Made by a program: the position numbers and the translations under genes. A stretch of 64,000 nt of DNA from Candidatus Bathyarchaeia archaeon (GTDB lineage: Archaea; Thermoproteota; Bathyarchaeia; Bathyarchaeales; Bathycorpusculaceae): positions 32,001-96,000 of the forward strand of contig JBEKWR010000004.1 in NCBI GenBank assembly GCA_049512935.1. The letters run 5' to 3'. Positions 1-64,000 of the stretch are shown one piece after another. Below the pieces are notes generated by a model. The model did no database searches. It was given only the letters and a program-made list of their open reading frames with translations, and had not been told where the DNA came from. How positions within the stretch are numbered: the stretch's first letter is position 1; every line of letters begins with the position of its first letter.

Positions 1-1972
1 GGGCTACAGCTTGATAGCTATTCTCTGCGCCCTGAGCAAACGCCACTATCTGCAAGTTGCCGCCGACGATGTTGTTGAATGTTGCTGTTCCGTCTCCCGG
101 AGTCTTAGCTGAGAGGCGCTCCGTGGATGGTCCGTTCACTGTGACGTTAACGTTTGAAATTGGCGAACCGAAATAGTCTACAACTTTCACTGTCACTTGG
201 ATTCCGTAGAGAGTGCAGCGTATGTTGTATTGGCTGCTGCTGAAGGCTTGGATGGTAGTCTGGTTGAGCAGAATGCTGTTTTGGTATATTTGAAGCCTGT
301 ACATTCCGAAGGTGACTGGCGCGGTTGCTGAGCCTGAGCTGTCTGTTGTGGCGGTGTAGAATAAGCCGTTTGTTATTTCGACAAGTTGTATGTTTGCGCC
401 AGAGATTGGAGTGTTGGTGTAACCAACCACGTTGATTGTTACCGGTTCAGTTGGGCATATTATCGTTTCATGGCTGACGGCTTGCGATGGAAGGCTGCTG
501 ATGGTTTCATTGCCGGAGTTGAACACTTGATTGTATAATGAAGCCTCGATAGTGTAGCTTGCGTCAACTATCATGGAGTCCGCCGTGAAAGTTCCCGAAG
601 GACCCGTTTCGCCTGACATGTTTCCTTTTTGAGACGACCCGTAGGTGTAAGTAATAAGTAAATTCACGAATGGCAGCGCGGTTCCATTTTCATTCTGCAC
701 CAAAACTACAAGGTCAGTTAACTGGCATGAAAGGGTAAAGCTGCCTGCTCCTGTGACCACTATATTGCCTTGGCCTACGGTAAAGCCGTTCATTGTGGCG
801 GTCAGATTGTAGGGACCTGCTTCAAGATTAAAGCTTGCTACTCCGTTATATCCGCTTGTTGCACTGTAAGATGTGCCGGCTAATGTGTCTTGGACTTTGA
901 CAGCTATGTTGGGAACAGTTTCGCCGGCTAGATTTACAGTTGTGATACTAACAGGGTACCCTGAAACTGAAAAGCTTTGCTCGTCTATCACTGCTTTCGG
1001 GGTGCCGCTCGTGGTGGTTATCGTTACGTTATAGCTTCCGATCGCGGCGTCAGAAGGAACGGTAAATGTTGTGGTGAGTGTGCCGTTATCCGAGGCGATC
1101 CATGGTGATGGTTGTGGTGTGGAAAGAATATTTGCGCCTGAGGAACTGGTGACTGCTAACGTTGCAGTCTGACCCGAAGCGTAGCCTATCGCGTTAACCG
1201 TTGCTGTTTGGCCTCTGTGATAGGCTGTTGAGTCAAGGAAGCCCACGGCAAACGTGGCTGACCCTAAACCATCGGTTTGGTTGAAGTACGCCGTGTATGT
1301 ACCTGCGTATTCGGTAGGGTTGGATACGCCTGCCCCGCTCGGCGTAAAGCTTCCTGGGAAAGTGACCTGCGAACTTGCAGTTCCCAGACTATTAGCGGTT
1401 CCCAACGGCACTAGTTCTGAGTAGCTTTCGTCAAGTGCGCTTGGAAGTGCGACGGTGACGTTGGCGACGTAAGATGTGCCAGAAGTGCCGCCTGTGACTG
1501 AGGCAGTAAGCGCTACATTGTTACCTTCCTGCACATATGCGGGAACAGGAGTTATTGTGTAGCCGGTTAGGATTGTGAACGTTTCAGGGGTTGAACCTGT
1601 GGAGTTCAGGTTGTTTGCTTTTATGTCTTCAAGAATCAAGTTGTAGCCGCCGTAGGGTAGCTGTGGCACGGTGAAGTTGGAGTTAACGTAGTACCCGACA
1701 GAAGTGCCGCTTGAAACGATGTCGTTGCCGACAATTATGTTGAAGGTGCCGTTGCTGGTGTAGATGGTTCCTTGAAGGTTCATGGATGTTCCAGGCGTCC
1801 CGTTGTATTGACCCATGTTAGCCACGTAAATGTTCGCCTGACTTGCAGGAACGACTTGAAGAATGCTTACGCCTATGCTGGTGTTTTGCCCGAGCACCGC
1901 GACTAATGGCGTAAGAATAATACTTAATGACAATAATGCCAAAAGGGTAACTGTAACAATCTTTTTACTCAA
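1..1972 (-). CDS. Large secreted/surface (S-layer-like) protein with beta-rich Ig/carboxypeptidase-regulatory-like repeats; runs off window edge
   Basis: Absent from ORF track; manual translation from TTG at 1972: LSKKIVTVTLLALLSLSIILTPLVAVLGQNTS... (signal peptide), Ser/Thr/Gly-rich, many N-x-S/T sequons, VKVVDYFGSPISNVNVTV-type repeats, open to position 1. Confidence 0.8.
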   Translation of the reverse strand, partial: MSKKIVTVTLLALLSLSIILTPLVAVLGQNTSIGVSILQVVPASQANIYVANMGQYNGTPGTSMNLQGTIYTSNGTFNIIVGNDIVSSGTSVGYYVNSNFTVPQLPYGGYNLILEDIKANNLNSTGSTPETFTILTGYTITPVPAYVQEGNNVALTASVTGGTSGTSYVANVTVALPSALDESYSELVPLGTANSLGTASSQVTFPGSFTPSGAGVSNPTEYAGTYTAYFNQTDGLGSATFAVGFLDSTAYHRGQTATVNAIGYASGQTATLAVTSSSGANILSTPQPSPWIASDNGTLTTTFTVPSDAAIGSYNVTITTTSGTPKAVIDEQSFSVSGYPVSITTVNLAGETVPNIAVKVQDTLAGTSYSATSGYNGVASFNLEAGPYNLTATMNGFTVGQGNIVVTGAGSFTLSCQLTDLVVLVQNENGTALPFVNLLITYTYGSSQKGNMSGETGPSGTFTADSMIVDASYTIEASLYNQVFNSGNETISSLPSQAVSHETIICPTEPVTINVVGYTNTPISGANIQLVEITNGLFYTATTDSSGSATAPVTFGMYRLQIYQNSILLNQTTIQAFSSSQYNIRCTLYGIQVTVKVVDYFGSPISNVNVTVNGPSTERLSAKTPGDGTATFNNIVGGNLQIVAFAQGAENSYQAVA

Positions 1973-2182
1973 ACCACTCTGCCATCCTGAAAGGTAGATA
2001 CTCACATCTGTAGTTAACTCATTGAATAATTAAGAGATGATTTTAAACTTTGCCATTATTCTATCCAATAGTTGCCCGAATTCAACCTAACAAGTTTACC
2101 AACATGGATTTTATGATAAGAAATCGGTTTTTGCCAACGGGGTTTTTAATAGAGTGAAGCTTCTAAATTTACACAGATTTCG

Positions 2183-3154
2183 GTGGAAGAGTTGGAAAAA
2201 AACGCTGCCTCAGCGCTTTTAGGTGCTTTGAAGAAGCAAAAGTACCATTTGGTGGGTAGTCACTCGGCTGTTAAAAGGTGCAAGTGGCTCTACGAGTCCA
2301 TAGTCAACGATAGACCCTGTTATAAACAGAAGTTTTACGGGGTAAAATCGCACAGGTGCATCCAGATGACGCCGAGCCTGTACTACTGTACTCAGCAGTG
2401 CCTGTTCTGTTGGAGAGCACAGAGCGGCGACTTGCAGGTAACTTGGGACGAAATGAAAATTCCGAAAATGGACTCGCCGGAGTCGATTGTGGAGGGATGC
2501 TTCAAAGCTCAGGAAAAGATTTTAACTGGGTACAAGGGTAACTCGAAAGCTAACTGGCGCAAGTTCCAGGAAGCGTTGACGCCTAAACAGGTTGCCATCA
2601 GCCTAACTGGGGAACCGACGCTTTACGAGCCCCTAGGAGAGCTCATTCGAACTTTCCACCGCAAGGGCTTAACAACGTTTCTTGTTTCCAACGGCACCCT
2701 GCCAGCTAAGCTTTCAAAACTCAGCCAGGAACCCACGCAACTCTACATTTCGGTGTGCGCGCCAAACGACCACGTTTACAAGAAGGTTTGTCGACCAGAG
2801 TTTGGAGGCGCGTGGGCAAAATTGAACGAGACGCTGAGTTTGTTGCCGAGCTTCCGCTGCCCAACCGTTGTTCGAACGACGCTGGTGAAGGATCTTAACA
2901 TGAACCGCGTGGACGAGTACGCTAAGCTTGTTGAGAAAGCCAGTCCGACGTACGTTGAGGCAAAGGCGTACATGCACATCGGCTTCTCCGGCTTGCGCTT
3001 GGGGTTTGAACGCATGCCGATGCACGTTGAGGTTAAAGATTTCGCTCAGCAACTGGCGGAGAAGACAGGTTACATGGTCATCGACGAAGCGCCTGAAAGC
3101 AGGGTCGTGTTGCTGAGCAAGCTCAAAAAGCCCATTCAGGTCGGCGTCGGCTGA
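2183..3154 (+). CDS. taw1: 4-demethylwyosine synthase (radical SAM, TYW1/Taw1)
   Basis: HSAVKRCKW, CYKQKFYG, SHRCIQMTP, CTQQCLFCWR, AISLTGEPTLY. Confidence 0.95.
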   Translation: MEELEKNAASALLGALKKQKYHLVGSHSAVKRCKWLYESIVNDRPCYKQKFYGVKSHRCIQMTPSLYYCTQQCLFCWRAQSGDLQVTWDEMKIPKMDSPESIVEGCFKAQEKILTGYKGNSKANWRKFQEALTPKQVAISLTGEPTLYEPLGELIRTFHRKGLTTFLVSNGTLPAKLSKLSQEPTQLYISVCAPNDHVYKKVCRPEFGGAWAKLNETLSLLPSFRCPTVVRTTLVKDLNMNRVDEYAKLVEKASPTYVEAKAYMHIGFSGLRLGFERMPMHVEVKDFAQQLAEKTGYMVIDEAPESRVVLLSKLKKPIQVGVG

Positions 3155-3298
3155 ACCGCGTCGGAATTTTGTTTTTGGCTTGTTGTTGAAGATGATGATG
3201 AAGATGATGACACAATTGTTTTCCACGCAAACCGAAAGAGGCAGCCTCGTTGACCTGCCGTGTTGTTGATGAAGGACATTTTCCTTCTTGAAAAAAAC

Positions 3299-3390
3299 CA
3301 TAAACACCCACGGTCCTTACCCCAGTCTAATCGTATGTGTGACACACGAGTCAGAAACGGACCTGAACAGAAAGGCCCGTGGGACCTGCC
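3299..3390 (-). ncRNA. Candidate structured small RNA (long irregular hairpin)
   Basis: Nested stems cccacgggcctt/aaggaccgtggg, tctga/ttaga, tcgtgtgt/acatacga with G-U pairs on the minus strand; followed by a T7 tract; TATA-like sequence upstream. Confidence 0.4.
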
Positions 3391-3490
3391 GTCTTAAACA
3401 AAAGGTTTATTGATAAGATTGGAAACTAAGCATATGCGTTTATCAAAACGGTCCGTTTAACTTATTCAAAAATGCAAAAGGTAAAATGTT

Positions 3491-4072
3491 ATGAGTCTAA
3501 AATCTCCTGAACAAAAAAGTGGTCATTTAGTTGTGCCTGGAGAACGCTTAGGCGTCATTGAAGAGTTCATTCCAGACTCTGGAACGTACGTTAAAGACGG
3601 CGTCATCTTCTCAAAAATCGTGGGTCGCTCACTTGTTGACCTGCAGAACAGGCGCGTTTCCGTTTACCCCGCAGTTGAAGGTGCCGTCGTGCCGAAGCTA
3701 TCCAGCACGGTTGTGGGGCAGATCGGTAACGCTCAATCTGACAACGTTTTGGTGCGGATCTTTAAGGTGGGTAACAAGCGGCTTTCAGGCGAGTTCGGCG
3801 GCATTCTGCATATTTCAGACGTTTCCGACAGGTACGTTACCTCGATGAGTGACGTGTGCAAGCCAGGCGACATCGTGAGGGCTAAGGTTATCAGCGAGAA
3901 AAACCGCATTTTCCACCTGTCTACGAACGATAAGAACTTAGGCATTGTGGATGCTTTCTGCTCCCGATGCGGTAGCCTTCTTGAGCCTGAACGGTATGAG
4001 TTGCGTTGCCCTAAGTGCGGTAACATCGAGAAGCGTAAGTTGGCGCCTGACTACGGAAAGGAAGAGGTTTAG
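3491..4072 (+). CDS. csl4: Exosome complex RNA-binding subunit Csl4
   Basis: VVPGERLG N-terminus, S1 domain, C-terminal Zn ribbon CSRCG...CPKCGNIEKRKLA. Confidence 0.93.
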   Translation: MSLKSPEQKSGHLVVPGERLGVIEEFIPDSGTYVKDGVIFSKIVGRSLVDLQNRRVSVYPAVEGAVVPKLSSTVVGQIGNAQSDNVLVRIFKVGNKRLSGEFGGILHISDVSDRYVTSMSDVCKPGDIVRAKVISEKNRIFHLSTNDKNLGIVDAFCSRCGSLLEPERYELRCPKCGNIEKRKLAPDYGKEEV

Positions 4073-4076
4073 CGAA

Positions 4077-4367
4077 ATGGGTAGCTTGAAGATTAACGTT
4101 TTGAAAAAGTCAGGGAACGAGCTTAAGATCGAGATCGTTGGCAGCAGTCATGGGCTCTGCAATTTGTTGGCGAAGCGGTTGCTGGAAGATAAGACTGTGG
4201 AGTTCGCGGGTTACGATGTGCCGCATCCTTTAGCGTCGAGTCCTAACATTTACATCAGGATGAAGGGGCGCGCTAAGCCTGAAGACGCTTTGGTCCGGGC
4301 TGTTGAGAAGGTTCGGGAAGCAAACGACGCTTTCAGCAAAGAGTTAGACTGCGTCTTAAAAGCGTAG
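4077..4367 (+). CDS. rpoL: RNA polymerase subunit L (Rpo11)
   Basis: HGLCNLL...VEFAGYDVPHPL; follows csl4; ATG at 4077 preferred over the longer ORF. Confidence 0.92.
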   Translation: MGSLKINVLKKSGNELKIEIVGSSHGLCNLLAKRLLEDKTVEFAGYDVPHPLASSPNIYIRMKGRAKPEDALVRAVEKVREANDAFSKELDCVLKA

Positions 4368-4376
4368 TCCGTTTCA

Positions 4377-4400
4377 GTTTTTTCTTTTTTTTGCTTCTTG
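4377..4400 (+). terminator. Oligo-T archaeal terminator after rpoL
   Basis: T tracts immediately after the stop codon. Confidence 0.55.
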
Positions 4401-4487
4401 TTTGCAAGTAAGGGTAGGGGGTCCTTTTTTGGGATTGGTTGTTTTGGGTTGTTTTTTTGGTTTAGGGCTTGGGTTTGTGTCAGGTTA

Positions 4488-4590
4488 GGGTGCGGGAAGG
4501 TCTAAAAAGGTTGGGAAAGGTGCAGAAAGATACGGAAAGATACGAAAGGATTGGGGAAGATGGGAAAAGGTTGGGGCTTAGAGGTGCGGA
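4488..4590. repeat. Purine-rich imperfect ~10-11 nt tandem repeats
   Basis: gaaaggtgca/gaaagatacg/gaaagatacg/aaaggattgg/gaagatggga/aaaggttggg. Confidence 0.5.
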
Positions 4591-4688
4591 AGCGTCTTTG
4601 CGGTCCACGCGCAGCTCATCTGTCAAGACTAAATTTGACCTTCAGTTTTAAAAGCCGAAACGTGCCTACTATTCTTCAGTGAAGCGTT

Positions 4689-5267
4689 TTGGAGCCCAAA
4701 GAGTTTCGAGTCATAAAGCCTGAAATCCGCATCCTCGGCGTCGACGACGGCAAATTTGTCCCTCACACGCCGGGTTCCGTGATCGTTGTGGGCGTCGTTT
4801 TCCGAGGGGGCTGCCAAATCGACGGCGTCATGCACACCCACGTTGAAGTCGACGGCTTCGACGCGACCGACAAGCTTGCCTCGATGGTTAACGGTTCGCC
4901 TCACTGTAAGCAGCTGCGCCTGATAATGTTGGACGGCATCACGCTTGCCGGCTTCAACGTCGTCGACATCAAAAGGCTCAACTTGGCAACCGAGCTTCCC
5001 GTCATCGCCCTTACCCATGACAAGCCTGACTTGGAAGCCGTCCATGAGGCGCTAAGTAACCTGCCCCTAAGCGAGGAACGTTGGAGAATAATTCTTGACG
5101 CAGGAAAAATCCATGAGGTAACCTGCAGGGGCAAGAGGCTCTACATGGAAGTCGCGGGCATCTCCGAGTCTGACGCCGAAGAAGTCATCTTGTCCACCGC
5201 CACAAACGGCAGTTTCCCCGAGCCCCTCCGAGTGGCGCACCTTATCGCTTCTGGGGTTACTCTCTGA
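4689..5267 (+). CDS. DUF99/UPF0215 family protein (endonuclease V-like fold)
   Basis: IRILGVDDG, VDGFDATD, LDGITLAGFNVVD, PEPLRVAHLIA. Confidence 0.9.
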   Translation: MEPKEFRVIKPEIRILGVDDGKFVPHTPGSVIVVGVVFRGGCQIDGVMHTHVEVDGFDATDKLASMVNGSPHCKQLRLIMLDGITLAGFNVVDIKRLNLATELPVIALTHDKPDLEAVHEALSNLPLSEERWRIILDAGKIHEVTCRGKRLYMEVAGISESDAEEVILSTATNGSFPEPLRVAHLIASGVTL

Positions 5268-5281
5268 TTTCGCGTGACTTA

Positions 5282-5296
5282 GAAAAGGTTTAAAAG
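5282..5296 (+). promoter_or_regulatory. BRE/TATA-like promoter of TFS
   Basis: gaaaaggtttaaaag; near-identical motif upstream of cdhA. Confidence 0.5.
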
Positions 5297-5347
5297 GTAC
5301 ATTGCTAAGGGAATCAAAAACGGATAGAAATATTGGAGTGGGGAAAC

Positions 5348-5698
5348 ATGGAGTTCTGCCCTAAATGCGGTTCCCGTCTTGAGCCAAAGAAATCAAAGAG
5401 CGGCAAAGAGGCTTCTCTGATTCTCGCGTGCATCAAGTGCGGCTACAAGAAGCCTGAGGCTGGCGAGAAAGTCGAGGTGGCTCCGAAGGTGATTCAGCAC
5501 AACCCCCAGCAGTTTGTCGCCGTCATCGGGAAGGAAGAGCAGAAGTTAAGCACGTTGCCCACCGTGCGGATTGAATGTCCCAGATGCGGGAACAACACGG
5601 CATACGTCTGGCAAGTACAGACCCGCGGAGCAGACGAGTCTTCAACCCAGTTTCTACGCTGTACCAAATGCAACTACACGTTCAGAGAATACAGCTAA
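5348..5698 (+). CDS. tfs: Transcription factor S (TFS/RpoM)
   Basis: MEFCPKCG and C-terminal ribbon QTRGADESSTQFLRCTKC with acidic DE pair. Confidence 0.93.
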   Translation: MEFCPKCGSRLEPKKSKSGKEASLILACIKCGYKKPEAGEKVEVAPKVIQHNPQQFVAVIGKEEQKLSTLPTVRIECPRCGNNTAYVWQVQTRGADESSTQFLRCTKCNYTFREYS

Positions 5699-5921
5699 AG
5701 AATGTTCTTCATAGTTTTCTAATTGCTATTCTTTTGAAAGCATAAGAGTCACGCTTGTAAAGCCTGAAAAAACCTTTTGGCGCTGGTCAACAAGGAGAGC
5801 AGACTTATTTTACGCTGCCAAGCGCTTGTATTAGAACAATTTATTTACTACCTCAAAGCTTATTGGGAAGCTATATAACTTCACAGTTGATATGCATTAA
5901 GCGAGGAAGAGGAGCTATAAC

Positions 5922-6677
5922 ATGTTTAAGCTTAAAGTGTCCGACGCTAAACTCTTAAGAGACATGGCTACAGCCATCTCAATCCTAGTTGACGAAGCCA
6001 CCTTCAAAATCGACCCTGAAGGGATGAAACTTCGAGCCATGGACCCATCTCGGGTTGCTATGATCGATTTTGAATGGCCAAAATCCCTTTTTCAAGAGTA
6101 CGTCTCAACTGACCCTTCGAAAATCTGCATTAACATCAGCGAGCTGCTTAAACTTCTCAAACGCGCGGGAAAAGACGAGGCAGTTGAGCTGTCCCTTGAC
6201 GACAAAACTGGCAGACTGCTAGTAACGATAACAGGCAAGTACAGCAGAAACTTCACGATGCCAACCTTGGAAGCCTCCGAAGAGGAAGTGCCCACTCCAA
6301 AAATAACCTTCAACGTCAAAGCCAAAACCACAACCCAAGGCTTAAGCCAAGCAATCGAAGACGCGCAGCTGGTAAGCGACCACGTGCGCATTGAAGCGGA
6401 ACCCGAGAAGCTGACTCTCAGCGCTTCAGGCGACCTGATGGGTGCAACCATAACTCTGCAGAAAGGCAGCGACGCACTGCTTGACTTGGAAGTTAAGGAG
6501 AACGCCAAGGCAACTTTCAGCTTAAGCTACCTGTCTGAAATCATCAAAGCCGCATCAGCCACCTCCGAAATTGCAACGCTTGAATTCTCCACGGACATGC
6601 CTGTGAAAATCGATTTTCAGCAGGCGAAAGAGGGAAAACTGACCTTCTTCTTGGCGCCAAGAATCGAAACTGAATAG
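5922..6677 (+). CDS. pcn: Sliding clamp PCNA
   Basis: RAMDPSRVAMID, FFLAPRIE. Confidence 0.97.
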   Translation: MFKLKVSDAKLLRDMATAISILVDEATFKIDPEGMKLRAMDPSRVAMIDFEWPKSLFQEYVSTDPSKICINISELLKLLKRAGKDEAVELSLDDKTGRLLVTITGKYSRNFTMPTLEASEEEVPTPKITFNVKAKTTTQGLSQAIEDAQLVSDHVRIEAEPEKLTLSASGDLMGATITLQKGSDALLDLEVKENAKATFSLSYLSEIIKAASATSEIATLEFSTDMPVKIDFQQAKEGKLTFFLAPRIETE

Positions 6678-7735
6678 TGGCTAACTTGCAAGTTGAATCG
6701 GCAAGGTTCACCGACACAGATTTAGCCAAATACCCTTTTCTCAGGGAAACTGGTGAACGAATAAAGCTGCTGGATTTAACGCTTGATACAATAGTGAGCC
6801 CTGAGAATTCTCGGATTTTAGAGCGGGCTGAAGACAGAGTAAAGAACGCGCTTCTGAACGTGACTGTTGGCAAGAAAACTAAAGATAACATAGAAATCCC
6901 TTCATTCCCAGTCGCGATCGTTCTGGTAATAGCGACAGAGAACTCGTTTATCAAAAAGAGGTATGCGCTGGCAGAGGCAAAGCAGGCGGCTTCAGATTTA
7001 TTGAATGAGCCTGAAGAAAAAATCGTGAAGATAGCGCAGGATTTTGGCTGGAAGATAGCTTTAACTCCAAAGGAAAACTTGGGTGTTGATTCGCCTTTTG
7101 AGTTTAGCGTTAGCTTCACTGATTACTTAAGAAACTCGGCGCATCTGCATGATAAAAAGTGGAAGCTGACGAACAGCATCCTCGCCCACGGGAGTGTTTA
7201 CCTAAACAAAAAAGACGTCGCGAGGCTGCTGCTGGAGGAGGTTCGCAGACGGGTAGAAAAAAGATTAGACGTTAAGCTTCAGAAGTGCCCGTCTGAGTTG
7301 GGCGTCGTAGCCGAAGGGTTGAAGAAACTTGCCTCTGAAGTGGTCGGGGAGATAGAAACCGAGGAGTTCCCGAAAACCGTCGTTCAAGGCGCTTATCCAC
7401 CCTGTATACAATCCCTTCTTGAAACAGCCAAGTCGAATCATCACCTGTCCCACATCGAACGGTTCACCCTTACCTCGTTTCTGGTTAACATCGGTATGTC
7501 CTCGGAAAACGTGAACGAATTATTCAAAACCTTCTCAGACTACAACGAACGGTTGACTCGTTACCAAATCGAGCATATCGCAGGCGAAAGAGGTTCTGCG
7601 ACACGTTACACTCCGCCTCAATGCTCCCTGTTGCAGACGCATAGTGTATGTAAGAACAGGGACGATTTGTGCCGCCGAGTTTATCACCCGCTTGCCTACT
7701 ATAAGCGCAAGCAAAGGCTTTCTTCATCGGCGTAA
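6677..7735 (+). CDS. priL: DNA primase large subunit
   Basis: AKYPFL, YPPCI, HLSHIERF, RYQIEHIAG, Fe-S Cys ligands, HPLAYY. Confidence 0.93.
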   Translation: MANLQVESARFTDTDLAKYPFLRETGERIKLLDLTLDTIVSPENSRILERAEDRVKNALLNVTVGKKTKDNIEIPSFPVAIVLVIATENSFIKKRYALAEAKQAASDLLNEPEEKIVKIAQDFGWKIALTPKENLGVDSPFEFSVSFTDYLRNSAHLHDKKWKLTNSILAHGSVYLNKKDVARLLLEEVRRRVEKRLDVKLQKCPSELGVVAEGLKKLASEVVGEIETEEFPKTVVQGAYPPCIQSLLETAKSNHHLSHIERFTLTSFLVNIGMSSENVNELFKTFSDYNERLTRYQIEHIAGERGSATRYTPPQCSLLQTHSVCKNRDDLCRRVYHPLAYYKRKQRLSSSA

Positions 7736-7788
7736 TTACTTAAGATTTATATGCGCATCTTAGATAGTAAAACAACCGTTAGAGTCGT

Positions 7789-8532
7789 ATGAACTATCAA
7801 TTAATTGGAAATACCGTTCTCGGATCAGAAGTTGGGGTAATCCTACCCACTTATGGTGAAGCCGAAAACATCTCCAAATTAATCGATGACATTGAGAGCC
7901 TAAACTTAAACAGCACAATCCTTGTCATCGACGATTCGAGCCCGGACAAAACAGCAGAACTTGTACAGAAGAAACAAGGTAAGTACGGCAACATCCTTCT
8001 CTGTATCAGACCTGAAAAAAGCGGTTTGGGAACCGCAATAACTGACGGCTTCAAGTTTTTCTTAAACTCAACTTTACCCCCAAAATACATTATCACCATG
8101 GACGCCGACTACTCACATAACCCGAAAGCCATCCCGCAACTCTTGTCAACAATGCACAAGACAAAATGTGGAATAGTAGTCGGCAGCAGGTACATCAAAG
8201 GCGGCAACATAATGAATTGGCCTTTCACCAGAAAAACGATCAGCCGGGTTGCTAACTCTTTCGCCAAGTTTTCCCTCGGGCTAAAACCTCAAGACTGCAC
8301 CAGCGGCTTCCGCTGCTACTCCACACAATTCCTGAGAGCAGCCATCGGCAACCTTCACAGTCACACCTACGAGATACAGATAGAAACCATAAGGCAAGCT
8401 CATTTGAGGAACTTTAACGTGAGGGAAACCCCGATTCTGTTCGTTAACCGAAAAAGAGGAAAATCAAAGTTAAGTTTGACCGAGATTCAAAGCTTTATAA
8501 CTTACACGTTAAAGGCAATTTCGCAGTCTTGA
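7789..8532 (+). CDS. GT2 polyprenol-phosphate mannosyltransferase (DPM1-like)
   Basis: ILPTYGEAENI, IDDSSPDKT, MDADYSHNP, VVGSRY, DCTSGFR. Confidence 0.9.
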   Translation: MNYQLIGNTVLGSEVGVILPTYGEAENISKLIDDIESLNLNSTILVIDDSSPDKTAELVQKKQGKYGNILLCIRPEKSGLGTAITDGFKFFLNSTLPPKYIITMDADYSHNPKAIPQLLSTMHKTKCGIVVGSRYIKGGNIMNWPFTRKTISRVANSFAKFSLGLKPQDCTSGFRCYSTQFLRAAIGNLHSHTYEIQIETIRQAHLRNFNVRETPILFVNRKRGKSKLSLTEIQSFITYTLKAISQS

Positions 8533-8577
8533 CCTTCTTACAAACCTTGTTTTGCATTAACATATAATAGTACCTGT

Positions 8578-10281
8578 TTGGTAGCTTGTGCTAAATTAAG
8601 GATAGACCCTCTGATGAAGCGCCCAAGCATCAAGATCCTTCTTTTTGTCGCTCTAGCAGCCCTTGTGCTAAGCATAGTCCTCGCCGCCGTCAGTTTATAT
8701 CCAGGGGGCAGCCAATCATACGCTTCGAAAAGCACCCTCACCTTAAGTCCAAACGAAACGTACACGGAGGGTTTGGGAGCCTTCCGCGGCGGAGAAAACA
8801 TCACCCTGTGGGTGCAGTCGCCGACCGCTTTTCAAAAGAATTTTTCAATTATGGTTCCAATAGTTGAATATGTTTTAACCCTCAGCAACACCACTTACTC
8901 AATCACCACGGACTCAAACATTACATACAGCTTCATCGCAACACCCAACTATTACGAAGCAGTCTTCGTCTCAAACTCACCCGCCCCTGGCATCATCAAC
9001 TTACGCATTTCCGTTCAAGAGCCAAACGTTGCCCTTCCATATTCTCGGCTAAACGACGCCTCAAAAATCCTGTTCTTCGCCAGTTTAGTTTCAGCAATGC
9101 TCTTAACGTTAAAGTCAGCCACTTCTAAAGTTAATTCCAGTAAGCTAAGCATGCCTTCGTTAAGCAAGAAAAACCGCCGAGTCCTACTAATCCTGCTGTT
9201 AATATCACTGGTTGTCTGGCTTACGATCGCAATCTTCAATTCAAACCCGCTTGCAACGTTTGAAAACTGGTACACCGACAATGCAAGAGACTCCTACGTT
9301 TCCAGCCTGTTTCTAAAGAACGGATTTTCAGTTTTCAGCCAACCCTTAGGCAAGCTTTCAAACCTTGACACTTCGCCCTACAAGTACGTGACTTGGCCAG
9401 AAATGCCGCAACTATACCCCTTAGGCAGCATCTTCTTGTTCTTGCCGTTTGGCGTTCTTCTACAAAACGGTTTCAACCCCACCCTAATTTACAAGATTGA
9501 GATAGTCATTTTCCTGCTTTTTGCAACCGTCGGCGTCTATTTTTTCCTAAAGTATTTGATGCAGAAAGACATGCCTCTGATTCTTCGGCTGTTCGGCGTC
9601 TACATTGTTTACGTTTCTTTGGTAGTTTACGCAGCTGACGGCATGTTCGATTCAGTTGCCTTCCTGTTCTCGCTGTTTGCCATATTCATGTTTCTCACTG
9701 AACGTTACGACTACTTCTTCTTGCTCGTTGCCATCTCGGTGTTTTTCAAGTATCAAGCAGGAATTTTCCTTTTCCCGCTCATCCTGGTCGGATTAATTAA
9801 GCTTTTTCAGGAGAACAAACCTCGCAGTTTAGCGACCAACAAAGCTGTGATCGGCGGCTTAATCTTCGGGTTTGCCAGCATCTCCACTGCTCTTCTGAGC
9901 GCACCTTACTTACTGGCTACAAGCTCGCAATTCATCATGAACGGCATCAACGCTTTCGCTACGAACACGGGAATCTCATGGTCGCTCCAGACCTTCTCAA
10001 TCCTGATGACGTTAACCGTAACCCTCGCCTACGCGATTTACATGTTAAACAAGAACAGCCTGCTTTCTTTGTCCGCGTTTTTCTTGCTTCTGCCAAGCTT
10101 CATGTTGCCCTACTTCCAGAACTGGTACATGCCCTTCATTTTCGTCTACGTGTTAATCCCTCAGAGGAAAAAAGAGTTGATCGCCACAACGCTATGGCTG
10201 ACCTTCTTAGTGGTAGTGCTCGCGGTGTCAGGGTCAAATTACCAGCCGATTCCTCTGATTCTCCAGTATCTTCATCTCTAA
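8578..10281 (+). CDS. Multi-pass membrane protein, probable GT-C (GT87-like) glycosyltransferase
   Basis: Many TM segments, WYTD, YPLG, GMFDS, VFFKYQ motifs; next to DPM synthase; start may be ATG at 8613-8616 region. Confidence 0.55.
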   Translation: MVACAKLRIDPLMKRPSIKILLFVALAALVLSIVLAAVSLYPGGSQSYASKSTLTLSPNETYTEGLGAFRGGENITLWVQSPTAFQKNFSIMVPIVEYVLTLSNTTYSITTDSNITYSFIATPNYYEAVFVSNSPAPGIINLRISVQEPNVALPYSRLNDASKILFFASLVSAMLLTLKSATSKVNSSKLSMPSLSKKNRRVLLILLLISLVVWLTIAIFNSNPLATFENWYTDNARDSYVSSLFLKNGFSVFSQPLGKLSNLDTSPYKYVTWPEMPQLYPLGSIFLFLPFGVLLQNGFNPTLIYKIEIVIFLLFATVGVYFFLKYLMQKDMPLILRLFGVYIVYVSLVVYAADGMFDSVAFLFSLFAIFMFLTERYDYFFLLVAISVFFKYQAGIFLFPLILVGLIKLFQENKPRSLATNKAVIGGLIFGFASISTALLSAPYLLATSSQFIMNGINAFATNTGISWSLQTFSILMTLTVTLAYAIYMLNKNSLLSLSAFFLLLPSFMLPYFQNWYMPFIFVYVLIPQRKKELIATTLWLTFLVVVLAVSGSNYQPIPLILQYLHL

Positions 10282-10411
10282 TCTCCGCTTGCTCGACTGC
10301 AGGTTAATCTTCATCTCGAAACCGTGAGCAAACGGCTTTTCGCATCGGTATATTGATAAATTTGTGAAGGCTATTCAGTATGTCAATAGGCAGAAGGGGA
10401 ACTGAGGGGAC

Positions 10412-11635
10412 TTGGAGGCTTCTAGAGACTTCGTTTACCAAAAATTCTGTGACTACTACCGAGACCCCTTAACCGTGATTCCCGCGCCGATCTTTCTTGA
10501 CCAAAGAGAGTTTGGCTACCTCACTTTCAAGGAGCGCTTCATGGTTAGGCACAAAGCCTTCTCGGGAATCGCCAATTTACGGGCAGCTCTTAACAACACC
10601 GTCCCGTCAGACGTTTACCATTCCTGCGCTTACTATGAAAACCCAGATTTCGACATGGACAAAAAAGGCTGGTTAGGCGCAGACTTGGTCTTCGACATCG
10701 ACGCCGACCACATTCCAAGTAGCTGCAACAAAATCCACGACGAATTCACCTGCGCCAAATGCGGCTTCAGCGGCAGAGGCTTAACCCCTGAGGTTTGCCC
10801 CGCTTGCGAAGGAACAAAATTCTCGACCAAAACCTGGCCGTGCGAGCTCTGCATACAAGCAGCCAGAGAAGAGGCTGCCAAACTGATTGATATGCTGAGC
10901 AACGATTTTGGTTTTTCTTTAGATGAGCTGCACGTGTTTTTTTCTGGGCACAGGGGATACCACGTGCACGTTGAGGACGAAGCCGTACGCTCACTGGACG
11001 CCATGGCAAGGAAGGAAATCGTTGACTACGTCACAGGATTAGGCATATCGGTGCTGGATAAGGATGCCAGGGAGAAACGTGGAAGGAAGATCCCTAAAAA
11101 ATTCAACCTGCACAATTTCGGTTGGAACAAGCGGCTAAAACTGGGAATGCAAGATTTTGTCCAAAACGCGTCCAAAGAAGACCTGAAAAGCATCGGCTTG
11201 AAGAACACCGCGGTTGTCAAAAACAGGGCGGATTTCGTGAGTCGTTGCATTAGTGAGGGCCGCTGGGAAAGCGTCAGCGGCATAAGCGTTCAAACATGGC
11301 TGAAACTCGCTGAGCACGTGAGAGACGTGCAGTCGGCAAAAATCGACACGGTCGTAACTACGGATGTGCACCGTTTAATTCGGATGAACGGGACCCTGCA
11401 TGGCAAAACAGGATTAAAAAAAGTCGAGTTCCCCGCCAAGAACCTTATGGATTTTGACCCGTTCACTGGAGCGGTAGCTTTTAAAAAGGGGGAAGTAAAA
11501 GTGTTGGTCTCTGACGCGCCCGAGTTCAAGATGGGCGGGGAAACGCTGGGTCCATACAAGAACGAGGTTAAAGAGTTGCCTTCGGCGGCGGCAATTATGC
11601 TAATATGCAAGGGAAGGGCTAAGGTGGCAAACTAA
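10412..11635 (+). CDS. priS: DNA primase small (catalytic) subunit
   Basis: REFGY, LVFDIDAD, FSGHRGYH, IDTVVTTDVHRLIR. Confidence 0.95.
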   Translation: MEASRDFVYQKFCDYYRDPLTVIPAPIFLDQREFGYLTFKERFMVRHKAFSGIANLRAALNNTVPSDVYHSCAYYENPDFDMDKKGWLGADLVFDIDADHIPSSCNKIHDEFTCAKCGFSGRGLTPEVCPACEGTKFSTKTWPCELCIQAAREEAAKLIDMLSNDFGFSLDELHVFFSGHRGYHVHVEDEAVRSLDAMARKEIVDYVTGLGISVLDKDAREKRGRKIPKKFNLHNFGWNKRLKLGMQDFVQNASKEDLKSIGLKNTAVVKNRADFVSRCISEGRWESVSGISVQTWLKLAEHVRDVQSAKIDTVVTTDVHRLIRMNGTLHGKTGLKKVEFPAKNLMDFDPFTGAVAFKKGEVKVLVSDAPEFKMGGETLGPYKNEVKELPSAAAIMLICKGRAKVAN

Positions 11636-12243
11636 TGTACACTGAACTTTACACGGCATGGCGAAGAGAAGTTGAAGAGGCTCAACTGGGCAGGTTACCG
11701 CCTGACTTCTACACTCGAATAGCGGATTACCTAAAGCGCTTAAGAGAAGAAAATCGTTTGCCCGACAAAAAATCCGTTAAGGTAAGTCTCCTTGACCGTG
11801 AAGCCAATAATGTGACCTTGATGCTTGAGGAACTGCTCTTGGCAAGATACAGAAAACTGCTTGAAACAATCAGCCAGAACCAAACGTTGCCGTCTGAACT
11901 TTTAACGGTTGAAGAAGCCAAAATGTGCGAAAGCTTTCTGTCTTTCGCGGGCGCTTATCAAAAGTTCACAAGAGACCTTCTTCAAGGACAGATTAGCCAG
12001 ACTATACCGCAAACCACACCTCAGACCTCGCAACAAATTCCGCCGCAAACCGCGGTTAAAGTCGAAGCTGAAGCGGATCACAAGCGTGTTGCTTTAAGAT
12101 TCACTAAAAGCATTCCCGCGATCATTGGTGCAGACATGAAGTCTTACGGTCCCTTTAAGGTTGAGGACGTTGCTTCTCTGCCTGCTGAAAACGCGAAGAT
12201 TCTGGTCAAGCAGGGCTTAGCGGTGCAGGTTGCGGTTTCTTAA
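11635..12243 (+). CDS. GINS51 (Gins15) subunit
   Basis: LPPDFY A-domain, C-terminal B-domain IIGADMKSYGPF...LPAENAKILVKQG; directly after priS. Confidence 0.85.
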   Translation: MYTELYTAWRREVEEAQLGRLPPDFYTRIADYLKRLREENRLPDKKSVKVSLLDREANNVTLMLEELLLARYRKLLETISQNQTLPSELLTVEEAKMCESFLSFAGAYQKFTRDLLQGQISQTIPQTTPQTSQQIPPQTAVKVEAEADHKRVALRFTKSIPAIIGADMKSYGPFKVEDVASLPAENAKILVKQGLAVQVAVS

Positions 12244-13279
12244 GAGTGTCATCTTTGGCTGTTTTCCCATTTTTTCTTCTGCGCCACAAGGCTTGAACGG
12301 CAAAGATGATGAGCGGGTAAGACACGATCCACGTTATCGCGTAGAGCGGACCGTAATAGTAATGGAAATTGTCAACTTGGATTGAGTTCACGCCGTACTG
12401 CATGCCAATCTGGAAGATGGTGACTATCCTAAGCACGTTTATGAAGTAGGTGACAACCGCGCCGAAAACGAAGTACCCAGTTTTAGCCTTCCAAGAGATG
12501 TGCATCTGCTGCAGAAACAGCAATACAACCGCCGTGTAAATCAAAAAGCTTTCAATTCCAGCGCAGGGCCAAGCTATCGAAAACTTCGCCGTTCCCAAAG
12601 GTCCAGTCGCCTGCAGGGTCGGCATCCCGTTAACTGTCGTCATAGAAGTCGCATAGCCGAGCCAGTTCAAGGTTTTAGCAGCAAGAGTAGCCGTTGTCGG
12701 AACCAAAATCTGGAACGGCGTAAACTCACCGTTAGGAAACACGTTGTCGATGGTGTATATGATTCCCACTAACCCGACAAACAACCCGGGCAAAGCGAAA
12801 CCTGCGAGACCCTTTTTCCCGAAGAACAAGAGAACGGTGAAGCAGAAAAGAACCGAGAAGACAAGGTACTCGATCGACAGCGGCATGGAGTTGTAGAATG
12901 CAACGCCGTTCTGCAGAGACCAGTTTGCAATGGCGCCGTTTAACCCGAGGTAATACTCGGCTATCACGTACAGCGTGGGAAGCAGCAGGGCAACCGTGAC
13001 GGCGGCAAGCTTCGCCTTGCTTTGTCTGCTTATCTTTGTCTTGAAGATTTCCCAACTGAGAATAAACTCGAGCGTTATCAGCCAGATGAAGAAAAGCTGG
13101 AAGGTTCTGCCCTTCCACATCAGCTGGAATGACGCTTGCGGGCTGACCTGAAGGTACGGGTCGGCGGGGTTCAGCAGATACAGCAAAACCAGCGGGACAG
13201 CGAAGGCAATCAACGGCAGAATCTTAACGATAACATCAAAGTCCACATATCGCTTAATCCCTGAAGCAACACTTGACAT
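12206..13279 (-). CDS. Archaeosortase/exosortase family transpeptidase
   Basis: Polytopic; catalytic-like Cys (IAWPCAGIES), Arg (INVLRI), His (FHYYYG). Confidence 0.85.
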   Translation of the reverse strand: MSSVASGIKRYVDFDVIVKILPLIAFAVPLVLLYLLNPADPYLQVSPQASFQLMWKGRTFQLFFIWLITLEFILSWEIFKTKISRQSKAKLAAVTVALLLPTLYVIAEYYLGLNGAIANWSLQNGVAFYNSMPLSIEYLVFSVLFCFTVLLFFGKKGLAGFALPGLFVGLVGIIYTIDNVFPNGEFTPFQILVPTTATLAAKTLNWLGYATSMTTVNGMPTLQATGPLGTAKFSIAWPCAGIESFLIYTAVVLLFLQQMHISWKAKTGYFVFGAVVTYFINVLRIVTIFQIGMQYGVNSIQVDNFHYYYGPLYAITWIVSYPLIIFAVQALWRRRKNGKTAKDDTLKKPQPAPLSPA

Positions 13280-13400
13280 GAATGTTCAATACCCGTTTAA
13301 CTTGACAAGATAAACTACGCTCTCTAAAAAAGCATACGTAATCTAATAAATAAGATAATTCGAACTTAAAGAGAGCAGAATTCACCATTTTAACAAAACA

Positions 13401-13431
13401 GGTGCTTGGGAAGGGATTCGAACCCCCGCGA
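13401..13431 (-). pseudogene. Degenerate tRNA 3'-half (T arm plus acceptor strand), att-like copy of the tRNA at 14286
   Basis: Minus strand ggggg-ttcgaat-ccctt-cccaagc-acc; no matching 5' half. Confidence 0.65.
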
Positions 13432-13534
13432 ATGCAAGATCGTCCATTGCAATACTTGTCTAGCAGAATTACTCCTTGGGTTTTGAGCAAACTTGATAAG
13501 TGAACTATGCCTTTTCTCATTTGGAGGGGCTATA

Positions 13535-13831
13535 ATGCAGACCGAGAGAGGACTCGACCAAAAAAGCAGGGAACTAAATACGAAACCTTATGAAGAAACC
13601 AAATTCTTGCGTAACAAAAGATTTTTCGATGGAATCAAGACTGAGCTCCTCAAGTCTTCAAGGTACTGCGGCAAGTTCATTGCAGTTTATGACGGCAAAA
13701 TAGTTGGCTATGACGAAAACAGGGTTAAACTTGCCATAAAGGTGTATGACAAGTTAGGGTATGTTCCCGTTTATATCGGTAAGGTGGACAGTGGAAAAGA
13801 AACTGTTGAGTTGCCGTCACCTGAGGCATAA
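13535..13831 (+). CDS. DUF5678-like small protein
   Basis: YCGKFIAVYDGKIVGYDEN...VPVYIGKV, typical partner upstream of clan AA proteases. Confidence 0.7.
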   Translation: MQTERGLDQKSRELNTKPYEETKFLRNKRFFDGIKTELLKSSRYCGKFIAVYDGKIVGYDENRVKLAIKVYDKLGYVPVYIGKVDSGKETVELPSPEA

Positions 13832-13837
13832 AAGGAA

Positions 13838-14213
13838 ATGAAACCTTACGACGCCACCTATGACCCACCTGCAGTAGTCTTGGATATAACAGTCGTAAAT
13901 CCTTTCGTCAAAGGTCAGCCCAGCATTAGCGGCAGAGGAGTTGTTGATTCGGGCGCTTTCAAATCGGTCATTCCCCAAACGCTGGCAAGCCAAATAGGGC
14001 TTCTTCCAATCACAGAGATAACCACCAAAGGCTATAATGGCAGGTGGCAGAAACAGCCTGCTTCGATAGCAACCATTGTTTTAGACGGGCACGTTTTCGA
14101 GTATGCCGAGGTTCTCTTGGTAAAGAGGGATACAGCGTTTAATTGGTCGCGATATCTTAAATCAGCTTAAACTTACGCTTGATGGACCAAAGCTGGAATT
14201 TGAAGTATTCTGA
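13838..14213 (+). pseudogene. Retropepsin-like (clan AA) aspartyl protease with a frameshift near the C-terminus
   Basis: VVDSGAFKSVIP; conserved LIGRDILNQLKLTLDGPKLEFEVF continues in another frame after gcgtttaatt (~14140). Confidence 0.75.
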
Positions 14214-14285
14214 GCGCAAACTTTGCCGTTTCAGTCTTTGCCGCCCGACTTCTAGTTGACGAGTTTGACAATAAATTTTAAGTTT

Positions 14286-14410
14286 TGGCGCCGGGGAAGG
14301 GATTTGAACCTCTTGCGAGCACATGATCTATTGGCTGGCTTGCCTTTTGGCTTTAGCCCTCTTTGCTTTTTGAATTTCAAGTCAGCGCGTTAACCACTCC
14401 GCCCGACGGC
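14286..14410 (-). tRNA. Degenerate intron-containing tRNA-Ser(TGA)-like gene, possibly a pseudogene
   Basis: D arm gcggagtggttaacgc, loop cttgaaa, ~35-nt insert, long variable arm, ggttcaaatccc, ends gcca; mismatches in acceptor, anticodon and T stems. Confidence 0.6.
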
Positions 14411-14535
14411 GTTTCGTAAGATCAATGCATCAACAGCAAATTTCTAACTCAAAGCAGCCCTCATCCGAAAAATCGCAGCCGCGCTTCTAAAATCCGAAAT
14501 TCACGCAAAACCTAAACAGCCTTGAAACCTAACCC

Positions 14536-14716
14536 GCCCATAACCGACAATAACGTCAACATACGCTCAACATGGAAAGTCGCATTCCGCCCATCCGAAA
14601 GTCGCAATGTTCTTACAGAAGCCAAGCCTAAACCCAAAAAGCAACATGAAAAGCAACCTGCCACCCGCGAAAGTCGCAACTTTCACCAAGGCAAAAGTCG
14701 CAACTTAAAAAAATAT
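14536..14716 (+). repeat. Interspersed ~180-bp element, copy 1 (four AAAGTCGCA motifs)
   Basis: Motifs at 14576, 14598, 14670, 14694; homologous to the reverse complement of 27749-27927. Confidence 0.85.
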
Positions 14717-14824
14717 AGAACACCGCAAAAAGCCATTTTTCGAAAAAAACCATGATTTTCAGCCAGTAGGCGAAAAAGTATAAGAATGCGTATGTTCCTT
14801 CTATGCAAAGCTGGTAGTGAAAAA

Positions 14825-15100
14825 GTGAACGTTCCTAAAGAAGTAAAGACTTACTGCCCAAAATGCAAAACTCATCAAATTCACAGCGTAACGCTTTACA
14901 AACCTGGAAAACGTAGAGCACTGGCTCACGGAGAACGAGCCCACGCAAGAGAAAAAGAGGGATACGGCGGACAAAAATATGCGTTGCAACGAGAATTCGC
15001 GAAAACAACCAAGAAGCAAACCCTGCGCCTCAAATGCAAGGTCTGCAATTACATGAGGCACAAAGACGGCATCCGCCTAAGAAAATTAAACATACAGTAG
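14825..15100 (+). CDS. rpl44e: 50S ribosomal protein L44e
   Basis: TYCPKCKTH, GYGGQK, KTTKK, LKCKVC; GTG start. Confidence 0.95.
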   Translation: MNVPKEVKTYCPKCKTHQIHSVTLYKPGKRRALAHGERAHAREKEGYGGQKYALQREFAKTTKKQTLRLKCKVCNYMRHKDGIRLRKLNIQ

Positions 15101-15118
15101 TTGTGGAGAGAAAAAGTC

Positions 15119-15316
15119 ATGTCTGAATGGAGTAAACTTATCCCGAAGCCAAAAAGCGTCTTCCTAAGAGTCAAATGCTCAAAGTGCGGCAACGAGCAAT
15201 TAATCTTCAGCAACGCCGTCAACAAGATAACGTGCAACGTGTGCGGAGAAGTGCTCGCGGAACCGTCGGGCGGAAGAGCCAAGATAAACGGGGAAGTACA
15301 AGCAGTTCTCGAGTAG
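15119..15316 (+). CDS. rps27e: 30S ribosomal protein S27e
   Basis: FLRVKCSKCGNEQ, CNVCGEVLAEPSGGRA. Confidence 0.95.
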   Translation: MSEWSKLIPKPKSVFLRVKCSKCGNEQLIFSNAVNKITCNVCGEVLAEPSGGRAKINGEVQAVLE

Positions 15317-15330
15317 GGATGACTAAATGA

Positions 15331-16116
15331 ATGGCTGAGCGTAAGCTCGAATGGCCTGAAGCCGGCGACTTGGTCATCGCCACCGTCGAAACCGTGACGG
15401 ACTACGGCGCTTACGCTAAACTTGACGAGTACGACAAACGCGGGTTGTTGCACGTCTCAGAAATCTCATCCTCTTGGATAAGAAACATCCGCGACTTCGT
15501 GCGTGAAGGACAAAAAGCCGTTCTTAAAGTTTTACGGGTAGACCTCGAAAAAGGACACATCGACTTATCGCTTAGGCGGGTCACCAAAAGGGAAAGAATC
15601 GAGAAGGTTCTTTCATGGAAAAAGGAAAGAAAAGCCGAAGCCCTGCTTCGCGGCGTCGCAGAAAAAACAGGGTTAACCGCCGAAGAAACCTACAAGAAAG
15701 CGGGCAGAATCGTCGAGGACAAGTACGGCTTGTACGAAGGCTTCGAGAAAGCAGCGATTGAAGGTCCAGACGCCTTAACTGAAATCGGCGTGGAGGAGAA
15801 CCTCGCCAAAGCCTTCGTTGAGGTCGCTCAGGAACGCATCCACGTTAAGATGGTTAAGGTCCGAGGAGTGCTTGAAATCCGCTGCACGAAACCCAACGGC
15901 GTAAAAATAATCAAAGAATCATTCGACAAGGCAAAGTCAGAGAAGCTTAAGGATGCAGCCGTGACGTTCTACGTTATGGCAGCGCCCAAGTATAGCGTCG
16001 AGGCAGCGGCGGAAAACTACAAGCGGGCTGAAGACGTCCTTCAGAAGGTAGCTCAAAACGTAGTGACAAACATCACAAAAGCCGGCGGAAAAGGCTCTTT
16101 CAGAAGGGAAAAATGA
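15331..16116 (+). CDS. eif2a: Translation initiation factor aIF2 alpha
   Basis: S1 domain, LHVSEISSSWIRNI, IDLSLRRV, APKY. Confidence 0.95.
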   Translation: MAERKLEWPEAGDLVIATVETVTDYGAYAKLDEYDKRGLLHVSEISSSWIRNIRDFVREGQKAVLKVLRVDLEKGHIDLSLRRVTKRERIEKVLSWKKERKAEALLRGVAEKTGLTAEETYKKAGRIVEDKYGLYEGFEKAAIEGPDALTEIGVEENLAKAFVEVAQERIHVKMVKVRGVLEIRCTKPNGVKIIKESFDKAKSEKLKDAAVTFYVMAAPKYSVEAAAENYKRAEDVLQKVAQNVVTNITKAGGKGSFRREK

Positions 16117-16299
16117 TTGGTTTGGCAACTGCGTAAATGCGTAAACTGCAACAAGTACACCCTGAAAAAGGACAACTGCCCCTACTGCGGCGGCCCAGTC
16201 AGGATTCCGCACCCGCCAAAATTCTCCCCAGACGACAAGTATCTTAAGTACCGTATGGCAATGAAAAGGAGTAGCGAAAATGAAAGAAACTTACCTTAA
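16117..16299 (+). CDS. nop10: H/ACA RNP protein Nop10
   Basis: CVNCNKYTLK, CPYCG, PHPPKFSPDDKY. Confidence 0.93.
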   Translation: MVWQLRKCVNCNKYTLKKDNCPYCGGPVRIPHPPKFSPDDKYLKYRMAMKRSSENERNLP

Positions 16300-17050
16300 A
16301 GAGTTCGCTGAAATCCAGCCGAACAACCCGATTCTGATAGAGGGTCTTCCAGGCTTAGGGCTTGTGGGCAAAATCGCCCTCCGCTACCTGGTGAAGCAGT
16401 TGAAACCCAAGAAGGTAGCGTACCTCTACTCGCCTCACTTTCCATACTTTGTCTTGGTCAACAAGAAGGGAAACGTCCGCTTACTCAGAGGCGTGTTCTA
16501 CTACTACAAGAACCCAAACGGAAACGACTTGATCCTGTTCACCGGCGACAGCCAATCGCAGACAATCGAGGGACAGTACGAAATCGCCGATCAAATCCTC
16601 GCGTTCTCGGAGAGGCACAACGTGAAAACAATCGCAACCATAGGCGGCTACCGAATGGAGCCTAAAGAGAAACCCAAAGTCTTCATCGCGGCGACTTCGC
16701 AGGAACTCCTAAACAAGGCATTGCAGGCAGGCGCCACACTTAGCAACTCGGGAAGCCCCATCGTCGGAACGGCTGGACTCATACTTGGCTTGGCAAAATT
16801 CAAGAAAATAGAGGCTCTCTGCCTGCTCGGCGAAACCCGCGGTTACCTTCCTGACCCTCTCTCGGCGAAAAGCGTGCTGGAAGTCTTAAAATCAACTTTC
16901 AACTTCGACCTCGACTTAACCGGGTTAAACGAGGAAATCGCCCGTGCGGAAACAATGGTGACTCGGCTTCAGCAGATTGAAGAAAAACGCGCGTTGGAAG
17001 CTGAACAGACCCGCAAAGAAGAAGACAAAAAAACCACCTACATATCCTGA
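16280..17050 (+). CDS. PAC2 family proteasome assembly chaperone-like protein
   Basis: IEGLPGLGLVGK, CLLGETRGYLPDP; conserved position after nop10. Confidence 0.88.
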   Translation: MKETYLKEFAEIQPNNPILIEGLPGLGLVGKIALRYLVKQLKPKKVAYLYSPHFPYFVLVNKKGNVRLLRGVFYYYKNPNGNDLILFTGDSQSQTIEGQYEIADQILAFSERHNVKTIATIGGYRMEPKEKPKVFIAATSQELLNKALQAGATLSNSGSPIVGTAGLILGLAKFKKIEALCLLGETRGYLPDPLSAKSVLEVLKSTFNFDLDLTGLNEEIARAETMVTRLQQIEEKRALEAEQTRKEEDKKTTYIS

Positions 17051-17101
17051 CCGAAGCTTTCTTTTGCCACCACTGGCTTAATCGACAATGCACGGCTCTG
17101 C

Positions 17102-19138
17102 TTAGGTTTTCTTTAAGCATCCTTCTCTGGGCTCGTAGATTGTTCCCTCACGAAGCAGCTGGCTTATCATGCGTTCGACTTCGCCCCTTGGAATCTTGCT
17201 CTTCGTCTCCAACTCGGTGACAAGCGCCTCCTTCTCAACTATGCCCGTCACCTTCTCCATGCTCATCAGCGTTGACAACACGATGGAGAGTCTGTCACGG
17301 ATGCTTTTGGGTCTGCCCGTCATTATAAGGTCAATGTCCATTTTGTACGAGGACAAGTCAATCCCAACTTCTTCCAGAGACTTCTTCATGATAGAGATAG
17401 CGGCGCCTGCATCTTCAGCAGTTACTTCCCGACGTAGCGCTACCCGAGCTCGGGCTTCTGAAAGGCGAATAAGCGACTCAAGCTGGCGTGCAGTTATCGC
17501 CACGGGTGAGCCTTCTGTTTCGCTTGCCGAACGCATGGCTAAATAGAAGTCGCTAAGCTGCTTTAGTGCGTCGTCGGTAAGCACAGGCTTAATCCCCTTC
17601 GCGTAACTGACATATTTGCGCAGCAACTCCGCGTCAACCTGCGCCTCAACAGGACTCGCTCCCCTACGATGAATCTCCAAAATATGCTTCGACATTTTAC
17701 TGTCCGACTCCTTGTTAGGCACGTCACGAAGCACGAAAATCAAGTCAAAACGGGACAAAATGGTCACTGGCAACGGAACGTTCTCCGCCACGGTGCGGTT
17801 CGGCTCATACCTGCCTAAAGACGGGTTGGCAGCCGCCAAAACCGCAGTTCTCGCATTCAACGTCGCAACGATGCCGCCTTTCGCAACCGAAACCGTATGC
17901 TGCTCCATCGCCTCATGGATGGCAACGCGGTCTTCAGGACGCATTTTGTCCATTTCGTCGATACAAGCTATTCCTTTGTCGGCTAGCACCAAAGCTCCTG
18001 CTTCCAGCGACATACTTCCGCCTTTTTCCCGTACCACTGCGGCAGTTAATCCTGCGGCGGTTGTTCCCCTTCCAGAAGTGTATAGTCCACGGGGCGCTAT
18101 TCTGGCTACATACTGGAGAAGCTGCGATTTGGCGGTTCCAGGGTCTCCGATCAGCAAGATGTTGGGTTCTCCTCTGATGCTTACGTCAGGTAGGGTTTTT
18201 GAGACTCCGCCGAAGAGCAAATACATAATTGCTTCTTTGATATGTTCGTAGCCGAAGATTGACGGCGCGATGGAATCCCTGATTTTTCTGTGCACCCACG
18301 GGTCTTTCGACAGGGCTTGGATTTTTTCTTCCTCTTCAGGGGTTGGTGGAGAAGTTTCGGGTTCTTTGCCCAGCAATTCGACGGAGTTAGCATCAAGTTG
18401 AAGGATAAAAGTTCGAAGTTTTCCCATTCCCATCAGCGAAGGCGCGAAAGCATGCACGATGCCTACTATGGAAACGTGGTCTCCTGGTCTGGCAACGTCA
18501 ACGATGTCGTCGCCCACTGTTTTGACGGCTAATGTACGCGGCAACTGCCCCGGAGGCAGGTCTTCGGGTTTTTCTTGTAACCGCAGGTCTTGTGAGTCTA
18601 TGAATGTGGATTCTTCCTGGACGAATTCGAAGGGGCCGTCTCTTCCGCAGTCGGGTGCAATGCATACGGTGGGCGCTTTAAGAAACTGCCCAGTTTGCTC
18701 GACCATGTTCATGGTTCCGCAGCGTTTGCATTTGAATGCTCCTTGCAGAACCATGGGTCTCACAGGTGTGGCTCTCACAACTATGCCCTCAACCATAACG
18801 AGCTTGGTCATCTGTTTTGACCCGAGCTTTCGGAGCTGTTCCTTGCCGAGGAGCTGTACGATTCTTATGCTGATTTTCTCTATTTTTTCAGCGTACTCAA
18901 CGTCTTCTATGCGAAGTTGCTCGTAGGCGCCTTTTCCAGCATGCTGCAAGTATTCTTCAGGTCTGTTGAGCACCTGCTCCGCGAGCGCTTGGTCGAAGCC
19001 GTAGAGTTCTTCAAAATCGATTAGTATCGAGTTTTTTCCGGTCATGGCTAACTGCGCGATTCTTTGACGGTACTTTTCCCTCTTAAAAAACTCCTGAAAA
19101 CGCTGCTGAGGATCCACAGTTAACTGTTCGTTAGTCAT
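17102..19138 (-). CDS. mcm: Replicative helicase MCM
   Basis: Zn finger, GDPGTAKSQ, IDEMDKM, SRFD, ITARQLE; no intein. Confidence 0.97.
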   Translation of the reverse strand: MTNEQLTVDPQQRFQEFFKREKYRQRIAQLAMTGKNSILIDFEELYGFDQALAEQVLNRPEEYLQHAGKGAYEQLRIEDVEYAEKIEKISIRIVQLLGKEQLRKLGSKQMTKLVMVEGIVVRATPVRPMVLQGAFKCKRCGTMNMVEQTGQFLKAPTVCIAPDCGRDGPFEFVQEESTFIDSQDLRLQEKPEDLPPGQLPRTLAVKTVGDDIVDVARPGDHVSIVGIVHAFAPSLMGMGKLRTFILQLDANSVELLGKEPETSPPTPEEEEKIQALSKDPWVHRKIRDSIAPSIFGYEHIKEAIMYLLFGGVSKTLPDVSIRGEPNILLIGDPGTAKSQLLQYVARIAPRGLYTSGRGTTAAGLTAAVVREKGGSMSLEAGALVLADKGIACIDEMDKMRPEDRVAIHEAMEQHTVSVAKGGIVATLNARTAVLAAANPSLGRYEPNRTVAENVPLPVTILSRFDLIFVLRDVPNKESDSKMSKHILEIHRRGASPVEAQVDAELLRKYVSYAKGIKPVLTDDALKQLSDFYLAMRSASETEGSPVAITARQLESLIRLSEARARVALRREVTAEDAGAAISIMKKSLEEVGIDLSSYKMDIDLIMTGRPKSIRDRLSIVLSTLMSMEKVTGIVEKEALVTELETKSKIPRGEVERMISQLLREGTIYEPREGCLKKT

Positions 19139-19140
19139 CT

Positions 19141-19692
19141 CTACTTTTCACCTTCCACATCCAGAATCTTGGCTTTCCACTCAGAAATAATCTTAACCAG
19201 CTGCTCGTAGAGGATTCTTTCTTCGCCAGAGAACTTTTTAAGAACCTGTTCCCCTTGACCAGGCGCACCAGAAAGCGCAATGATCTTTTTCAGCCGGGAA
19301 TTCACCACGTCTTTTGCCAGATGCTGCGCTTTTTGGTACTCGCTTATTTTTTCAGGCTGAGTGGCCTCCTGTTTTAGGATAGCCACGTAGCGTCTAAGCT
19401 TGGGGTAAAAATCGATTGGTAACTCGGAGATTTGCCCTGGAATCTGCACGCCTTCTCTCCACTGCACCTTAAACAGTTTAGTCGTGTCCAAGACGTCGTC
19501 TTCGCGGAAATGAGCCATTCCCGCATCGGCTAGCTCTTTCGCCACCCAAAAATAAACTTCATACTCGTTTCCCTCATCAAAGGGGCCAACCGTCAAGCCA
19601 GCAAGCTTAATCTCGGGGCAGTTCCTGTTGGCGACGATTCTAACAAGCGAATTCTCGTAACAGAAATCCAACGTGCAAATTTTCGTCGCCAA
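19141..19692 (-). CDS. GINS23 subunit
   Basis: N-terminal B-domain with VYFWVAKEL, LPIDFY, RLKKII; directly upstream of mcm. Confidence 0.8.
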   Translation of the reverse strand: MATKICTLDFCYENSLVRIVANRNCPEIKLAGLTVGPFDEGNEYEVYFWVAKELADAGMAHFREDDVLDTTKLFKVQWREGVQIPGQISELPIDFYPKLRRYVAILKQEATQPEKISEYQKAQHLAKDVVNSRLKKIIALSGAPGQGEQVLKKFSGEERILYEQLVKIISEWKAKILDVEGEK

Positions 19693-19886
19693 ACCCTTTT
19701 TTCTCCCTCAAGTCCGATTGCTGTCCCTTTGTGGGGTTCAACAGATATGACGAGAAAGGTTTTAAGCGTTTGCACTAGAAAAAAACAAAGCCAAAGAATG
19801 TTTTTCATAGCTAATGCTGAGAAATTACAGCCTCTGTCATAAGGCTTTACTGTTGGACCCTTTCAAGAAATGTAAAAAGAAAAAGT

Positions 19887-21137
19887 TTATGGCCATAGTC
19901 CCAGTGTTTTTATTGCGTTCGCGACCCTGCCGACTCCCAGCATCAACGCCCCAGTGCGCATGTCGCTCTCTTCCCTCTCCGCTAGGGCGGCGACGTCGTT
20001 GAAGGCTTTAGTCATTTTTTCCTCAAGCTTGCTGTTTACCGTTTCCAGCGTCCATTGTTCGCGTGTCAGGTTTTGGACCCATTCAAAGTAGCTGACGGTT
20101 ACTCCGCCGCAGTTAGCAAGTATGTCGGGTATGAGGCAAATCCCTTTTTCGTACAGAACCTTGTCAGCGTCAGGTGTCGTCGGCCCGTTTGCGGCTTCAG
20201 CAACCATTTTTGCCTTTATTTTGTCCGCGTTTTTGCAGGTAATCTGGTTCTCCAGAGCCGCCGGGATGAGCACGTCGCAGGGCAACTCAAGCAGTTCAGC
20301 GTTGGTTATGTTTCTGGAGTCTTTGTAGTTTTGCACGGAACCTGTTTTTTCTTTGTGCGCCAAAACGTCCGGGATCTTTAAGCCGTCTGACGCGAATATG
20401 CCTCCTGTGGAGTCGCTGACGGCTATGACTTTGGCGCCTACTTCCTGAGCTGTCGCTGCTGCATGATAACCCACGTTGCCGAATCCTTGGATGGCAACTG
20501 AGGCGTTTTTAAGTTTCAGTCCTTTGTTTTCCGCAGCTTGCTTTACGCAGTGGATGACGCCTCTGCCCGTGGCTTCCGTTCTGCCCCATGAACCGCCGAT
20601 CTCAACCGGTTTGCCCGTGGCGCTTTCGGGTATGCTGTAGCCTTTCAGTTGGCTGTATGTGTCCATTATCCAAGCCATGGTCTGTGCGTCGGTGTACATG
20701 TCTGGCGCGGGGATGTCGCGATGAGGACCCAGATACTCGACGATGAGGCTTACGTACCTTCTCGTCAACCGCTCAAGCTCATGCCTGCTCATCTTTTTCG
20801 TGTCCACCATTATCCCGCCTTTCGCGCCTCCGAACGGAATGTTAGCGATGGCGCATTTCCAAGTCATCAGCATCGCCAAAGCGGTGACATCGTCAAGCGT
20901 AACGGTGGGGCTGTAGCGGATTCCTCCCTTGAACGGCCCGCGTGCGTCCCAATGCTGGACTCGGACGCCGCTGAAAACCCCGACGACCCCGTTGTCCATG
21001 CGGATGTCGATGCTGACGCTGATGGAGCGTTTCGGCAGGCTAAGCATCCTGCAGATGCCAGGGTCTAACTCTAATTTTTTGGTTGCAAGTCTAAGTTGGG
21101 ATAATGCCACGTTTAATGTTGCATGTTCTTCCGCCAT
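19887..21137 (-). CDS. gdhA: Glutamate dehydrogenase
   Basis: GPFKGGIRY, GGAKGG, DIPAPD, QGFGNVG, SYFEWVQN. Confidence 0.93.
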   Translation of the reverse strand: MAEEHATLNVALSQLRLATKKLELDPGICRMLSLPKRSISVSIDIRMDNGVVGVFSGVRVQHWDARGPFKGGIRYSPTVTLDDVTALAMLMTWKCAIANIPFGGAKGGIMVDTKKMSRHELERLTRRYVSLIVEYLGPHRDIPAPDMYTDAQTMAWIMDTYSQLKGYSIPESATGKPVEIGGSWGRTEATGRGVIHCVKQAAENKGLKLKNASVAIQGFGNVGYHAAATAQEVGAKVIAVSDSTGGIFASDGLKIPDVLAHKEKTGSVQNYKDSRNITNAELLELPCDVLIPAALENQITCKNADKIKAKMVAEAANGPTTPDADKVLYEKGICLIPDILANCGGVTVSYFEWVQNLTREQWTLETVNSKLEEKMTKAFNDVAALAEREESDMRTGALMLGVGRVANAIKTLGLWP

Positions 21138-21311
21138 AAAACCTCGCCTTCTATAAAGAGTGTTAATAAGCAGTGGCTAGATAAGATTTGCCTTCGCTGT
21201 TTCTGTGTGTTTAGTTGATGCTTTCGTATACGGGGGTCTTACCGCCATTATTAATCAAAAAGAATTCTTTTGCGGTTTTATTGTTTGAAACAGAATCTAA
21301 TTAGCGCTAAC

Positions 21312-21605
21312 TTATTTGAGTTTCTTGTCGCCGAATATTTCTAGGAAGCCTTTCATCTTCCAGTAAGTGTCTAAAAACTCTAGCCCGCGAGGGGTAGCAA
21401 AGTACAGAGTCTGCTCCTCGACCGCAAGTTTCCTAGCCAAGCCGTAGCTGCTCAGCGCATCCAGCATTTTTCTAAGACGATCCACTGGGACGCCTACGCC
21501 GTAGGAGATGCGGGTGATTTTGCCGCCTTCAGGGTAACGAATGAGAACCTCCAGCACTTGAGCGTACAGGTCGGTTCTCGAACGCTTAGTTTCATGGTCT
21601 CTCAT
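21312..21605 (-). CDS. Archaeal winged-helix DNA-binding protein
   Basis: KRSRTDLYAQVL, ITRISY, YFATPRGLEFL. Confidence 0.75.
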   Translation of the reverse strand: MRDHETKRSRTDLYAQVLEVLIRYPEGGKITRISYGVGVPVDRLRKMLDALSSYGLARKLAVEEQTLYFATPRGLEFLDTYWKMKGFLEIFGDKKLK

Positions 21606-21629
21606 GCATGCGCATCTCCCGTAGGTATG

Positions 21630-22979
21630 TCAAAATGGGGGTTTAGGAAGTGTGTCCACTTTTTTGGGCTCTTCGCTTACCGCTGCGCCAAAATCCATCT
21701 TTAACTCTCTGGTGTAAGTTACTTGTTCTGCAGCTGAACCCTGCTCAAGCCTAACCGTATCAGCGAATATCTGCCCGGCCCTGCACATCGGGCCAAGCAA
21801 CACTTCTATCCCATAAACGTCATCAACTCTTGCCATGCCCCCACCCGTCCATAGACCCCTCGCTGCCAATGCCTGATTGAGAAGAGTGGCGTGGTGTTCG
21901 ATAAGCCAATTGATTCCCCCACCACCATAACTTAAATCCACGCTTTTCCCAATTTCCACCCGCTCGCCAATCAACACGCCTTCGCATCGGCTGCCGCCCC
22001 GTACCGTCACCAGTTTGGCTTTCAATCCATTTTTTGTTTCTATTTTGCCGCTGATATCTGCCTCTTCTTTGACTGTAATCTTGGTTGCCGTCAATTTGCC
22101 GCTGACTCGTAGCTTTGTACTTTCAAAGTCGCCAGTTACTTCTATCACGCCGTAGCCTTCAAGTTTGTCCGAAACAAAGAGTGACCCCGTCACCTCAAAT
22201 TTTCCGCCAACCTCGACATATTCAGCGTGGCAATCGCCGCGTATTTCAATGACGCCGCCTACCTCGATGTGGTCGCAAGTTATGTTTCCTTCGACTTCCA
22301 GTTTGCCGAAGGTTGAAACTTTGCGTCCCTTGCAGCCGTCAGGCAACGAGCCTTTGCCGTAGACTAATAGTTCGCCGAACTCAAGCGGTGATTTGCTGAT
22401 GAATTTTCCGCCGACTCGAATGTTGCCCGATATGGATCCGCCGCCCACTTCGACTTCGCCGCCTACATTGAGGTCGCCTAGTTTGACTTTGCCAAGCGCG
22501 ACTACTTTTCCGCCTACGTCAACGCTTGAGGCTTCAAACATGTTTTCGATGTCTGCGCGTCCGCCGACTCGGATTCTGCCGCATTTTATGGCGCCTGCTT
22601 GTATTCTTCCGCCCACGTCGATATTTCCGCTGTCTATTAAGCCTGTGACTTTTACTGAGTGGCTGACGTTGAGTTGTTTGTGAACGGTCAAGTTGCCGTT
22701 TACCTCGAGTTTTCCAACATATCGCCCTGTCACGTCTAGCCGTGCGCTTTCAGAATCCCAATCGAACTCTTTGCTTTTTGAAAGGAAAGCCCTTGATTCC
22801 AGTATGTCACATTCAAGATCGCAGTTTACGTATGCTTTGCCTTCCAAGTAGACGCCTCCAGTGACGACGACGTTTTTGCCGTTGCTGGCTTCGATCGTTG
22901 CGTTGTTGCCTATTTGGACTTCGCCGTCTACAATGTCGAGTTTGACGGTTTGTCCGCGTGGGATACGTAAATTCGACAT
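21630..22979 (-). CDS. Long bactofilin-like (polymer-forming cytoskeletal) beta-helix repeat protein
   Basis: Many ~16-17 aa repeats of the (I/V)xVGG(K/R)xxxxG type over 449 aa; no signal peptide or TM segment. Confidence 0.6.
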   Translation of the reverse strand: MSNLRIPRGQTVKLDIVDGEVQIGNNATIEASNGKNVVVTGGVYLEGKAYVNCDLECDILESRAFLSKSKEFDWDSESARLDVTGRYVGKLEVNGNLTVHKQLNVSHSVKVTGLIDSGNIDVGGRIQAGAIKCGRIRVGGRADIENMFEASSVDVGGKVVALGKVKLGDLNVGGEVEVGGGSISGNIRVGGKFISKSPLEFGELLVYGKGSLPDGCKGRKVSTFGKLEVEGNITCDHIEVGGVIEIRGDCHAEYVEVGGKFEVTGSLFVSDKLEGYGVIEVTGDFESTKLRVSGKLTATKITVKEEADISGKIETKNGLKAKLVTVRGGSRCEGVLIGERVEIGKSVDLSYGGGGINWLIEHHATLLNQALAARGLWTGGGMARVDDVYGIEVLLGPMCRAGQIFADTVRLEQGSAAEQVTYTRELKMDFGAAVSEEPKKVDTLPKPPF

Positions 22980-23052
22980 GGTTTTTAGTACTCCTCCAGT
23001 GCTTTTAAGGTTGATTCACATTGCGTTACTGTCGTCATTCTTTGATTCTCCT

Positions 23053-23913
23053 TTACTCTGCTTTCAAAGCTCTCCGCGCAATCAAGTATCCAATCACAGC
23101 AAAGACTACAGCGAAGACGACTAAATATAGCATGTTTCCAGCAAGCGTTGACAGTTGCCCTGAGGAGGGATTGCCGTTTACTATGAGTAATCTGGCGGTT
23201 TCGCAAGCTTTTGTGATTGGGTTAACTTCAGCTATGCCTTTGAGCCATGATGGGAAATTTCCCAGTGGAAATATGGCGCTGCTTATAAAGATCAAGGGAA
23301 AAGCCAGGAAGTTTACGATCGCAACAAGTGAATCAACTTGTTTTACTGAGTAGGCAAGTGCGGTGAAGAGACAGCCAAATCCAAACGTTAAGAGTCCGAA
23401 AGCAGCAAAGATGCCGACGAGGTTAAGCACTCCGAAGCCCGTGCCAACTTGTAACCCGTTTGGAAGAAGAAAACCGATTATGAATGTTAGCAAAGCTATG
23501 AACATGGCTTTCACAAAGTTCTGCATTACGCCCGAAAAAAATATTGATGCTCTGGATATCGGTGCGCTCAGTAGAGAGTTAAGGTAGCCTAGCTGTCTAT
23601 CAAGTACTAAGTCGATTCCGCCGTAGGCAGCGTTAATTATAACTACGAACGAGATTACGCCCGCTGTGAGGAACGTTATGTAGTTTGCTGCACCGCCGAA
23701 CACTGAAGTTATGGCGGCCCTTATCTGTTCAAGCAAAACAGGCGACAACGCGGTGCCACCGATTTGTGAGGGAACAAGATTGACGGGGTTAAATGAACTT
23801 CCAAAAAGCACTAGCCAAAAGACAGCCATGAATAATCCAGGCATCATGGCGGCGGGGTTTCGTATCCATTTTTTTAGGAAACGATTTGTCAAAGCTATAG
23901 TGTCGCCGAACAT
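23053..23913 (-). CDS. ABC-2 type exporter permease
   Basis: Six TM segments, DRQLGYLNSLLSAP, SAIFP...PSWL...NPIT. Confidence 0.88.
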   Translation of the reverse strand: MFGDTIALTNRFLKKWIRNPAAMMPGLFMAVFWLVLFGSSFNPVNLVPSQIGGTALSPVLLEQIRAAITSVFGGAANYITFLTAGVISFVVIINAAYGGIDLVLDRQLGYLNSLLSAPISRASIFFSGVMQNFVKAMFIALLTFIIGFLLPNGLQVGTGFGVLNLVGIFAAFGLLTFGFGCLFTALAYSVKQVDSLVAIVNFLAFPLIFISSAIFPLGNFPSWLKGIAEVNPITKACETARLLIVNGNPSSGQLSTLAGNMLYLVVFAVVFAVIGYLIARRALKAE

Positions 23914-23914
23914 T

Positions 23915-24919
23915 TTACTTCATCCTCTCAATCAGAACCCGCTGTCCAAACGAATCGCCGTTTCTTCCTGCGTCTCGCATTGTGTTGCCTGTGATTTGCA
24001 GGAAGACCTGGTTAAGTGTCGGTTTAGCCAATGTTATATCGGAGATTTTGAGCCCTTTCTTGGTTATGGCTTCAACTATCGCCGGTAGCGCCGTCTCCGT
24101 TCTGGTGAGCTTAAGGTGGTAAATTTCTCCTTGTTTCGCTACTTCGGCAACGTCTTGGATTCCTCTGAGCATCGCGGATACGTCAGCGCCGTCCGTAAGC
24201 TGCAAAGTCAAGACTGTTCCGGCAAGTTTGCTTTTAAGCTCTGAAGGAGAACCCGACACTTTGATTACCCCGCTGTCGATTATTGCGACTCTGTCACAAA
24301 GAGAGTCGGCTTCTTCCAAGTAATGTGTCGTCATGAATACGGTGATCCCGCCTTCACGGTTAAGTCGTCGAATGTAAGCCCACATGTTCTGCCTCGTTTG
24401 GATGTCCAACCCCAATGTCGGCTCGTCTAAAAACAGGATTTTCGGCTCATGAATCAAACCCATGGCCAACTGTAGTCGTCTGCGCATGCCGCCCGAGTAG
24501 GTTTTAACCTGTCTTTGCTCAGCACTTTCGAGCTCCAAAAGCTTCAGCAAATCCTGTGCCTTCTTGCGGGCGGTATCGTTCGGGACATGGTGGAGCTTGG
24601 CTGAGAGAAGCAGGTTTTCTATGCCCTTGAGTTCATCGTCTGCCGTAAGTTCCTGCGGCACAATGCCTATGGTCTTGCGGACTTCTGCTGGCTTACTGTT
24701 TACATCGTATCCAGCAACGGTTGCTTTTCCCGAAGTTATCGCCGCCAAAGTCGTCAGCATCTTGATTGTCGTGGTTTTTCCCGCGCCGTTAGGTCCAAGG
24801 AAACCGAACAGTTCCCCCTCTTCAACCGAGAAGGAAATGTCGTCCACGGCTTTGACCGATTTCTTGTAGATTTTGGTGAGGCCCTCAGCCTCGATTATCT
24901 TATTTTTCATCCGATTCAC
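23915..24919 (-). CDS. DrrA-like ABC ATP-binding subunit
   Basis: GPNGAGKTT, YSGGMRRRL, LDEPTLGLD, TTHYLEEAD. Confidence 0.93.
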   Translation of the reverse strand: MNRMKNKIIEAEGLTKIYKKSVKAVDDISFSVEEGELFGFLGPNGAGKTTTIKMLTTLAAITSGKATVAGYDVNSKPAEVRKTIGIVPQELTADDELKGIENLLLSAKLHHVPNDTARKKAQDLLKLLELESAEQRQVKTYSGGMRRRLQLAMGLIHEPKILFLDEPTLGLDIQTRQNMWAYIRRLNREGGITVFMTTHYLEEADSLCDRVAIIDSGVIKVSGSPSELKSKLAGTVLTLQLTDGADVSAMLRGIQDVAEVAKQGEIYHLKLTRTETALPAIVEAITKKGLKISDITLAKPTLNQVFLQITGNTMRDAGRNGDSFGQRVLIERMK

Positions 24920-25023
24920 TTCTTTCAGGGTAAATCGGCGAATTTCAATAAATAGTCAGTTCACACACGGTAAACACAGCGAGTACACACAACAAGTTAG
25001 TAATGTTAAAAAAGCGAAGAGCG

Positions 25024-25362
25024 TTAGAATTTCTCAAGGTATTCTTCGAATTGTTTTCTGTCTCTGAGGCATTGGGGGCAAACGCAGCTGAGCGGGAGGT
25101 TCTTGGTGGTGCATAACTCGCCGTATTTGCAGTCGGCGCATGGGAACTCTTTTCCGCATCGGGTGCAGCTTTGCAGGAAAACCACTTCCGTGTCCAGTAT
25201 GCCCGTGAGCGTATCCATGAGCTTCTCGATGTTGTTGCAGTTTTTTACTGAGAAGACGCCTAGCTCCCTGTTGTAATCTAAACCGAGATTCATTAGAAGG
25301 ACGAATTTTTCCCTCTCGACCCTTGGAAGCTTGAAAGCCTTCGGGTTTAAAACTGCCACCAT
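25024..25362 (-). CDS. Hypothetical Cys-rich (Zn-binding) protein downstream of rfcL
   Basis: CTRC, CADC...C, CVCPQC; continues the RFC operon. Confidence 0.65.
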   Translation of the reverse strand: MVAVLNPKAFKLPRVEREKFVLLMNLGLDYNRELGVFSVKNCNNIEKLMDTLTGILDTEVVFLQSCTRCGKEFPCADCKYGELCTTKNLPLSCVCPQCLRDRKQFEEYLEKF

Positions 25363-25377
25363 CCCAACGTTTCCTCC

Positions 25378-26619
25378 CTAGTACCTGCTCATTTTAGCGA
25401 GGAAATCAGCCTCTTCAGGCGTGAACTTAAACCAAGAAGCCAGCTGGCTTGATTTTTTCTGTTGAAGCAAAGTTTTGACGTAGGGTACGAAGTCGTGTTT
25501 GGCTTTTTCGTGGGAAACGTGGCATTGAGCTCCTATCTTGCCGCAGATGGCGTCCAGCGTTGATCTTTTGCCCTTTGTCCAGAACAGCGTGATGATGCGA
25601 ATGGGCGGCGTGATGAATTCGAAGGGAAGGTAAGATTCTGGCGCAACTGAAGCGGCTTGGGACATGGAGTTGTAGAAGTACTTTAGGAGATGCCAGTTTT
25701 CCGTTCCGATCCTTCCGCGGTACATGTCGGCTTGCGAGACGAAATCGTAGGCTGCGGCAAGCTCCTCTGGGTTGGTGTACCGTTTGGGTAGGTTGTCGCT
25801 TACCGACATAAGGAGCTCGTCGTAGTCAACGTTTGAGCGGCTAAGCAAGGCTGATGCTTCAGCGATGGATTTCGCCGAAAAGAACCCTCGGAGCGTTTCG
25901 TCCATGCTGATGTCCTTGTTTCTTGAGCTCAAAGTCATGGTGTCCTGAAGGGTTAGGACGCGGTTTTGTTCGCTTAGGCTTTGAAGGTCATTTATGGCTG
26001 ACCGAACGTCGCCCCTGCTGTTTTGTGCAATGTGTTCAAGTGCTTCAAACTCGGCTTTCACATGTTCCAGCAGGCAGATTCTCTGGAGCAAGGCGATGAG
26101 AAGCGGTATTCTTATCTGCTGAAACCGTATGAGCAAGCAAACCTTCTTGAGCGGTCTAAGCTTGTCTATGTCAGGGTCGTTTGCCGCCATGATGACTGGG
26201 ACTTGGGATTTCTCAACGATTTCTATTATGGCGCTTACTCCGCCCCTGTCCTCGTTGCCTGCTATGCCGTCGACCTCGTCGAGGAAGAGAATGTTGCCTT
26301 TGCTCTGTGTTGATGTTGAGAAAGCGTCTAAGGCGACGTATGAAGTTGCGGGTTTCGCAACGGCATTTATGGCTTTTTCTGACCGCGTGTCGCTGGCGTT
26401 CATTTCGATGATGGTGAACCCGTACTCTTTCGCGGCGGCGTTAGCCAGCGCAGTTTTTCCCACGCCCGGCGGCCCGTAAAGCAGCACTGCTTTTTTTGTT
26501 TTGCTTTTGCGTTTGCCTCTGAGCCACTCGACAAACGTGGCTTTCGCTTCTTCGTTGCCGACTATGTCCTCTATCTTTTTTGGACGGTACTTTTCAACCC
26601 ACAAAAGGTCATTTCGCAT
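25378..26619 (-). CDS. rfcL: Replication factor C large subunit
   Basis: WVEKYRP, GPPGVGKT, EMNASD, LDEVDG, GDVRSAINDLQ. Confidence 0.93.
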   Translation of the reverse strand: MRNDLLWVEKYRPKKIEDIVGNEEAKATFVEWLRGKRKSKTKKAVLLYGPPGVGKTALANAAAKEYGFTIIEMNASDTRSEKAINAVAKPATSYVALDAFSTSTQSKGNILFLDEVDGIAGNEDRGGVSAIIEIVEKSQVPVIMAANDPDIDKLRPLKKVCLLIRFQQIRIPLLIALLQRICLLEHVKAEFEALEHIAQNSRGDVRSAINDLQSLSEQNRVLTLQDTMTLSSRNKDISMDETLRGFFSAKSIAEASALLSRSNVDYDELLMSVSDNLPKRYTNPEELAAAYDFVSQADMYRGRIGTENWHLLKYFYNSMSQAASVAPESYLPFEFITPPIRIITLFWTKGKRSTLDAICGKIGAQCHVSHEKAKHDFVPYVKTLLQQKKSSQLASWFKFTPEEADFLAKMSRY

Positions 26620-27613
26620 AAGTTTCCTCTATGCCTCTGCCGAACTTCGCGAACTGGGCAAGCAACGCGCTCAGCTGGATGTCGCTGTTTGCGCCCTGAG
26701 TTAATCGGTAATCGTACTCGCCGATCAGGTTTGAAAGCTCCGCCTTTTGCTCGGGCGTCAAGTCTGACATCTTGAAGATTTCCCGCTGGATTTGCCGTAT
26801 TATTTCGGATCCTGAGAAGCCGTATGAACCCATTATCTCGTACATCTTTTTTCTTGCCTCCATGAAGTCGCCGAACAACGCTTTCCTAATCATCTGTTGC
26901 ACCTGCATGGGGCTGGCTTCCCCTATTACCAGCAGAACCGTTTTCTCGTCAACCAACCCTTCCTTGTAGGCTGAAGCCGTCTGTAAAGCGTTGATGGCGT
27001 GTCTCAAGTCGCCTTCAGCGTAATCCACTAATCTCTCAGCCGCTGCCTGCTCCAGCCTAACGTTCTCCTGCTTGGACATCCACTGAAGATGATCAATCAT
27101 CGCTTGCCTGTCAAGCCTTGAAAAGCGGTAGATGGCGCATCGGCTCTGAATCGGCTCAATTATCTTGCTTGACTGGTTACAAATCAAAATGAACCTTGAT
27201 GTGCGGGAACCCGTTTCCATTATCCTTCTCAACGCTGTCTGTGCGGGGCCCGTCATTTGGTCGCACTCGTCTAGAACAATCAGGGAGAAGGGCACGTTTT
27301 CGAAGCCTGCGCGGCTGTAACGTGAGAAGTCTTTTATTCTTTCGCGGACGGTGTCGATGCCTCTTTCGTCGGACGCGTTTAGCTCCAACGTGAAGTTTTT
27401 CCAGTTTGCGCCGAAAAGCTCATGTGCGATGCATAGGGCGAGCGTGGTTTTTCCCGTGCCTGGTATGCCTGCGAACATCAGGTGCGGCATGGTTTTGGGG
27501 TTTTTCATGAAGGCTTTGAGGCTTTCGACGATGTCGCGTAAGTCTACGACTTCGTTGAGGTTTTTCGGTCGGTACTTTTCGACCCACATAAGTGCTTCTT
27601 CGTTAGCTGCCAT
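26609..27613 (-). CDS. rfcS: Replication factor C small subunit
   Basis: WVEKYRP, GIPGTGKT, ELNASDERG, IQSRC. Confidence 0.95.
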   Translation of the reverse strand: MAANEEALMWVEKYRPKNLNEVVDLRDIVESLKAFMKNPKTMPHLMFAGIPGTGKTTLALCIAHELFGANWKNFTLELNASDERGIDTVRERIKDFSRYSRAGFENVPFSLIVLDECDQMTGPAQTALRRIMETGSRTSRFILICNQSSKIIEPIQSRCAIYRFSRLDRQAMIDHLQWMSKQENVRLEQAAAERLVDYAEGDLRHAINALQTASAYKEGLVDEKTVLLVIGEASPMQVQQMIRKALFGDFMEARKKMYEIMGSYGFSGSEIIRQIQREIFKMSDLTPEQKAELSNLIGEYDYRLTQGANSDIQLSALLAQFAKFGRGIEETYAK

Positions 27614-27748
27614 TAACTAAACACCTTTCACAACAAATTATCCAATAACGAGTTGGGATTTACCCATTTAAGTTTTCCCCAGTAGCCCATTTTTTTCTTC
27701 AGTTGGCTTTTGCTGTTTTGGTTTTTTTTGGGTTGGTTTTTGTTTGCA

Positions 27749-27927
27749 ATATTTTTTAAGTTGCGACTTTTGCTACGGTAAAGTTGCTACTTTCGCGGGT
27801 GGCAGGTTGCGTTCCCTGTTGCTTTTTTGGTTTGGGGTTTGAGGCTGTTTGAACGTTGCGACTTTGGGATGGGCGGAATGCGACTTTCAATGTTGACTCC
27901 ATGTAGGCGGCATTGTCGGATATGGGC
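27749..27927 (-). repeat. Interspersed ~180-bp element, copy 2 (inverted relative to copy 1)
   Basis: Minus strand gaaagtcgcattccgcccatcccaaagtcgcaa...gcaacctgccacccgcgaaagtagcaacttt...gcaaaagtcgcaacttaaaaaatat. Confidence 0.85.
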
Positions 27928-28073
27928 GCTACGGGTTTTTCTGTGGATCAGGTTGCACCTTGCTGTCGCTGAAAGAGTGGGCGCACAAGAAACAGTCTCA
28001 AACGACAAAGACTTTGACAAGACAGAAATAAAAAGAACAATGTAACCGAATCAAACTCAGATTGGTGGCGGGA

Positions 28074-28109
28074 CTGCCCGTCCCCATACCCAAACGTGTT
28101 CAAAACCTT
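28074..28109 (+). repeat. 36-bp direct repeat, left island boundary
   Basis: ctgcccgtccccatacccaaacgtgttcaaaacctt; 33/36 identical to 37816-37851. Confidence 0.85.
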
Positions 28110-28336
28110 GAGCTATTAACAATAGGAGAGAGCGCGCGAGCATCAATTTACCAATAAAAACTGCTAGAAAAAGCCGTTGAATGCAAAGCACGCCTCACGA
28201 AGATCAAGCAATGAGGCAAAGATTTAGATGCCCTCCTTAACATTAGGTCAGCGCACAAATCGTCTATACACAAACAAATAAGAGGAATCAGTTCAGGGGG
28301 ATTCTTCGTGATAAAGATCTAGCGTGCGCTGGCATC

Positions 28337-29347
28337 TCAAAAAGTCTCCTTCTTTCCTGAAAGGAAGTCACAATTAATTGAAAAGCCTTTGTTAGCTGAA
28401 TCTATCATTGCTTCAGCGATTTTGACGGCTTCAACTGCTTCTTCTGGAGGAATCCTGTTTGGTTGTTCATTTTTCTCTATGCATCCGGCAAAGTACTCGA
28501 GTTCACTTCTCAGGGCACCACTGAGATTGTCATTGATATGTGCCTCCATGTGGAAGTCGAAGTAAGACATTTGTGAGTTTGACCATATTTCGATATCTGG
28601 AAAGTGCCTAACAAATGCTGTTTCGTTAGTTCCAATAATCTCAACTTCGTAATCATTTTTAAATGGAGAATTCTCGGGAAGATGAGAAACGTTTTCGAAG
28701 AAGCCTACTGCCCCAGTGTCTAAAACCAACATAGCCCATGTTGCGTCTGGCATCATTCGTCTAAGGAAAAATGATTGCCTAGCGTGGATTTTAACCACTT
28801 TTCCACCTATTAACCAGTTAAATAGGTCAATGTCATGTATCGTCGAACTAAGAAAAGGATGCACTTCTGAATACTTTTCAAAGGTTGAGGGCTTGTAATT
28901 TCTGCGTGCGTAGAAAGAAACAATTTCTCCAAAGGTGCCGGTTTCAATCTCTTGTTTGATTTGCGCATATCTATTATCAAATCTGAGGGTATGCCCTACC
29001 ATTAGCAAAAGACCACTTGTTTTCGAAAGCATAAGCAGTTCCTCAGCTTCTTTTGAAGAAACGGCAAGTGGTTTTTCCACGATAACATGTTTGCCCGCGG
29101 TCAAAGCCTCCTTTACTAGGGCATAATGGCTTTTTTCATTAACAACAATATCCACTGCTTGAATGTTACTTTTCTGTAAAATCTCCTTATAATCGGTGTA
29201 CTTCTCTATTTCCTCTTTTTCAAAAGCGTCGAGTTTTGATTTATCAGAATCGCATACTGCGTAGAGGTCGACTCCTCGCATATTCAAAAAATTATTCGCA
29301 TGTAACTTACCAAAGTTGCCTAAACCAATCACGGCAATTTTTATCAA
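28337..29347 (-). CDS. Gfo/Idh/MocA family oxidoreductase
   Basis: IGLGNFG, GKHVIVEKP, VGHTLRF, IHDID. Confidence 0.9.
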   Translation of the reverse strand: MIKIAVIGLGNFGKLHANNFLNMRGVDLYAVCDSDKSKLDAFEKEEIEKYTDYKEILQKSNIQAVDIVVNEKSHYALVKEALTAGKHVIVEKPLAVSSKEAEELLMLSKTSGLLLMVGHTLRFDNRYAQIKQEIETGTFGEIVSFYARRNYKPSTFEKYSEVHPFLSSTIHDIDLFNWLIGGKVVKIHARQSFFLRRMMPDATWAMLVLDTGAVGFFENVSHLPENSPFKNDYEVEIIGTNETAFVRHFPDIEIWSNSQMSYFDFHMEAHINDNLSGALRSELEYFAGCIEKNEQPNRIPPEEAVEAVKIAEAMIDSANKGFSINCDFLSGKKETF

Positions 29348-29686
29348 TTAGGTCCCTTTACTGCAAACGTTCGTTTCCTAATAAATATCTTTACGCAGCT
29401 GGAAGTTAGGATAGTTTGAACTTCATGAATAACAAAAACATAAAGTCTATTTTAATGGATTTTCAGGTTTATGTTTTTGACTAAACCGTATGACTTTTGA
29501 AATCGACTTTGAGAGGCAATAGACAACTTATACAGTGTCTTTTTGCTCAAACTTGCTAAACATATGTATTTTTGCAAACTTTTGACAATCTGAAGTTGCT
29601 AACCCCATGCGTACACTTTTCAATATCGCTGAACTTGAGAAAAGCTCAAATTGACTTTTCGAGAATTAGTTAATTACTCTTGATTC

Positions 29687-30553
29687 TTATACTATTGAAA
29701 TAAGGGCTAAACCCGCTAAAATAGCAACTACTCCAATTTTTTGATTGTTCACCACTCTCTCTTTCAGAAATAAATATGCAAGCAAAATTGTTACAGCCGG
29801 ATACGTAGCTGCCACAGGACTTACTATGGATACAAATTCTGTCGTTATTCCAACATTATAAGCTGCGAATCCAAAAGTGTCAAGAGCACTGACAATGATT
29901 AAGAACAGAAATACCAGTTTCGTCGGGCGTGAAATTTTTTTTCCTGAAAATCCAACCCACGAAAACAAACTTAGTGTCCCTACAGCCCGAAGAAGGAATA
30001 GCGCCATAATTGGTCCAGCTGTACTGACTACAGGTTTAATTACTGCGTAGGCAATTCCCCAGGCAATCATCGATATTATGCCATCCATAATCCCGTTGTA
30101 CCTCACATGTTTTATGCTCTTTTTTAACTCGGCTAAATTTGTGGATGTAAGAAAGACGCCAACAAAAATAACTATGATGCCGATGATTTGTAACAACGTT
30201 AGTTCTTCTTTAAAAAGAAAAATTGCTAACAATGTTGTTATGACTGCCCAACTTGCAGAAATAGGAGAAACAACCGATACTTTGCCTTTTTGAAACCCCC
30301 TGTATAAAAAAATATAGCCGATAATTCCTAAAACGCCTGCGACCACTGTGATCGACACTAAACCAATTGTTATTGGTGGTATTTTGGAAAATAAAACTGC
30401 AAAAACGAGAATTGGCCCTAAGGAAGCGGACAGATTAAACACGAGGGTGGTAGTGCAACCTATTTTGTCAATTACTTTCTTCGCAAAAAAATCAGCTGTT
30501 CCCCAACTCAGCATAGAGACAATTGCGAACAGAATCCCTATCTCTAAAGTCAA
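29687..30553 (-). CDS. EamA/DMT family transporter
   Basis: Ten TM segments in two repeats, SVVSPI, FLFKE/FLKER. Confidence 0.88.
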   Translation of the reverse strand: MTLEIGILFAIVSMLSWGTADFFAKKVIDKIGCTTTLVFNLSASLGPILVFAVLFSKIPPITIGLVSITVVAGVLGIIGYIFLYRGFQKGKVSVVSPISASWAVITTLLAIFLFKEELTLLQIIGIIVIFVGVFLTSTNLAELKKSIKHVRYNGIMDGIISMIAWGIAYAVIKPVVSTAGPIMALFLLRAVGTLSLFSWVGFSGKKISRPTKLVFLFLIIVSALDTFGFAAYNVGITTEFVSIVSPVAATYPAVTILLAYLFLKERVVNNQKIGVVAILAGLALISIV

Positions 30554-30799
30554 GTTTCAGTTGCACCTGTTCTAATCAACTATCAAATGATGGACTTTGA
30601 ATATAAATTCTGTTGATTCCTTTATCCCTGATACTTCCTCGCGCGCTAATTGTTAACAAGCTATGAAAAAGCTAGTGATCAGAATTTTTCGAAGGAGAAT
30701 GAGCACATCTGGGCAGAGCTGGTCTTACCAGATGACAGACGAATAGCAAAATGATAGAAATCTACGTGGGTTTTAAAAATTAACCAGAGTTATAGTAGA

Positions 30800-31843
30800 A
30801 TGAGGCTAATAATAACGGTTCAAATTCAAACGGTCAATGGTCCCTTAGATCCAACTTCCCTAGGAATCACTCTATCGCATGAACACGTCAATATAAATTT
30901 TGAATGTGCTTGGGTTCCTCCGCCTACTGGAAAAGAATATCTCAGAGATTTAGAAGTCACGATTGAACGGATGAATGAGATAAGAAATAACGCGCATTAT
31001 GTCAAATCTAACTTGATTTTGCACAACGAGATCGCTGCCATTAAAGAAATTAGTTATTTCAAAAAAGCAGGTGGAAATTCAATAATTTCCTTAACAAACG
31101 TGGGCCTTTACCCTGACCCCTTATTTCTGCAGGGCGTTTCCCAGTCAACGGGCATAAACATAATTGCTGGGTCTGGTTATTACAGGCGTATCTCACAAAA
31201 AAATTCAGTTGTTTCAAAAAAATCTGATCAAATTGCACGTGAAATTATCTACAGCATCTATACTGGAATTGGCAATACCAAAATTCGCGCCGGAATTATT
31301 GGTGAAATAGGCACTTCGAGTCCACTGCAACCCTTCGAAAAAGAATCTCTAATAGGAGCAGTAAAGGCTCAACAAGCGACCGGAGCAGCACTTAATATTC
31401 ATCCTGAAGTCTGGGGACATACACATCTTGATTTACTCGACATTGTTGAAGATGCAGGAGGCGATTTGACTCGAACAATTTTAAGTCATATGGATGAGCT
31501 TACCGATTCAAATTACCACCTTAAAGTGGCTGAACGTGGAGTTTATTTGAGCTTCGACACATTTGGCTCAGAGTTTGTTTGCGATGGTATCTCGGAGCCT
31601 AACGATGAAGATCGGATTAGTTGCTTGGTCGCATTGTTGAAAGCAGGTTACAAAGATAAAATCGTGCTATCTCACGATATCTGCTACAAGGTTCAGTTGA
31701 AGGAGTACGGAGGAAAAGGATATGACCATATTATCGTTAATATTATTCCTCGCCTCAAGAGAATGGGCGTTACTGACAATGAAATTCGCAGCATGATGGT
31801 TGATAATCCTAAGCGTATTTTAGCTTTTAAATTGCAACAATAG
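30800..31843 (+). CDS. Phosphotriesterase family metallohydrolase (PTE/PHP-like)
   Basis: IQTVNGP, TLSHEH, GIIGEIG, ILSHMD, VLSHD, DNPKRIL. Confidence 0.9.
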   Translation: MRLIITVQIQTVNGPLDPTSLGITLSHEHVNINFECAWVPPPTGKEYLRDLEVTIERMNEIRNNAHYVKSNLILHNEIAAIKEISYFKKAGGNSIISLTNVGLYPDPLFLQGVSQSTGINIIAGSGYYRRISQKNSVVSKKSDQIAREIIYSIYTGIGNTKIRAGIIGEIGTSSPLQPFEKESLIGAVKAQQATGAALNIHPEVWGHTHLDLLDIVEDAGGDLTRTILSHMDELTDSNYHLKVAERGVYLSFDTFGSEFVCDGISEPNDEDRISCLVALLKAGYKDKIVLSHDICYKVQLKEYGGKGYDHIIVNIIPRLKRMGVTDNEIRSMMVDNPKRILAFKLQQ

Positions 31844-32043
31844 CAGTCCTCTCTTTTAACATCTCAATTGGTTCGCGGTGCTTTGGGAAGGCTTAAACAA
31901 CGGCATAGCTTGTGATTTTTGGCATAATTATCAAGCGAAATACCAACATAATTCTTAATTAGATTACAAAATCAAGAGATAATTGAACATACAGGAAAAA
32001 CCAAACTGCAAGAAATAATGCTTGAAGATATTTCATTTAGTAA

Positions 32044-32493
32044 CTAAAATGGGAGAAGCAACAAAATGAATCCAATTATCACCAGAATAATAGACGAAGC
32101 TAAATAAAATGAGAGTTTTCTTAATTTAGGACTAAAGATTTCTTGCCTCGCCTCTTCTCGATCTTTGTACAAAGAGAGTTTTAGTTTTGCGTTATTCCGC
32201 TGTTCCAAAAATTCTGCAGGTAGACCGTCACGTGTTGGAGCAGAATTAATCAAGTCATTTAGTTTTTCCAAACTCATCGAAAGGATCGTAAATAGAAAAG
32301 CAGACACCAAGAAAAAACTAGCTGCAAGAACCACAGTCCATTTGCTCAAGTGAACGGGTAAAACATTCAATGTAGCACTAGCGAAACAACTAGTTGAAAG
32401 GGAAATAAGTATGCCTCCAACCAAGCTAAAGTAGTTTGCCTTAAGTCTGAAAACTAAATCCATTGAACGCCCAAATGATTCCTGCAATTTCAT
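32044..32493 (-). CDS. Hypothetical membrane protein (three TM)
   Basis: Three hydrophobic segments. Confidence 0.55.
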   Translation of the reverse strand: MKLQESFGRSMDLVFRLKANYFSLVGGILISLSTSCFASATLNVLPVHLSKWTVVLAASFFLVSAFLFTILSMSLEKLNDLINSAPTRDGLPAEFLEQRNNAKLKLSLYKDREEARQEIFSPKLRKLSFYLASSIILVIIGFILLLLPF

Positions 32494-32612
32494 CTAGTTC
32501 TTTATTTCTCCTTTATGCTATTTATTTGGTGCCGCGCGCAAGCTAAGCCACTAAAGAATATTTAGAGTGAACCAACCACAATTCATTTTCTCACATTGCC
32601 TAATACTTTCAC

Positions 32613-33437
32613 TTAAAGCCCCCTAACCTCATCTTTAATTGAATCGAGGTCCTCGAGCTTCGTGGCAGAAGAAACTTGATCAAGCAAACTATTCTTTCGT
32701 TTTTTCAGTTCGCCCTTCAATGCATCACTTCTTGAAATAACTTCTTCCCTCGACTTCTTTGCAAAATCTCCGCCTATTTCTTTCGATTCTTCCGCCCATC
32801 TCAGATTGCATTTTTCTGCATCACAAATCTCGTCTTCTTCTTTCTTGAAATGCTGCTTTATCTGGTCCACCAAATCCCGTTTTTCATACTCCAATAATTT
32901 CTTATTTCTCTCCACTTGTTCCATCATCAATGCGTGCCAAGTACGATAGTTTGATAATAAGGTGTCGACGTCAAAACCCATATCGAGCCCCACTTCAGCT
33001 TGTAAATAATCTTTTGTCTCTTCGTCATAAACTCTGAAGCAGTTCGTCAAGACAGTCACAGTCCCACCATTTTGTTTTTTATCTCCAGCCAAGAAATTTA
33101 CTTGACGATAGTTTTTATCAATTATTCTCAAGCAGTCCATCTCAGACTGCGTCCTCTCATATTCATCAACAAATAGATCAAGGTAATTCTTGCCTATGGC
33201 CTCCTTTGCGGAAATATTGTACATTTTTTCACAATTTCCCGCCCAAACAATTATGTTGAAGTTTCTGTCGCATGCCCAACAGGAATAAGGGGCTTCGTCT
33301 AGTATTGCCAACTTTATCTTGTCTTCCCGTGTCTTAGGTGGATTGCTTGCCAGTTCACTCTTTAATTCGCAAATAATACCGTTTAGTCTTATGTTCTCTT
33401 TGATAAGATCTTCTTTTGTCAAATCCTTGTATTCCAC
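32613..33437 (-). CDS. PAS-domain protein with coiled coils and no output domain
   Basis: AILDEAPYSCWACDRNFNIIVW...CEKMYNISAKEAIGKNYLDLF; charged helical C-terminus. Confidence 0.7.
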   Translation of the reverse strand: MEYKDLTKEDLIKENIRLNGIICELKSELASNPPKTREDKIKLAILDEAPYSCWACDRNFNIIVWAGNCEKMYNISAKEAIGKNYLDLFVDEYERTQSEMDCLRIIDKNYRQVNFLAGDKKQNGGTVTVLTNCFRVYDEETKDYLQAEVGLDMGFDVDTLLSNYRTWHALMMEQVERNKKLLEYEKRDLVDQIKQHFKKEEDEICDAEKCNLRWAEESKEIGGDFAKKSREEVISRSDALKGELKKRKNSLLDQVSSATKLEDLDSIKDEVRGL

Positions 33438-33616
33438 TTTTCCTCCACCCTCTTATCAATTAGATGATTTTGTCCGTCGCAATTTACTTACAAGCGATTT
33501 TTCTACTATATACACCTATTCAGTACTTAAGATTTTTTCAAGAAAACTATCTAAAACTTCAGATTACCCTAAAATTAATAAGCAAAAACTCTACAGAATC
33601 AACTGAGCGGGTACAA

Positions 33617-34381
33617 ATGAAAAAAGCGCAAAAAACAGCTCTTGTGACAGGAATGTCTCGAGGGATAGGGAAAGCAATCTGTGAGAAACTCGTGAAAGAG
33701 GGCTATTTTGTCTATGGCACGTACAATACGGGTGAGCAAGAAGCAAAGATGGTTAAGGAAACGCTCAAGACTGTAGAGATCTTTCAAGCAGATTTCAAAG
33801 ACAGAAAACAAACCTTAGCTGTGATAGAAAAACTGGGCAAAATCAAATTTGATGCGATAATCAACAACGCCGGAACGTTCGAAGGCGAATTGTTCGATGA
33901 GTTTGACTTTAAGATATGGGATGACATAATCGCCGTCAATCTGACGACCCCGTTATTATTTTCCGTGAAACTACAAAAGAACATCAAAAACGGAGGAAGT
34001 ATCGTAATCATTGCTAGCACTGACGGACTTCAAGGTTCATTTGCAAGCATATCGTATTCAGCTAGTAAGGCTGGACTGATAAACATAACAAAAAGCCTAG
34101 CAAATAATCTTGGCAGCAGAAACATTAGGGTGAACGCAATAGCTCCCGGATGGATTAACACGAAAATGGCCACTGAATCCTCGTATAAGGCAGCACAGAT
34201 CACACCTTTGGGTAGAAATGGCAAACCTGAAGAAGTGGCGGACCTCGCACATTACCTGATTACGAACTCGGCAAGTTTCATAACAGGGGCAACAGTGATT
34301 ATTGATGGCGGTTACACTTGCGTCGATACAATTATGAAGATGGAAGCGGAAGAATTCAAAAAGACAGACAACTCTAACTAG
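33617..34381 (+). CDS. Short-chain dehydrogenase/reductase (FabG-like)
   Basis: TGMSRGIG, NNAG, YSASK, VNAIAPG, IDGG. Confidence 0.92.
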   Translation: MKKAQKTALVTGMSRGIGKAICEKLVKEGYFVYGTYNTGEQEAKMVKETLKTVEIFQADFKDRKQTLAVIEKLGKIKFDAIINNAGTFEGELFDEFDFKIWDDIIAVNLTTPLLFSVKLQKNIKNGGSIVIIASTDGLQGSFASISYSASKAGLINITKSLANNLGSRNIRVNAIAPGWINTKMATESSYKAAQITPLGRNGKPEEVADLAHYLITNSASFITGATVIIDGGYTCVDTIMKMEAEEFKKTDNSN

Positions 34382-34407
34382 TCACTTGGGAGAGCAGAAA
34401 TACTAAC

Positions 34408-35379
34408 ATGAAAATATTGGAGTATGATGAAATCGAGTGGCAACAAGCACTAGAACTGAATCTTGTGGGTTTCGATTGGTATCTCACACCAGATTTGGTG
34501 GAAAAGATACTTAAAGCAGATAAACGAGTACCCGAAGGTTACGCAATCTACGCTACTGAAGGTAAGACAGTTCTTGGTCAGGTTGGCATCCTAGTAGATA
34601 CTGTTCAAACGATAAGTGGCATGGAAAAACTTGGATACCTTTGGACAATTGTTACTAAGCCAGGTTCGACCAACAAAGGAATTGCGACTCGTCTCATCGA
34701 GGAAGCCCACTCAAGATTAATCTCACAAAATGTTCGATATTCGTTTCTTGGCACTCAGAAATCTCTTGTAGCTTACAACCTTTTCAAGAAACTAGGCTAC
34801 TCTGATTTGATAGACCACAATATGGGACTCAAATCCTGTTCCAACGTTCCACCAAATAGCGCCGAGCATAAGTCAACTGGAATCCGACTCCTGCGCGAAA
34901 TCCGCACATCTTTTGACGATGAGACAATAATGAATATGTTTTCAAAGTACGCAACGGGTCTTTTGGGGTTCGTTCACAGGCCGCAAAATTTTCTCAGCAT
35001 TCGAAAAGCCTGGGGATGGATGCCAGTAAACTTAATCTGTGTTTTTCAAAAGGAGAACGAATCAGTGGGATATTTATTGGGAACTAAGGAAGATAATAGT
35101 ATTAAAATTAGAGAATTAATTTGTGTGAACCCGCTTGACCTATCGGCTTGTATTCTTGCCGTCGAGAAAGAGTTGAGGCCCCGTTACATAATATTTGATT
35201 TTACATCGAGAGAATGCGTAATTTCGAAACTCGCAAATGTTGGTTTTAGATTCATTAGGCCAACTTATGCCACATATATGATAAAAGACTTGACGAGAGA
35301 GCGAAGCATTGAGGAGATAAGAAATTCATTTAGCGTAAAAAACGATAAATTTCAAATGTCGATAATCGACTATTATTAG
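34408..35379 (+). CDS. GNAT family N-acetyltransferase
   Basis: IVTKPGSTNKGIATRLI, YNLFKKLGY. Confidence 0.8.
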   Translation: MKILEYDEIEWQQALELNLVGFDWYLTPDLVEKILKADKRVPEGYAIYATEGKTVLGQVGILVDTVQTISGMEKLGYLWTIVTKPGSTNKGIATRLIEEAHSRLISQNVRYSFLGTQKSLVAYNLFKKLGYSDLIDHNMGLKSCSNVPPNSAEHKSTGIRLLREIRTSFDDETIMNMFSKYATGLLGFVHRPQNFLSIRKAWGWMPVNLICVFQKENESVGYLLGTKEDNSIKIRELICVNPLDLSACILAVEKELRPRYIIFDFTSRECVISKLANVGFRFIRPTYATYMIKDLTRERSIEEIRNSFSVKNDKFQMSIIDYY

Positions 35380-35462
35380 TAATTACTTTACCAGAATTCC
35401 TCTTGGTAAGAATTCGACATTCATCTTGATCGTACCAGCTTCCTTTCTAGGAAATATCGCCC

Positions 35463-36545
35463 TTAGGGATGGCTAAACTCATATTTGCAATCTTCGGGAG
35501 TGAGGTTCTTTAGCAAGTATCTAATGGGCGCGCACACTCTTTCTTTTTTGCCGAACATACTTCCAGTTTCGTTAGTCACTTCTCCAAGGCAATAACCAGC
35601 ACAATGGTATTTCGCGACGCATCCTTCACAACCGGGCATATTGTCTGCGCATCTGGAACGCAAGGTTTTCATTTTAGCATCGTCGTAAACAATTCTTTTG
35701 TTTCTCTTATCCCATTTTCCATATATTAAAGCTGATAAGGGGTTTTTATCTTCACCAAATAAAGCCATGTCGCATGCTGACACGTAGCCATCTGTTGTCA
35801 AATGAGGTACGGGTAAGCAAGCTCTACAGGCATAGTTGACTTCTTCGTCAAAGTTGCATGCTAGGAAGCTTCCATAAAACATCCCCTTTCTCTTGGCATG
35901 CTCCCTTGCTTTTAGGAACTGGTCGGCATACTCCATAAGACTCATCGTGTCAGTGAGTTCCTTTTCGCCAACGCTTGGGAAAATAGGGTCTGTCCAGATA
36001 TGTCTAACACCTAAGCTGTAAAAATAGTCAATGTTAGCTTTTTGGCTGAACACATTGTCAGATGTTATAGTCGATCTGATGCCGGTCATTCCTTTGCAAG
36101 CCTTCGTTAGGTACTTAACATTCTCTTCAAGTAATTTTGAAGTTGGAAGTCCACTTTTTGTTTTGCGATAACGGTCTTGTTGTTCAGGCAAACCGTCGCA
36201 GGAAATCCAGATGTTATCGACATTCTCAGATAGCCAATCTCGTATTCCTTGCCCAAAGGTGCCGTTTGTCTGAATTTCAGATGTTAATTCGTCGCCTACA
36301 ATCCCGTAAGCGTATTCAGTTATTTTCTTCATTAACTCAAAAGCGCAAGTTGGTTCTCCTGGTCCTTGGAACCTTATGTGCTTTTTCATGTCAGTTTGGA
36401 AATAATCGTCCATTCCAACCTTCGCAAATTCAAAATCTAGCGTTTGATTTGCGTGCTCAGATCGGTCTACATAGCAATAACTGCAGCTCAGGTTGCAATT
36501 ACTTGTCATAAAGAAAGAAATCATTTGTTTTCTGAAATGCCCCAT
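35463..36545 (-). CDS. Radical SAM protein with SPASM-like C-terminal domain
   Basis: CNLSCSYC, GEPT, QTNG, DGYVSAC, CEGCVAKYHCAGYC...C. Confidence 0.88.
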   Translation of the reverse strand: MGHFRKQMISFFMTSNCNLSCSYCYVDRSEHANQTLDFEFAKVGMDDYFQTDMKKHIRFQGPGEPTCAFELMKKITEYAYGIVGDELTSEIQTNGTFGQGIRDWLSENVDNIWISCDGLPEQQDRYRKTKSGLPTSKLLEENVKYLTKACKGMTGIRSTITSDNVFSQKANIDYFYSLGVRHIWTDPIFPSVGEKELTDTMSLMEYADQFLKAREHAKRKGMFYGSFLACNFDEEVNYACRACLPVPHLTTDGYVSACDMALFGEDKNPLSALIYGKWDKRNKRIVYDDAKMKTLRSRCADNMPGCEGCVAKYHCAGYCLGEVTNETGSMFGKKERVCAPIRYLLKNLTPEDCKYEFSHP

Positions 36546-36697
36546 AGATTTTTCCTCTTTTGATGCTTTGTATAAATCTAAGTTGCACTTTGCATTTTTA
36601 AGTTTTATTTAATGATGGCGTTATTACTGACTTTTTGAAGCATGCGGAAGAGATTCAAGCGATAGTTACTATGCGAGAACATCCCAAATGTTAACTC

Positions 36698-37690
36698 CTA
36701 TATGATTTCGTTGAAAAAATCATGGTCATCAGCGAGTTGTCTTAATCCGTCTCGCCCAAGTTGTAGATAATGCTCAGTTTCCTTTGAGAAATTTTGATTG
36801 ACTGACTTTTCGTAGGTCGTAAGCAGTATGTGCATTCCAAATGCCAGTTTGATGTACTTTGGAAGGGCTTTACGCTCGAACTCGGTCAAGGGTTTTGTTT
36901 TTTGATATTCGTCAAGTGCAATCCTGTACTTTCTTCGAGTTTCGCTCCTGTTTTTTGAGTCAAAAAGAAAGTCGCTGGCAAGAACAGAAATCTCTTGTAT
37001 GCGTGGGTAGGTATTTGAAACAGAAAAATCAATTATCCAAATTTCGCCTTTTCGATCCTTCATTATGTTCGTACGCACTAAATCCCCATGTACAAAACAA
37101 TGTGGCAATTTTCGAATCTTCAGGTGATCGAACTCACGATACAGTGAGCTTAGCTGCCTTAAATCTTCCAGCGATAGATATTTTGATTTTCTATCAAACT
37201 CTTTTTTGAAATTAGTTACCGCCCAAGCGTCATAGACAAATGGAGGTCTTAACGCAATTGAGTTGATTAGTGCAGCCTGCTGCGCCACCCTTCTAATCGC
37301 AACGTCATCCGGTCTCTCTGACAAGTTGAAGAAGTCTTTTCCATCTACATATTCGAGCAAGCAGAATCTAAGATTTGTTTGACCCAACGAGAGAACGTTC
37401 AGATATCCGTTTCTTGTTCTTATGAGACTGGGGGTCTTCACGCCTGAGACTATCACCTTTGCCATAATATCTACATACCTTTTGCAATCAAGTATTGTCT
37501 TTGAGGTTGCGAAAACTTTTACAAAAAACCTGTTGCGTGTTGTATCCAAAACGAAATTAAAGTCTTCGTATCCGGTGAGAACAAGTTCATTTCCAAGAAA
37601 ACTCCCGAGTTCAAAATCATTACAAATTTTCCTCGATAAATTATCTAACACATCGTGGTATCCAATTCTCGAGCCAAAACTGGGGTCCAT
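36698..37690 (-). CDS. APH/homoserine kinase type II-like phosphotransferase
   Basis: GYEDFNF, FFVKVF, VHGDLVRTNI, IIDF. Confidence 0.85.
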   Translation of the reverse strand: MDPSFGSRIGYHDVLDNLSRKICNDFELGSFLGNELVLTGYEDFNFVLDTTRNRFFVKVFATSKTILDCKRYVDIMAKVIVSGVKTPSLIRTRNGYLNVLSLGQTNLRFCLLEYVDGKDFFNLSERPDDVAIRRVAQQAALINSIALRPPFVYDAWAVTNFKKEFDRKSKYLSLEDLRQLSSLYREFDHLKIRKLPHCFVHGDLVRTNIMKDRKGEIWIIDFSVSNTYPRIQEISVLASDFLFDSKNRSETRRKYRIALDEYQKTKPLTEFERKALPKYIKLAFGMHILLTTYEKSVNQNFSKETEHYLQLGRDGLRQLADDHDFFNEII

Positions 37691-37815
37691 GGATTATCAG
37701 TATCATTCAAAGATGTATAAATAATCTCCCAAGCGCTTCGTCATAAATTAGCTCGCGCTAAATAATCATTAACATAATATCGGGACAAACCAGCGCTAAT
37801 ATAGGGCACGCGCGG

Positions 37816-37851
37816 CTGCCCGTCCCCATGCTCAAACGTCTTCAAAACCTT
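37816..37851 (+). repeat. 36-bp direct repeat, right island boundary
   Basis: ctgcccgtccccatgctcaaacgtcttcaaaacctt. Confidence 0.85.
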
Positions 37852-38008
37852 TCTAACCCGAAGGAGGTATTATGACTTCAAAAGTGGTGTTGAGAGGGGG
37901 ATCCCAGCACCATTTTACCCGTAAAAAGTTAACTGAGCTGGGTTCTGAAAGTAGCCTAAAATGCTTTTGATGTGGCGGATGACAGCAGCTGCGCGCGCCG
38001 ACCTTAGG

Positions 38009-38044
38009 TTGCCTGTCCCCGTACCCAAACGGCTTCGAAATCTT
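38009..38044 (+). repeat. Third, more diverged copy of the 36-bp repeat
   Basis: ttgcctgtccccgtacccaaacggcttcgaaatctt. Confidence 0.7.
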
Positions 38045-38070
38045 TTACGCTTGAATCTCTGGCGGTTGGG

Positions 38071-38412
38071 TTACCCGATTTTGCTGCCTTCTGCGATGTC
38101 TTTCTCCGGCATCAGCACAGAAACGTGGTCTTCGTTGTCTTCCGCCGCCAGAATCATGCATTGGGATTCGACGCCTGCCAAAACACGCCTTTGCAGGTTG
38201 AGGAGGAAAACGCATTTTTTTCCAAGCAGCTGTTCCGGGGTGTAGTATTTTAAGAGCCCTGCAACCGCTGTCCTCTTCTCGGAGCCGAAATCGACCGTTA
38301 ACTTGATGAGTTTCTTGGATGCGGGAACTTGAGTTGCCTCAACTATTTTGCCTATGCGGAAATCAAATTTTTGGAAGTCTGCGAAGGTTACTTCTTCAGC
38401 CAAACATTTCAC
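38071..38412 (-). CDS. tRNA-binding OB-fold protein (Trbp111/CsaA/MetRS C-terminal type)
   Basis: TFADFQKFDFRIGKI, LNLQRRVLAGVESQCMIL; true start may be TTG near 38403. Confidence 0.88.
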   Translation of the reverse strand: MKCLAEEVTFADFQKFDFRIGKIVEATQVPASKKLIKLTVDFGSEKRTAVAGLLKYYTPEQLLGKKCVFLLNLQRRVLAGVESQCMILAAEDNEDHVSVLMPEKDIAEGSKIG

Positions 38413-38430
38413 GCTCGCTATAGCGTTAGT

Positions 38431-39120
38431 TCACGATTCGGCGATATTTACTTTGCTTTCCAGCGCAAGCCTGATTCTTTCCTGGGTCGCTGACTTATGT
38501 ACCTGCAAGGTTGGCTCTGGGATACGATTTTTCGCGCAGTGCTTAACGATTTTGACTGCTGTTTCAAGGGAAACCATGTGTCCGACGCTGACGTAAATGG
38601 GCTTGGCGCCAAGCTTAGTTGTGACCACGGCGCCGATGACTTCGCCTTTGTCAACCAAATACGCTTGCCCGTTTATTTCTGCAGGTTCGCCGATTAGGCG
38701 GCTTTTTGCGGCGCCGACGGTCGGTTTTCCAAGGGCGAGTCCAAGGTGGCTGGCGAATCCGCACCTGAAGGGATGCGCGTACCCTTGCGCGTCAACGAGT
38801 AGCACGTCGGGTTGAATCCTCAGTTTTCTTATGGCAGCCATTGCCGGCGGGAGTTCCCTGAAGGAGAGCAACGTCGGGATGTAGGGCATTTTTACTCGGC
38901 ATGTCGCAACTTGGGACTCCAAAAGCCTGAGCGATTCATAATCCAAGACAACTGCTGCTCCGACGGCGACGTTGCCGACGTACGAAACATCTACGCCTGC
39001 CACCGTTGTAATTGGGCAGGGCAGCCTGTCCTTCAGAATTACTTTTTGCGACAAGCAAACCTGAGCGTTACGCGCCTTTTCAACCGAGAAATTCTTCATT
39101 AATCTGGGCGCTTGACTCAA
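38431..39120 (-). CDS. nfi: Endonuclease V
   Basis: AGVDVSY, PYIPTLLSFRE, VDAQGYAHP, GAAKS, YVSVGH, RIPEP. Confidence 0.93.
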   Translation of the reverse strand: MSQAPRLMKNFSVEKARNAQVCLSQKVILKDRLPCPITTVAGVDVSYVGNVAVGAAVVLDYESLRLLESQVATCRVKMPYIPTLLSFRELPPAMAAIRKLRIQPDVLLVDAQGYAHPFRCGFASHLGLALGKPTVGAAKSRLIGEPAEINGQAYLVDKGEVIGAVVTTKLGAKPIYVSVGHMVSLETAVKIVKHCAKNRIPEPTLQVHKSATQERIRLALESKVNIAES

Positions 39121-39788
39121 GTTTTTGCCTTTCGCGTCTTTCGTTTAGCCGCTGGTTTTGAAGGGGTAAACTTTTTCAAGTAGTCTTCGAGGGATTTTCT
39201 GCGGATTTCAAGCGTGACGTCGCCGCGTGTGGCTTCGATTATTCTTCGTGCCGTGTCGGACTTGTGCCTGAGTCCTGGGACAAGCATGTAAGCCTCGTCA
39301 AGAGCAAGCAGTTGAATGAAGACTTGATCCATGATTTCGAGGCAGTCCTCAGCCTTTTTGACGTCGCCCTCGCGCAGGTTGTCAAGCGCCAACCGCCTGT
39401 ACTCGCCTATGACGTCGGCTAAACCGAGAACGTAATCGGTGCAGGGCACGTTAATTTCGGAGGGGTTAACGAAGCGCGACTCCTTAACCAGCACGAAAAA
39501 TATGCGGGCTTCCGAGTATTCCTGTAGCGCCGCGCTGAACATCCCGCCGTAAATGATGTCTGGATAATCCTTCGATAGCGTCTGAAGGCTTGAAATCTTG
39601 TCTTTCGCGTCCGAAATGAATTTTTCAGCCTCCTCGTACTTTTTCTGGTGGATCAGCAGGATGGCTTGTTTGGAGAGGCTTGTGGCTTTGCGCATGCACT
39701 CATGCGTTTCTTCCCGGACGCTGTTTTTTTGCATAAGCTCGTTTTTTACTTCTTGAAGCACACTTTCCAAAGAGGACAAACGCATCAT
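39117..39788 (-). CDS. Translin/TRAX (C3PO-like) family protein
   Basis: ALQEYSEA, YVLGLADVIGEYRR, LRHKSD. Confidence 0.88.
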   Translation of the reverse strand: MMRLSSLESVLQEVKNELMQKNSVREETHECMRKATSLSKQAILLIHQKKYEEAEKFISDAKDKISSLQTLSKDYPDIIYGGMFSAALQEYSEARIFFVLVKESRFVNPSEINVPCTDYVLGLADVIGEYRRLALDNLREGDVKKAEDCLEIMDQVFIQLLALDEAYMLVPGLRHKSDTARRIIEATRGDVTLEIRRKSLEDYLKKFTPSKPAAKRKTRKAKT

Positions 39789-39885
39789 CCAGCCTAAACG
39801 GTATTGTATCGTGGTTTATTTCAATTTCTTAAAAAGAAGCCGGCGGTTTAGGCTTCGGGCTGGAAGGGGAAGAGTTTGTTTTGTG

Positions 39886-40944
39886 CTACGGTTTGGGCTG
39901 GGCTTTGGCGGCTGCTGTGTCATGTTTCTTCTTTGTCAGCTTAAGTAGCAGTCCCTTTGAGAAGGATCCTTCTTCAAGCGGCTTCGATTCCAAGAACCCT
40001 GATTTTTCAGCGTTACTGAAGAGTTCTTCGCCTTTTTCAGTGCGGATGATCGTGAACGTCCAACCGTCGAGTCCAAGTCCACCCACGGAGACGTCTGCGA
40101 GTTCGTTGCTGAAGTCTTCACACACACTGCAGCTGGCTCTCACGTAAGGCTTTATGTCGGCAAGCGGTATGGCTGTGGTTCCCGCTGGCGTGGTCACAAG
40201 CATTTTTCCTTTTATGTTCATTTTTGTTATGTCGTTGAGGTTGATGCCGAGTTTTCCTTTTATGTGGGTTTCCATGAGTCCTTCGTAGTCGAAGCATTCC
40301 GAGCACATGAGCCCCACGAGGTACTTGATGGGTGCGCTCATCTTTTTCACGTTGTTCATCTGCATTTTTCGGACGGCTTGAATCTGGCAGGGCGTGCCCA
40401 CCAACGCTACCTGGGTTTTTTTCTGTTTAATCACTTCAGGCAAAGCGAGAAGCGCTGAGGAGCACGTGTACTTTGTACCCGCCGACTCTACGATTTTCTC
40501 GGGAGTTGTCGCTAGAACTGGGACTGGAAGGAAGGGTTTCTCTTGGCTTTTCCCAGAAACCACTGCGCCGTCGATTAACCCGTTCTTCAAGGCGGCGACA
40601 AGCATTGCGGTGGCGGCTCCGCCGTCTTGGCGTGCCTTCAGGATGTCGGTTGGCTTCGCCTGTGCGATGGCTATTCGGCGGTAAACTCCGAATTCTTCCT
40701 GTGGATTTCTTATCTTGCTGAAAGTGAATGCTTCAGCTTTTTCCATAGCCCAGTTGTACCGCGGACAGGCTTGAGCGCATATGCCGCAGACCTTGCATTC
40801 CTTCACCAAACTGGGTTTTCCCTTAGCCATTTCGAGGCTGCCGAAGGGGCAGGTGACAACACATGTTCCGCAACTCGCGCATTTTCCAGTTTCAACAACT
40901 TCGGTTAATAAAGAGTTTCCAAAACCAATCTTTTTAGTGCTCAT
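39886..40944 (-). CDS. FrhB/FpoF family F420-binding oxidoreductase subunit with N-terminal ferredoxin
   Basis: CASCGTCVVTCP, CKVCGICAQACP, QDGG, VGTPCQ, GLMC, ADVSVGG. Confidence 0.9.
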   Translation of the reverse strand: MSTKKIGFGNSLLTEVVETGKCASCGTCVVTCPFGSLEMAKGKPSLVKECKVCGICAQACPRYNWAMEKAEAFTFSKIRNPQEEFGVYRRIAIAQAKPTDILKARQDGGAATAMLVAALKNGLIDGAVVSGKSQEKPFLPVPVLATTPEKIVESAGTKYTCSSALLALPEVIKQKKTQVALVGTPCQIQAVRKMQMNNVKKMSAPIKYLVGLMCSECFDYEGLMETHIKGKLGINLNDITKMNIKGKMLVTTPAGTTAIPLADIKPYVRASCSVCEDFSNELADVSVGGLGLDGWTFTIIRTEKGEELFSNAEKSGFLESKPLEEGSFSKGLLLKLTKKKHDTAAAKAQPKP

Positions 40945-41048
40945 AACTATTCTTTATAGAAGTGATTCTATTTAAATTTTAAATCATTAACGTTTTCCGG
41001 GAGGCTGGTGGAACTTCGCTAAAACCAAGCAGATAGCAGCTGGAAATT

Positions 41049-41603
41049 CTAAATGAGGTTCAACGGGTAAACAGATTCCGAGAAGCTTGCGGCAAGCGCA
41101 TTTGTGTTCGATGTGCCAAGAATCGCGTACTCGCCGTCAGTCAGTTGAATTATGAGGTCAGTTGAATTGTCAGACACAACATACGCATTTTTTCCATTTC
41201 CAAGCGTAAAAGCCCCAACGTTGAAATGGTCATAGTTTGTTCCATGCTGCTTCGACAGAGTAAAATTTCCTGAACCTATCTGCCCAACGTAAGCAGACGC
41301 TATTTTGTCGGCAGCGATGTTCATGTCGCCAGCTCCGAAGAAGCTGGGCGACTTCACACTCACGTATCCTAAGCCGACGGTTATTGTTGAAGGAGTGTTG
41401 GAAGCAAAAAACAGAAAAATGCCCGATCCAATGACTGCCACCCCTATAATCATCAGCACGACAAAAGTGCCCTTGATGGTTTTTGCTCTTCTTCCCGTAG
41501 CAAGAGCTAACGCCAAGAGAACAGTTCCCATCACCACAAGGATTGCCAAAGCAATAGTTCCAATAAAGGAAGCTGGCTGAACCGTAAACTGCTCAACAGA
41601 CAT
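41049..41603 (-). CDS. Membrane protein, two TM plus probable PH-like domain
   Basis: Two TM helices then beta-rich GTNY...VGAFTLGNG. Confidence 0.55.
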   Translation of the reverse strand: MSVEQFTVQPASFIGTIALAILVVMGTVLLALALATGRRAKTIKGTFVVLMIIGVAVIGSGIFLFFASNTPSTITVGLGYVSVKSPSFFGAGDMNIAADKIASAYVGQIGSGNFTLSKQHGTNYDHFNVGAFTLGNGKNAYVVSDNSTDLIIQLTDGEYAILGTSNTNALAASFSESVYPLNLI

Positions 41604-42011
41604 CTACGTTGCCTCCTTGGGCTTGCTGTTCATGTTTTGGCTTGTCTTCAAGAAAAGATAAGCAACGTAGGAAAATAGCCAGGCAACTCCGATCGCTAGC
41701 AGAATCGTGAATGCAACGATGTACCCATACGTGAACAGCAAAAAGCAACCTATGGCGGCAAATGCCACAAATGGAGCGAACAGCAGAACCATTATCCTTC
41801 CGCCGATGCCCGTTTCTGAGTTGTCCCCGTGTGTCGGCAGCGAAGGGTCTGTTCCGATGTGGGTGACGTTAAATCGGTGAAGGTCCCTGCATTGCGGGCA
41901 CTTGAGTATCCTCTGTGTTCCAAGACGTATCGAGTAGAATGAGACTGACGGGATGAACTCGTAATTGAATCTGTAATGGCAATGCGGGCACTCTACGATT
42001 GAAGTAGTCAA
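41604..42011 (-). CDS. Zn-ribbon membrane protein
   Basis: CPHC...CPQC followed by two TM helices. Confidence 0.6.
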   Translation of the reverse strand: MTTSIVECPHCHYRFNYEFIPSVSFYSIRLGTQRILKCPQCRDLHRFNVTHIGTDPSLPTHGDNSETGIGGRIMVLLFAPFVAFAAIGCFLLFTYGYIVAFTILLAIGVAWLFSYVAYLFLKTSQNMNSKPKEAT

Positions 42012-42335
42012 TTGCTTTCACCTCTCACATAGACACGGGCTTGATTAGCTGACTTGTTGACGGAGATTTAAAACTATAGGCAGATTTCTGGTTAACCTGA
42101 GTCATCCGCGAAGTAGCTCTAAACGCGAGGATTATCGTGTGATGTTAGACTTCAGCGTCCCTTTTGAAGTTGTGTACGGAAGTAAACGAGTTTAATGTTG
42201 GTCATTAATCAACAGGGCAAACACGAAAAACCACGCTAATGCAAAAACCACGTAAAGAAGCGGTATCAGAGCTAAACCCCCGTTAACAACGGGTGTCATG
42301 ACCAAATTCCATAAAGCGACAAGCCGTGTTTCTTG

Positions 42336-42680
42336 CTAAGCAGTCCAGAAGGAAAAAACATCCAGTTTCTCATTCTCAAACTGCTTTTTCAAGATTCCCT
42401 TGACTTCATCCTCATCCAAGTTAAAAACGCCTTTCTTATCTTTGTGGAGGGGAATTCCTGTTTCCCTGAGTTTTTCGCCTTTCGGGAAGTCCAAAAAAAT
42501 GTAGTAGCGCTTGTCGTGGAGCATTATGAGCCTCAGCACGGTTAGTTCCTTGTTTGGAGAAAACCCGTTTTGTTCAAGGATGAAGACTATTGAGCCAGGC
42601 TTCTTTTCTGTGACTAAGCGTTTGAATTCCTCCCAGCCTTTGACTCTAACTTGACCTTCATCCACGTGTTTACTTATCAT
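42336..42680 (-). CDS. Hypothetical protein, paralog A (intact)
   Basis: Highly similar to 45796-46143. Confidence 0.75.
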   Translation of the reverse strand: MISKHVDEGQVRVKGWEEFKRLVTEKKPGSIVFILEQNGFSPNKELTVLRLIMLHDKRYYIFLDFPKGEKLRETGIPLHKDKKGVFNLDEDEVKGILKKQFENEKLDVFSFWTA

Positions 42681-42752
42681 CGACCCTCCTTGTCTTCAAC
42701 TGAAGATGCTGCGTTTTCAGGTTTTGGCAAAAAGATAAACTTTTTCATTCCT

Positions 42753-44075
42753 TCACAGTAAGCGGCGATTCTTGCGCCGAAGCATAACCACAAAAAAGGC
42801 GAAGAGCGCCAAGACAATTACAACAACTACTGGGTAAATGAGTTCTGCAGGAATATACAGTCTCGACTGGCTTTTTTGCAGAGGCGGCGGCGTGCCAAAA
42901 GCGTAAACGTGATGATCCCATGATCCCACGTAAACGATTCCTTCCCAAACGGCAGGCGAAGAACTCACATGGCTCCCAGTTGCGTAGGTCCACACGTCAG
43001 CTCCGCTCGACGCGTTCAGGCAGTAAACGTTTCCATCCCAGCCTCCCACGTAAACGTAGCTGCCAGCGACTGCAGGGGAAGAATCTACCCCGTTTTGGGT
43101 GGTGGAGTTCCAGATTTTCGCTCCCGTCAAAGCATCGAGGCAGTAAACGTTCTTATCCGGGGTCGAAGACACTCCCGTGCCAACGTAAACGTACCCGTTG
43201 ACGACAGCGGGGGAGGAATCAACCCAACTTTGAGTTGGGAAGTTCCAAATTTCGTCGCCGCTTGATGCGTTAAGGCAATAGACGTTATCGTCTTCCGACC
43301 CGATGTAGAGGCATCCATTAACAACCGCTGGAGAAGACTCCACTATGCCGCCCGTTGTGTAGTTCCAGTTTTCCTCGCCAGACGATGCGTTGAGGCAATA
43401 AACGACGCCGTTCGCAGAACCAACATAGACGCAGCCATCAGCGAATGCAGGGGAAGACTCTACCAGCCCGCTTGTTGAATAATTCCATATTTCGGAGCCG
43501 TTGGAAGCGTCGAGGCAGTAAACGTTTCCGTCCCATGACCCCACGTACAAGTAGCCGCAGGCAACTGAGGGGCACGACTCCACCACGTTTCCAGTCGTGA
43601 AGTTCCAGACTAACCCGCCTGTTGAAGCGTTCAGGCAGTACACGTTACGGTCGTAGCATCCAAAGTAGACGAGGCCGTCAGCAACCGCCATTGAAGAACT
43701 TATCGCCATGCCTTCCCCGCCGAGATGCACTCGGCTTGTGCGCACTGAGAAATTCCACACTTGGGATCCGTCCGACGCGTTAAGACAGTAGGCAACTCCG
43801 CCGTCAGAACCCACGTAAACGAGGTCATCAACGACTGCAGGCGAGGCGCTGACTACGCTGTTTGTCGTGTAATTCCAAAGTAAGGTATCGTGTGTTGCGG
43901 TCGGTTTGCTGGTTGAGTAACCCGTGTGAGCTAGGTCGTGATGAAACATCGGCCAGTCATCCGTGGAAGAATTCGCGTAGGTAAACGAAGCTGGGGACAA
44001 CAAGAGAAACAAAAACGCCGATGCTACCATGACTGTGGAGACGGAAATAACCAGGGGGCGGCTGGGTTTTTTCAT
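42753..44075 (-). CDS. Surface-anchored PQQ-like (BamB-type) beta-propeller repeat protein
   Basis: Signal peptide, WPMFHHD, ~8 repeats SSPAV..VYVGS.DG.VYCLNASSG..WN, C-terminal TM plus basic tail. Confidence 0.88.
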   Translation of the reverse strand: MKKPSRPLVISVSTVMVASAFLFLLLSPASFTYANSSTDDWPMFHHDLAHTGYSTSKPTATHDTLLWNYTTNSVVSASPAVVDDLVYVGSDGGVAYCLNASDGSQVWNFSVRTSRVHLGGEGMAISSSMAVADGLVYFGCYDRNVYCLNASTGGLVWNFTTGNVVESCPSVACGYLYVGSWDGNVYCLDASNGSEIWNYSTSGLVESSPAFADGCVYVGSANGVVYCLNASSGEENWNYTTGGIVESSPAVVNGCLYIGSEDDNVYCLNASSGDEIWNFPTQSWVDSSPAVVNGYVYVGTGVSSTPDKNVYCLDALTGAKIWNSTTQNGVDSSPAVAGSYVYVGGWDGNVYCLNASSGADVWTYATGSHVSSSPAVWEGIVYVGSWDHHVYAFGTPPPLQKSQSRLYIPAELIYPVVVVIVLALFAFFVVMLRRKNRRLL

Positions 44076-44271
44076 TATGGCGTCATCTTCAATAACCATT
44101 GCTCTATCATGGTACTTAAATTTTGATATAATCCAAGTTCCTTTCCGCCTAACACGCCAACCCTGAACGGTCACCGTGAGCTAATCCGAGCCTTCAAAGG
44201 AGGAGACAAGGTTTACCTGACGAAATGGTAATGTTTTCTTGGGCTCTCAACCCGGAGTTCATGATTTCCCA

Positions 44272-44847
44272 CTAAAGTGAGCCTTTGTACTTGTTAGTTG
44301 CTGGGCACCCGACGCATTTATGTAGCTCATATCGTATGCATGGGTCGCAGTCTACGCTGCATGGAGCAACCGCGGTTCCTTTGTGCGTCAAGTCTTCTCT
44401 TACTTGCAGGTAAGGCGTGAAGTAAGTGTCGCTTATGGGGTAAAATTCTGATCGGCGTATGCCCGGACCGCTGCGCATTGAACATTTCTCCATCGATATG
44501 CTTTCCAATGTTTCCTGGTTCTCCGCAAGGACTAACGCGATTAGGTTGAAGCCGCCTACGGTTTTGAATATTTGGATTACCCGCGGGCAATCTTTGAACC
44601 TGTCTAGAAGGTTTTGCATGGCTTGTGCATTTTCCATTTCCAGCATCACGATGGCTGGGTGTAGTCCGAGTTCGGTTGGGTTTAGCTGGGCTGATACTTT
44701 GACGGTGCCGCTTTTTACGAGTTTTTCGAGTCTTTTTTTGGTTCCCATGCTTGTGTACCCAATTTTTTTGGATAGCTCCTTCAGTGTTGTTCTTCCGTCT
44801 GTTTGCAGTTGGGTTACTATTTTTCTGTCGATTTCGTCCATTTTCAC
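44272..44847 (-). CDS. Lrp/AsnC family regulator with C-terminal Cys cluster
   Basis: MDEIDRKIVTQLQTDGR HTH; tail APCSVDCDPC...CVGCP. Confidence 0.85.
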   Translation of the reverse strand: MKMDEIDRKIVTQLQTDGRTTLKELSKKIGYTSMGTKKRLEKLVKSGTVKVSAQLNPTELGLHPAIVMLEMENAQAMQNLLDRFKDCPRVIQIFKTVGGFNLIALVLAENQETLESISMEKCSMRSGPGIRRSEFYPISDTYFTPYLQVREDLTHKGTAVAPCSVDCDPCIRYELHKCVGCPATNKYKGSL

Positions 44848-44935
44848 TCACGAGTTTATATTATAAACGATAATTATTAATAGCATTTATGAAATAAACT
44901 CTTTGGTTATAGACAAACATATTGAGGTAAAGAAA

Positions 44936-45319
44936 ATGCCTAACAGACTCATAATTCCAGTAGAAGACAAATCGGGTTTAGACGCGAAAGTTGCGGAACA
45001 CTTCGGAAGAGCACCCTACTATGCAGTAATAGACCTTGACGAAAAAGGAAAAACACTAACCGTTAAAACAGAGCCTAACACAAACGAACACATGGGCGGC
45101 ACAGGTCACCCACACGACAGCCTACTTACCCTAAAGCCAACTGCTATCGTTGCCCGCGGCATGGGTCCAGGCGGCCTGCAGAGTTTTCAGGGCGCAGGCG
45201 TAACTGTGCTCAAAGCAGTTGATGACACCGTTAAAGCAACCCTTGCTTCTTTCAAAGAAGGCAAGCTCACCGAGCTTACAGGCGGATGCGAACACGCGCA
45301 TCATCATGAGCACTTTTAA
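44936..45319 (+). CDS. NifB/NifX-like (dinitrogenase FeMo-cofactor family) protein with His-rich tail
   Basis: HFGRAPYY, GMGPG, C-terminal CEHAHHHEHF. Confidence 0.85.
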   Translation: MPNRLIIPVEDKSGLDAKVAEHFGRAPYYAVIDLDEKGKTLTVKTEPNTNEHMGGTGHPHDSLLTLKPTAIVARGMGPGGLQSFQGAGVTVLKAVDDTVKATLASFKEGKLTELTGGCEHAHHHEHF

Positions 45320-45347
45320 TCAATTTAGATGAAGGAAATAGGAAGAG

Positions 45348-45773
45348 GTGAAAAAAATGCCAAAGATAAAGGCAAAGGCAACTTGGGTTGAAAACGTGCG
45401 TTCTATGGTGGACAATCAAAGAACTCACAATGTAGTCTGCGATATGTCAACAGCTGCAGGTGGAACAGATTGCGGGCCAACAGCGCTGGAGCTTAGCATG
45501 ATGGCTTTAGCTGACTGCGGAGTCACAATCTTCGCTGACGTCTGCAAGAAAAGCAATATACAGCTAAAGAAAGCCGAAGTAACCGTTGAAGCCGATAAAT
45601 CCCCTGACTCACCTATGGTGACCGCGGTGTCAATGAAAGTTAATGTTGTTTCAAGCGCCCGAAAGGAACTCGTGGACGCGGCGTGGAGACGCACAGAAGC
45701 AAACTGTCCTGTCCTATTGATATTCAAAAACCCAACTCCTGTCCAGGTTGAGTTCGAAAGCAAAACAGAATAA
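45348..45773 (+). CDS. OsmC family protein
   Basis: GGTDCGPTALEL, LADC, NCPV. Confidence 0.85.
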   Translation: MKKMPKIKAKATWVENVRSMVDNQRTHNVVCDMSTAAGGTDCGPTALELSMMALADCGVTIFADVCKKSNIQLKKAEVTVEADKSPDSPMVTAVSMKVNVVSSARKELVDAAWRRTEANCPVLLIFKNPTPVQVEFESKTE

Positions 45774-45795
45774 TCACGACATTTTCGGTTATCTA

Positions 45796-46143
45796 TCAAG
45801 CGCTGACCTTAGGGCTATATTGTCCAGAAAGAAAAACATCTATCTTCTCTTTTTCAAACTCTTTTTCTAGGATAGCTTTAACCTCGTCTTCGTCAAGGTT
45901 GAGGATGCCTTCCTTGTCCTTATGGAGCGGAATCCCTGTTTCTCTTAGAGTTTCGCCTTTGGGGAAGTCAAGAAAAATGCAGTATCGCCACTTATGGAGC
46001 ATAATGACTCTGAGTGTGGTTAGCTTTTTGTTGGGTGAAAACCCATTTTGCTCTAGAACATAAACGATTGAGCCAGACTTCTTCTCACGCACTAACCGTT
46101 TGAATTCTTCACAGCTTCTAACCCTCACGTGACCCTCACTCAT
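45796..46143 (-). CDS. Hypothetical protein, paralog B (C-terminal frameshift)
   Basis: One T missing in gatgtttttctttctgg converts the paralog-like DVFSFWT end into DVFLSGQYSPKVSA. Confidence 0.7.
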   Translation of the reverse strand: MSEGHVRVRSCEEFKRLVREKKSGSIVYVLEQNGFSPNKKLTTLRVIMLHKWRYCIFLDFPKGETLRETGIPLHKDKEGILNLDEDEVKAILEKEFEKEKIDVFLSGQYSPKVSA

Positions 46144-46147
46144 GAGC

Positions 46148-46474
46148 CTAACCTTTCTCTTCAGGCGACTGCTTCTTTGCCTGCTTTAACAGGTAGGATT
46201 TGCGAAGGCCCTTGATTATTTCCTGGGTCTGTTTTTTTGAAGGGTGTTTGATGGCGCCGGATGGGCATATGCTGTCGCAGCCTGTGCAGAGCACCACGCA
46301 ATTGTTCGGGTTCTTTACGATTGGCTGTTTTTTCCCGTTTTTCTCTTCGAATTCGTAGGTGCCTAGTTTGCAGTAATCTACGCATTTCCCGCAGCTGACG
46401 CATTTTTTGTAGTTTATCGTCGGGTACCATGGGATTTTGCTTCTGGGGATGCCATGCCATGTTTCTTCCGACAT
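46148..46474 (-). CDS. 2x[4Fe-4S] ferredoxin family protein
   Basis: IPWYPTI, CVSCGKCVDYC, CVVLCTGCDSICP. Confidence 0.88.
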   Translation of the reverse strand: MSEETWHGIPRSKIPWYPTINYKKCVSCGKCVDYCKLGTYEFEEKNGKKQPIVKNPNNCVVLCTGCDSICPSGAIKHPSKKQTQEIIKGLRKSYLLKQAKKQSPEEKG

Positions 46475-46604
46475 TTTGATGCCTCTTAAACAGCCAAGCG
46501 TTCATAGCAACTTTTGAATGTTGTTATCGATACGAGCAAACTATGCCCAATAAAGAAGAAACATAAATTAACCCTGAAACGGAATTTATTTTAGTTGTGA
46601 GATT

Positions 46605-47384
46605 GTGAAGGTAGCGGTTTCTGGTAAAGGCGGCGTTGGAAAAACCCTTATCGCGGGCGGCTTAGCCCGTGGCTTTGTTGAGCGCGGCTTGAAAACAATA
46701 GCGATTGACGCGGATTCTTCTCCAAACCTCGGTTTAACTTTGGGCTTGTCCGCTGAGGAAACCCGTAAAATCGTTCCTATTTCCGAAAACAAAACGCTTG
46801 TTGAATCTAAAACAAGCACGGGTTACTCGGGAGTTTACAATTTAAATTTCACCGTTGACGACATAGTCAAACAGTACTCTGTTCCCACTCCGCTGGGCGT
46901 AAGTTTGATTGTTATGGGTACGGTGCAGTCAATGGGTGCAGGATGCATGTGTGCCCCGAACGCTGTCATACGCGCCTTGCTTAGGCATCTGGTTGTGGAG
47001 CGGGATGAGGCGGTTGTTTTGGATTTGGAAGCCGGCGTCGAACATATTGGCAGGGGCACGGCTCGGCAGGTTGATGCGCTGCTTATCGTGGCTGACTCTA
47101 ACTTGAAGTCTTTGGAGATTGCCAAGCACATTTATGACATGGCTAAAGAGGCGGGGATGCAGCAGCTTTACCTTGTCGGAAACAGGGTTATGAACGACGC
47201 CCAGAAGCAAGCAATCACCGGGTTTGCCGAAAAGAACGGTTTGCCCCTGCTCTCTTTTGTGCCGTTTGACCAGAAAGTCATCGAAGCTGACATGCTGGGT
47301 GAAACTCCGCTTAAAAACATGGAAATTGAAGCCGTTAAAACCATAGATAATATATGCGAGCTTTTGCTAAAGAAATCACATTAA
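46605..47384 (+). CDS. cooC: CooC nickel-insertion ATPase
   Basis: GKGGVGKT, GCMC, DLEAGVEHIGRG. Confidence 0.9.
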   Translation: MKVAVSGKGGVGKTLIAGGLARGFVERGLKTIAIDADSSPNLGLTLGLSAEETRKIVPISENKTLVESKTSTGYSGVYNLNFTVDDIVKQYSVPTPLGVSLIVMGTVQSMGAGCMCAPNAVIRALLRHLVVERDEAVVLDLEAGVEHIGRGTARQVDALLIVADSNLKSLEIAKHIYDMAKEAGMQQLYLVGNRVMNDAQKQAITGFAEKNGLPLLSFVPFDQKVIEADMLGETPLKNMEIEAVKTIDNICELLLKKSH

Positions 47385-47399
47385 CTTTGAGGTTTTAAC

Positions 47400-48164
47400 A
47401 TGAAAACTCTTGTAACAATAGGACGCGGCGGAACAGGAAAATCCAGTTTCACAGCCCTAATGACCAAATCCCTTATTGAATCAGGACAAGCACCCCTGTT
47501 GCTGGTTGACGCTGACCCAGACCAGAACCTAGCGGAAATGCTTGGAATCGACCTCAAAGAGGCGGGAAAATCAACCATCGCCGAGTTGCTCGTCAGCACG
47601 TTCATTGAGCAGGGAGGCACCACAGTTGGCGTTCCCCCAACCGAACGCATCGAAAGTCGCATCTGGGAAAACGGCCTCTACGAAAGCAAAAACTTCGATT
47701 TTCTCGCGGTAGGCACAAAATGGGTTGAGGGTTGCTACTGCATGCCGAACTCCGCGTTGAAAGGTGCCTTGGAATCGTTAACTAAGAATTACAAGTATAT
47801 TCTGGTTGATTCTCCAGCTGGACTTGAAAACCTGAACAGGCGGATTACCTCAAACGTTGACGATATATTTGACATCTTAGACCACTCTAAGAAATCCCAA
47901 GACCACGTAAAAAGAGCCTTCAAAATAGCAAAAGAAGTTGACATGAAGTTTGACAATTTCTACTTGATCGGCGGCTACCGTTTTCCAGCGGAGTTGGGGA
48001 AGCAGGCTGAGGCTGACTTGGGATTCAAGTACTTAGGGAAAATCGCAGAAGACGAAACATTGGACGAGTATGTGCTTAACGGGAAATCGCTGCTTGACCT
48101 GCCAAATAACAATGAAGCCTACCTTTCAGTGAAGGCTATCATGAAGACGCTTGGCTACTTGTAG
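47400..48164 (+). CDS. cooC: CooC/AcsF-like nickel-insertion ATPase, second copy
   Basis: GRGGTGKS, DADPDQNL, EGCYC, AGLENLNRR. Confidence 0.85.
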   Translation: MKTLVTIGRGGTGKSSFTALMTKSLIESGQAPLLLVDADPDQNLAEMLGIDLKEAGKSTIAELLVSTFIEQGGTTVGVPPTERIESRIWENGLYESKNFDFLAVGTKWVEGCYCMPNSALKGALESLTKNYKYILVDSPAGLENLNRRITSNVDDIFDILDHSKKSQDHVKRAFKIAKEVDMKFDNFYLIGGYRFPAELGKQAEADLGFKYLGKIAEDETLDEYVLNGKSLLDLPNNNEAYLSVKAIMKTLGYL

Positions 48165-48257
48165 CCAGCGGTTTACATTCTAAACTCGTTTCTTTACACA
48201 ATTTTTCGGAACCTTTGCTTTTCTGCATTTGGAACGTGACTTTTGCCTAGAAATCTG

Positions 48258-48271
48258 GAAAGGTTTAAAAA
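48258..48271 (+). promoter_or_regulatory. BRE/TATA-like promoter of the cdh operon
   Basis: gaaaggtttaaaaa about 50 nt upstream of the TTG start. Confidence 0.5.
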
Positions 48272-48317
48272 CAAAGTATGTCAGTCTTTAGTTAAACCTT
48301 TACAGAGGTTCCATAAT

Positions 48318-50669
48318 TTGACAACTAAAAACGTTAACGTAAAAATAGACGAAATGAAGACCAACGTTGGTCTAATTAAAAACCTCGAAGTCTCCATCGG
48401 CAAAGTTGTCAACGACAACTACACTGAAGAGCCAATGGGACCGACCCCTATGCCATCTATAACTGCCCTTCGGGATTGGGACATGAAGCTTCTCAACAAA
48501 TACAAACCCTTCTACATGCCCGACTGTGATCTTTGTTGTCTCTGCACTTTTGGAAAATGCGACTTGACCGCTGGAAAACGCGGCGCATGCGGCTTAGACA
48601 TAGCCTCCCAATCATCCCGTATTGTGATGATCGCCTGTGCCATTGGAGCGGCATGCCACACAGCCCACTCACGACATCTTGTTCACCACTTAATTGAGAA
48701 ATACGGTCGCCGGTACCCGTTGGACGTAGGCGGCTTAAACGTAAAAGTTGAAGCGCCCGTCACACGCCTCGTTACAGGCATAAAGCCTCAAACGCTCGGC
48801 GACCTTGACGATGTTTTAACCTATACCGAAGAGCAAATCACTCAAATCCTTGCCGTAGCGCATACAGGTCAAGAAAGCAACAACTTAGATTTTGAATCCA
48901 AAGCCATGCATGTTGGCATGGTTGACCACGTAGGCATGGAAGTCGGCGACATCGCGCAAATTTCAGTTCTCGGGTATCCGAAAGCTGATCCTGAAGCTCC
49001 ACTCGTAAAGCTGGGCATCGGAAGTGTCGACCGAACCAAACCAGTCATTATGTGCATTGGCCACAACGTTGTGCCCTCAGTAGGAATAATCGACTACGCA
49101 AAAGACACCAAAGTCGACGATCAAATCGAAGTTGTCGGCTTATGCTGCACTGCCCACGACATGACAAGATACTATAACCGCGCCAGAATCGTCGGGCCAA
49201 TCAGCTGGGAGCTAAGATTCATCCGTGCAGGATTAGCGGACGTAGTGGTGCTTGACGAGCAATGTATTCGAACAGACATCTATGACGAAGCAACAAAAGT
49301 AAACGCGCCAGTCATCGCTGCTTCAGAAAAGAACTGTGTGGGATTCAAGAACCGCACAAACGACCCAGCAGACGAAATCGTCGCTGACCTCGTAAGCGGT
49401 AAAGTCAAAGGAGTCCTGATTCTTGACCCAGAAAAAGTCGGCGAAGTAGCAGTCCGCGTCGCACAGAAAGTAGCTCCAACACGCAAGAGAAAGAGCGTTC
49501 TTCCATCAATCGAAGAAATCCAACAAATCGCAAAAACCTGCACCCAATGCAAGAGTTGCCAACGCAACTGCCCACAAGACTACGCAATTCCAGCAGCCAT
49601 GAAGGCAGCAGCAAAAGGCGACCTAAGCCTTCTGGAAGACCTATACGAACAATGTATCGGCTGCGGAAGATGTGAAGAAGCTTGCCCGCAGAAAATCATG
49701 ATACACAGCCTCATCGTCAAAGCAGGCGAAAAAGCAATGTACGCAGAAAACAACCTGTGCCGCGTAGGCAGAGGTGCAGTCTCAGACGTCGAAATCCGCA
49801 ACGTGGGCAGCCCAATCGTCCTCGGAGAAATCCCCGGCATCGTTGCAGTTGTAGGCTGCAGTAACTATCCTAAAGGCGGAAAAGACGTATACGACATATG
49901 CAGAGAATTCGCGCTTAGACGCTACATCGTTGTCCTGTCAGGATGCTCAGCCATGTCCGCAGGCAGTTACCGCAACAGCGACGGACAAACACTCTACGAA
50001 GAATTCCCAGGCGGATTCGAAGCAGGAGGCGTCATGAACGTCGGCTCATGCGTTGCAAACAGCCACATCGCAGGCGCAGCAATCAAAGTAGCAAACATCT
50101 TCGCAAAACGCCCACTAAAAGGAAACTACGAAGAAATCGCAGATTACATCCACAACCGCCTCGGCGCAGTCGGCTTAGCTTGGGGTGCATACTCACAGAA
50201 AGCAGCAGCCATCGGCGCAGGATTCTGGCGCCTCGGAATACCAGTCCTCGTCGGTCCACACGGTGTAAAATACCGACGTATGCTCCTTGGCAGAAAAGAC
50301 CATCCAGAAGACTTTGAAGTCTACGATGCACGTACAGGCGACAAAGTTAGAGTCGGACCCGCACCAGAACACCTCTTCAACTCGGTAGAAACCAAAGAGG
50401 AATGTATGGTTGCAATCGCCAAACTCTGCATAAGACCAAACGACACCTGGAAAGGACGAAGCATAAAACTAAGTCACTATGTGGACTTAAGCAAACGCTA
50501 CATGGGAGTTATGCCCACAGACTTGCACTTGTTCGTTAGAACAATGGCTGATGTCCCAATGACGATGAAAGACGAATTCACCAAGATACTGGAAGCGCAC
50601 GACTGGAAAGAAACAGTAATTCCAGACCCAACATTGCTTCCAAGAATGATCAGAAAAATGAAGGAGTGA
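48318..50669 (+). CDS. cdhA: CODH/ACS alpha subunit (CO dehydrogenase)
   Basis: EPMGPTP, CDLCCLCTFGKCDL, GLCCTAHD, two ferredoxin motifs, GSCVANSH, PDPT. Confidence 0.96.
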   Translation: MTTKNVNVKIDEMKTNVGLIKNLEVSIGKVVNDNYTEEPMGPTPMPSITALRDWDMKLLNKYKPFYMPDCDLCCLCTFGKCDLTAGKRGACGLDIASQSSRIVMIACAIGAACHTAHSRHLVHHLIEKYGRRYPLDVGGLNVKVEAPVTRLVTGIKPQTLGDLDDVLTYTEEQITQILAVAHTGQESNNLDFESKAMHVGMVDHVGMEVGDIAQISVLGYPKADPEAPLVKLGIGSVDRTKPVIMCIGHNVVPSVGIIDYAKDTKVDDQIEVVGLCCTAHDMTRYYNRARIVGPISWELRFIRAGLADVVVLDEQCIRTDIYDEATKVNAPVIAASEKNCVGFKNRTNDPADEIVADLVSGKVKGVLILDPEKVGEVAVRVAQKVAPTRKRKSVLPSIEEIQQIAKTCTQCKSCQRNCPQDYAIPAAMKAAAKGDLSLLEDLYEQCIGCGRCEEACPQKIMIHSLIVKAGEKAMYAENNLCRVGRGAVSDVEIRNVGSPIVLGEIPGIVAVVGCSNYPKGGKDVYDICREFALRRYIVVLSGCSAMSAGSYRNSDGQTLYEEFPGGFEAGGVMNVGSCVANSHIAGAAIKVANIFAKRPLKGNYEEIADYIHNRLGAVGLAWGAYSQKAAAIGAGFWRLGIPVLVGPHGVKYRRMLLGRKDHPEDFEVYDARTGDKVRVGPAPEHLFNSVETKEECMVAIAKLCIRPNDTWKGRSIKLSHYVDLSKRYMGVMPTDLHLFVRTMADVPMTMKDEFTKILEAHDWKETVIPDPTLLPRMIRKMKE

Positions 50670-50676
50670 AAATGAA

Positions 50677-51219
50677 ATGTCATGTGAACCCTGGCAATGT
50701 GCAGAAATAGCCTCAACTAAAAAAGCAAACCCAATAACTAAACCCGAGATAGCAGTAGCGATGATCAAAAAAGCCCAACGCCCCATACTTATTGTGGGCA
50801 GCAACGCCACTGAAAGATACATGGAAGGCAAACAACTAATCGAATATGTAATCGACCTCGCAAAAGCATCAAAAGTACCAGTCGTAGCCACAGCCCACAT
50901 GGTTGGCGAATTCATAAAACGCGGATATCAACCAGCGGCATTTATGAATGCGATGGAGATTGGCAACCTGGTGGTTGATCCAACCTGGCAGGGCTTAGAC
51001 GGCAAAGGACACCCAGACCTGGTTCTAGTGATCGGGCTGCCTTACTATGTTGAATCATTATTGCTCTGCGGACTCAAACACTTTGCACCTGACCTAAAAA
51101 CCATGACACTGGACAACTTGTTCCATGTGCATGCAAGCTGGTCTTTCCCAAACGCAACCCCAGAAGAGTGGGCTGCAAACCTCAAAGTCATAACTTCAAA
51201 ATTTGAAGGAGGACAATAA
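50677..51219 (+). CDS. cdhB: CODH/ACS epsilon subunit
   Basis: AMIKKAQRPILIVG, WQGLDGKGHPDL, SWSFPN. Confidence 0.93.
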   Translation: MSCEPWQCAEIASTKKANPITKPEIAVAMIKKAQRPILIVGSNATERYMEGKQLIEYVIDLAKASKVPVVATAHMVGEFIKRGYQPAAFMNAMEIGNLVVDPTWQGLDGKGHPDLVLVIGLPYYVESLLLCGLKHFAPDLKTMTLDNLFHVHASWSFPNATPEEWAANLKVITSKFEGGQ

Positions 51220-51223
51220 AAAA

Positions 51224-52639
51224 ATGTCAATGTTTAAAGATATACCCGTTGATGTAGGCGTAATCTACGAAGGAGAACGCATCAGAAGAAACGACATGCA
51301 AATAGAACTCGGTGGACCAACAGTCAAACAGAAATTTGAACTCGCAAAAGTAAAACCCATGGATCAAATCGACGACGGAAAAATCACCATAATCGGCCCC
51401 GACATCAAAGACATGAAGGAAGGCGGCGCGTACCCGCTAGGCATCCTTGTTGAAGCTGCAGGCTCAAAACTCGACCAAGGCTTAGAAGGAGTCATTGAAA
51501 GACGCATCCACGGCTACCTAAACTACATTGAAGGATTCATGCACCTGAACCAGCGTTACGACATCTGGATACGCCTCGGCAAAAAATCGTTCCAGAAAGG
51601 CTTAAACAGCTTTGAACCAATCGGCAAAGTATTGTACCGCCTCTTCAAAAGTGAACTGCCAATCATCGAGAAAGTACAAATCACCTTCATAACTGACACG
51701 GCGAAACTTGACGAAATGTACCCAGAAGCAATCCAAGCTTACGAGTCTCGCGATGCCAAGGCAAGAGGTCTCAAAGACGAAGACGTCGACACATTCTACG
51801 GCTGCGCACTCTGCCAATCATTCGCGCCAAGCCACGTCTGCGTCATCACCCCGCAAAGGTACAGCAACTGCGGCGCCATCAGCTGGTTCGACGGCAAAGC
51901 CTCAGCAAGCATCGACCCCAAAGGTCCAGTCTTCGCTATACCCAGAGGACAAATGATAAACGCGGAAAAAGGCGAATTCAGCGGCGTCAACGAAGCAGCA
52001 AAGAAACGCAGCATGGGCGAAGTCCAGCAAGTCTGGCTTTACACGGCTTTTGACCACCCGCACACTTCCTGCGGATGCTTCGAGGCAGTAACCTTCTACA
52101 TCCCTGAAGTCGACGGATTAGCAGTAGTTCACAGAAGCTTCAAAGGACCAACAGTAAACGGCTTACCCTTCAGCACCATCGCGGACTCAGCGGCAGGCGG
52201 AAGACAAATCGACGGCTTCCACGGAATGTCCATAGAATACATGAGAAGCAAGAAATTCTTCGCAGCAGACGGCGGATGGAACCGAATCGTTTGGGTACCT
52301 AAAGAAGTCAAGGAACGCGTTAAAGACTTCATTCCGCCAGAACTCGTTGACAAGGTAGCAACTGAAGAAGACGCAAAAACCGTTGACGAACTCAAAGCCT
52401 TCCTAAAAGCCAAGAACCACCCAGTAGTCGCAAGATGGGCAGCCGAAGAGGCACCAGCAGCACCCGAAGCGCAAGCAGTACAAGTCACCGAAGAAGCAGC
52501 AGGCACAATGATGCCAGTTGCAACAGCAGGCACACTACCCATAATGGCAGGCGGGTTCAGAATCATCCTCAAAGACGCGAAAATCTACGCTAACAAAGTA
52601 ATAATCCAAATAGTCAAAGACGACAAAGACAAGCGGTGA
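51224..52639 (+). CDS. cdhC: Acetyl-CoA synthase beta subunit
   Basis: YEGERIR, FYGCALCQSFAP, HTSCGCFE. Confidence 0.96.
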   Translation: MSMFKDIPVDVGVIYEGERIRRNDMQIELGGPTVKQKFELAKVKPMDQIDDGKITIIGPDIKDMKEGGAYPLGILVEAAGSKLDQGLEGVIERRIHGYLNYIEGFMHLNQRYDIWIRLGKKSFQKGLNSFEPIGKVLYRLFKSELPIIEKVQITFITDTAKLDEMYPEAIQAYESRDAKARGLKDEDVDTFYGCALCQSFAPSHVCVITPQRYSNCGAISWFDGKASASIDPKGPVFAIPRGQMINAEKGEFSGVNEAAKKRSMGEVQQVWLYTAFDHPHTSCGCFEAVTFYIPEVDGLAVVHRSFKGPTVNGLPFSTIADSAAGGRQIDGFHGMSIEYMRSKKFFAADGGWNRIVWVPKEVKERVKDFIPPELVDKVATEEDAKTVDELKAFLKAKNHPVVARWAAEEAPAAPEAQAVQVTEEAAGTMMPVATAGTLPIMAGGFRIILKDAKIYANKVIIQIVKDDKDKR

Positions 52640-53889
52640 CCAAGTTGCCTCAAGACGGCGACAAGAAAAAAGACAGCGAAGAACTAATACTCAGCAAAGA
52701 GTTGCTGGACGCGCTTGCGAAGTTCAAGCAAATCGAGATTGAAGACTTCGAGATCGACGTCAAAGAGCTAGAGCTAATCTTTGAGCCTGGAATGGCTGGG
52801 CAAGTGATGCCCAAGCTAAAGCTTCCAGCCCCAGTTGCGGCAGGCGGAAAACCCACAGCCATGCTTCAGACGGCTTTCATACCGCCAATCGAAACCTACC
52901 CGAACACGATAACAGAAGTCAAACTCGGCGCAACCCGAAGCGAAGGCGGAACACGCGGAAAATCATTCACCATAGGCGGCGAAACGTCACCCCCATTCTA
53001 CAATTTTGAGCGACCCACCACTCACAAACCAGTAGTCACTTTGGACGTTTTCGACATGGAAGTGCCATTGAGCAAAGCCGTGAAGATGCACGTTAAAGAC
53101 GTCGTCGGCGACCCAGCGGCATGGGCAAAACTTGCGGTAGACCAATTCAAAGCAGACATGGTTACAATCCATTTAATCAGCATCGACCCATTGCTCAAGG
53201 ATGCAACACCGAAAGACGCGGTCAAAACGGTTGAAAAAGTTCTGCAAGCCGTGGATGTTCCCTTAGTCATCGGCGGCTGCGGGGACGCAGTAAAAGACGC
53301 TGACGTTTTCCAGGCGATCTGCGAGGCTTTCCCAGGCGAACGCTTCCTCATCAGTTCAATCACGCGGGACATGGATGTTGAACGCTGCGCAAAGTTCGTT
53401 AAGAAAAACGGGCATGCTGCGCTCTCGTTCACACCGATGGACCTGAACCTGGCAAGGGAGCTTAACAGGCGGCTCTACGATTTCCTCGGCAGAGAAGACA
53501 TTGTCATGGACTTGACCACCGCGGCGCTTGGCTACGGCTTAGACTACGCATTCACAAACATGGAACGCGCAAGACTCGGCGGATTAATGGGCGACATGGA
53601 GCTGGCTCACCCGATGTCTTCGGGAACAACAAACGCTTGGGCTGCCCGTGAAGCCTGGCTGAAAATGTCTGCTGATTGGGAACCGCGCGAACTCCGAGGT
53701 CCACTGTGGGAAGTAACAACAGCCTTAACTCTTCTGCTTGCTGGCGTCGACCTGTTCATGATGATGCATCCAGCAGCCGTCAAAACACTCAAAGACGTAA
53801 CCAACTACCTGACAAGCGGCAAAAAAGCAGACCCAGCTAAATTCGCAGATTGGGTAACCATGAAAGCTCAAGGGGTTGGAAAGCAATGA
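52636..53889 (+). CDS. cdhD: Corrinoid Fe-S protein small (delta) subunit
   Basis: LGATRSEGGTR, TAALGYGLDY, NAWAAREAW, MMMHP. Confidence 0.95.
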   Translation: MTKLPQDGDKKKDSEELILSKELLDALAKFKQIEIEDFEIDVKELELIFEPGMAGQVMPKLKLPAPVAAGGKPTAMLQTAFIPPIETYPNTITEVKLGATRSEGGTRGKSFTIGGETSPPFYNFERPTTHKPVVTLDVFDMEVPLSKAVKMHVKDVVGDPAAWAKLAVDQFKADMVTIHLISIDPLLKDATPKDAVKTVEKVLQAVDVPLVIGGCGDAVKDADVFQAICEAFPGERFLISSITRDMDVERCAKFVKKNGHAALSFTPMDLNLARELNRRLYDFLGREDIVMDLTTAALGYGLDYAFTNMERARLGGLMGDMELAHPMSSGTTNAWAAREAWLKMSADWEPRELRGPLWEVTTALTLLLAGVDLFMMMHPAAVKTLKDVTNYLTSGKKADPAKFADWVTMKAQGVGKQ

Positions 53890-55307
53890 GCGAGAAAAAA
53901 AGAGCCAGCTTAAAAGAATTAAGCCCCATTGACATTTACAAGCTTCTTCCGAAAACTAACTGCAAGGAATGCGGTCAAGACAACTGCATGGCGTTCGCGA
54001 CAAAAATCGTTAACCGCGAAGTAGAAATCGACAGCTGCAAACCACTGTTCAAGCCCGAAAACGCGAAAGCCTACGCCAAACTCAAAGACCTGCTTAAGCC
54101 CGCCGTTAAGGAAGTCATCGTCGGCGTCGGCGACAAATCAAAGAAGCTCGGCGGCAAACTTGTCATGTACCGCCACGAGTTCACTTACAAGAACCCGACA
54201 GCTATCGCGATTGACGTGACCGACGAAATGCCAATGCAGGAAGTCGTCTCGCGTGTACAGTACACGGAGAACTTTAGCTTCGAATACATTGGTAACACGC
54301 TTAGGCTGGACATGATCGCGGTCAGATGCACTTCAGGAGACGCAGACAAATTCAAGGCAGTAGTCCAGAAAGTCGCGGAAACAACCAAACTTCCAATGAT
54401 ACTTTGCACCCTGAACCCCGTGATCGCTGAAGCAGGCTTAATGGCGGCGCCAAAGGCGAAACCGCTACTGTACGCGGCAACTCAAACCAACTGGAAAGAC
54501 ATGGCTGAACTTGCCCTAATGTACGAGTGCCCGCTAGTTGCTTCTGCACCAAACGACTTGAACACGCTGGTTTCCCTTGCAAAGACACTTATGGCTTACG
54601 GAGTAACCGACTTGGTTTTGGACCCAGGCACCTTCCCAAACGAAGGGTTACCTGACACAATCAACAACTTCACGATGCTGCGAAGGGCAGCATGCAAAGG
54701 CGGCGAAGAACTAGCAGGTTTCCCACTTATGGGCGTCCCGATGGTCGCTTGGAACGATAGCGCCTCGGCTGAAGACCTGCTGAAATGGCGTGAAGCATAC
54801 TTAGCAGCAATGCTCATAGTTCGATACTCAGATGTGCTCGTGATGCACAGCGTAAGCGGCTGGTCACTTTTGCCAGATACAGTGCTGCGCCAGAACATCT
54901 ACACTGACCCACGCAAACCCGTCGCGGTCGCCCCAGGACTCAAAGTGTTCGGGACACCAGACGAGAACTCGCCAGTAATGTTCACCACAAACTTTGCCCT
55001 AACCTACTACACCGTCGCCTCAGACCTCGAAAGCAGCAAAATCAACGCCTACCTAATCGTCGTTGAAACAGAGGGCTCAGCCATCGACAGCGGAGTCGCA
55101 GGACGAAAACTAACCGCGGAACGAGTAGCCGACGCAATCAAAGCCTCAGGCATCGAAAGCAAAGTCAAACACCGAAAACTCATAATCCCAGGCAAAGCAT
55201 CACGAATCAGCGGCGAAATCGAAGAACTCAGCGGCTGGAAAGTACTGGTCGGACCAAGAGACAGCAGCGAAATACCCAAATATCTCATAGAGAAATGGCA
55301 ACCATAA
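53886..55307 (+). CDS. cdhE: Corrinoid Fe-S protein large (gamma) subunit
   Basis: LPKTNCKECG..NCMAFA, IYTDPRKP, TTNFALTYY, VGPRDSS. Confidence 0.95.
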   Translation: MSEKKRASLKELSPIDIYKLLPKTNCKECGQDNCMAFATKIVNREVEIDSCKPLFKPENAKAYAKLKDLLKPAVKEVIVGVGDKSKKLGGKLVMYRHEFTYKNPTAIAIDVTDEMPMQEVVSRVQYTENFSFEYIGNTLRLDMIAVRCTSGDADKFKAVVQKVAETTKLPMILCTLNPVIAEAGLMAAPKAKPLLYAATQTNWKDMAELALMYECPLVASAPNDLNTLVSLAKTLMAYGVTDLVLDPGTFPNEGLPDTINNFTMLRRAACKGGEELAGFPLMGVPMVAWNDSASAEDLLKWREAYLAAMLIVRYSDVLVMHSVSGWSLLPDTVLRQNIYTDPRKPVAVAPGLKVFGTPDENSPVMFTTNFALTYYTVASDLESSKINAYLIVVETEGSAIDSGVAGRKLTAERVADAIKASGIESKVKHRKLIIPGKASRISGEIEELSGWKVLVGPRDSSEIPKYLIEKWQP

Positions 55308-55446
55308 GCCATCCACTCTTCTCACTTTATTTGTTACAACTTTATTTTGCGGACTCTTTCTTAATCAAGATATCAAAATGCTTTTCATAAGAGATTTAAG
55401 TGCATGTTGAGTGTAACTCCAATAGCACAGGTATCTGGTGGTTTGA

Positions 55447-55674
55447 ATGGAAGAGTTGCTTGATAGGATAACTGTCGATCCTGATGTTCTCGTTGGAAAG
55501 CCCGTTATTAGAGGAACCCGCATTCCTGTTTACCTCATCGTAGAGTTTGTAGCTAACGGGATGACAAATAAAGAAATACTAAAAGAATACCCGCGGCTAA
55601 GAGAAGAGGACATCAAGGCAGCGCTAATTTATGCTTCTAAACTTGTAGAAAGCGAAGTCACTGTCACTATCTAA
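55447..55674 (+). CDS. DUF433 family putative antitoxin
   Basis: ITVDPDVLVGKPVIRGTRIPV, YPRLREEDIKAAL. Confidence 0.9.
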   Translation: MEELLDRITVDPDVLVGKPVIRGTRIPVYLIVEFVANGMTNKEILKEYPRLREEDIKAALIYASKLVESEVTVTI

Positions 55675-55691
55675 AAAGAAGAACTGAGTAA

Positions 55692-56051
55692 TTGACGCAA
55701 ACAATTATAGTTGACGAAAATATCCCCCAAAGCGTCGCTAAATATCTTAACACGAAGGGCATAAAGACTTTTAGCATTTCCGACGATTTCCTGAAAAGCG
55801 CAAAAGACTCAGTCATAGCTTCGTACGCATCAGAAAAAGGAATGCAGATATTGACGCTAGATTCTGACTTTGCTCAGTTGTATCACAACGTCTTCAGGGG
55901 CAGGATTACCGTTTTACTTGTGAAAGCAAATCCAACAACCGCCGAAAACATAATCGATATTCTTGATGCAGCGCTAAATAAAATAAGAAAAACTGAAACC
56001 CCAAACAAGCTTGTCATAATCACAAAAAAGAGAATTAGAATAGTTTCTTAA
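55692..56051 (+). CDS. DUF5615 PIN-like putative toxin
   Basis: IIVDENIP, AKDSVI, ILTLDSDF. Confidence 0.85.
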   Translation: MTQTIIVDENIPQSVAKYLNTKGIKTFSISDDFLKSAKDSVIASYASEKGMQILTLDSDFAQLYHNVFRGRITVLLVKANPTTAENIIDILDAALNKIRKTETPNKLVIITKKRIRIVS

Positions 56052-56063
56052 CATCTGTCTCTC

Positions 56064-56096
56064 AGAGAATGGCAGCCATAAGCAATCCGCTCTCTT
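56064..56096 (+). repeat. Degenerate duplicate of the cdhE 3' end (55289-55320)
   Basis: agagaatggcagccataagcaatccgctctctt vs agagaaatggcaaccataagccatccactctt. Confidence 0.8.
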
Positions 56097-56542
56097 ATTT
56101 TTGGTTTTTCACTTAATGTTTTTAGAGAAAAAATCTGTTGCTTACAGGGTGTAAGTACATGCGGGACGTAAGTTCTCAAGATAAAGCCTCAGGCATGAAC
56201 AGTAAAATTCGCATTTCAAGCATGGTAGACCACGGGGTAGATGTTGCGTACGTCTGGGATTCTTCAGGGGTGCTGTTTGTCTGTCTATTTGGCTCTTCTA
56301 GATGCTTCTATTTGGATCATCTAGAAAACCGTAGGGGTAGCTGGGACAAGAAAAGAAAAATGACCCTATAGGGGTCCCTACTATTTGTGGCATAATTCAA
56401 CCACAAAAAGCGCTTCTCAAATTCATCTTTGCTTTAAACCTTAAAGTGTTAAAAAAGCCATTGTTTTGACTTAAATATGTACTAAAAGCTGATAAACCCC
56501 TTCATGCACTACTCCCCCATTCAAGGGTAGAAGGGACGAAAG

Positions 56543-58024
56543 ATAGGCTGCGGTATCTTCGGAGCAAAAAACTTTGAAAACCAAACGGTCTTTCCATACG
56601 TTTATTGGGGTCTCCGCGCCCAAAACCATCGAGGACACCAATCACACGGCTTCCTCACGTACGACAACAAGCAGTTTCATGTTTACAAAAGCTTGGATCT
56701 GGTTCCCCGCCTGAAAAACGAGGCTATCCACGAATGGTTCGACCGCCTGCCCGGTTCCGTAGGCATCGGCAACGTGCGTTACACCACGTCGGGCAAATGC
56801 GATGACGCCTCAATCATCGAGGGCACGCAGCCAGTAGCCGCTTCCGCAGGCGGGATAAAGATTGCGTTGTCGTTTAACGGCAACATCGTTAACACTCTGC
56901 CCCTGAAAAAGGAAATGAGCGAAAACTTCTCAGACTTCTACTTCAACTGCGACTCAGACGTGGTCTGCCACAAGCTGCTCCTCGGGCTGAAACAGGGCAA
57001 AGACCTGGCGTCTGCGGTGCGCTCTGTCATGGAAAGCCTCGACGGCGCGTTCTCCGTGACGGGCTTAACGGGCGACGGCGACTTTTTCGCCTTCAAAGAC
57101 CCGCGTGGAATAAAACCCCTCTGCGCAGGGCACGACCCCCAAGGGGCAACCTACGCTTTTTGCTCTGAAACCGTCGGGTTAGACATGAACAGTTTCGTCA
57201 GGGACTTTGAATTGAATCCTGGCGAGCTGGTCACGGCTTCAAAAGACGGCTTCAAACGCACACAAATCATCCAAAATCCCCATCCAGCCTTCTGCGCTTT
57301 CGAGTACGCCTACTTCGCGAGGCCCGACTCAAGGTTTGACGGCAAGTACGTTTATGAAATCCGCGAGGACTTCGGAAGAAACATCGTTAAAGAGTATCCA
57401 GACGTGGTGAAGGACGCTGACATCATCATGTCGGTGCCTGAGACAGGCGATGACCCAGCCATGGGCGTCCATGAGGCGTCAGGTTTACGGTGGGAACGCG
57501 CTTCAAGAAGGCACCGCTACGTAACCGAACGCGCCTTCATCCTTCTTAACACCGAGCGTTTCTCGACCATTGACAAGAAAATCAACATCTTAGGCTCCAA
57601 AGTAGACGGCAAACGCGTCATAATAACTGAGGACAGCATAGTCCGAGGCGACACCACAAAAGTAATCATAGACAAGCTCCGCAGGGCAGGAGCCAAAAAA
57701 GTCTACGTCTTCGTCACGTTCCCAAGAATCATCGGTCCATGCTTCTACGGCATCGACATGTCAACTTACGGGCAACTCGTCGGCTCAAAACACGACGCAG
57801 ACGGAATCGCCAAAATCATCGGCGCAGACGGGGTATGCTACCAGTCAATTGGAGAGCTGGTGAAAGCGACAGGTCAAACCGAAAATGAACTCTGCATGGC
57901 CTGCATCACAGGCAAGTACCCGACGCCCTGCGCTCAAAAGATGGCTGACGCCATGAAAAAGAGGTTCCTTGAAGGCTACGAGGAAAAATCAAGAATCTAC
58001 GAGACTGAGGACGTTCAGCCGTAA
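56543..58024 (+). CDS. purF: Amidophosphoribosyltransferase
   Basis: CGIFG at 56549, QNHRG, NVRYTTSG, CAFEYAYFARPDS, EDSIVRGDT, CFYGIDM; start inferred at ATA 56543. Confidence 0.93.
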   Translation: MGCGIFGAKNFENQTVFPYVYWGLRAQNHRGHQSHGFLTYDNKQFHVYKSLDLVPRLKNEAIHEWFDRLPGSVGIGNVRYTTSGKCDDASIIEGTQPVAASAGGIKIALSFNGNIVNTLPLKKEMSENFSDFYFNCDSDVVCHKLLLGLKQGKDLASAVRSVMESLDGAFSVTGLTGDGDFFAFKDPRGIKPLCAGHDPQGATYAFCSETVGLDMNSFVRDFELNPGELVTASKDGFKRTQIIQNPHPAFCAFEYAYFARPDSRFDGKYVYEIREDFGRNIVKEYPDVVKDADIIMSVPETGDDPAMGVHEASGLRWERASRRHRYVTERAFILLNTERFSTIDKKINILGSKVDGKRVIITEDSIVRGDTTKVIIDKLRRAGAKKVYVFVTFPRIIGPCFYGIDMSTYGQLVGSKHDADGIAKIIGADGVCYQSIGELVKATGQTENELCMACITGKYPTPCAQKMADAMKKRFLEGYEEKSRIYETEDVQP

Positions 58025-58084
58025 GAACGGCAGCAAAAACATTAAGCCTGCCCTTAACCTCTCGCAGTAACCTGGTGATGTCTT

Positions 58085-59500
58085 ATGGAGAAAATAGGTG
58101 TACTCGTCGTTTCCTACGGCGCAAGAGAAGTCGCGATGGCTGACGCGCTTCTGCAGAGCAAACGCTACCAAGTGGAACTCTACGTCGCCGACAAGCAGCG
58201 CAACCCCTTCAACGCGGAAAAAGCCGCAAAACATGCTGTCATACCAAGCCTTGACGTGGGAGAAATCTGCAAGTTCGCCGAAGCCTACAAGGAAAAAATC
58301 GACTTCGCCTTGGTCGGGTCAGAAAAACCCATAATCGAAGGCGTCCGAGACCAAGTTGAGAAACGCACAGGCATCCCCGTCATCTGCCCCAAGCAACAAT
58401 ATGCCATCGAAGTCAGCAAAGTTGAGCAACGCCAGCTTTTCGACGAGATTGCGCCAGAAGCGAACCCGCGCTTCAAAGTTTTCAACCCAGCCGACTACGC
58501 GAACAAATTAGACGTTAAACCTGCCGTTTACAGCTGGCTAGACGAACTTGACAATCAAGCCGTCGTGAAGCCTGATAAGCCAGCCCTTGGAAAAGGCGTA
58601 GGCGTTTGGGGCGACCACTTCGCCAACCGAGAAGAACTTTTTGAGCATTTCATGTCCAACTTCCAGTACGGCAGCGTCATAATCGAAGAAAAAATCGACG
58701 GAGAAGAATCCAGCTTTATGGCTTTCTGCGACGGCAAACACTTCGTGCCGCTGCCTGACACGCGGGACTACAAACGCGCCTTCGACGACGATCGAGGCCC
58801 AAACACGGGCGGCATGGGCTCATACAAAGACGCAGACGACAAGCTGCCCTTCTTAACGGCGGCTGAACGAGAGGCGGAGCTGGCTTTGGCGAACAAGATT
58901 TTCAACGGGTGGAGCGCCAAAATCAAAGATTACTCCGCGCTTAGGGGCGTGCCCCTGTATCTTGCCTTCATGCACACGGGGCACGGAATCAAAGTTCTCG
59001 AGAACAACAGTCGCCCAGGCGACCCAGAAATAATCAACCTTCTCGCGTTGATCCAGGACGATTTTGTCGACGTCTGCCTCAAAATGATTGAAGGAAACCT
59101 GACAAGCATCAAACTGGAAAAGGCTGCGTCTGTCTTGACCTACAAGGTGCCACTTGACTACGGCGGCTACGCAGAAGTCTTCCCGAAAAAAGCGGACAAG
59201 ACGGCGGTTAACACTCCAGTTGACCTCTCAAAAGCCTATGCGCTGACAAAGAAGTACGGCAGCCGCATCCGCATTTACCCTGGCTCAATGGAAACAAGAG
59301 ACGGCAAAAACTACGCGCTCAAATCGCGTGCGGTGGGCGTTTTAGGCATCGGCGAAAGCATCGAAGAGGCACGCAGCATAAGCCTGGAAGGAACCAAAGC
59401 CATCAGTGGCGGCGCCTTGTGGAGTCGAACAGACGTTGCCTCAAGACAGCATATCGCGAAGAGCGTAAGTCACATGGAAAACCTGAGGCGCAGCGTGTGA
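58085..59500 (+). CDS. purD: Phosphoribosylamine-glycine ligase
   Basis: GAREVAM, VVKPD...GKGV, DYKRAFDDDRGPNTGGMGS, ENNSRPGDPE. Confidence 0.93.
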   Translation: MEKIGVLVVSYGAREVAMADALLQSKRYQVELYVADKQRNPFNAEKAAKHAVIPSLDVGEICKFAEAYKEKIDFALVGSEKPIIEGVRDQVEKRTGIPVICPKQQYAIEVSKVEQRQLFDEIAPEANPRFKVFNPADYANKLDVKPAVYSWLDELDNQAVVKPDKPALGKGVGVWGDHFANREELFEHFMSNFQYGSVIIEEKIDGEESSFMAFCDGKHFVPLPDTRDYKRAFDDDRGPNTGGMGSYKDADDKLPFLTAAEREAELALANKIFNGWSAKIKDYSALRGVPLYLAFMHTGHGIKVLENNSRPGDPEIINLLALIQDDFVDVCLKMIEGNLTSIKLEKAASVLTYKVPLDYGGYAEVFPKKADKTAVNTPVDLSKAYALTKKYGSRIRIYPGSMETRDGKNYALKSRAVGVLGIGESIEEARSISLEGTKAISGGALWSRTDVASRQHIAKSVSHMENLRRSV

Positions 59501-60576
59501 AGCGCATCTTTATATCCGACTGTGAGGGACCGATCAGCAAGAACGACAACGCCTTCGAGTTAGCTTCAAACTTCATTCCCAACGGTGACAAACTTTTCGT
59601 AAACGTAAGCAGGTACGACGATGTTTTGGCGGATGTTCTGCACAAGCCCGGTTACTCTGCAGGCGCCACGTTGAAGCTCATCTTGCCCTTCTTTAAGGCG
59701 TACGGCGTCACCGACAGGCAGATGGAAGAGTACTCAGCCAACAACATAGTCCTAATCACTGACAGCCAAACAACCCTTAGGCACGTGCAATCCATTGCCG
59801 ACGCCTTCATCGTCAGCACAAGCTACGAACACTACATCAAAGCCCTCTGCAAAACCGTGAGCTTTCCTTTCAAGAACACGTACTGCACCAAAGTAAGCCT
59901 CGACAAGACCGCCATCTCCCCGCAGGAAAAAGAGCGCTTAAGAACCATAGCCCAAGAAATCGCGCTGATGCACAAAGTTGACATTCCGAAGGCGGCAAAG
60001 GCGCTTGAAGATTTTTCCGAAAGCGACCAAGCGGTCATTCAACGTTTAGACGAGATATTCTGGAGCGAAATTCCAAAGATGTTTGTCGGAAAATTCCTCG
60101 TTGACGTGGTGACGGTCGGTGGAGAACAGAAGGCTGAGGCAATCCGCGATGCGGTTCGACGTTCAGGCGCGGATTTGGCGGGTGTCATGTATGTGGGGGA
60201 CAGCATCACCGACGCGGAAGCCTTCAAACTCGTGCGTGCTAACGGCGGATTAACGGTTTCTTTTAACGGCAACGGATACGCGGTTAGGACCGCTGAAGTC
60301 GCCATATTATCGGAGAGCAGTCTCGTCACCGCCGTGGTTGCGGACTTGTTCTGCAGGTTCGGGAAAGAAAAAGCGGTAAGCACGGTTCAAGAGTGGGGTT
60401 TTGAAACGCTCAAAAACAGCGGTGTTGACTCTTCACTGCTTAAACAGCTTTCACAACTTTGCCCTGACGTGTTGCCTAAAGTTGAAATAGTGACGCCTCA
60501 AAATATGGAGGCGTTGGCAAAGGAAAGCAGCGAGTTCAGAGGGAAAGTGCGGGGAGTTGTGGGGAGGCTCGGGTAA
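59497..60576 (+). CDS. HAD-superfamily hydrolase, EhaR/COG4030-like
   Basis: FISDCEGPISKNDNAFEL, IVSTSY, YVGDSITD, SFNGNGYA; GTGA overlap with purD stop. Confidence 0.8.
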   Translation: MKRIFISDCEGPISKNDNAFELASNFIPNGDKLFVNVSRYDDVLADVLHKPGYSAGATLKLILPFFKAYGVTDRQMEEYSANNIVLITDSQTTLRHVQSIADAFIVSTSYEHYIKALCKTVSFPFKNTYCTKVSLDKTAISPQEKERLRTIAQEIALMHKVDIPKAAKALEDFSESDQAVIQRLDEIFWSEIPKMFVGKFLVDVVTVGGEQKAEAIRDAVRRSGADLAGVMYVGDSITDAEAFKLVRANGGLTVSFNGNGYAVRTAEVAILSESSLVTAVVADLFCRFGKEKAVSTVQEWGFETLKNSGVDSSLLKQLSQLCPDVLPKVEIVTPQNMEALAKESSEFRGKVRGVVGRLG

Positions 60577-60577
60577 A

Positions 60578-61486
60578 ATGGTGAAGGCGGAAATCGAGGA
60601 CACGTACGCTGAAGCTTTCACTGGACTCTTTTGCCGCGTAATCGTGACCGCCGACGACGAGGAAACCCTTCGTAAGGCTGCTGCGGATTCTACGGCAACC
60701 CCATCGGTCGTTATCGGCAGGACAGAAGGCGGAATCGAAAAGTACCTTACCCAAAAAGAAACCCCTGACCAGCGCTTAGGCGCGTTGCTTCAGTTCTGGG
60801 GCGAAATTAACCCGAAGAAAACCTTTGAGCAGTCGCTCAAGAAGTTTGAATCTGAGCTTTCCTACCGCATCCGCCAAGACATTCTTGTTAAGCCTTTCAC
60901 CGCCGTCTACGACGCCCTGCCAGACGCTGAGGGCAAACTGGACATGATGGAGACTGTTGGACACTGCGGCGACGGGTACGAGTGGATTGAAAAACGCCGT
61001 GGCAGAGAGGTCATAGTTGTCCCCTTGATGGTTCCCGACTTCGTTATTGAACGGTGTTTAGGCTACGCGCGTGGCGTTATGGGAGGCAACTTTTGGGTTA
61101 TGTGCAAAACCAAGCAAGCCATGAAACAGGCGGGAAAGAAGGCTTTAGCCGCAGTCCACACGGTGCTCGGAGTCGTGACACCTTTTGACGTTTGCTCCGC
61201 AGGCTCTAAACCCGAAACCCATTTTCCAAAGATCGGTCCAACCACCAATCACCTGTACTGCCCGTCGCTTAAGGCGCGGTTAGGCACGGAATCCCATGTT
61301 CCCGACGGCGTAGGTTACATAGCTGAAATAGTCATTGACGGGGTTTCTTTGGAAGCGGTCAAAAAAGCAACTAAAGCGGGAATCCAAGCGGTACGGGACA
61401 TTGACGGGGTCGTGAGGGTTTCCGCTGGCAATTACGGTGGCAAACTGGGCGACTACAAAATAAGTTTGCGGGAGTTGTTTCCATGA
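60578..61486 (+). CDS. Formylmethanofuran:H4MPT formyltransferase-like protein (Ftr paralog, EhaS-like)
   Basis: IEDTYAEAF, EGGIE, ETPD, GDGYE, GVMGGNF, SAGSK, PTTNH.YCP, EIVIDG, SAGNYGGKLG. Confidence 0.85.
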   Translation: MVKAEIEDTYAEAFTGLFCRVIVTADDEETLRKAAADSTATPSVVIGRTEGGIEKYLTQKETPDQRLGALLQFWGEINPKKTFEQSLKKFESELSYRIRQDILVKPFTAVYDALPDAEGKLDMMETVGHCGDGYEWIEKRRGREVIVVPLMVPDFVIERCLGYARGVMGGNFWVMCKTKQAMKQAGKKALAAVHTVLGVVTPFDVCSAGSKPETHFPKIGPTTNHLYCPSLKARLGTESHVPDGVGYIAEIVIDGVSLEAVKKATKAGIQAVRDIDGVVRVSAGNYGGKLGDYKISLRELFP

Positions 61487-62400
61487 CAAAGTTTGATGTT
61501 GTCGGCTTTGGCGCGCTTAACGTTGACATGCTCCTCAAAGTCGATAGGCTTGCAGGCGCGGAGGAAGAAAGTTTTATTGCGGATTACGCTGAGGCTTGCG
61601 GCGGCTCAGCTGCGAACACCATGGTTGGGCTGGCGAGGCTCGGGTGTAAAGTCGGGTTCATAGGAAAAGTGGCGAACGACCGTGAAGGCAAACTGCAAAT
61701 TGACTGTTTTAACAGTGAAGGCGTTGACACGGGCGGCATCATTCAGGCAAAGCATGGGAAAAGCGGTTCAGTTTTGGGCTTCGTGGACAAGAAAGGCGCA
61801 AGAGCCCTGTACATTAACCCAGGCGTTAATGACACAATTGAGCCTCGGGAAATAAATTACGGTTACACCTTGGAAACGAAATTTCTGCATTACTCATCTT
61901 TTGTTGGAGAAAAATCTCTTCGTGCGCAAAAAAAGCTCTTAGGTGCCCTGCACAGCGATGTTAAAATCAGCTTTGACCCAGGTTCAGTTTATGCACAGAA
62001 AGGTTTTGCCGCAATAGAACCGATAATTCGCAGTTCTTATGTTTTGATGCCTAACGCTGGTGAACTTGAACTTTTAACTGGAGAAGCTGATGTCCCCAGA
62101 GGCGCCGATTTGATGCTTGATGCAGGCGTCAAAATCGTCGCAGTTAAGCTCGGCGACAGGGGCTGCTACGTCACTGACGGGCAGGAACGGCTGAAAATCG
62201 AGCCTTTCAAAGTTAAAGTCGTCGACACAACCGGGGCAGGGGACGCTTTCTGCGCGGGATTCCTCTACGGCTTAATCAACGACAAAAGTCTCCAAGAATG
62301 CGGGCGACTGGGAAATTTCGTCGCTTCAAGATGCGTCATGCAGATGGGTGCGCGTGCAGGTTTGCCTTACGCTAAAGATTTAGTGGCATTTCTTGGTTAG
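61483..62400 (+). CDS. PfkB family carbohydrate/nucleoside kinase (EhaT-like)
   Basis: GGSAANT, SFDPG, KLGDRG, DTTGAGDAF; ATGA overlap with ftr-like gene. Confidence 0.9.
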   Translation: MTKFDVVGFGALNVDMLLKVDRLAGAEEESFIADYAEACGGSAANTMVGLARLGCKVGFIGKVANDREGKLQIDCFNSEGVDTGGIIQAKHGKSGSVLGFVDKKGARALYINPGVNDTIEPREINYGYTLETKFLHYSSFVGEKSLRAQKKLLGALHSDVKISFDPGSVYAQKGFAAIEPIIRSSYVLMPNAGELELLTGEADVPRGADLMLDAGVKIVAVKLGDRGCYVTDGQERLKIEPFKVKVVDTTGAGDAFCAGFLYGLINDKSLQECGRLGNFVASRCVMQMGARAGLPYAKDLVAFLG

Positions 62401-63216
62401 GTTGTCGATGATGCTTTGGAAGATTAGTTTTCCGTCGCCGTACTGCGTCATCTGCTGTTGCCTTGTCCAGTCAGGCTGCTGCCACCAGTACATCGCCCTC
62501 TCCGGGTGAGGCATAAGCCCGAAGACGTTTCCTTCCCTATTGCACAGGCCCGCGATGTCGAAGGTTGAGCCGTTCGGGTTGACTGGGTACTTGCCGTCCG
62601 CTACGTCGCCGTTTTTGTCGCAGTAGCGGAAAACCACCATGTCTTTATCAGCCAGTTCCGCAAGCAACTCCCTCTCTTTCTCTTTTGGGAAAAGCAGTCT
62701 GCCTTCCCCGTGAGCAATGGGCATCCTCAGCACTTTTCCAGCGGGGATTTTGTTTGTGAACGCGCATTTTCCACGGTTTTCATGCTTCAGGTAAACCCAC
62801 TGGCACTTGAAGCCTGCAGGTTCATTGTTGGTTAACGTGGCTTCTGGGTAAGTGCTCACGCCTTTGAAGCCTGGCAGCAAACCGTACTCAACCATTATTT
62901 GGAAGCCGTTGCATATGCCCAGAATGGGTCTGCCTTCGTCGATGAATTTTTCCATTTCCTTGCCGAGCTTGGCGCTGAGGTGCCTCGCGAAAATCACGCC
63001 TGAACGCACATAGTCGCCAAACGAGAAGCCGCCTGGAAAAACCAGAACCTGATAATCCAGCAAACTGTGAAGTTTCGCCAGTTCGTTAACCTGCAAGACG
63101 TCCGCTTGGATGCCTAGCTCCTGAAAAGCCCGCTGGGTCTCAGCGTCACAGTTGGTTCCGCCGACACGCATCACGCAAACTTTGATTTCTTCCTGCTCCA
63201 TCTTAGGAACCTCCAC
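62380..63216 (-). CDS. purQ: FGAM synthase glutaminase subunit
   Basis: GTNCD, PGGFSFGD, GICNGFQ, IAHGEG, MPHPER. Confidence 0.95.
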   Translation of the reverse strand: MEVPKMEQEEIKVCVMRVGGTNCDAETQRAFQELGIQADVLQVNELAKLHSLLDYQVLVFPGGFSFGDYVRSGVIFARHLSAKLGKEMEKFIDEGRPILGICNGFQIMVEYGLLPGFKGVSTYPEATLTNNEPAGFKCQWVYLKHENRGKCAFTNKIPAGKVLRMPIAHGEGRLLFPKEKERELLAELADKDMVVFRYCDKNGDVADGKYPVNPNGSTFDIAGLCNREGNVFGLMPHPERAMYWWQQPDWTRQQQMTQYGDGKLIFQSIIDNLTKKCH

Positions 63217-64000
63217 TCAACGTTTTCTTCCAGCTGCCCCGCAGCTCTGCAAGCGAAGCGTCGACAGCGATTTTTCCTTTTAACCCGTTAATGACTAGAC
63301 GTTGGTCTTCGGTTACCCTGCCAATTTGGGCGCAGGGCTTGCCTTTCATTAGAAGTTCAAAGTCCCGCTTATCCTGCTCTGGCACTTCCAGCAGGAAACG
63401 GCTGTTCGACTCGGAAAACAACACAAAATCATCGCGCTCCACTCCTTTAGCGGGCACTTTGCATAAATCCAGCTGCAAACCGTAGCCGCCAGCAAACGCC
63501 ATCTCCGCCGCCGCCACCGCCAACCCTCCTTCCGAGAGGTCGTGGCATGACCTGATTAAGCCCGAGTCTATGGCTTTAGTTACTGTTCTGAACGTGCGTT
63601 TGGCTTTGGCGCCTTTAACTTTTGGAACGCTTGCGCCCAAGTAGCCTTTAAGCCTGTAGTATTCTGAACCGCCAAGCTCGCTGAAGGTTTCGCCAGCGAC
63701 GTAGAGCAGGTTGCCTGGCGCTTTCAAATCCATCGAAGTGACAAATTGGATGTTTGGAATTATGCCCACAGCGGTTATCAGCAGTGTCGGCGTGACTGGT
63801 CCCATCGGAGACTCGTTGTAGAGGCTGTCTTTTCCCGAGATAAACGGCGTCTTGAACGCCACGGCAAAGTCGTAGCATGCTTGGCAGGCTCTCACCAAAG
63901 TGCCTAGACGCTCTGGCTTCTCAGGGTTGCCCCATGTGAAGTTGTCCAGCAGCGCTATTCTTCTTCCGCCCACGGAGATGTTGTTGCGTACCGCTTCGTC
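63203..64000 (-). CDS. purL: FGAM synthase synthetase subunit, C-terminal part (runs off window)
   Basis: LDNFTWGNPE, PFISGKDSLYN, HDLSEGGL, FSESNSR. Confidence 0.93.
   Translation of the reverse strand, partial: DEAVRNNISVGGRRIALLDNFTWGNPEKPERLGTLVRACQACYDFAVAFKTPFISGKDSLYNESPMGPVTPTLLITAVGIIPNIQFVTSMDLKAPGNLLYVAGETFSELGGSEYYRLKGYLGASVPKVKGAKAKRTFRTVTKAIDSGLIRSCHDLSEGGLAVAAAEMAFAGGYGLQLDLCKVPAKGVERDDFVLFSESNSRFLLEVPEQDKRDFELLMKGKPCAQIGRVTEDQRLVINGLKGKIAVDASLAELRGSWKKTLSGGS

Follow-up and report, generated by a model that had tools for sequence, protein, structure and literature searches.

The window, that is, the whole 64,000-nt stretch analysed here (contig JBEKWR010000004.1, positions 32,001 to 96,000, assembly GCA_049512935.1; this genome is denoted G000), contains a cdhE-type gene for a CODH/ACS subunit (53850..55307, plus strand; CdhD and FeS domains by Pfam) that hosts a small cassette behind its 3' end. 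The cassette is a TA pair (55447..56051, plus strand) in which Pfam identifies a DUF433 antitoxin-like gene (55447-55674) and a DUF5615/PIN-like toxin gene (55692-56051), both on the plus strand, and it is situated between two direct copies of the cdhE end. The proximal copy (55283-55328, plus strand) comprises the last ~18-25 nt of the gene and ~20 nt downstream, while the decayed distal copy (56064..56096, plus strand) retains the stop codon with ~17 coding nt before it and ~13 nt after it. A preliminary description had listed five such repeat pairs in the window as brackets of acquired cargo, and for all of them but 42336/45796 we compared the alignment score with those of 300 shuffled queries. 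The cdhE pair (55289 versus 56064) is a true repeat, with a score of 18 that none of the 300 shuffles reached in 8.5 kb; its alignment (31 columns, of which 3 are mismatches and 1 is a gap) takes in the final 18 nt of cdhE and ~16 nt downstream. The cdhE-purF gap measures 1386 nt in the window versus ~317 nt in the relative G019, which, like most relatives, does not have the TA pair; of 29 relatives' loci, 5 have it behind cdhE.

The cdhE-purF spacer is a hotspot across the genus, in which 55 of 61 genomes have a cdhE ortholog. It holds tandem modules with a partial cdhE copy after each, and the cargo varies among genomes (STAND ATPase, Kelch, NHL, TIR and P-type ATPase). Longer distal copies, of 44-161 nt, occur in G004, G061, G013, G051, G053 and G060, with two partial copies apiece in G013 and G051, and all five close relatives of the toxin in the genome contigs are located 350-430 nt past a cdhE end. 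The junction between the TA end and a cdhE copy starting at -96 is common to G004, G061 and G013, which belong to different cdhE clades, and in G004 the DNA after the distal copy matches the flank of the empty-site genome G019. As the TA modules are 72-86% identical between species and hence old, much of their patchy distribution is accounted for by vertical descent combined with many losses. A palindromic motif, CTTACAGGGTGTAAG, lies with a degenerate second unit at 56141..56175 (plus strand); paired copies of it stand at the borders of modules in the cdhE spacers of G051, G053, G013 and G004, and elsewhere in the genome the motif shows no enrichment (8 matches versus 9 in the control). Among all sites, cdhE is the only one at which the duplication was also seen in other species.

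Scanning the 2.3-Mb MAG with 2289 gene-end queries, built on crude ORF calls, we found 15 gene 3' ends with a direct intergenic copy of at least 34 bits located 150-15000 nt downstream. The control geometries gave 3 (same geometry, upstream) and 2 and 4 (inverted) such matches, and ~2 were predicted from matches elsewhere in the genome, which bears out the claim that the architecture recurs beyond the window. Queries from gene 5' ends gave 8-9 direct intergenic matches, so the 15 may include local repeats of other kinds; at least two listed loci are tRNA-derived (C18:30006 and C3:141225), and some scan matches (12 genic ones) are paralog ends. In all, ~13 protein-gene loci of G000 carry such modules. 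The repeats span 46-316 nt at 79-94% identity, reaching from -285 to +31 at glnA and 123, 112 and 125 nt at an aminotransferase gene, TyrRS and deoxyhypusine synthase, respectively. Module GC is 0.37-0.45 versus 0.475 for the genome, and the cargo comprises MazE+PIN (three times), PIN_3 and MNT-like genes, a type II MTase with an EcoO109I-type endonuclease (at glnA, whose module is a type II R-M system), a class II pAgo (E 3.5e-237) with a Cas4-like nuclease, a dCTPase, i.e., a dCTP deaminase (4.3e-94), and a PDC-S35 TIR protein. This peat Bathyarchaeota genome hence contains a class of small, low-GC cassettes, mostly of defence or addiction genes; each comes right after a conserved housekeeping gene, whose 3' end reappears on the cassette's far side as a truncated direct copy.

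Comparison with relatives revealed empty sites for cdhE, glnA and TyrRS. The glnA module is absent in 29 of 29 relatives, and TyrRS is followed by spacers of only ~95 nt in G056 and G009, with no second TyrRS-end copy at the 29 relatives' loci. At glnA, the distal copy aligns to G064 and G063 for 38-51 nt beyond the stop, the proximal copy for 0-1 nt, indicating that the native flank lies on the far side of the module. The two glnA copies are 89% identical to each other and at most 85% identical to any relative, and the changes that could be polarised fall on the three codon positions as 1/0/6 for the live copy and 5/1/5 for the distal one, a pattern that fits an apparent near-identical duplication with decay afterwards.

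No recombinase was found within these modules. A six-frame PF00589 search returned no integrase or integrase fragment in the ~13 protein-gene modules of G000, recombinase families had no match among 65 proteins from 16 G000 loci or among 74 ORFs from the cdhE spacers of 11 relatives, and PF00239, PF07282, PF01609, PF01867 and PF01797 had no matches in G000. The statement that no recombinase is present is correct for the window but not for the genome, which encodes one mobile-type tyrosine recombinase of 511 aa (contig C2) that could act in trans, as well as an integrase C-terminal fragment adjoining tRNA-Val (contig C21); the completeness of the MAG is 93%, and mobile elements tend to be lost in binning. 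As had been stated, no sequence is shared among the targets, and the modules likewise have no common ends, with no DNA common to different modules beyond PIN genes and a dispersed repeat. In relatives, tyrosine recombinases are frequent (58 of 61 genomes of the genus, often 4-8 per genome). Among the 16 of several hundred integrase loci that we inspected there, 10 had a tRNA within ~350 nt, 4 had flanking repeats of 26-98 nt at a tRNA, and none was flanked by a protein-gene-end duplication.

Two further pairs in the window bracket true insertions that are missing in relatives, and both differ in kind from the gene-end class. The first had been described as a duplicated tRNA-Ser 3' half around a DUF5678 gene and a protease. 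Its two sides do share a 17-nt T-arm (0/300 shuffles), and the module is an insertion, but the supposed tRNA-Ser (14288..14411, minus strand) is a degenerate pseudo-tRNA, paralogous to a tRNA-Ser(CGA) with an intron on contig C7; it has a homologous intron, an intact 3' T-arm, acceptor strand and CCA, and broken 5' acceptor and anticodon stems, and neither ARAGORN nor Rfam calls it. The opposite fragment (13401..13445, minus strand) resembles a tRNA 3' half, with a T-arm and the acceptor strand CCCAAGC but no matching 5' half, and Rfam gives a weak T-arm match only. Between them, at 13493..14170 (plus strand), Pfam places a 110-aa retropepsin-like aspartyl protease next to a 112-aa protein that matches DUF5678 only at E 0.0018, below the cut-off. 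This module was present at L44e in none of the 29 relatives' loci searched, five relatives read directly have no tRNA at this locus, and similar pseudo-tRNA copies lie upstream of L44e in G053 and G047. For the tRNA-linked module (13.4-14.4 kb), decay of a classical tRNA-integrating element is the more probable origin.

The second is a 9.7-kb low-GC island (28110..37809, GC 0.36-0.43) with its own 42-nt triple repeat. DR1 (28068..28109) and DR2 (37810..37851) are 88% identical over 42 nt, and DR3 (38003..38044), 71% identical to DR1, forms the right border of the inserted DNA; all three lie on the plus strand. The repeat is true (0/300 shuffles) and brackets the insertion, but it does not duplicate the end of the neighbouring gene: DR3 lies 27 nt downstream of the stop of a tRNA-binding-domain gene (38071-38412, minus strand), and no counterpart follows that gene in G051, G064, G016 or G003. 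The distance from RFC-S to the tRNA-binding gene is 10.3 kb here, and this DNA is missing from 28 of 29 relatives' loci, where the two genes are 87-118 nt apart; the remaining locus showed no RFC-S. Its genes encode a GFO/IDH/MocA oxidoreductase, an EamA transporter, a phosphotriesterase, a PAS protein, an SDR, a GNAT, a radical SAM protein and an APH-type kinase, with no recombinase among them by Pfam. The left edge of the insertion coincides with an inverted copy (27700..27930, minus strand) of a dispersed repeat of ~190 nt that occurs 27 times in the genome at lengths of 100 nt or more, including one copy with four AAAGTCGCAAC iterons at 14535..14725 (plus strand). Independent contigs break at the copy beside the island, and a public-run contig of 11,323 nt covers 27888-39210 and so spans the right junction.

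The remaining two pairs were rejected as brackets. The match of the priL 3' end (7710..7730, plus strand) to 10327-10348 is due to chance: it scored 9, a value reached by 292 of 300 shuffles, and the priL end has no downstream match in the genome-wide table, where 378 of 2289 gene ends do have one; its supposed cargo is conserved in the genus, GT2 separating PriL from PriS in all five relatives compared and the 567-aa gene doing so in four of them. The 114-aa gene at 42336..42680 (minus strand) is a genuine duplicate of 45796-46143 (300 nt at 73%; proteins 76% identical, both intact), but it is a gene-family duplicate in a rearranged region that brackets no acquired cargo, as AsnC-NifX-OsmC, the supposed cargo, is conserved in G019, G051 and G064. 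The five pairs were thus partly confirmed, and the core finding is real, narrower than the original list yet more general.

We suggest that the gene-end cassettes arise by recombinase-free, homology-addressed insertion, a reading to which we give about an even chance. A circular or circularised DNA would bear the cassette together with tens to ~300 nt of homology to the target gene's 3' end and would undergo a single, Campbell-type recombination with the chromosome by the host homologous recombination machinery. The gene would be kept intact, the cassette placed behind it, and a truncated gene-end copy with the native flank moved to the far side. As the address would be the homology itself, each cassette would have its own target and need no integrase. 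A crossover between the two copies could remove the cassette or set it free, tandem arrays could build up as further cassettes dock at the live gene end, and the distal copy would decay over time, with 33 nt remaining in the window. The earlier interpretation, single-crossover integration of circles carrying a diverged copy of the target or a relaxed integrase acting in trans, is partly supported. The intact host gene, the native flank (at cdhE in G004 and at glnA) and the tandem arrays are consistent with the circle, but a diverged copy is unneeded, because the greater similarity of the glnA copies to each other than to relatives points to later decay. As targets and modules lack shared sequence and ends, a homology address fits better than one relaxed integrase. 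A search for circular forms, excision joints or empty-site variants at one locus yielded none in assembled contigs from four peat/wetland runs.

A serious rival, albeit one that we consider less probable, is that the modules are what is left of classical site-specific integrative elements. These would have had a tyrosine recombinase and a surrogate gene end in attP and would have integrated at tRNA genes or protein-gene 3' ends; the integrase and most of the element were then deleted, or exited via alternative sites, leaving attL/attR-flanked cargo comparable to cis-mobilisable elements or cargo-only islands. An attL/attR origin with the integrase since lost would leave the same anatomy of intact host gene, partial distal copy and tandem accretion. 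The abundance of integrases beside repeat-flanked tRNAs in the genus, the tRNA-derived brackets of the 13.4-14.4 kb module and the integrase fragment on C21 all speak for such remnants, as does the location of 14 of 68 thaumarchaeal elements in protein-gene 3'-distal regions, as given in part of a published survey (PMC6563490). They are, however, difficult to reconcile with the lack of integrase sequences in the G000 modules and the 11 relatives' cdhE spacers, with the 0/16 integrase loci that target a protein-gene end, and with coding repeats of up to 316 nt, far longer than the archaeal att sites quoted in that part of the survey (PMC6563490), and a separate lost integrase would be required for each target.

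Duplication of the target upon insertion, through a double-strand break or widely staggered nicks close to the gene end (perhaps the work of the cassette's own nuclease), fill-in or break-induced copying and end-joining of the incoming DNA, appears improbable to us. It would account for the glnA identities and codon-position changes, which are as expected for identical copies diverging in place, and it accords with nuclease-rich cargo (PIN, restriction enzyme, pAgo, Cas4-like) and with a precedent in bacterial R-M insertions, as far as the available text of that study goes (PMC2853133). Yet it leaves unexplained why the same TA cassette and cdhE -96 junction occur in three clades, always at cdhE, and why new modules in arrays always dock at the live gene end, and much of the cargo (STAND ATPase, Kelch, transporters) contains no nuclease. 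Chance similarity, ordinary local paralogy or metagenome-bin assembly artefacts hold for two of the five pairs, and contig breaks at the dispersed repeat and paralog ends in the scan point the same way; as an account of the class they are very improbable, given the 15 cases versus 2-4 in controls, the absence of equal scores in shuffles for the tRNA, island and cdhE pairs, the occurrence of the architecture in genomes that were assembled independently (in G051, on a 1.7-Mb contig), the 11.3-kb public-run contig across the island junction and a copy divergence of 6-21%, far above strain-level variation.

Homology-addressed insertion has a bacterial parallel in the "insertion with long target duplication" of restriction-modification systems, reportedly described by Nobusato et al. 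in 2000. The consulted portion of Furuta et al. 2010 (PMC2853133) describes R-M inserts with direct target duplications of >30 bp by a mechanism unknown at the time, for which a staggered break was one idea discussed; these have no transposase or integrase, low GC and empty sites in relatives, one H. influenzae case shows a 46-bp repeat overlapping a gene 3' end, and, by that portion, no archaeal case survived selection. The modules studied here are likewise recombinase-free and low in GC, with direct repeats and empty sites, and the glnA one is a type II R-M system. They differ in being archaeal, in carrying mostly TA pairs, pAgo, dCTP deaminase, TIR and STAND ATPase genes, in occupying ~13 protein-gene loci of one 2.3-Mb genome, systematically at housekeeping-gene 3' ends, and in having one site, cdhE, as a genus-wide hotspot with tandem arrays. 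A review of archaeal tyrosine recombinases is said to cover the same class of elements at tRNA genes and protein-gene 3'-distal regions. In Krupovic et al. 2019 (PMC6563490), archaeal integrated elements were found through an integrase or casposase, and the att sites quoted are mostly <25 bp for Thaumarchaeota and 29-69 bp for Crenarchaeota; as described there, they share the kinds of target, the intact host gene, flanking direct repeats and tandem integration with our modules, which, unlike those short-att elements, have no recombinase and repeats of 46-316 nt. The P. aeruginosa cDHS, in the excerpted account, similarly has a variable stretch between fixed core genes with defence systems that differ by genome and a proposed transfer via homologous recombination through conserved flanks, but that model is scarless, whereas the modules here are followed by a partial upstream-gene copy (PMC10250203). 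Such a copy after each module points to a single-ended rather than a double-flank exchange. Integrons array small promoter-poor cassettes, often of TA or defence genes, at one site; the cdhE array of small TA/defence modules is alike in this, but there is no IntI and no attC-like element common to the modules, and the cassettes are spread over many sites, each bounded by a local gene-end copy. Overall, homology-addressed insertion would correspond, in archaea, to "insertion with long target duplication", an integrase-free docking behind housekeeping genes that has hitherto been described mainly for bacterial restriction systems.

We found that, across the metagenome-bin genome G000 (2.30 Mb, 49 contigs, 93% complete) that contains the window as contig segment C4:32001-96000, direct copies of gene ends occur in excess downstream of their genes. 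Using the last 60 nt plus 30 nt of downstream sequence from each of 2291 crude ORFs of >=80 aa as queries against the whole genome, we obtained direct copies in intergenic DNA 150-15000 nt downstream for 15 gene ends (>=34 bits), compared to 3 upstream, 2 and 4 in the inverted orientation, and about 2 expected from hits elsewhere in the genome. The preliminary description had proposed that cargo is recurrently bracketed by degenerate duplications of a neighboring gene end, and the excess of 15 over 2-4 in the controls bears out this recurrence genome-wide. As control queries from 5' ends gave 9 and 8 direct intergenic hits, some of the scan hits possibly represent another phenomenon, and two listed hosts (C18:30006 and C3:141225) are tRNA-like ends. 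Over the loci, the repeats measure 46-316 nt at 79-94% identity, including those of glnA (316 nt, 89%), a deoxyhypusine synthase gene (125 nt, 79%), an aminotransferase gene (123 nt, 90%), TyrRS (112 nt, 88%), and the gene at C3:138697 (65 nt, 94%).

The modules, i.e., the cargo inserted between a live gene end (proximal copy) and its truncated direct copy (distal copy), are 0.4-6.6 kb in size with a GC content of 0.37-0.45. Profile matches identified MazE+PIN (three times), PIN_3 with a partner, an MNT-like pair, a type II methyltransferase (N6_N4 MTase) with an EcoO109I-type endonuclease at the glnA locus, a dCTP deaminase, and a TIR protein with an ABC-type ATPase, as well as HTH, Cas4-like nuclease, and class II prokaryotic Argonaute (pAgo) genes at locus L117. 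This pAgo cassette (C1:212488-218078; 5.6 kb, GC 0.39) additionally contains two unknown genes and lies behind a 301-aa gene, with a 52-86-nt copy of that gene's end after the cassette. No recombinase match was obtained among 65 proteins from 16 G000 loci (Pfam), and different modules have no DNA ends in common. Similarly, recombinase and transposase families had 0 matches among 70 window ORFs tested (Pfam), confirming the absence of a recombinase that had been noted for the window. The comparison of related genomes suggested at the outset yielded collinear sites without cargo at cdhE-purF, glnA, and TyrRS, the TyrRS spacers being about 95 nt in G056 and G009.

Within the window, the duplication is plainest behind cdhE. 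There, the final 18 nt of the gene and about 16 nt downstream are repeated at a distance of 757 nt, in an alignment of 31 columns with 3 mismatches and 1 gap whose score was reached by 0/300 shuffles, and the two copies enclose a toxin-antitoxin (TA) pair (DUF433 and DUF5615/PIN-like; Pfam), as had been described. Among the loci of 29 relatives, the cdhE-purF spacer has as little as about 50 nt of unique sequence in G019 and G003 and reaches 12.5 kb in G056. The window's TA pair is also present in the spacer of G051, G061, G004, G013, and G024, while further cargo comprises a STAND ATPase (G053, G013), a Kelch protein (G060), a 950-aa NHL protein (G051), a P-type ATPase (G002), a TIR protein (G058), and a ParB/endonuclease set (G047). 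In 6/29 relatives, modules end at an incomplete cdhE copy of 44-161 nt, and G013 and G051 have two such copies each, forming tandem arrays. In G004, the live cdhE stop is directly followed by cassette sequence, and the distal copy (96 nt plus stop codon) continues directly into the sequence that follows cdhE at the empty site of G019. The junction between the TA cassette end and cdhE position -96 is common to G004, G061, and G013, which fall in different clades of the cdhE tree, and TA carriers are scattered over it (6/29 tips including the window). TA identities are out of step with cdhE identities (window versus G051, 74% for TA and 88% for cdhE; window versus G004, 83% and 80%), and, as all these values are low, the TA events at this hotspot are old. 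No recombinase family matched any of 74 ORFs in the cdhE spacers of 11 relatives. Jumping of the TA cassette between sites was considered and rejected, as 5/5 close relatives of the toxin in a species-representative collection lie 350-430 nt past a cdhE end.

Sequence comparison also revealed paired palindromes (CTTAYnGGGnGTAAG, 17 nt apart) at window positions 56141-56175 and in loci L067, L069, L076, and L049; in several genomes, they occur 50-80 nt past the cdhE stop and again past the STAND ATPase gene. The palindromic motif is restricted to the cdhE spacer and may serve this hotspot alone, either as an operator or as a site of recombination. CTTACnGGGnGTAAG was rejected as a general cassette border, with 8 matches in G000 versus 9 for the reversed control.

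The glnA locus is informative on the origin of the two copies. Its restriction-modification (R-M) module is missing from 29/29 relatives' loci, and both glnA copies, like both cdhE copies, align with the relatives' single gene end. In alignments to G064 and G063, the match extends 38-51 nt past the stop for the distal glnA copy and only 0-1 nt for the proximal copy, indicating that the distal copy is the displaced original end. Neither glnA copy resembles a relative's gene end as closely as it resembles the other copy. Polarized with seven relatives, changes at codon positions 1/2/3 number 1/0/6 in the live copy and 5/1/5 in the distal copy, with 2/0/6 ambiguous, a pattern that fits two near-identical copies of which one later decayed and that would make a diverged donor copy unnecessary. 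Over nine loci, copy differences lean to third codon positions (24/18/53), as a foreign ortholog would show, and the polarized glnA changes fit decay in place, too.

Two other bracketed regions of the window are real insertions of a different make. One had been described as cargo flanked by a tRNA-Ser 3' half. The exosortase-L44e gap measures 1507 nt in the window versus 192-823 nt in the 16/29 relatives' loci that hold both genes, and its 112-aa gene and aspartyl protease were found in 0/29 relatives' loci. The supposed tRNA at 14288-14411 is no working tRNA by any test run: ARAGORN called 0 genes, Rfam gave no tRNA match even at E up to 1, and the 5' acceptor strand, inspected by eye, does not pair with the 3' strand. 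Contig C7 carries an intron-bearing tRNA-Ser(CGA), of which this pseudo-tRNA is a degenerate paralog with broken stems, a retained intron, and a perfect 3' end. The partner sequence at 13401 corresponds to a tRNA 3' half whose acceptor strand differs; the 17 bases common to both copies are the T-arm. In five relatives whose locus was read directly, a tRNA is absent, and G053 and G047 have a similar pseudo-tRNA. For this tRNA-linked module, descent from a classical element that has since decayed is more likely. ARAGORN and Rfam called 0 tRNAs in the 64-kb window and ARAGORN missed at least 2 more tRNA-like 3' ends in the genome (C18:30006-30335, C3:142700); only 42 tRNAs were called in the bin, a count that suggests unusual introns or many tRNA-derived att remnants.

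The other insertion is the island between RFC-S and the tRNA-binding-domain gene, which spans 10.3 kb (GC 0.36-0.43) where 28/29 relatives' loci, including that of the closest relative G051, have 87-118 nt. While the insertion stands, its 42-nt repeat is not the gene-end copy that had been supposed: all three copies lie within inserted DNA and have no counterpart in relatives, and the repeat is therefore no copy of the neighboring gene's end. The island phosphotriesterase has no close relative in the species-representative collection. DNA nearly identical to that of the window is present in peat and wetland metagenomes (24 public runs found, as assembled contigs); an 11,323-nt contig from one run covers the island and its right junction, while on the left side contigs break in a dispersed repeat. 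Excision or empty-site joints were absent from the contigs of 4 peat/wetland runs over window positions 19800-39700, although contigs cannot show rare forms. The dispersed repeat (~190 nt; window 14535-14725 on the plus and 27700-27930 on the minus strand; 27 copies genome-wide, 75-88% identical) contains AAAGTCGCAAC iterons, four in number, and has an A-rich tail that terminates with a TATA-like box; no inverted ends were seen. Several of its copies are located where contigs end, and contigs of public runs are interrupted inside it; it is missing from the orthologous intergenic regions of most relatives and is present upstream of L44e in G051, G053, and G047. A tie to tRNA genes or modules was rejected, as a T-loop motif is near 4/27 copies.

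The remaining two of the five brackets proposed for the window dissolved upon comparison. The match between the priL end and 10327 is a chance one, its score of 9 being equaled by 292/300 shuffled queries in the same 12 kb; the genome-wide table holds no downstream hit for the priL end, while 378/2289 gene ends have one, and upstream of priS lies a conserved promoter region with no copy of priL. The supposed cargo is old, with GT2 between PriL and PriS in 5/5 and a 567-aa membrane protein in 4/5 same-genus relatives. In the GT2-PriS interval of G021 (L029), the 567-aa gene, present in the window and four other relatives, is missing, which looks like a lineage-specific loss. The duplicate at 42336 and 45796 consists of two intact paralogs (76% amino acid identity) in a region whose gene order differs in G051 and G019. 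AsnC, NifX-like, and OsmC genes between them are conserved beside the cdh cluster in relatives, and the moved part is the PQQ-propeller gene plus one paralog. The PQQ/beta-propeller gene (42753-44174, minus strand) contains eight internal repeats of 120-135 nt (families D2-D5) that encode the blades of the propeller protein. By Pfam, the window carries replication genes (PCNA, PriL, PriS, GINS, MCM, RFC), after which come the CODH/ACS (cdh) cluster and then purine genes. Gene order relative to G003, G019, and G051 places inversion ends at ~3300-3490 and ~39788-39886: a 36-kb Csl4-to-translin block with all replication genes is inverted relative to Tyw1, which neighbors translin in these three genomes and Csl4 in the window, where FrhB comes after translin. 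Contigs C41, C45, and C36 (GC 0.69, 0.64, and 0.37; remaining contigs 0.46-0.51) are probably mis-binned or foreign DNA.

For the modules behind protein genes, the best explanation in our view is homology-addressed, recombinase-free insertion by a Campbell-type single crossover, which we hold to be about as likely as not. This confidence is limited because homologous integration through one crossover and site-specific integration by an element that has lost its integrase would leave the same anatomy. Krupovic et al. (2019; PMC6563490) describe archaeal integrase and casposase elements that occupy 3'-distal parts of protein genes and have short att sites, and such elements, after losing the integrase, are the main alternative. 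A tyrosine-recombinase integrative element has its integrase gene inside, whereas the modules are without one, and, compared to a short identical att core, the repeats are long, match at 79-94%, and show no evident stretch of perfect identity, although later decay could erase a core. PF00589 matches occur in 58/61 genomes of the genus. Of the integrase loci of relatives, 16 were inspected: a tRNA lies within about 350 nt in 10 of them, 4 have flanking repeats of 26-98 nt at the adjoining tRNA, and a protein-gene-end repeat brackets 0/16.

A recombinase encoded elsewhere may also act on the modules in trans. A six-frame PF00589 search of G000 found one tyrosine recombinase of 511 aa (C2:123052-124584, match 123574-124107; locus L114:979-2514), together with a weak C21 fragment beside tRNA-Val. 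Searches of G000 for serine recombinase, TnpB, DDE_Tnp_1, Cas1, and Y1 transposase (PF00239, PF07282, PF01609, PF01867, PF01797) gave no match. The 511-aa family is present in 40/61 genomes with up to 5 copies each, including 96%-identical copies in G056 and G016, whereas two close relatives, G051 and G064, yielded none. As it is patchy, multi-copy, and scores only 51 bits where the XerA cut-off is 220, this recombinase is itself mobile, and it looks like an active mobile element; many copies of the family lie at contig ends or contain stops. Other known systems differ in their hallmarks. An integron combines IntI, attI, and attC-separated cassettes, whereas the modules have no adjoining recombinase and no shared sequence; a transposon or casposon has a transposase or casposase and conserved terminal repeats, whereas the modules lack shared ends and G000 lacks matches to such enzymes.

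The recombinase-free reading has its closest parallel in the insertion with long target duplication of bacterial R-M systems, described with mechanism unknown by Furuta et al. (2010; PMC2853133), who state that no archaeal case passed their selection. As in that class, the modules at cdhE, glnA, and TyrRS have an empty collinear site, direct repeats exceed 30 bp (46-316 nt) and align with a single target (glnA, cdhE), and inserts are shorter than 20 kb (0.4-6.6 kb) without a mobility gene (65 proteins of 16 loci, and the window). R and M genes together occur only at glnA, the other modules carrying TA, pAgo, dCTPase, TIR, and other genes; as most cargo is not R-M, the modules work like this class without being members by its original R-M definition. 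In searches of the openly accessible literature, we did not find this architecture in archaea or with TA or pAgo cargo. Johnson et al. (2023; PMC10250203) describe scar-free core defense hotspots in Pseudomonas.

More tentatively, and leaning somewhat against it ourselves, we suggest that defense and addiction cassettes of Bathyarchaeota move without a dedicated recombinase. A cassette would carry a piece of the 3' end of a conserved housekeeping gene as an address label, dock behind that gene by one host-mediated homologous crossover, be released by recombination between the two gene-end copies, and cycle between genomes of the genus. Defense systems are known to be mobile, but how recombinase-free cassettes travel is not settled for bacteria and has hardly been studied in archaea. 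Here, about a dozen natural examples of one anatomy in one uncultured peat archaeon (TA, R-M, pAgo with Cas4-like nuclease, dCTP deaminase, TIR), together with one site that holds different cargo in different species, make the mechanism testable. They offer a practical search rule for new defense genes in archaeal MAGs, namely to examine the DNA that separates a housekeeping gene from a displaced duplicate of its end, and for annotators, short "pseudogene" fragments of core genes may be acquisition scars. If true, docking sites at gene ends, among them those of cdhE, glnA, and TyrRS, would play the part of integration hotspots in archaea, and insertion with long target duplication would gain the mechanism that it has long lacked.

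What the first reader, a model, noticed from the sequence alone, without database searches (positions are those of the whole stretch)
56543..64000. EhaR/EhaS/EhaT-like triad in the purine operon: candidate H4MPT-dependent replacement for GAR transformylase
Seen: purF-purD-[HAD hydrolase]-[Ftr-like formyltransferase]-[PfkB kinase] form a tight unit (GTGA overlap at 59497-59500, 1-nt gap at 60577, ATGA overlap at 61483-61486) converging on purQ/purL; no purN or purT is in the window. Known: PurF and PurD make GAR, PurQ/L consume FGAR, so the intervening step is GAR formylation; Ftr moves formyl groups between an amine and H4MPT; as I recall, a similar trio ends the eha hydrogenase operon of Methanothermobacter with no assigned function, and some archaea lack a recognised GAR transformylase. 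Inference: the trio is a purine module, e.g. phosphatase (GAR to riboside), formyl-H4MPT-dependent formylation, kinase (back to FGAR), drawing C1 units from the Wood-Ljungdahl pathway encoded just upstream. Alternatives are AICAR formylation or nucleoside salvage.
Basis: partly seen in the sequence, partly recalled or inferred. Interest (0 to 1): 0.9.

Follow-up and report, generated by a model that had tools for sequence, protein, structure and literature searches.

The report
Alternative GAR formylation module in archaea
A conserved three-gene set (a phosphatase-like protein, a formyltransferase and a sugar kinase) inside the purine operon probably supplies the formylation step that many archaea seemed to lack, apparently by working on the dephosphorylated intermediate.

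Summary
In detail: purF-purD-[HAD, EhaR-like]-[Ftr paralog, Ftr2]-[PfkB kinase] is a tightly packed unit converging on purQ/purL, downstream of cdhABCDE. The genome (a Bathyarchaeia MAG, 93% complete) shows no PurN, PurT or PurH. It has a second, canonical-type Ftr1 and two PurP genes.

The cluster order recurs in 16 of 20 Bathyarchaeia loci. In 3 of 20, Ftr2 is replaced by a divergent PurN-like gene at the purD/EhaR junction. Elsewhere EhaR+PfkB travel with PurN-like (Dehalococcoidia) or PurT-like enzymes, and natural formyltransferase-EhaR fusions exist.

EhaR excludes canonical PurN/PurT in Bathyarchaeia (0 of 62) and in a Thermococci-related phylum (0 of 7). In a Halobacteriota-type phylum 14 of 74 EhaR+ genomes also have PurN.

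EhaR-linked formyltransferases have altered the site that holds the GAR 5'-phosphate. PurT Arg362 is Glu in 3 of 3, against Arg in 11 of 11 controls. The PurN N-terminal loop is remodelled in 13 of 13.

Best reading: EhaR dephosphorylates GAR, Ftr2 formylates the riboside (donor inferred to be formyl-H4MPT or formyl-methanofuran), and PfkB restores the phosphate.

None of this is shown biochemically. My literature searches found no paper making this link. Interest is high.

The parts
56543..58024 (+). purF (amidophosphoribosyltransferase). The only possible start before the catalytic Cys is ATA 56543; the canonical-start ORF begins at 56693.
   Evidence: TIGR01134, 291 bits for 56693-58024; the sister genome has ATG at the same codon.
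58085..59500 (+). purD, divergent subtype (PurD*), always beside EhaR in Bathyarchaeia.
   Evidence: TIGR00877, 242.7 bits < cut-off 288. In some searches, purD lies within 2.5 kb of EhaR in 57 of 62 EhaR+ genomes.
59497..60576 (+). EhaR-like HAD-IB protein. Proposed GAR 5'-phosphatase, with a phosphoserine-phosphatase-like fold.
   Evidence: PDB 1y8a AF1437, E 2e-33; invariant D8, E10, G11, P12, K212, D235, D239; pLDDT 96.8; Foldseek: 1y8a, then SerB; JGI name EhaR.
60578..61486 (+). Ftr2, a paralog of formylmethanofuran:H4MPT formyltransferase. Proposed formyltransferase acting on glycinamide riboside.
61483..62400 (+). PfkB/ribokinase-family kinase (EhaT-like). Proposed formylglycinamide-riboside 5'-kinase.
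   Evidence: ribokinase positions N14, D16, G41, G42, N46 and D255 are kept, while K43 is Ser in 43 of 43 and E143 is Phe in 37 of 43.
62380..63216 (-). purQ (FGAM synthase glutaminase subunit), convergent with the operon.
   Evidence: NF002252, 311 bits > 298.
63203..64000 (-). purL, C-terminal part; the gene runs off the end of the window.
48243..55307 (+). cdhA, cdhB, cdhC, cdhD, cdhE (archaeal CODH/acetyl-CoA synthase). Context only.

Best explanation
The three genes between purD and purQ/purL carry out the GAR-to-FGAR step of de novo purine synthesis in an organism that has neither PurN nor PurT.

Proposed route (inferred, not assayed):
- EhaR, a phosphoserine-phosphatase-like HAD enzyme, removes the 5'-phosphate of GAR.
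- Ftr2 transfers a formyl group to the free amine of glycinamide riboside. The donor is taken to be N5-formyl-H4MPT or formyl-methanofuran from the Wood-Ljungdahl methyl branch.
- The PfkB kinase re-phosphorylates formylglycinamide riboside to FGAR, the substrate of PurL/PurQ.
- The net cost is one ATP per formylation, the same as PurT.

Shown here: gene order and its conservation; the phyletic pattern; replacement of Ftr2 by other formyltransferase types at the purD/EhaR junction of the same operon, and formyltransferase-EhaR fusions; intact catalytic motifs; and loss of the GAR-phosphate contacts in the EhaR-linked PurT-like and PurN-like enzymes.

Inferred: the substrates of all three proteins, the formyl donor and the order of steps.
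For: (1) Genome content. The genome is 93% complete. No PurN was found. The best PurT match is 50.7 bits inside a 1090-aa frame. No PurH was found. Two PurP genes cover AICAR formylation, and a separate Ftr1 scores 188 bits against 151 for the window copy.

(2) Gene order. I fetched 20 Bathyarchaeia loci, chosen by me across families out of the 62 EhaR+ genomes. Sixteen have EhaR with Ftr2, three have purF-purD-PurN-like-EhaR-PfkB with no Ftr2 in the cluster, and one has neither nearby. purD lies within 2.5 kb of EhaR in 57 of 62 EhaR+ genomes (my comparison of the coordinates).

(3) Other lineages.
- purF-purD-EhaR with PfkB alongside occurs in Hadarchaeota-type loci.
- L014 carries a complete operon: apt-purT-purF-purD-EhaR-PfkB-purSL-purQ-purM-purC-purE-purP-purP.
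- 10 of 12 bacterial loci have a PurN-like gene beside EhaR, and 7 of them also have PfkB.
- EhaR-PfkB are adjacent in 10 of 20 loci and 6 of 6 loci.
- Ftr2-PfkB are adjacent in a Methanopyrus-type genome.

(4) Fusions. P0177 is PurN-like + EhaR. P0200 and P0232 are a PurT/PurK-like ATP-grasp domain + EhaR.

(5) Phyletic pattern.
- Bathyarchaeia, 151 genomes: 62 EhaR+. Canonical PurN occurs in 17, none of them EhaR+. PurT-like occurs in 13, one of them EhaR+ (175 bits, possibly PurK).
- Phylum of G154, 151 genomes: among 74 EhaR+, 14 have PurN, 1 has PurT-like and 59 have neither. Among 77 EhaR-, 53 have PurN, 12 have PurT only and 12 have neither.
- Phylum of G152, 133 genomes: canonical PurT occurs in 84, none of them among the 7 EhaR+.
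- In Bathyarchaeia, two or more Ftr matches occur in 50 of 62 EhaR+ genomes and in 5 of 89 EhaR- genomes.

(6) Residues.
- In E. coli PurT, Arg362 and Lys355 bind the GAR phosphoryl group (PMC6968694 and PMC2978367, passages).
- All 3 PurT-like proteins from EhaR+ genomes have Glu at position 362 plus an 8-10-residue loop insertion. They keep Glu82, Asp286, Lys355 and Arg363. All 11 PurT proteins from EhaR- genomes have Arg362.
- The N-terminal SGxG[ST]N loop of PurN reads S[ST]G[RQ]D in 13 of 13 EhaR-linked PurN-like proteins. It is kept in 5 canonical and 2 sub-cut-off PurN proteins from EhaR- genomes. The catalytic N-x-H and Asp are retained.

(7) Literature. No GAR formyltransferase is known in Archaeoglobi, Methanobacteriales or Methanopyrus (PMC3261824, passages). 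ANME-1 lacks PurN and PurT, and the Ftr2 paralog occurs in ANME-1/2a/2b, Archaeoglobales, M. kandleri and M. marburgensis (PMC9012536, passages).
Against: - There is no enzymology at all.
- In the phylum of G154, 14 of 74 EhaR+ genomes also carry a canonical PurN. The module is therefore not strictly an alternative. This could be redundancy, as with PurN plus PurT in E. coli.
- In 10 of the 20 loci examined from the phylum of G154, and in most ANME-1-labelled loci, EhaR has no recognised partner nearby.
- A dephosphorylation-rephosphorylation detour has no obvious necessity when the donor is formyl-folate or formate plus ATP.
- The phosphate-binding role of the PurN N-terminal loop is recalled from memory. 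I could not confirm it in a paper.
- The three Glu362 PurT-like proteins may form a single clade, so they may not be three independent events.
- Related genomes are not independent samples, so the contingency counts overstate significance.
- A Methanomassiliicoccales subgroup of EhaR homologues lacks the nucleophile Asp and the C-terminal tail. Not every family member can be a phosphatase.
- Orthology to Methanothermobacter EhaR rests on JGI names and one paper, not on an alignment made here.
Confidence: 0.55

Rival explanations
1. Ftr2 formylates GAR itself at the nucleotide level, using formyl-H4MPT or formyl-methanofuran. EhaR and PfkB are accessory: they control or salvage dephosphorylated purine intermediates and are not obligatory steps.
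For: The chemistry is simpler, and PurL needs FGAR. The pur linkage and the PurN/PurT complementarity are equally explained. In 10 of the 20 loci from the phylum of G154, EhaR has no recognised partner nearby.
Against: EhaR and PfkB are kept whichever formyltransferase type is present, including a PurT-like protein that passes NF006766. There are three natural formyltransferase-EhaR fusions. The Arg362Glu change in the PurT-like proteins and the remodelled PurN loop occur only where EhaR is present. These changes argue that the acceptor lacks the 5'-phosphate.
Confidence: 0.2
2. The trio serves another pathway and sits beside pur genes only for co-regulation. Candidates are AICAR formylation, nucleoside salvage, or synthesis or repair of methanofuran or H4MPT.
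For: PfkB and HAD enzymes are typical salvage and repair enzymes. PurP lies beside EhaR-PfkB in 2 of 6 loci. Ftr binds methanofuran.
Against: The own genome already has two PurP genes for AICAR. The complementarity is with PurN/PurT. The EhaR-linked PurT-like proteins keep the residues that contact the ribose, amine and carbonyl of GAR: Glu82, Asp286 and Arg363. The module also occurs in a Dehalococcoidia genome (G155) and in a Thermococci-related MAG (G152), where no Ftr match was found. That makes a role in methanofuran or H4MPT metabolism unlikely there.
Confidence: 0.08
3. Ftr2 is only a second isoenzyme of formyl-methanofuran:H4MPT formyltransferase for the Wood-Ljungdahl pathway encoded upstream.
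For: It passes the NF002554 subfamily cut-off (336 > 297). The position aligned with the catalytic Glu is kept. cdhABCDE lies upstream.
Against: Ftr1 is present elsewhere in the genome. Ftr2 forms a separate clade with 100/100 support, specific indels and a conserved His-Cys motif. In Bathyarchaeia, two or more Ftr matches occur in 50 of 62 EhaR+ genomes against 5 of 89 EhaR- genomes. Ftr2 is replaced in the operon by a PurN-like gene. It falls below the fhcD/Ftr equivalog cut-off (235 < 292.6).
Confidence: 0.05
4. EhaR, EhaS and EhaT are subunits of the Eha energy-converting hydrogenase, as their names imply.
For: They are co-transcribed with ehaA-R in Methanothermobacter (PMC3087415, passages).
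Against: EhaA was not found in the own genome, while the control search did detect it in M. jannaschii. The genes lie in pur operons in Bathyarchaeia, Hadarchaeota-type and Thermococci-related genomes, and in bacteria. All three are soluble enzyme families with intact catalytic motifs.
Confidence: 0.02

Closest known systems
PurN (folate-dependent GAR transformylase, EC 2.1.2.2)
   Same: It carries out the same proposed pathway step (GAR amine to formamide). A divergent PurN-like gene replaces Ftr2 at the purD/EhaR junction of the operon in 3 of 20 Bathyarchaeia loci, and it accompanies EhaR in 10 of 12 bacterial loci.
   Different: Ftr2 has an unrelated fold and presumably uses a methanopterin or methanofuran donor. 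The EhaR-linked PurN-like proteins score 53-65 bits against a cut-off of 150 and have a remodelled N-terminal loop. PurN needs no phosphatase or kinase partner.
PurT (formate- and ATP-dependent GAR transformylase)
   Same: Same step and the same net ATP cost. PurT-like genes accompany EhaR-PfkB in L014, G311 and G214.
   Different: The EhaR-linked forms have Glu in place of the phosphoryl-binding Arg362 and an insertion in loop 352-364. They score 344-403 bits, against 525-649 bits for canonical forms in the same phylum as L014.
Ftr (formylmethanofuran:tetrahydromethanopterin N-formyltransferase; PDB 1ftr, 1m5h, 1m5s)
   Same: Both Pfam domains are present at full length. E-values to the solved Ftr structures are 1e-46 to 7e-53. 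The Glu aligned with the proposed catalytic Glu is kept.
   Different: Ftr2 is a separate clade. It has an insertion after QFWG and a two-residue deletion, reads RIRQ where Ftr1 has RIGQC, and reads HCGDG where Ftr1 has [FY]FGDG. To my knowledge only Ftr1 has been characterised, and PMC9012536 says the same.
EhaR/EhaS/EhaT, the last genes of the Methanothermobacter eha operon
   Same: Same three protein families. JGI names the HAD homologues EhaR. EhaS is Ftr-like and EhaT is ribokinase-like, and no function is assigned.
   Different: Here the genes lie in a pur operon, and EhaA was not found in the genome. Sequence-level orthology to the Methanothermobacter genes was not tested.
Phosphoserine phosphatase SerB / HAD-IB phosphatases, and PDB 1y8a (AF1437)
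   Same: Same fold (Foldseek E 9e-23 to 1y8a; 1e-7 to 1e-4 to SerB structures). HAD motifs I-IV are present.
   Different: Motif I is DxEGP rather than DxDxT. The cap is larger. A conserved C-terminal helix ends in ...RG...G.LG in 88 of 91 ORFs examined. The substrate is unknown.

Membership tests
Ftr (formylmethanofuran:H4MPT formyltransferase) | Both Ftr lobes (PF01913 and PF02741) present at full length | tested here: met
   148.8 and 181.3 bits. NF002554 336.1 bits > 297.
Ftr (formylmethanofuran:H4MPT formyltransferase) | Scores as an equivalog of characterised Ftr/FhcD (TIGR03119 cut-off) | tested here: not met
   235.5 bits < 292.6.
Ftr (formylmethanofuran:H4MPT formyltransferase) | Groups with the characterised Ftr1 clade | tested here: not met
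   Ftr1 (3 rows) and Ftr2 (23 rows) are split with 100/100 support. Only three Ftr1 rows were included.
Ftr (formylmethanofuran:H4MPT formyltransferase) | Formyl transfer between methanofuran and H4MPT | not testable with these tools
   Needs an enzyme assay.
HAD superfamily phosphatase (subfamily IB, phosphoserine-phosphatase-like) | Rossmannoid core with motifs I-IV (nucleophile Asp, Ser/Thr, Lys, acidic motif IV) | tested here: met
   D8, K212, D235 and D239 are invariant and STS 107-109 is nearly invariant in 69 sequences; confident model; best fold matches are 1y8a and SerB. The position two residues after the nucleophile is Glu, not Asp.
Eha hydrogenase subunit R | Encoded in, and part of, an eha hydrogenase operon | tested here: not met
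   EhaA (PF17367) was not found in the own genome (93% complete). Here the gene lies between purD and Ftr2.
PfkB/ribokinase family | PF00294 domain with the GAGD catalytic Asp and the NxxE motif | tested here: met
   176 bits. D255 in 43 of 43, E190 in 42 of 43, N187 in 36 of 43.
Ribokinase (RbsK equivalog) | Passes the TIGR02152 cut-off and keeps all ribose-contact residues | tested here: not met
   167.1 bits < 299.65. K43 is Ser in 43 of 43 and E143 is Phe in 37 of 43. The roles of these residues are recalled from memory.
PurN | A gene passing the TIGR00639 cut-off in the genome | tested here: not met
   no match at E <= 0.01. The genome is 93% complete.
PurT | A gene passing TIGR01142 or NF006766 in the genome | tested here: not met
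   best match 50.7 bits, inside a 1090-aa frame. The search used TIGR01142 only.
PurD (GAR synthetase) | Passes the TIGR00877 cut-off | tested here: not met
   242.7 bits < 288, although all three GARS domains are present. Nearly all EhaR+ Bathyarchaeia have this low-scoring subtype. G031 and one of the two copies in G087 are exceptions.

The most novel reading that the evidence does not exclude
In a broad set of archaea, and in some Chloroflexota and other bacteria, de novo purine synthesis leaves the nucleotide level at one step. The archaea include Bathyarchaeia, Hadarchaeota, Methanopyri, ANME-1 and Hydrothermarchaeota lineages seen here, plus Archaeoglobi and Methanobacteriales according to the literature (AF1437 of A. 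fulgidus is a homologue).

GAR is dephosphorylated by EhaR, formylated as the riboside, and re-phosphorylated by a dedicated PfkB kinase. The original formyltransferase is Ftr2, which draws the C8 carbon directly from the methanofuran/H4MPT C1 pool. PurN- and PurT-derived enzymes were later recruited and lost their phosphate site.

This would fill the 'missing GAR formyltransferase' of archaea. It would also explain why ehaRST end the operon of the anaplerotic Eha hydrogenase: Eha replaces the formyl units that purine synthesis withdraws.
Probability: 0.45. Interest if true: 0.92.

Novelty: new variant of a known kind. Interest (0 to 1): 0.88.

Why it matters
Curated surveys have listed GAR formylation as a missing step in Archaeoglobi, Methanobacteriales and Methanopyrus since 2011, and in ANME-1 since 2022. 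EhaR/S/T and the Ftr2 paralog have had no function.

This locus and its relatives tie those loose ends together and name three candidate enzymes with explicit, cheap tests. If the riboside route is right, three things follow:
- It would be the first case I know of in which de novo purine synthesis passes through a non-phosphorylated intermediate.
- It would be the first biosynthetic role for an Ftr-family enzyme.
- It would link the Wood-Ljungdahl/methanogenic C1 pool directly to purine C8, which matters for isotope-labelling interpretation and for metabolic models of methanogens, ANME and Bathyarchaeia.

The PurN-like and PurT-like versions can be tested in E. coli without any methanopterin.

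Tried and rejected
- Complex prediction on Ftr2 (alignment A5) with EhaR (alignment A4) gave no verdict (score 0.00). It is not used either way.
A smaller alignment, A3, worked.
- To name the Methanobacteriales EhaR I tried listing of cluster members and a search seeded with the Methanopyrus homologue. No Methanothermobacter sequence surfaced among those listed, so sequence-level orthology to the true EhaR remains untested.
- The phylum of the Methanopyri MAG holds only 6 genomes. Methanobacteria and Methanococci could therefore not be profiled.
- Papers I wanted were not held: White 1997 on purine labelling and the Zhang/Ealick review. Three searches for the PurN phosphate-loop contacts found nothing usable.
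- Searches for prior claims found none: EhaS/EhaT; Ftr2; COG4030/AF1437/ehaR; glycinamide riboside; GAR formyltransferase with methanopterin. Supplements were closed and may hold relevant gene tables.
- I considered a carrier-protein role for the conserved C-terminal Gly of EhaR, ligated by PurD. I rejected it because it would consume the protein.
- I considered a PurP paralog as the missing enzyme. I rejected it because two PurP genes also occur with PurN (Methanosarcinales) and with PurT (the L014 operon; Pyrococcus, which has two PurP-like genes and uses PurT), so there is no complementarity.
- An Rfam scan and a tRNA scan of the 1.2-kb region upstream of purF found nothing.

Full report
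**What is in the window.**
- purD (58085-59500) ends in a GTGA overlap with the start of a HAD-like gene (59497-60576).
- One base separates that gene's TAA from the ATG of an Ftr homologue (60578-61486).
- An ATGA overlap leads into a PfkB kinase (61483-62400), whose stop overlaps the 3' end of convergent purQ, followed by purL.
- Pfam and NCBIfam confirm the families.
- Upstream lie cdhA-E.
- purF has no canonical start before its catalytic Cys. The only candidate is ATA at 56543, where the sister genome has ATG.
- Close homologues of the HAD protein carry NCBI names from Bathyarchaeia and the JGI name 'energy-converting hydrogenase A subunit R'.

**The genome.**
- The assembly has 49 contigs and is 93% complete.
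- It has no match to PurN and no PurT (best 50.7 bits, in a carbamoyl-phosphate-synthase-sized frame).
- It has no PurH and two tandem PurP genes.
- It has two Ftr genes. The copy on contig C9 scores higher (188 against 151 bits).
- EhaA was not found.
- So AICAR formylation is covered and a canonical Ftr exists, but GAR formylation has no known enzyme.

**Conservation of the neighbourhood.**
- Of 20 Bathyarchaeia loci that I picked across families from the 62 EhaR+ genomes, 16 hold EhaR with Ftr2. Most of these have the order purF-purD-EhaR-Ftr2-PfkB facing purQ-purL.
- Three loci hold purF-purD-PurN-like-EhaR-PfkB with no Ftr2. One has neither nearby.
- Comparing the coordinates, purD lies within 2.5 kb of EhaR in 57 of 62 EhaR+ genomes. 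In three PurD was not found, and in two it lies elsewhere.
- These purD genes are a low-scoring subtype (206-281 bits). EhaR- genomes mostly have canonical purD of 300 bits or more. The exceptions are listed under 'Noticed in passing'.
- A scan of species genomes with a small EhaR alignment returned 58 loci. Mapped by tblastn, they show:
  - purF-purD-EhaR with PfkB alongside in Hadarchaeota-type loci;
  - EhaR-Ftr2 facing purD-purF in L011;
  - Ftr2-EhaR-PfkB in L061;
  - a PurN-like gene beside EhaR in 10 of 12 bacterial loci (Dehalococcoidia/Chloroflexota and Methylomirabilota), 7 of them also with PfkB;
  - an ATP-grasp gene beside EhaR in L009 and L010.
- L014 holds a complete operon: apt-purT-purF-purD-EhaR-PfkB-purSL-purQ-purM-purC-purE-purP-purP. 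Its PurT passes NF006766 (395 > 339), and its genome has no Ftr match.
- EhaR-PfkB are adjacent in 10 of 20 loci from the phylum of G154 and in 6 of 6 relatives of G152.
- Ftr2-PfkB are adjacent in a Methanopyrus-type genome.
- Three cluster representatives are natural fusions with EhaR at the C-terminal end. One joins it to a PurN-like domain and two join it to a PurT/PurK-like ATP-grasp domain.

**Phyletic pattern.**

| Sample | EhaR+ | In EhaR+ genomes | In EhaR- genomes |
|---|---|---|---|
| Bathyarchaeia, 151 genomes | 62 | canonical PurN 0; PurT-like 1 (175 bits, possibly PurK) | canonical PurN 17; PurT-like 12 |
| Phylum of G154 (ANME-1 MAG), 151 genomes | 74 | PurN 14; PurT-like 1 (adjacent to PfkB-EhaR); neither 59 | of 77: PurN 53; PurT only 12; neither 12 |
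| Phylum of G152, 133 genomes | 7 | canonical PurT 0 | canonical PurT 84 |

- Within one Bathyarchaeia family (f11), 2 genomes have EhaR, 8 have PurT-like and 1 has PurN, with no overlap.
- In Bathyarchaeia, 50 of 62 EhaR+ genomes have two or more Ftr matches. Of the other 12, five carry the PurN-like gene beside EhaR.
- Only 5 of 89 EhaR- genomes have two Ftr matches, and at least two of those look like Ftr1 duplicates or fragments.
- An ML tree splits Ftr1 (own genome, Methanopyrus-type, Hadarchaeota) from Ftr2 (23 rows from four lineages) with 100/100 support.
- Related genomes are not independent, so these counts describe the pattern and are not a statistical test.

**What the three proteins look like.**
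- EhaR:
  - It matches the unannotated structure 1y8a (AF1437 of A. fulgidus, E 2e-33).
  - It folds with pLDDT 96.8. After 1y8a it resembles phosphoserine phosphatases, ThrH, MtnX and cytosolic 5'-nucleotidase III.
  - In 69 sequences the motif-I residues D-x-E-G-P, the motif-III Lys and the motif-IV GDSxTD are invariant or nearly so.
  - A C-terminal helix ends in ...RG...G.LG in 88 of 91 ORFs examined. Its role is unexplained.
- PfkB: in 43 EhaR-linked kinases the positions aligned with E. coli ribokinase N14, D16, G41, G42, N46 and D255 are kept. K43 is always Ser and E143 is mostly Phe. This fits a ribofuranoside carrying an aglycone rather than free ribose. The roles of these ribokinase residues are recalled from memory.
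- Ftr2:
  - It keeps the Glu aligned with the proposed catalytic Glu of Ftr (identity of that residue is recalled).
  - It has clade-specific indels and a conserved His-Cys motif.

**Why the riboside route is favoured.**
- EhaR and PfkB persist whichever formyl chemistry is used: methanopterin-type Ftr2, folate-type PurN-like, or formate/ATP-type PurT-like. They must therefore act on what these enzymes share, which is the acceptor.
- In E. coli PurT, Arg362 and Lys355 hold the phosphoryl group of GAR. Arg363 contacts its carbonyl, Glu82 its ribose hydroxyls and Asp286 its amine (PMC6968694, passages; PMC2978367, passages).
- All three PurT-like proteins from EhaR+ genomes (L014, G311, G214) have Glu at position 362 and an 8-10-residue insertion in that loop. 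They keep Glu82, Asp286, Lys355 and Arg363.
- All 11 PurT proteins from EhaR- genomes, including four from Bathyarchaeia and four from the phylum of G152, keep Arg362.
- The three EhaR-fused or EhaR-adjacent ATP-grasp domains have Ile at position 363, but that part of the alignment is less certain.
- In PurN, the N-terminal SGxG[ST]N loop is replaced by S[ST]G[RQ]D in 13 of 13 EhaR-linked PurN-like proteins. It is intact in five canonical PurN proteins and two sub-cut-off PurN-like proteins from EhaR- genomes. The catalytic N-x-H and Asp remain. I recall this loop as the GAR phosphate site but could not verify that in a paper.
- Two unrelated enzyme families thus changed their phosphate site, each gaining an acidic residue, only where a phosphatase and a riboside-type kinase are present.

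**Literature.**
- Brown et al. 2011 (PMC3261824, abstract and passages) found no GAR formyltransferase in two Archaeoglobi, four Methanobacteriales and M. kandleri.
- Chadwick et al. 2022 (PMC9012536, passages) report that ANME-1 lacks PurN and PurT. They separately report an uncharacterised Ftr2 clade in ANME-1/2a/2b, Archaeoglobales, M. kandleri and M. marburgensis. In the passages I read they do not connect the two observations.
- Kaster et al. 2011 (PMC3087415, passages) regard EhaS and EhaT as co-transcribed with eha and of unlikely formyltransferase or ribokinase function.
- My searches for a prior link or for riboside-level GAR formylation found none. Supplements and subscription papers were not visible.

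**Caveats.**
- No activity has been measured.
- In the phylum of G154, 14 of 74 EhaR+ genomes also have PurN.
- EhaR stands alone in many loci.
- The Methanomassiliicoccales homologues lack the nucleophile Asp and the C-terminal tail.
- The selective benefit of the detour is unclear when the donor is already activated. One untested possibility is that it arose to pull an unfavourable transfer from N5-formyl-H4MPT and was then retained.
- Methanobacteria could not be sampled directly.

Noticed in passing
window 56528-56551: purF has no ATG/GTG/TTG between the in-frame TAG (56528) and the catalytic Cys codon (56549). The codon two before Cys is ATA. The closest relative (L074) has ATG there, and another relative (L075) also has ATA. 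This suggests an AUA start codon.
   Followed up: partly
window 58085-59500; Bathyarchaeia purD falls into two score classes. A 206-281-bit subtype sits beside EhaR. A subtype of 300 bits or more occurs in EhaR- genomes. Exceptions: G031 (EhaR+, 397 bits, adjacent); G087 (both types); and EhaR- genera g32 and g44, which have low-scoring purD. Why purD co-varies with EhaR is unexplained.
   Followed up: partly
window 60520-60576; 91 EhaR ORFs in loci L009-L113: EhaR ends in a conserved helix and tail...R..VRG...G.LG, with 88 of 91 ORFs ending in LG. In all three natural fusions EhaR is the C-terminal part, so the tail stays free. The function of the tail is unknown.
   Followed up: partly
P0199, P0222, P0245, P0256, P0263, P0244: A ~372-aa EhaR subgroup lacks both the nucleophile Asp and the C-terminal LG tail. 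The three members that carry names come from Methanomassiliicoccales (Methanoplasma, Methanomethylophilaceae, Methanomassiliicoccus). It is probably a non-catalytic paralog.
   Followed up: partly
P0200, P0232; L009:2100-4851, L010:2114-4865: A ~540-600-aa ATP-grasp protein carries a PurT/PurK-type motif, has Lys at PurT position 114 and Ile at position 363, and is fused or adjacent to EhaR. It may be a fourth formyl-donor solution. No pur genes were recognised in these short contigs.
   Followed up: partly
G024:C21:10143-10721, G012:C119:5002-5592 (L134, L135): Bathyarchaeia families f18, f15 and f28 lack EhaR and canonical PurN. They have a ~270-330-aa PurN-like protein (about 90-100 bits). 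In the two members examined (one from f18, one from f15) the SGSG[ST]N loop is intact and a 6-7-residue insertion follows the N-x-H motif. This is probably their GAR transformylase.
   Followed up: partly
window 28001-36000: GC content drops to 0.39-0.40, against 0.45-0.52 in the rest of the window. This may be an island or foreign DNA.
   Followed up: no
window 55308-56542: A 1.2-kb stretch lies between cdhE and purF. Its only ORF is 119 aa with no family match, and there is no Rfam or tRNA hit.
   Followed up: partly
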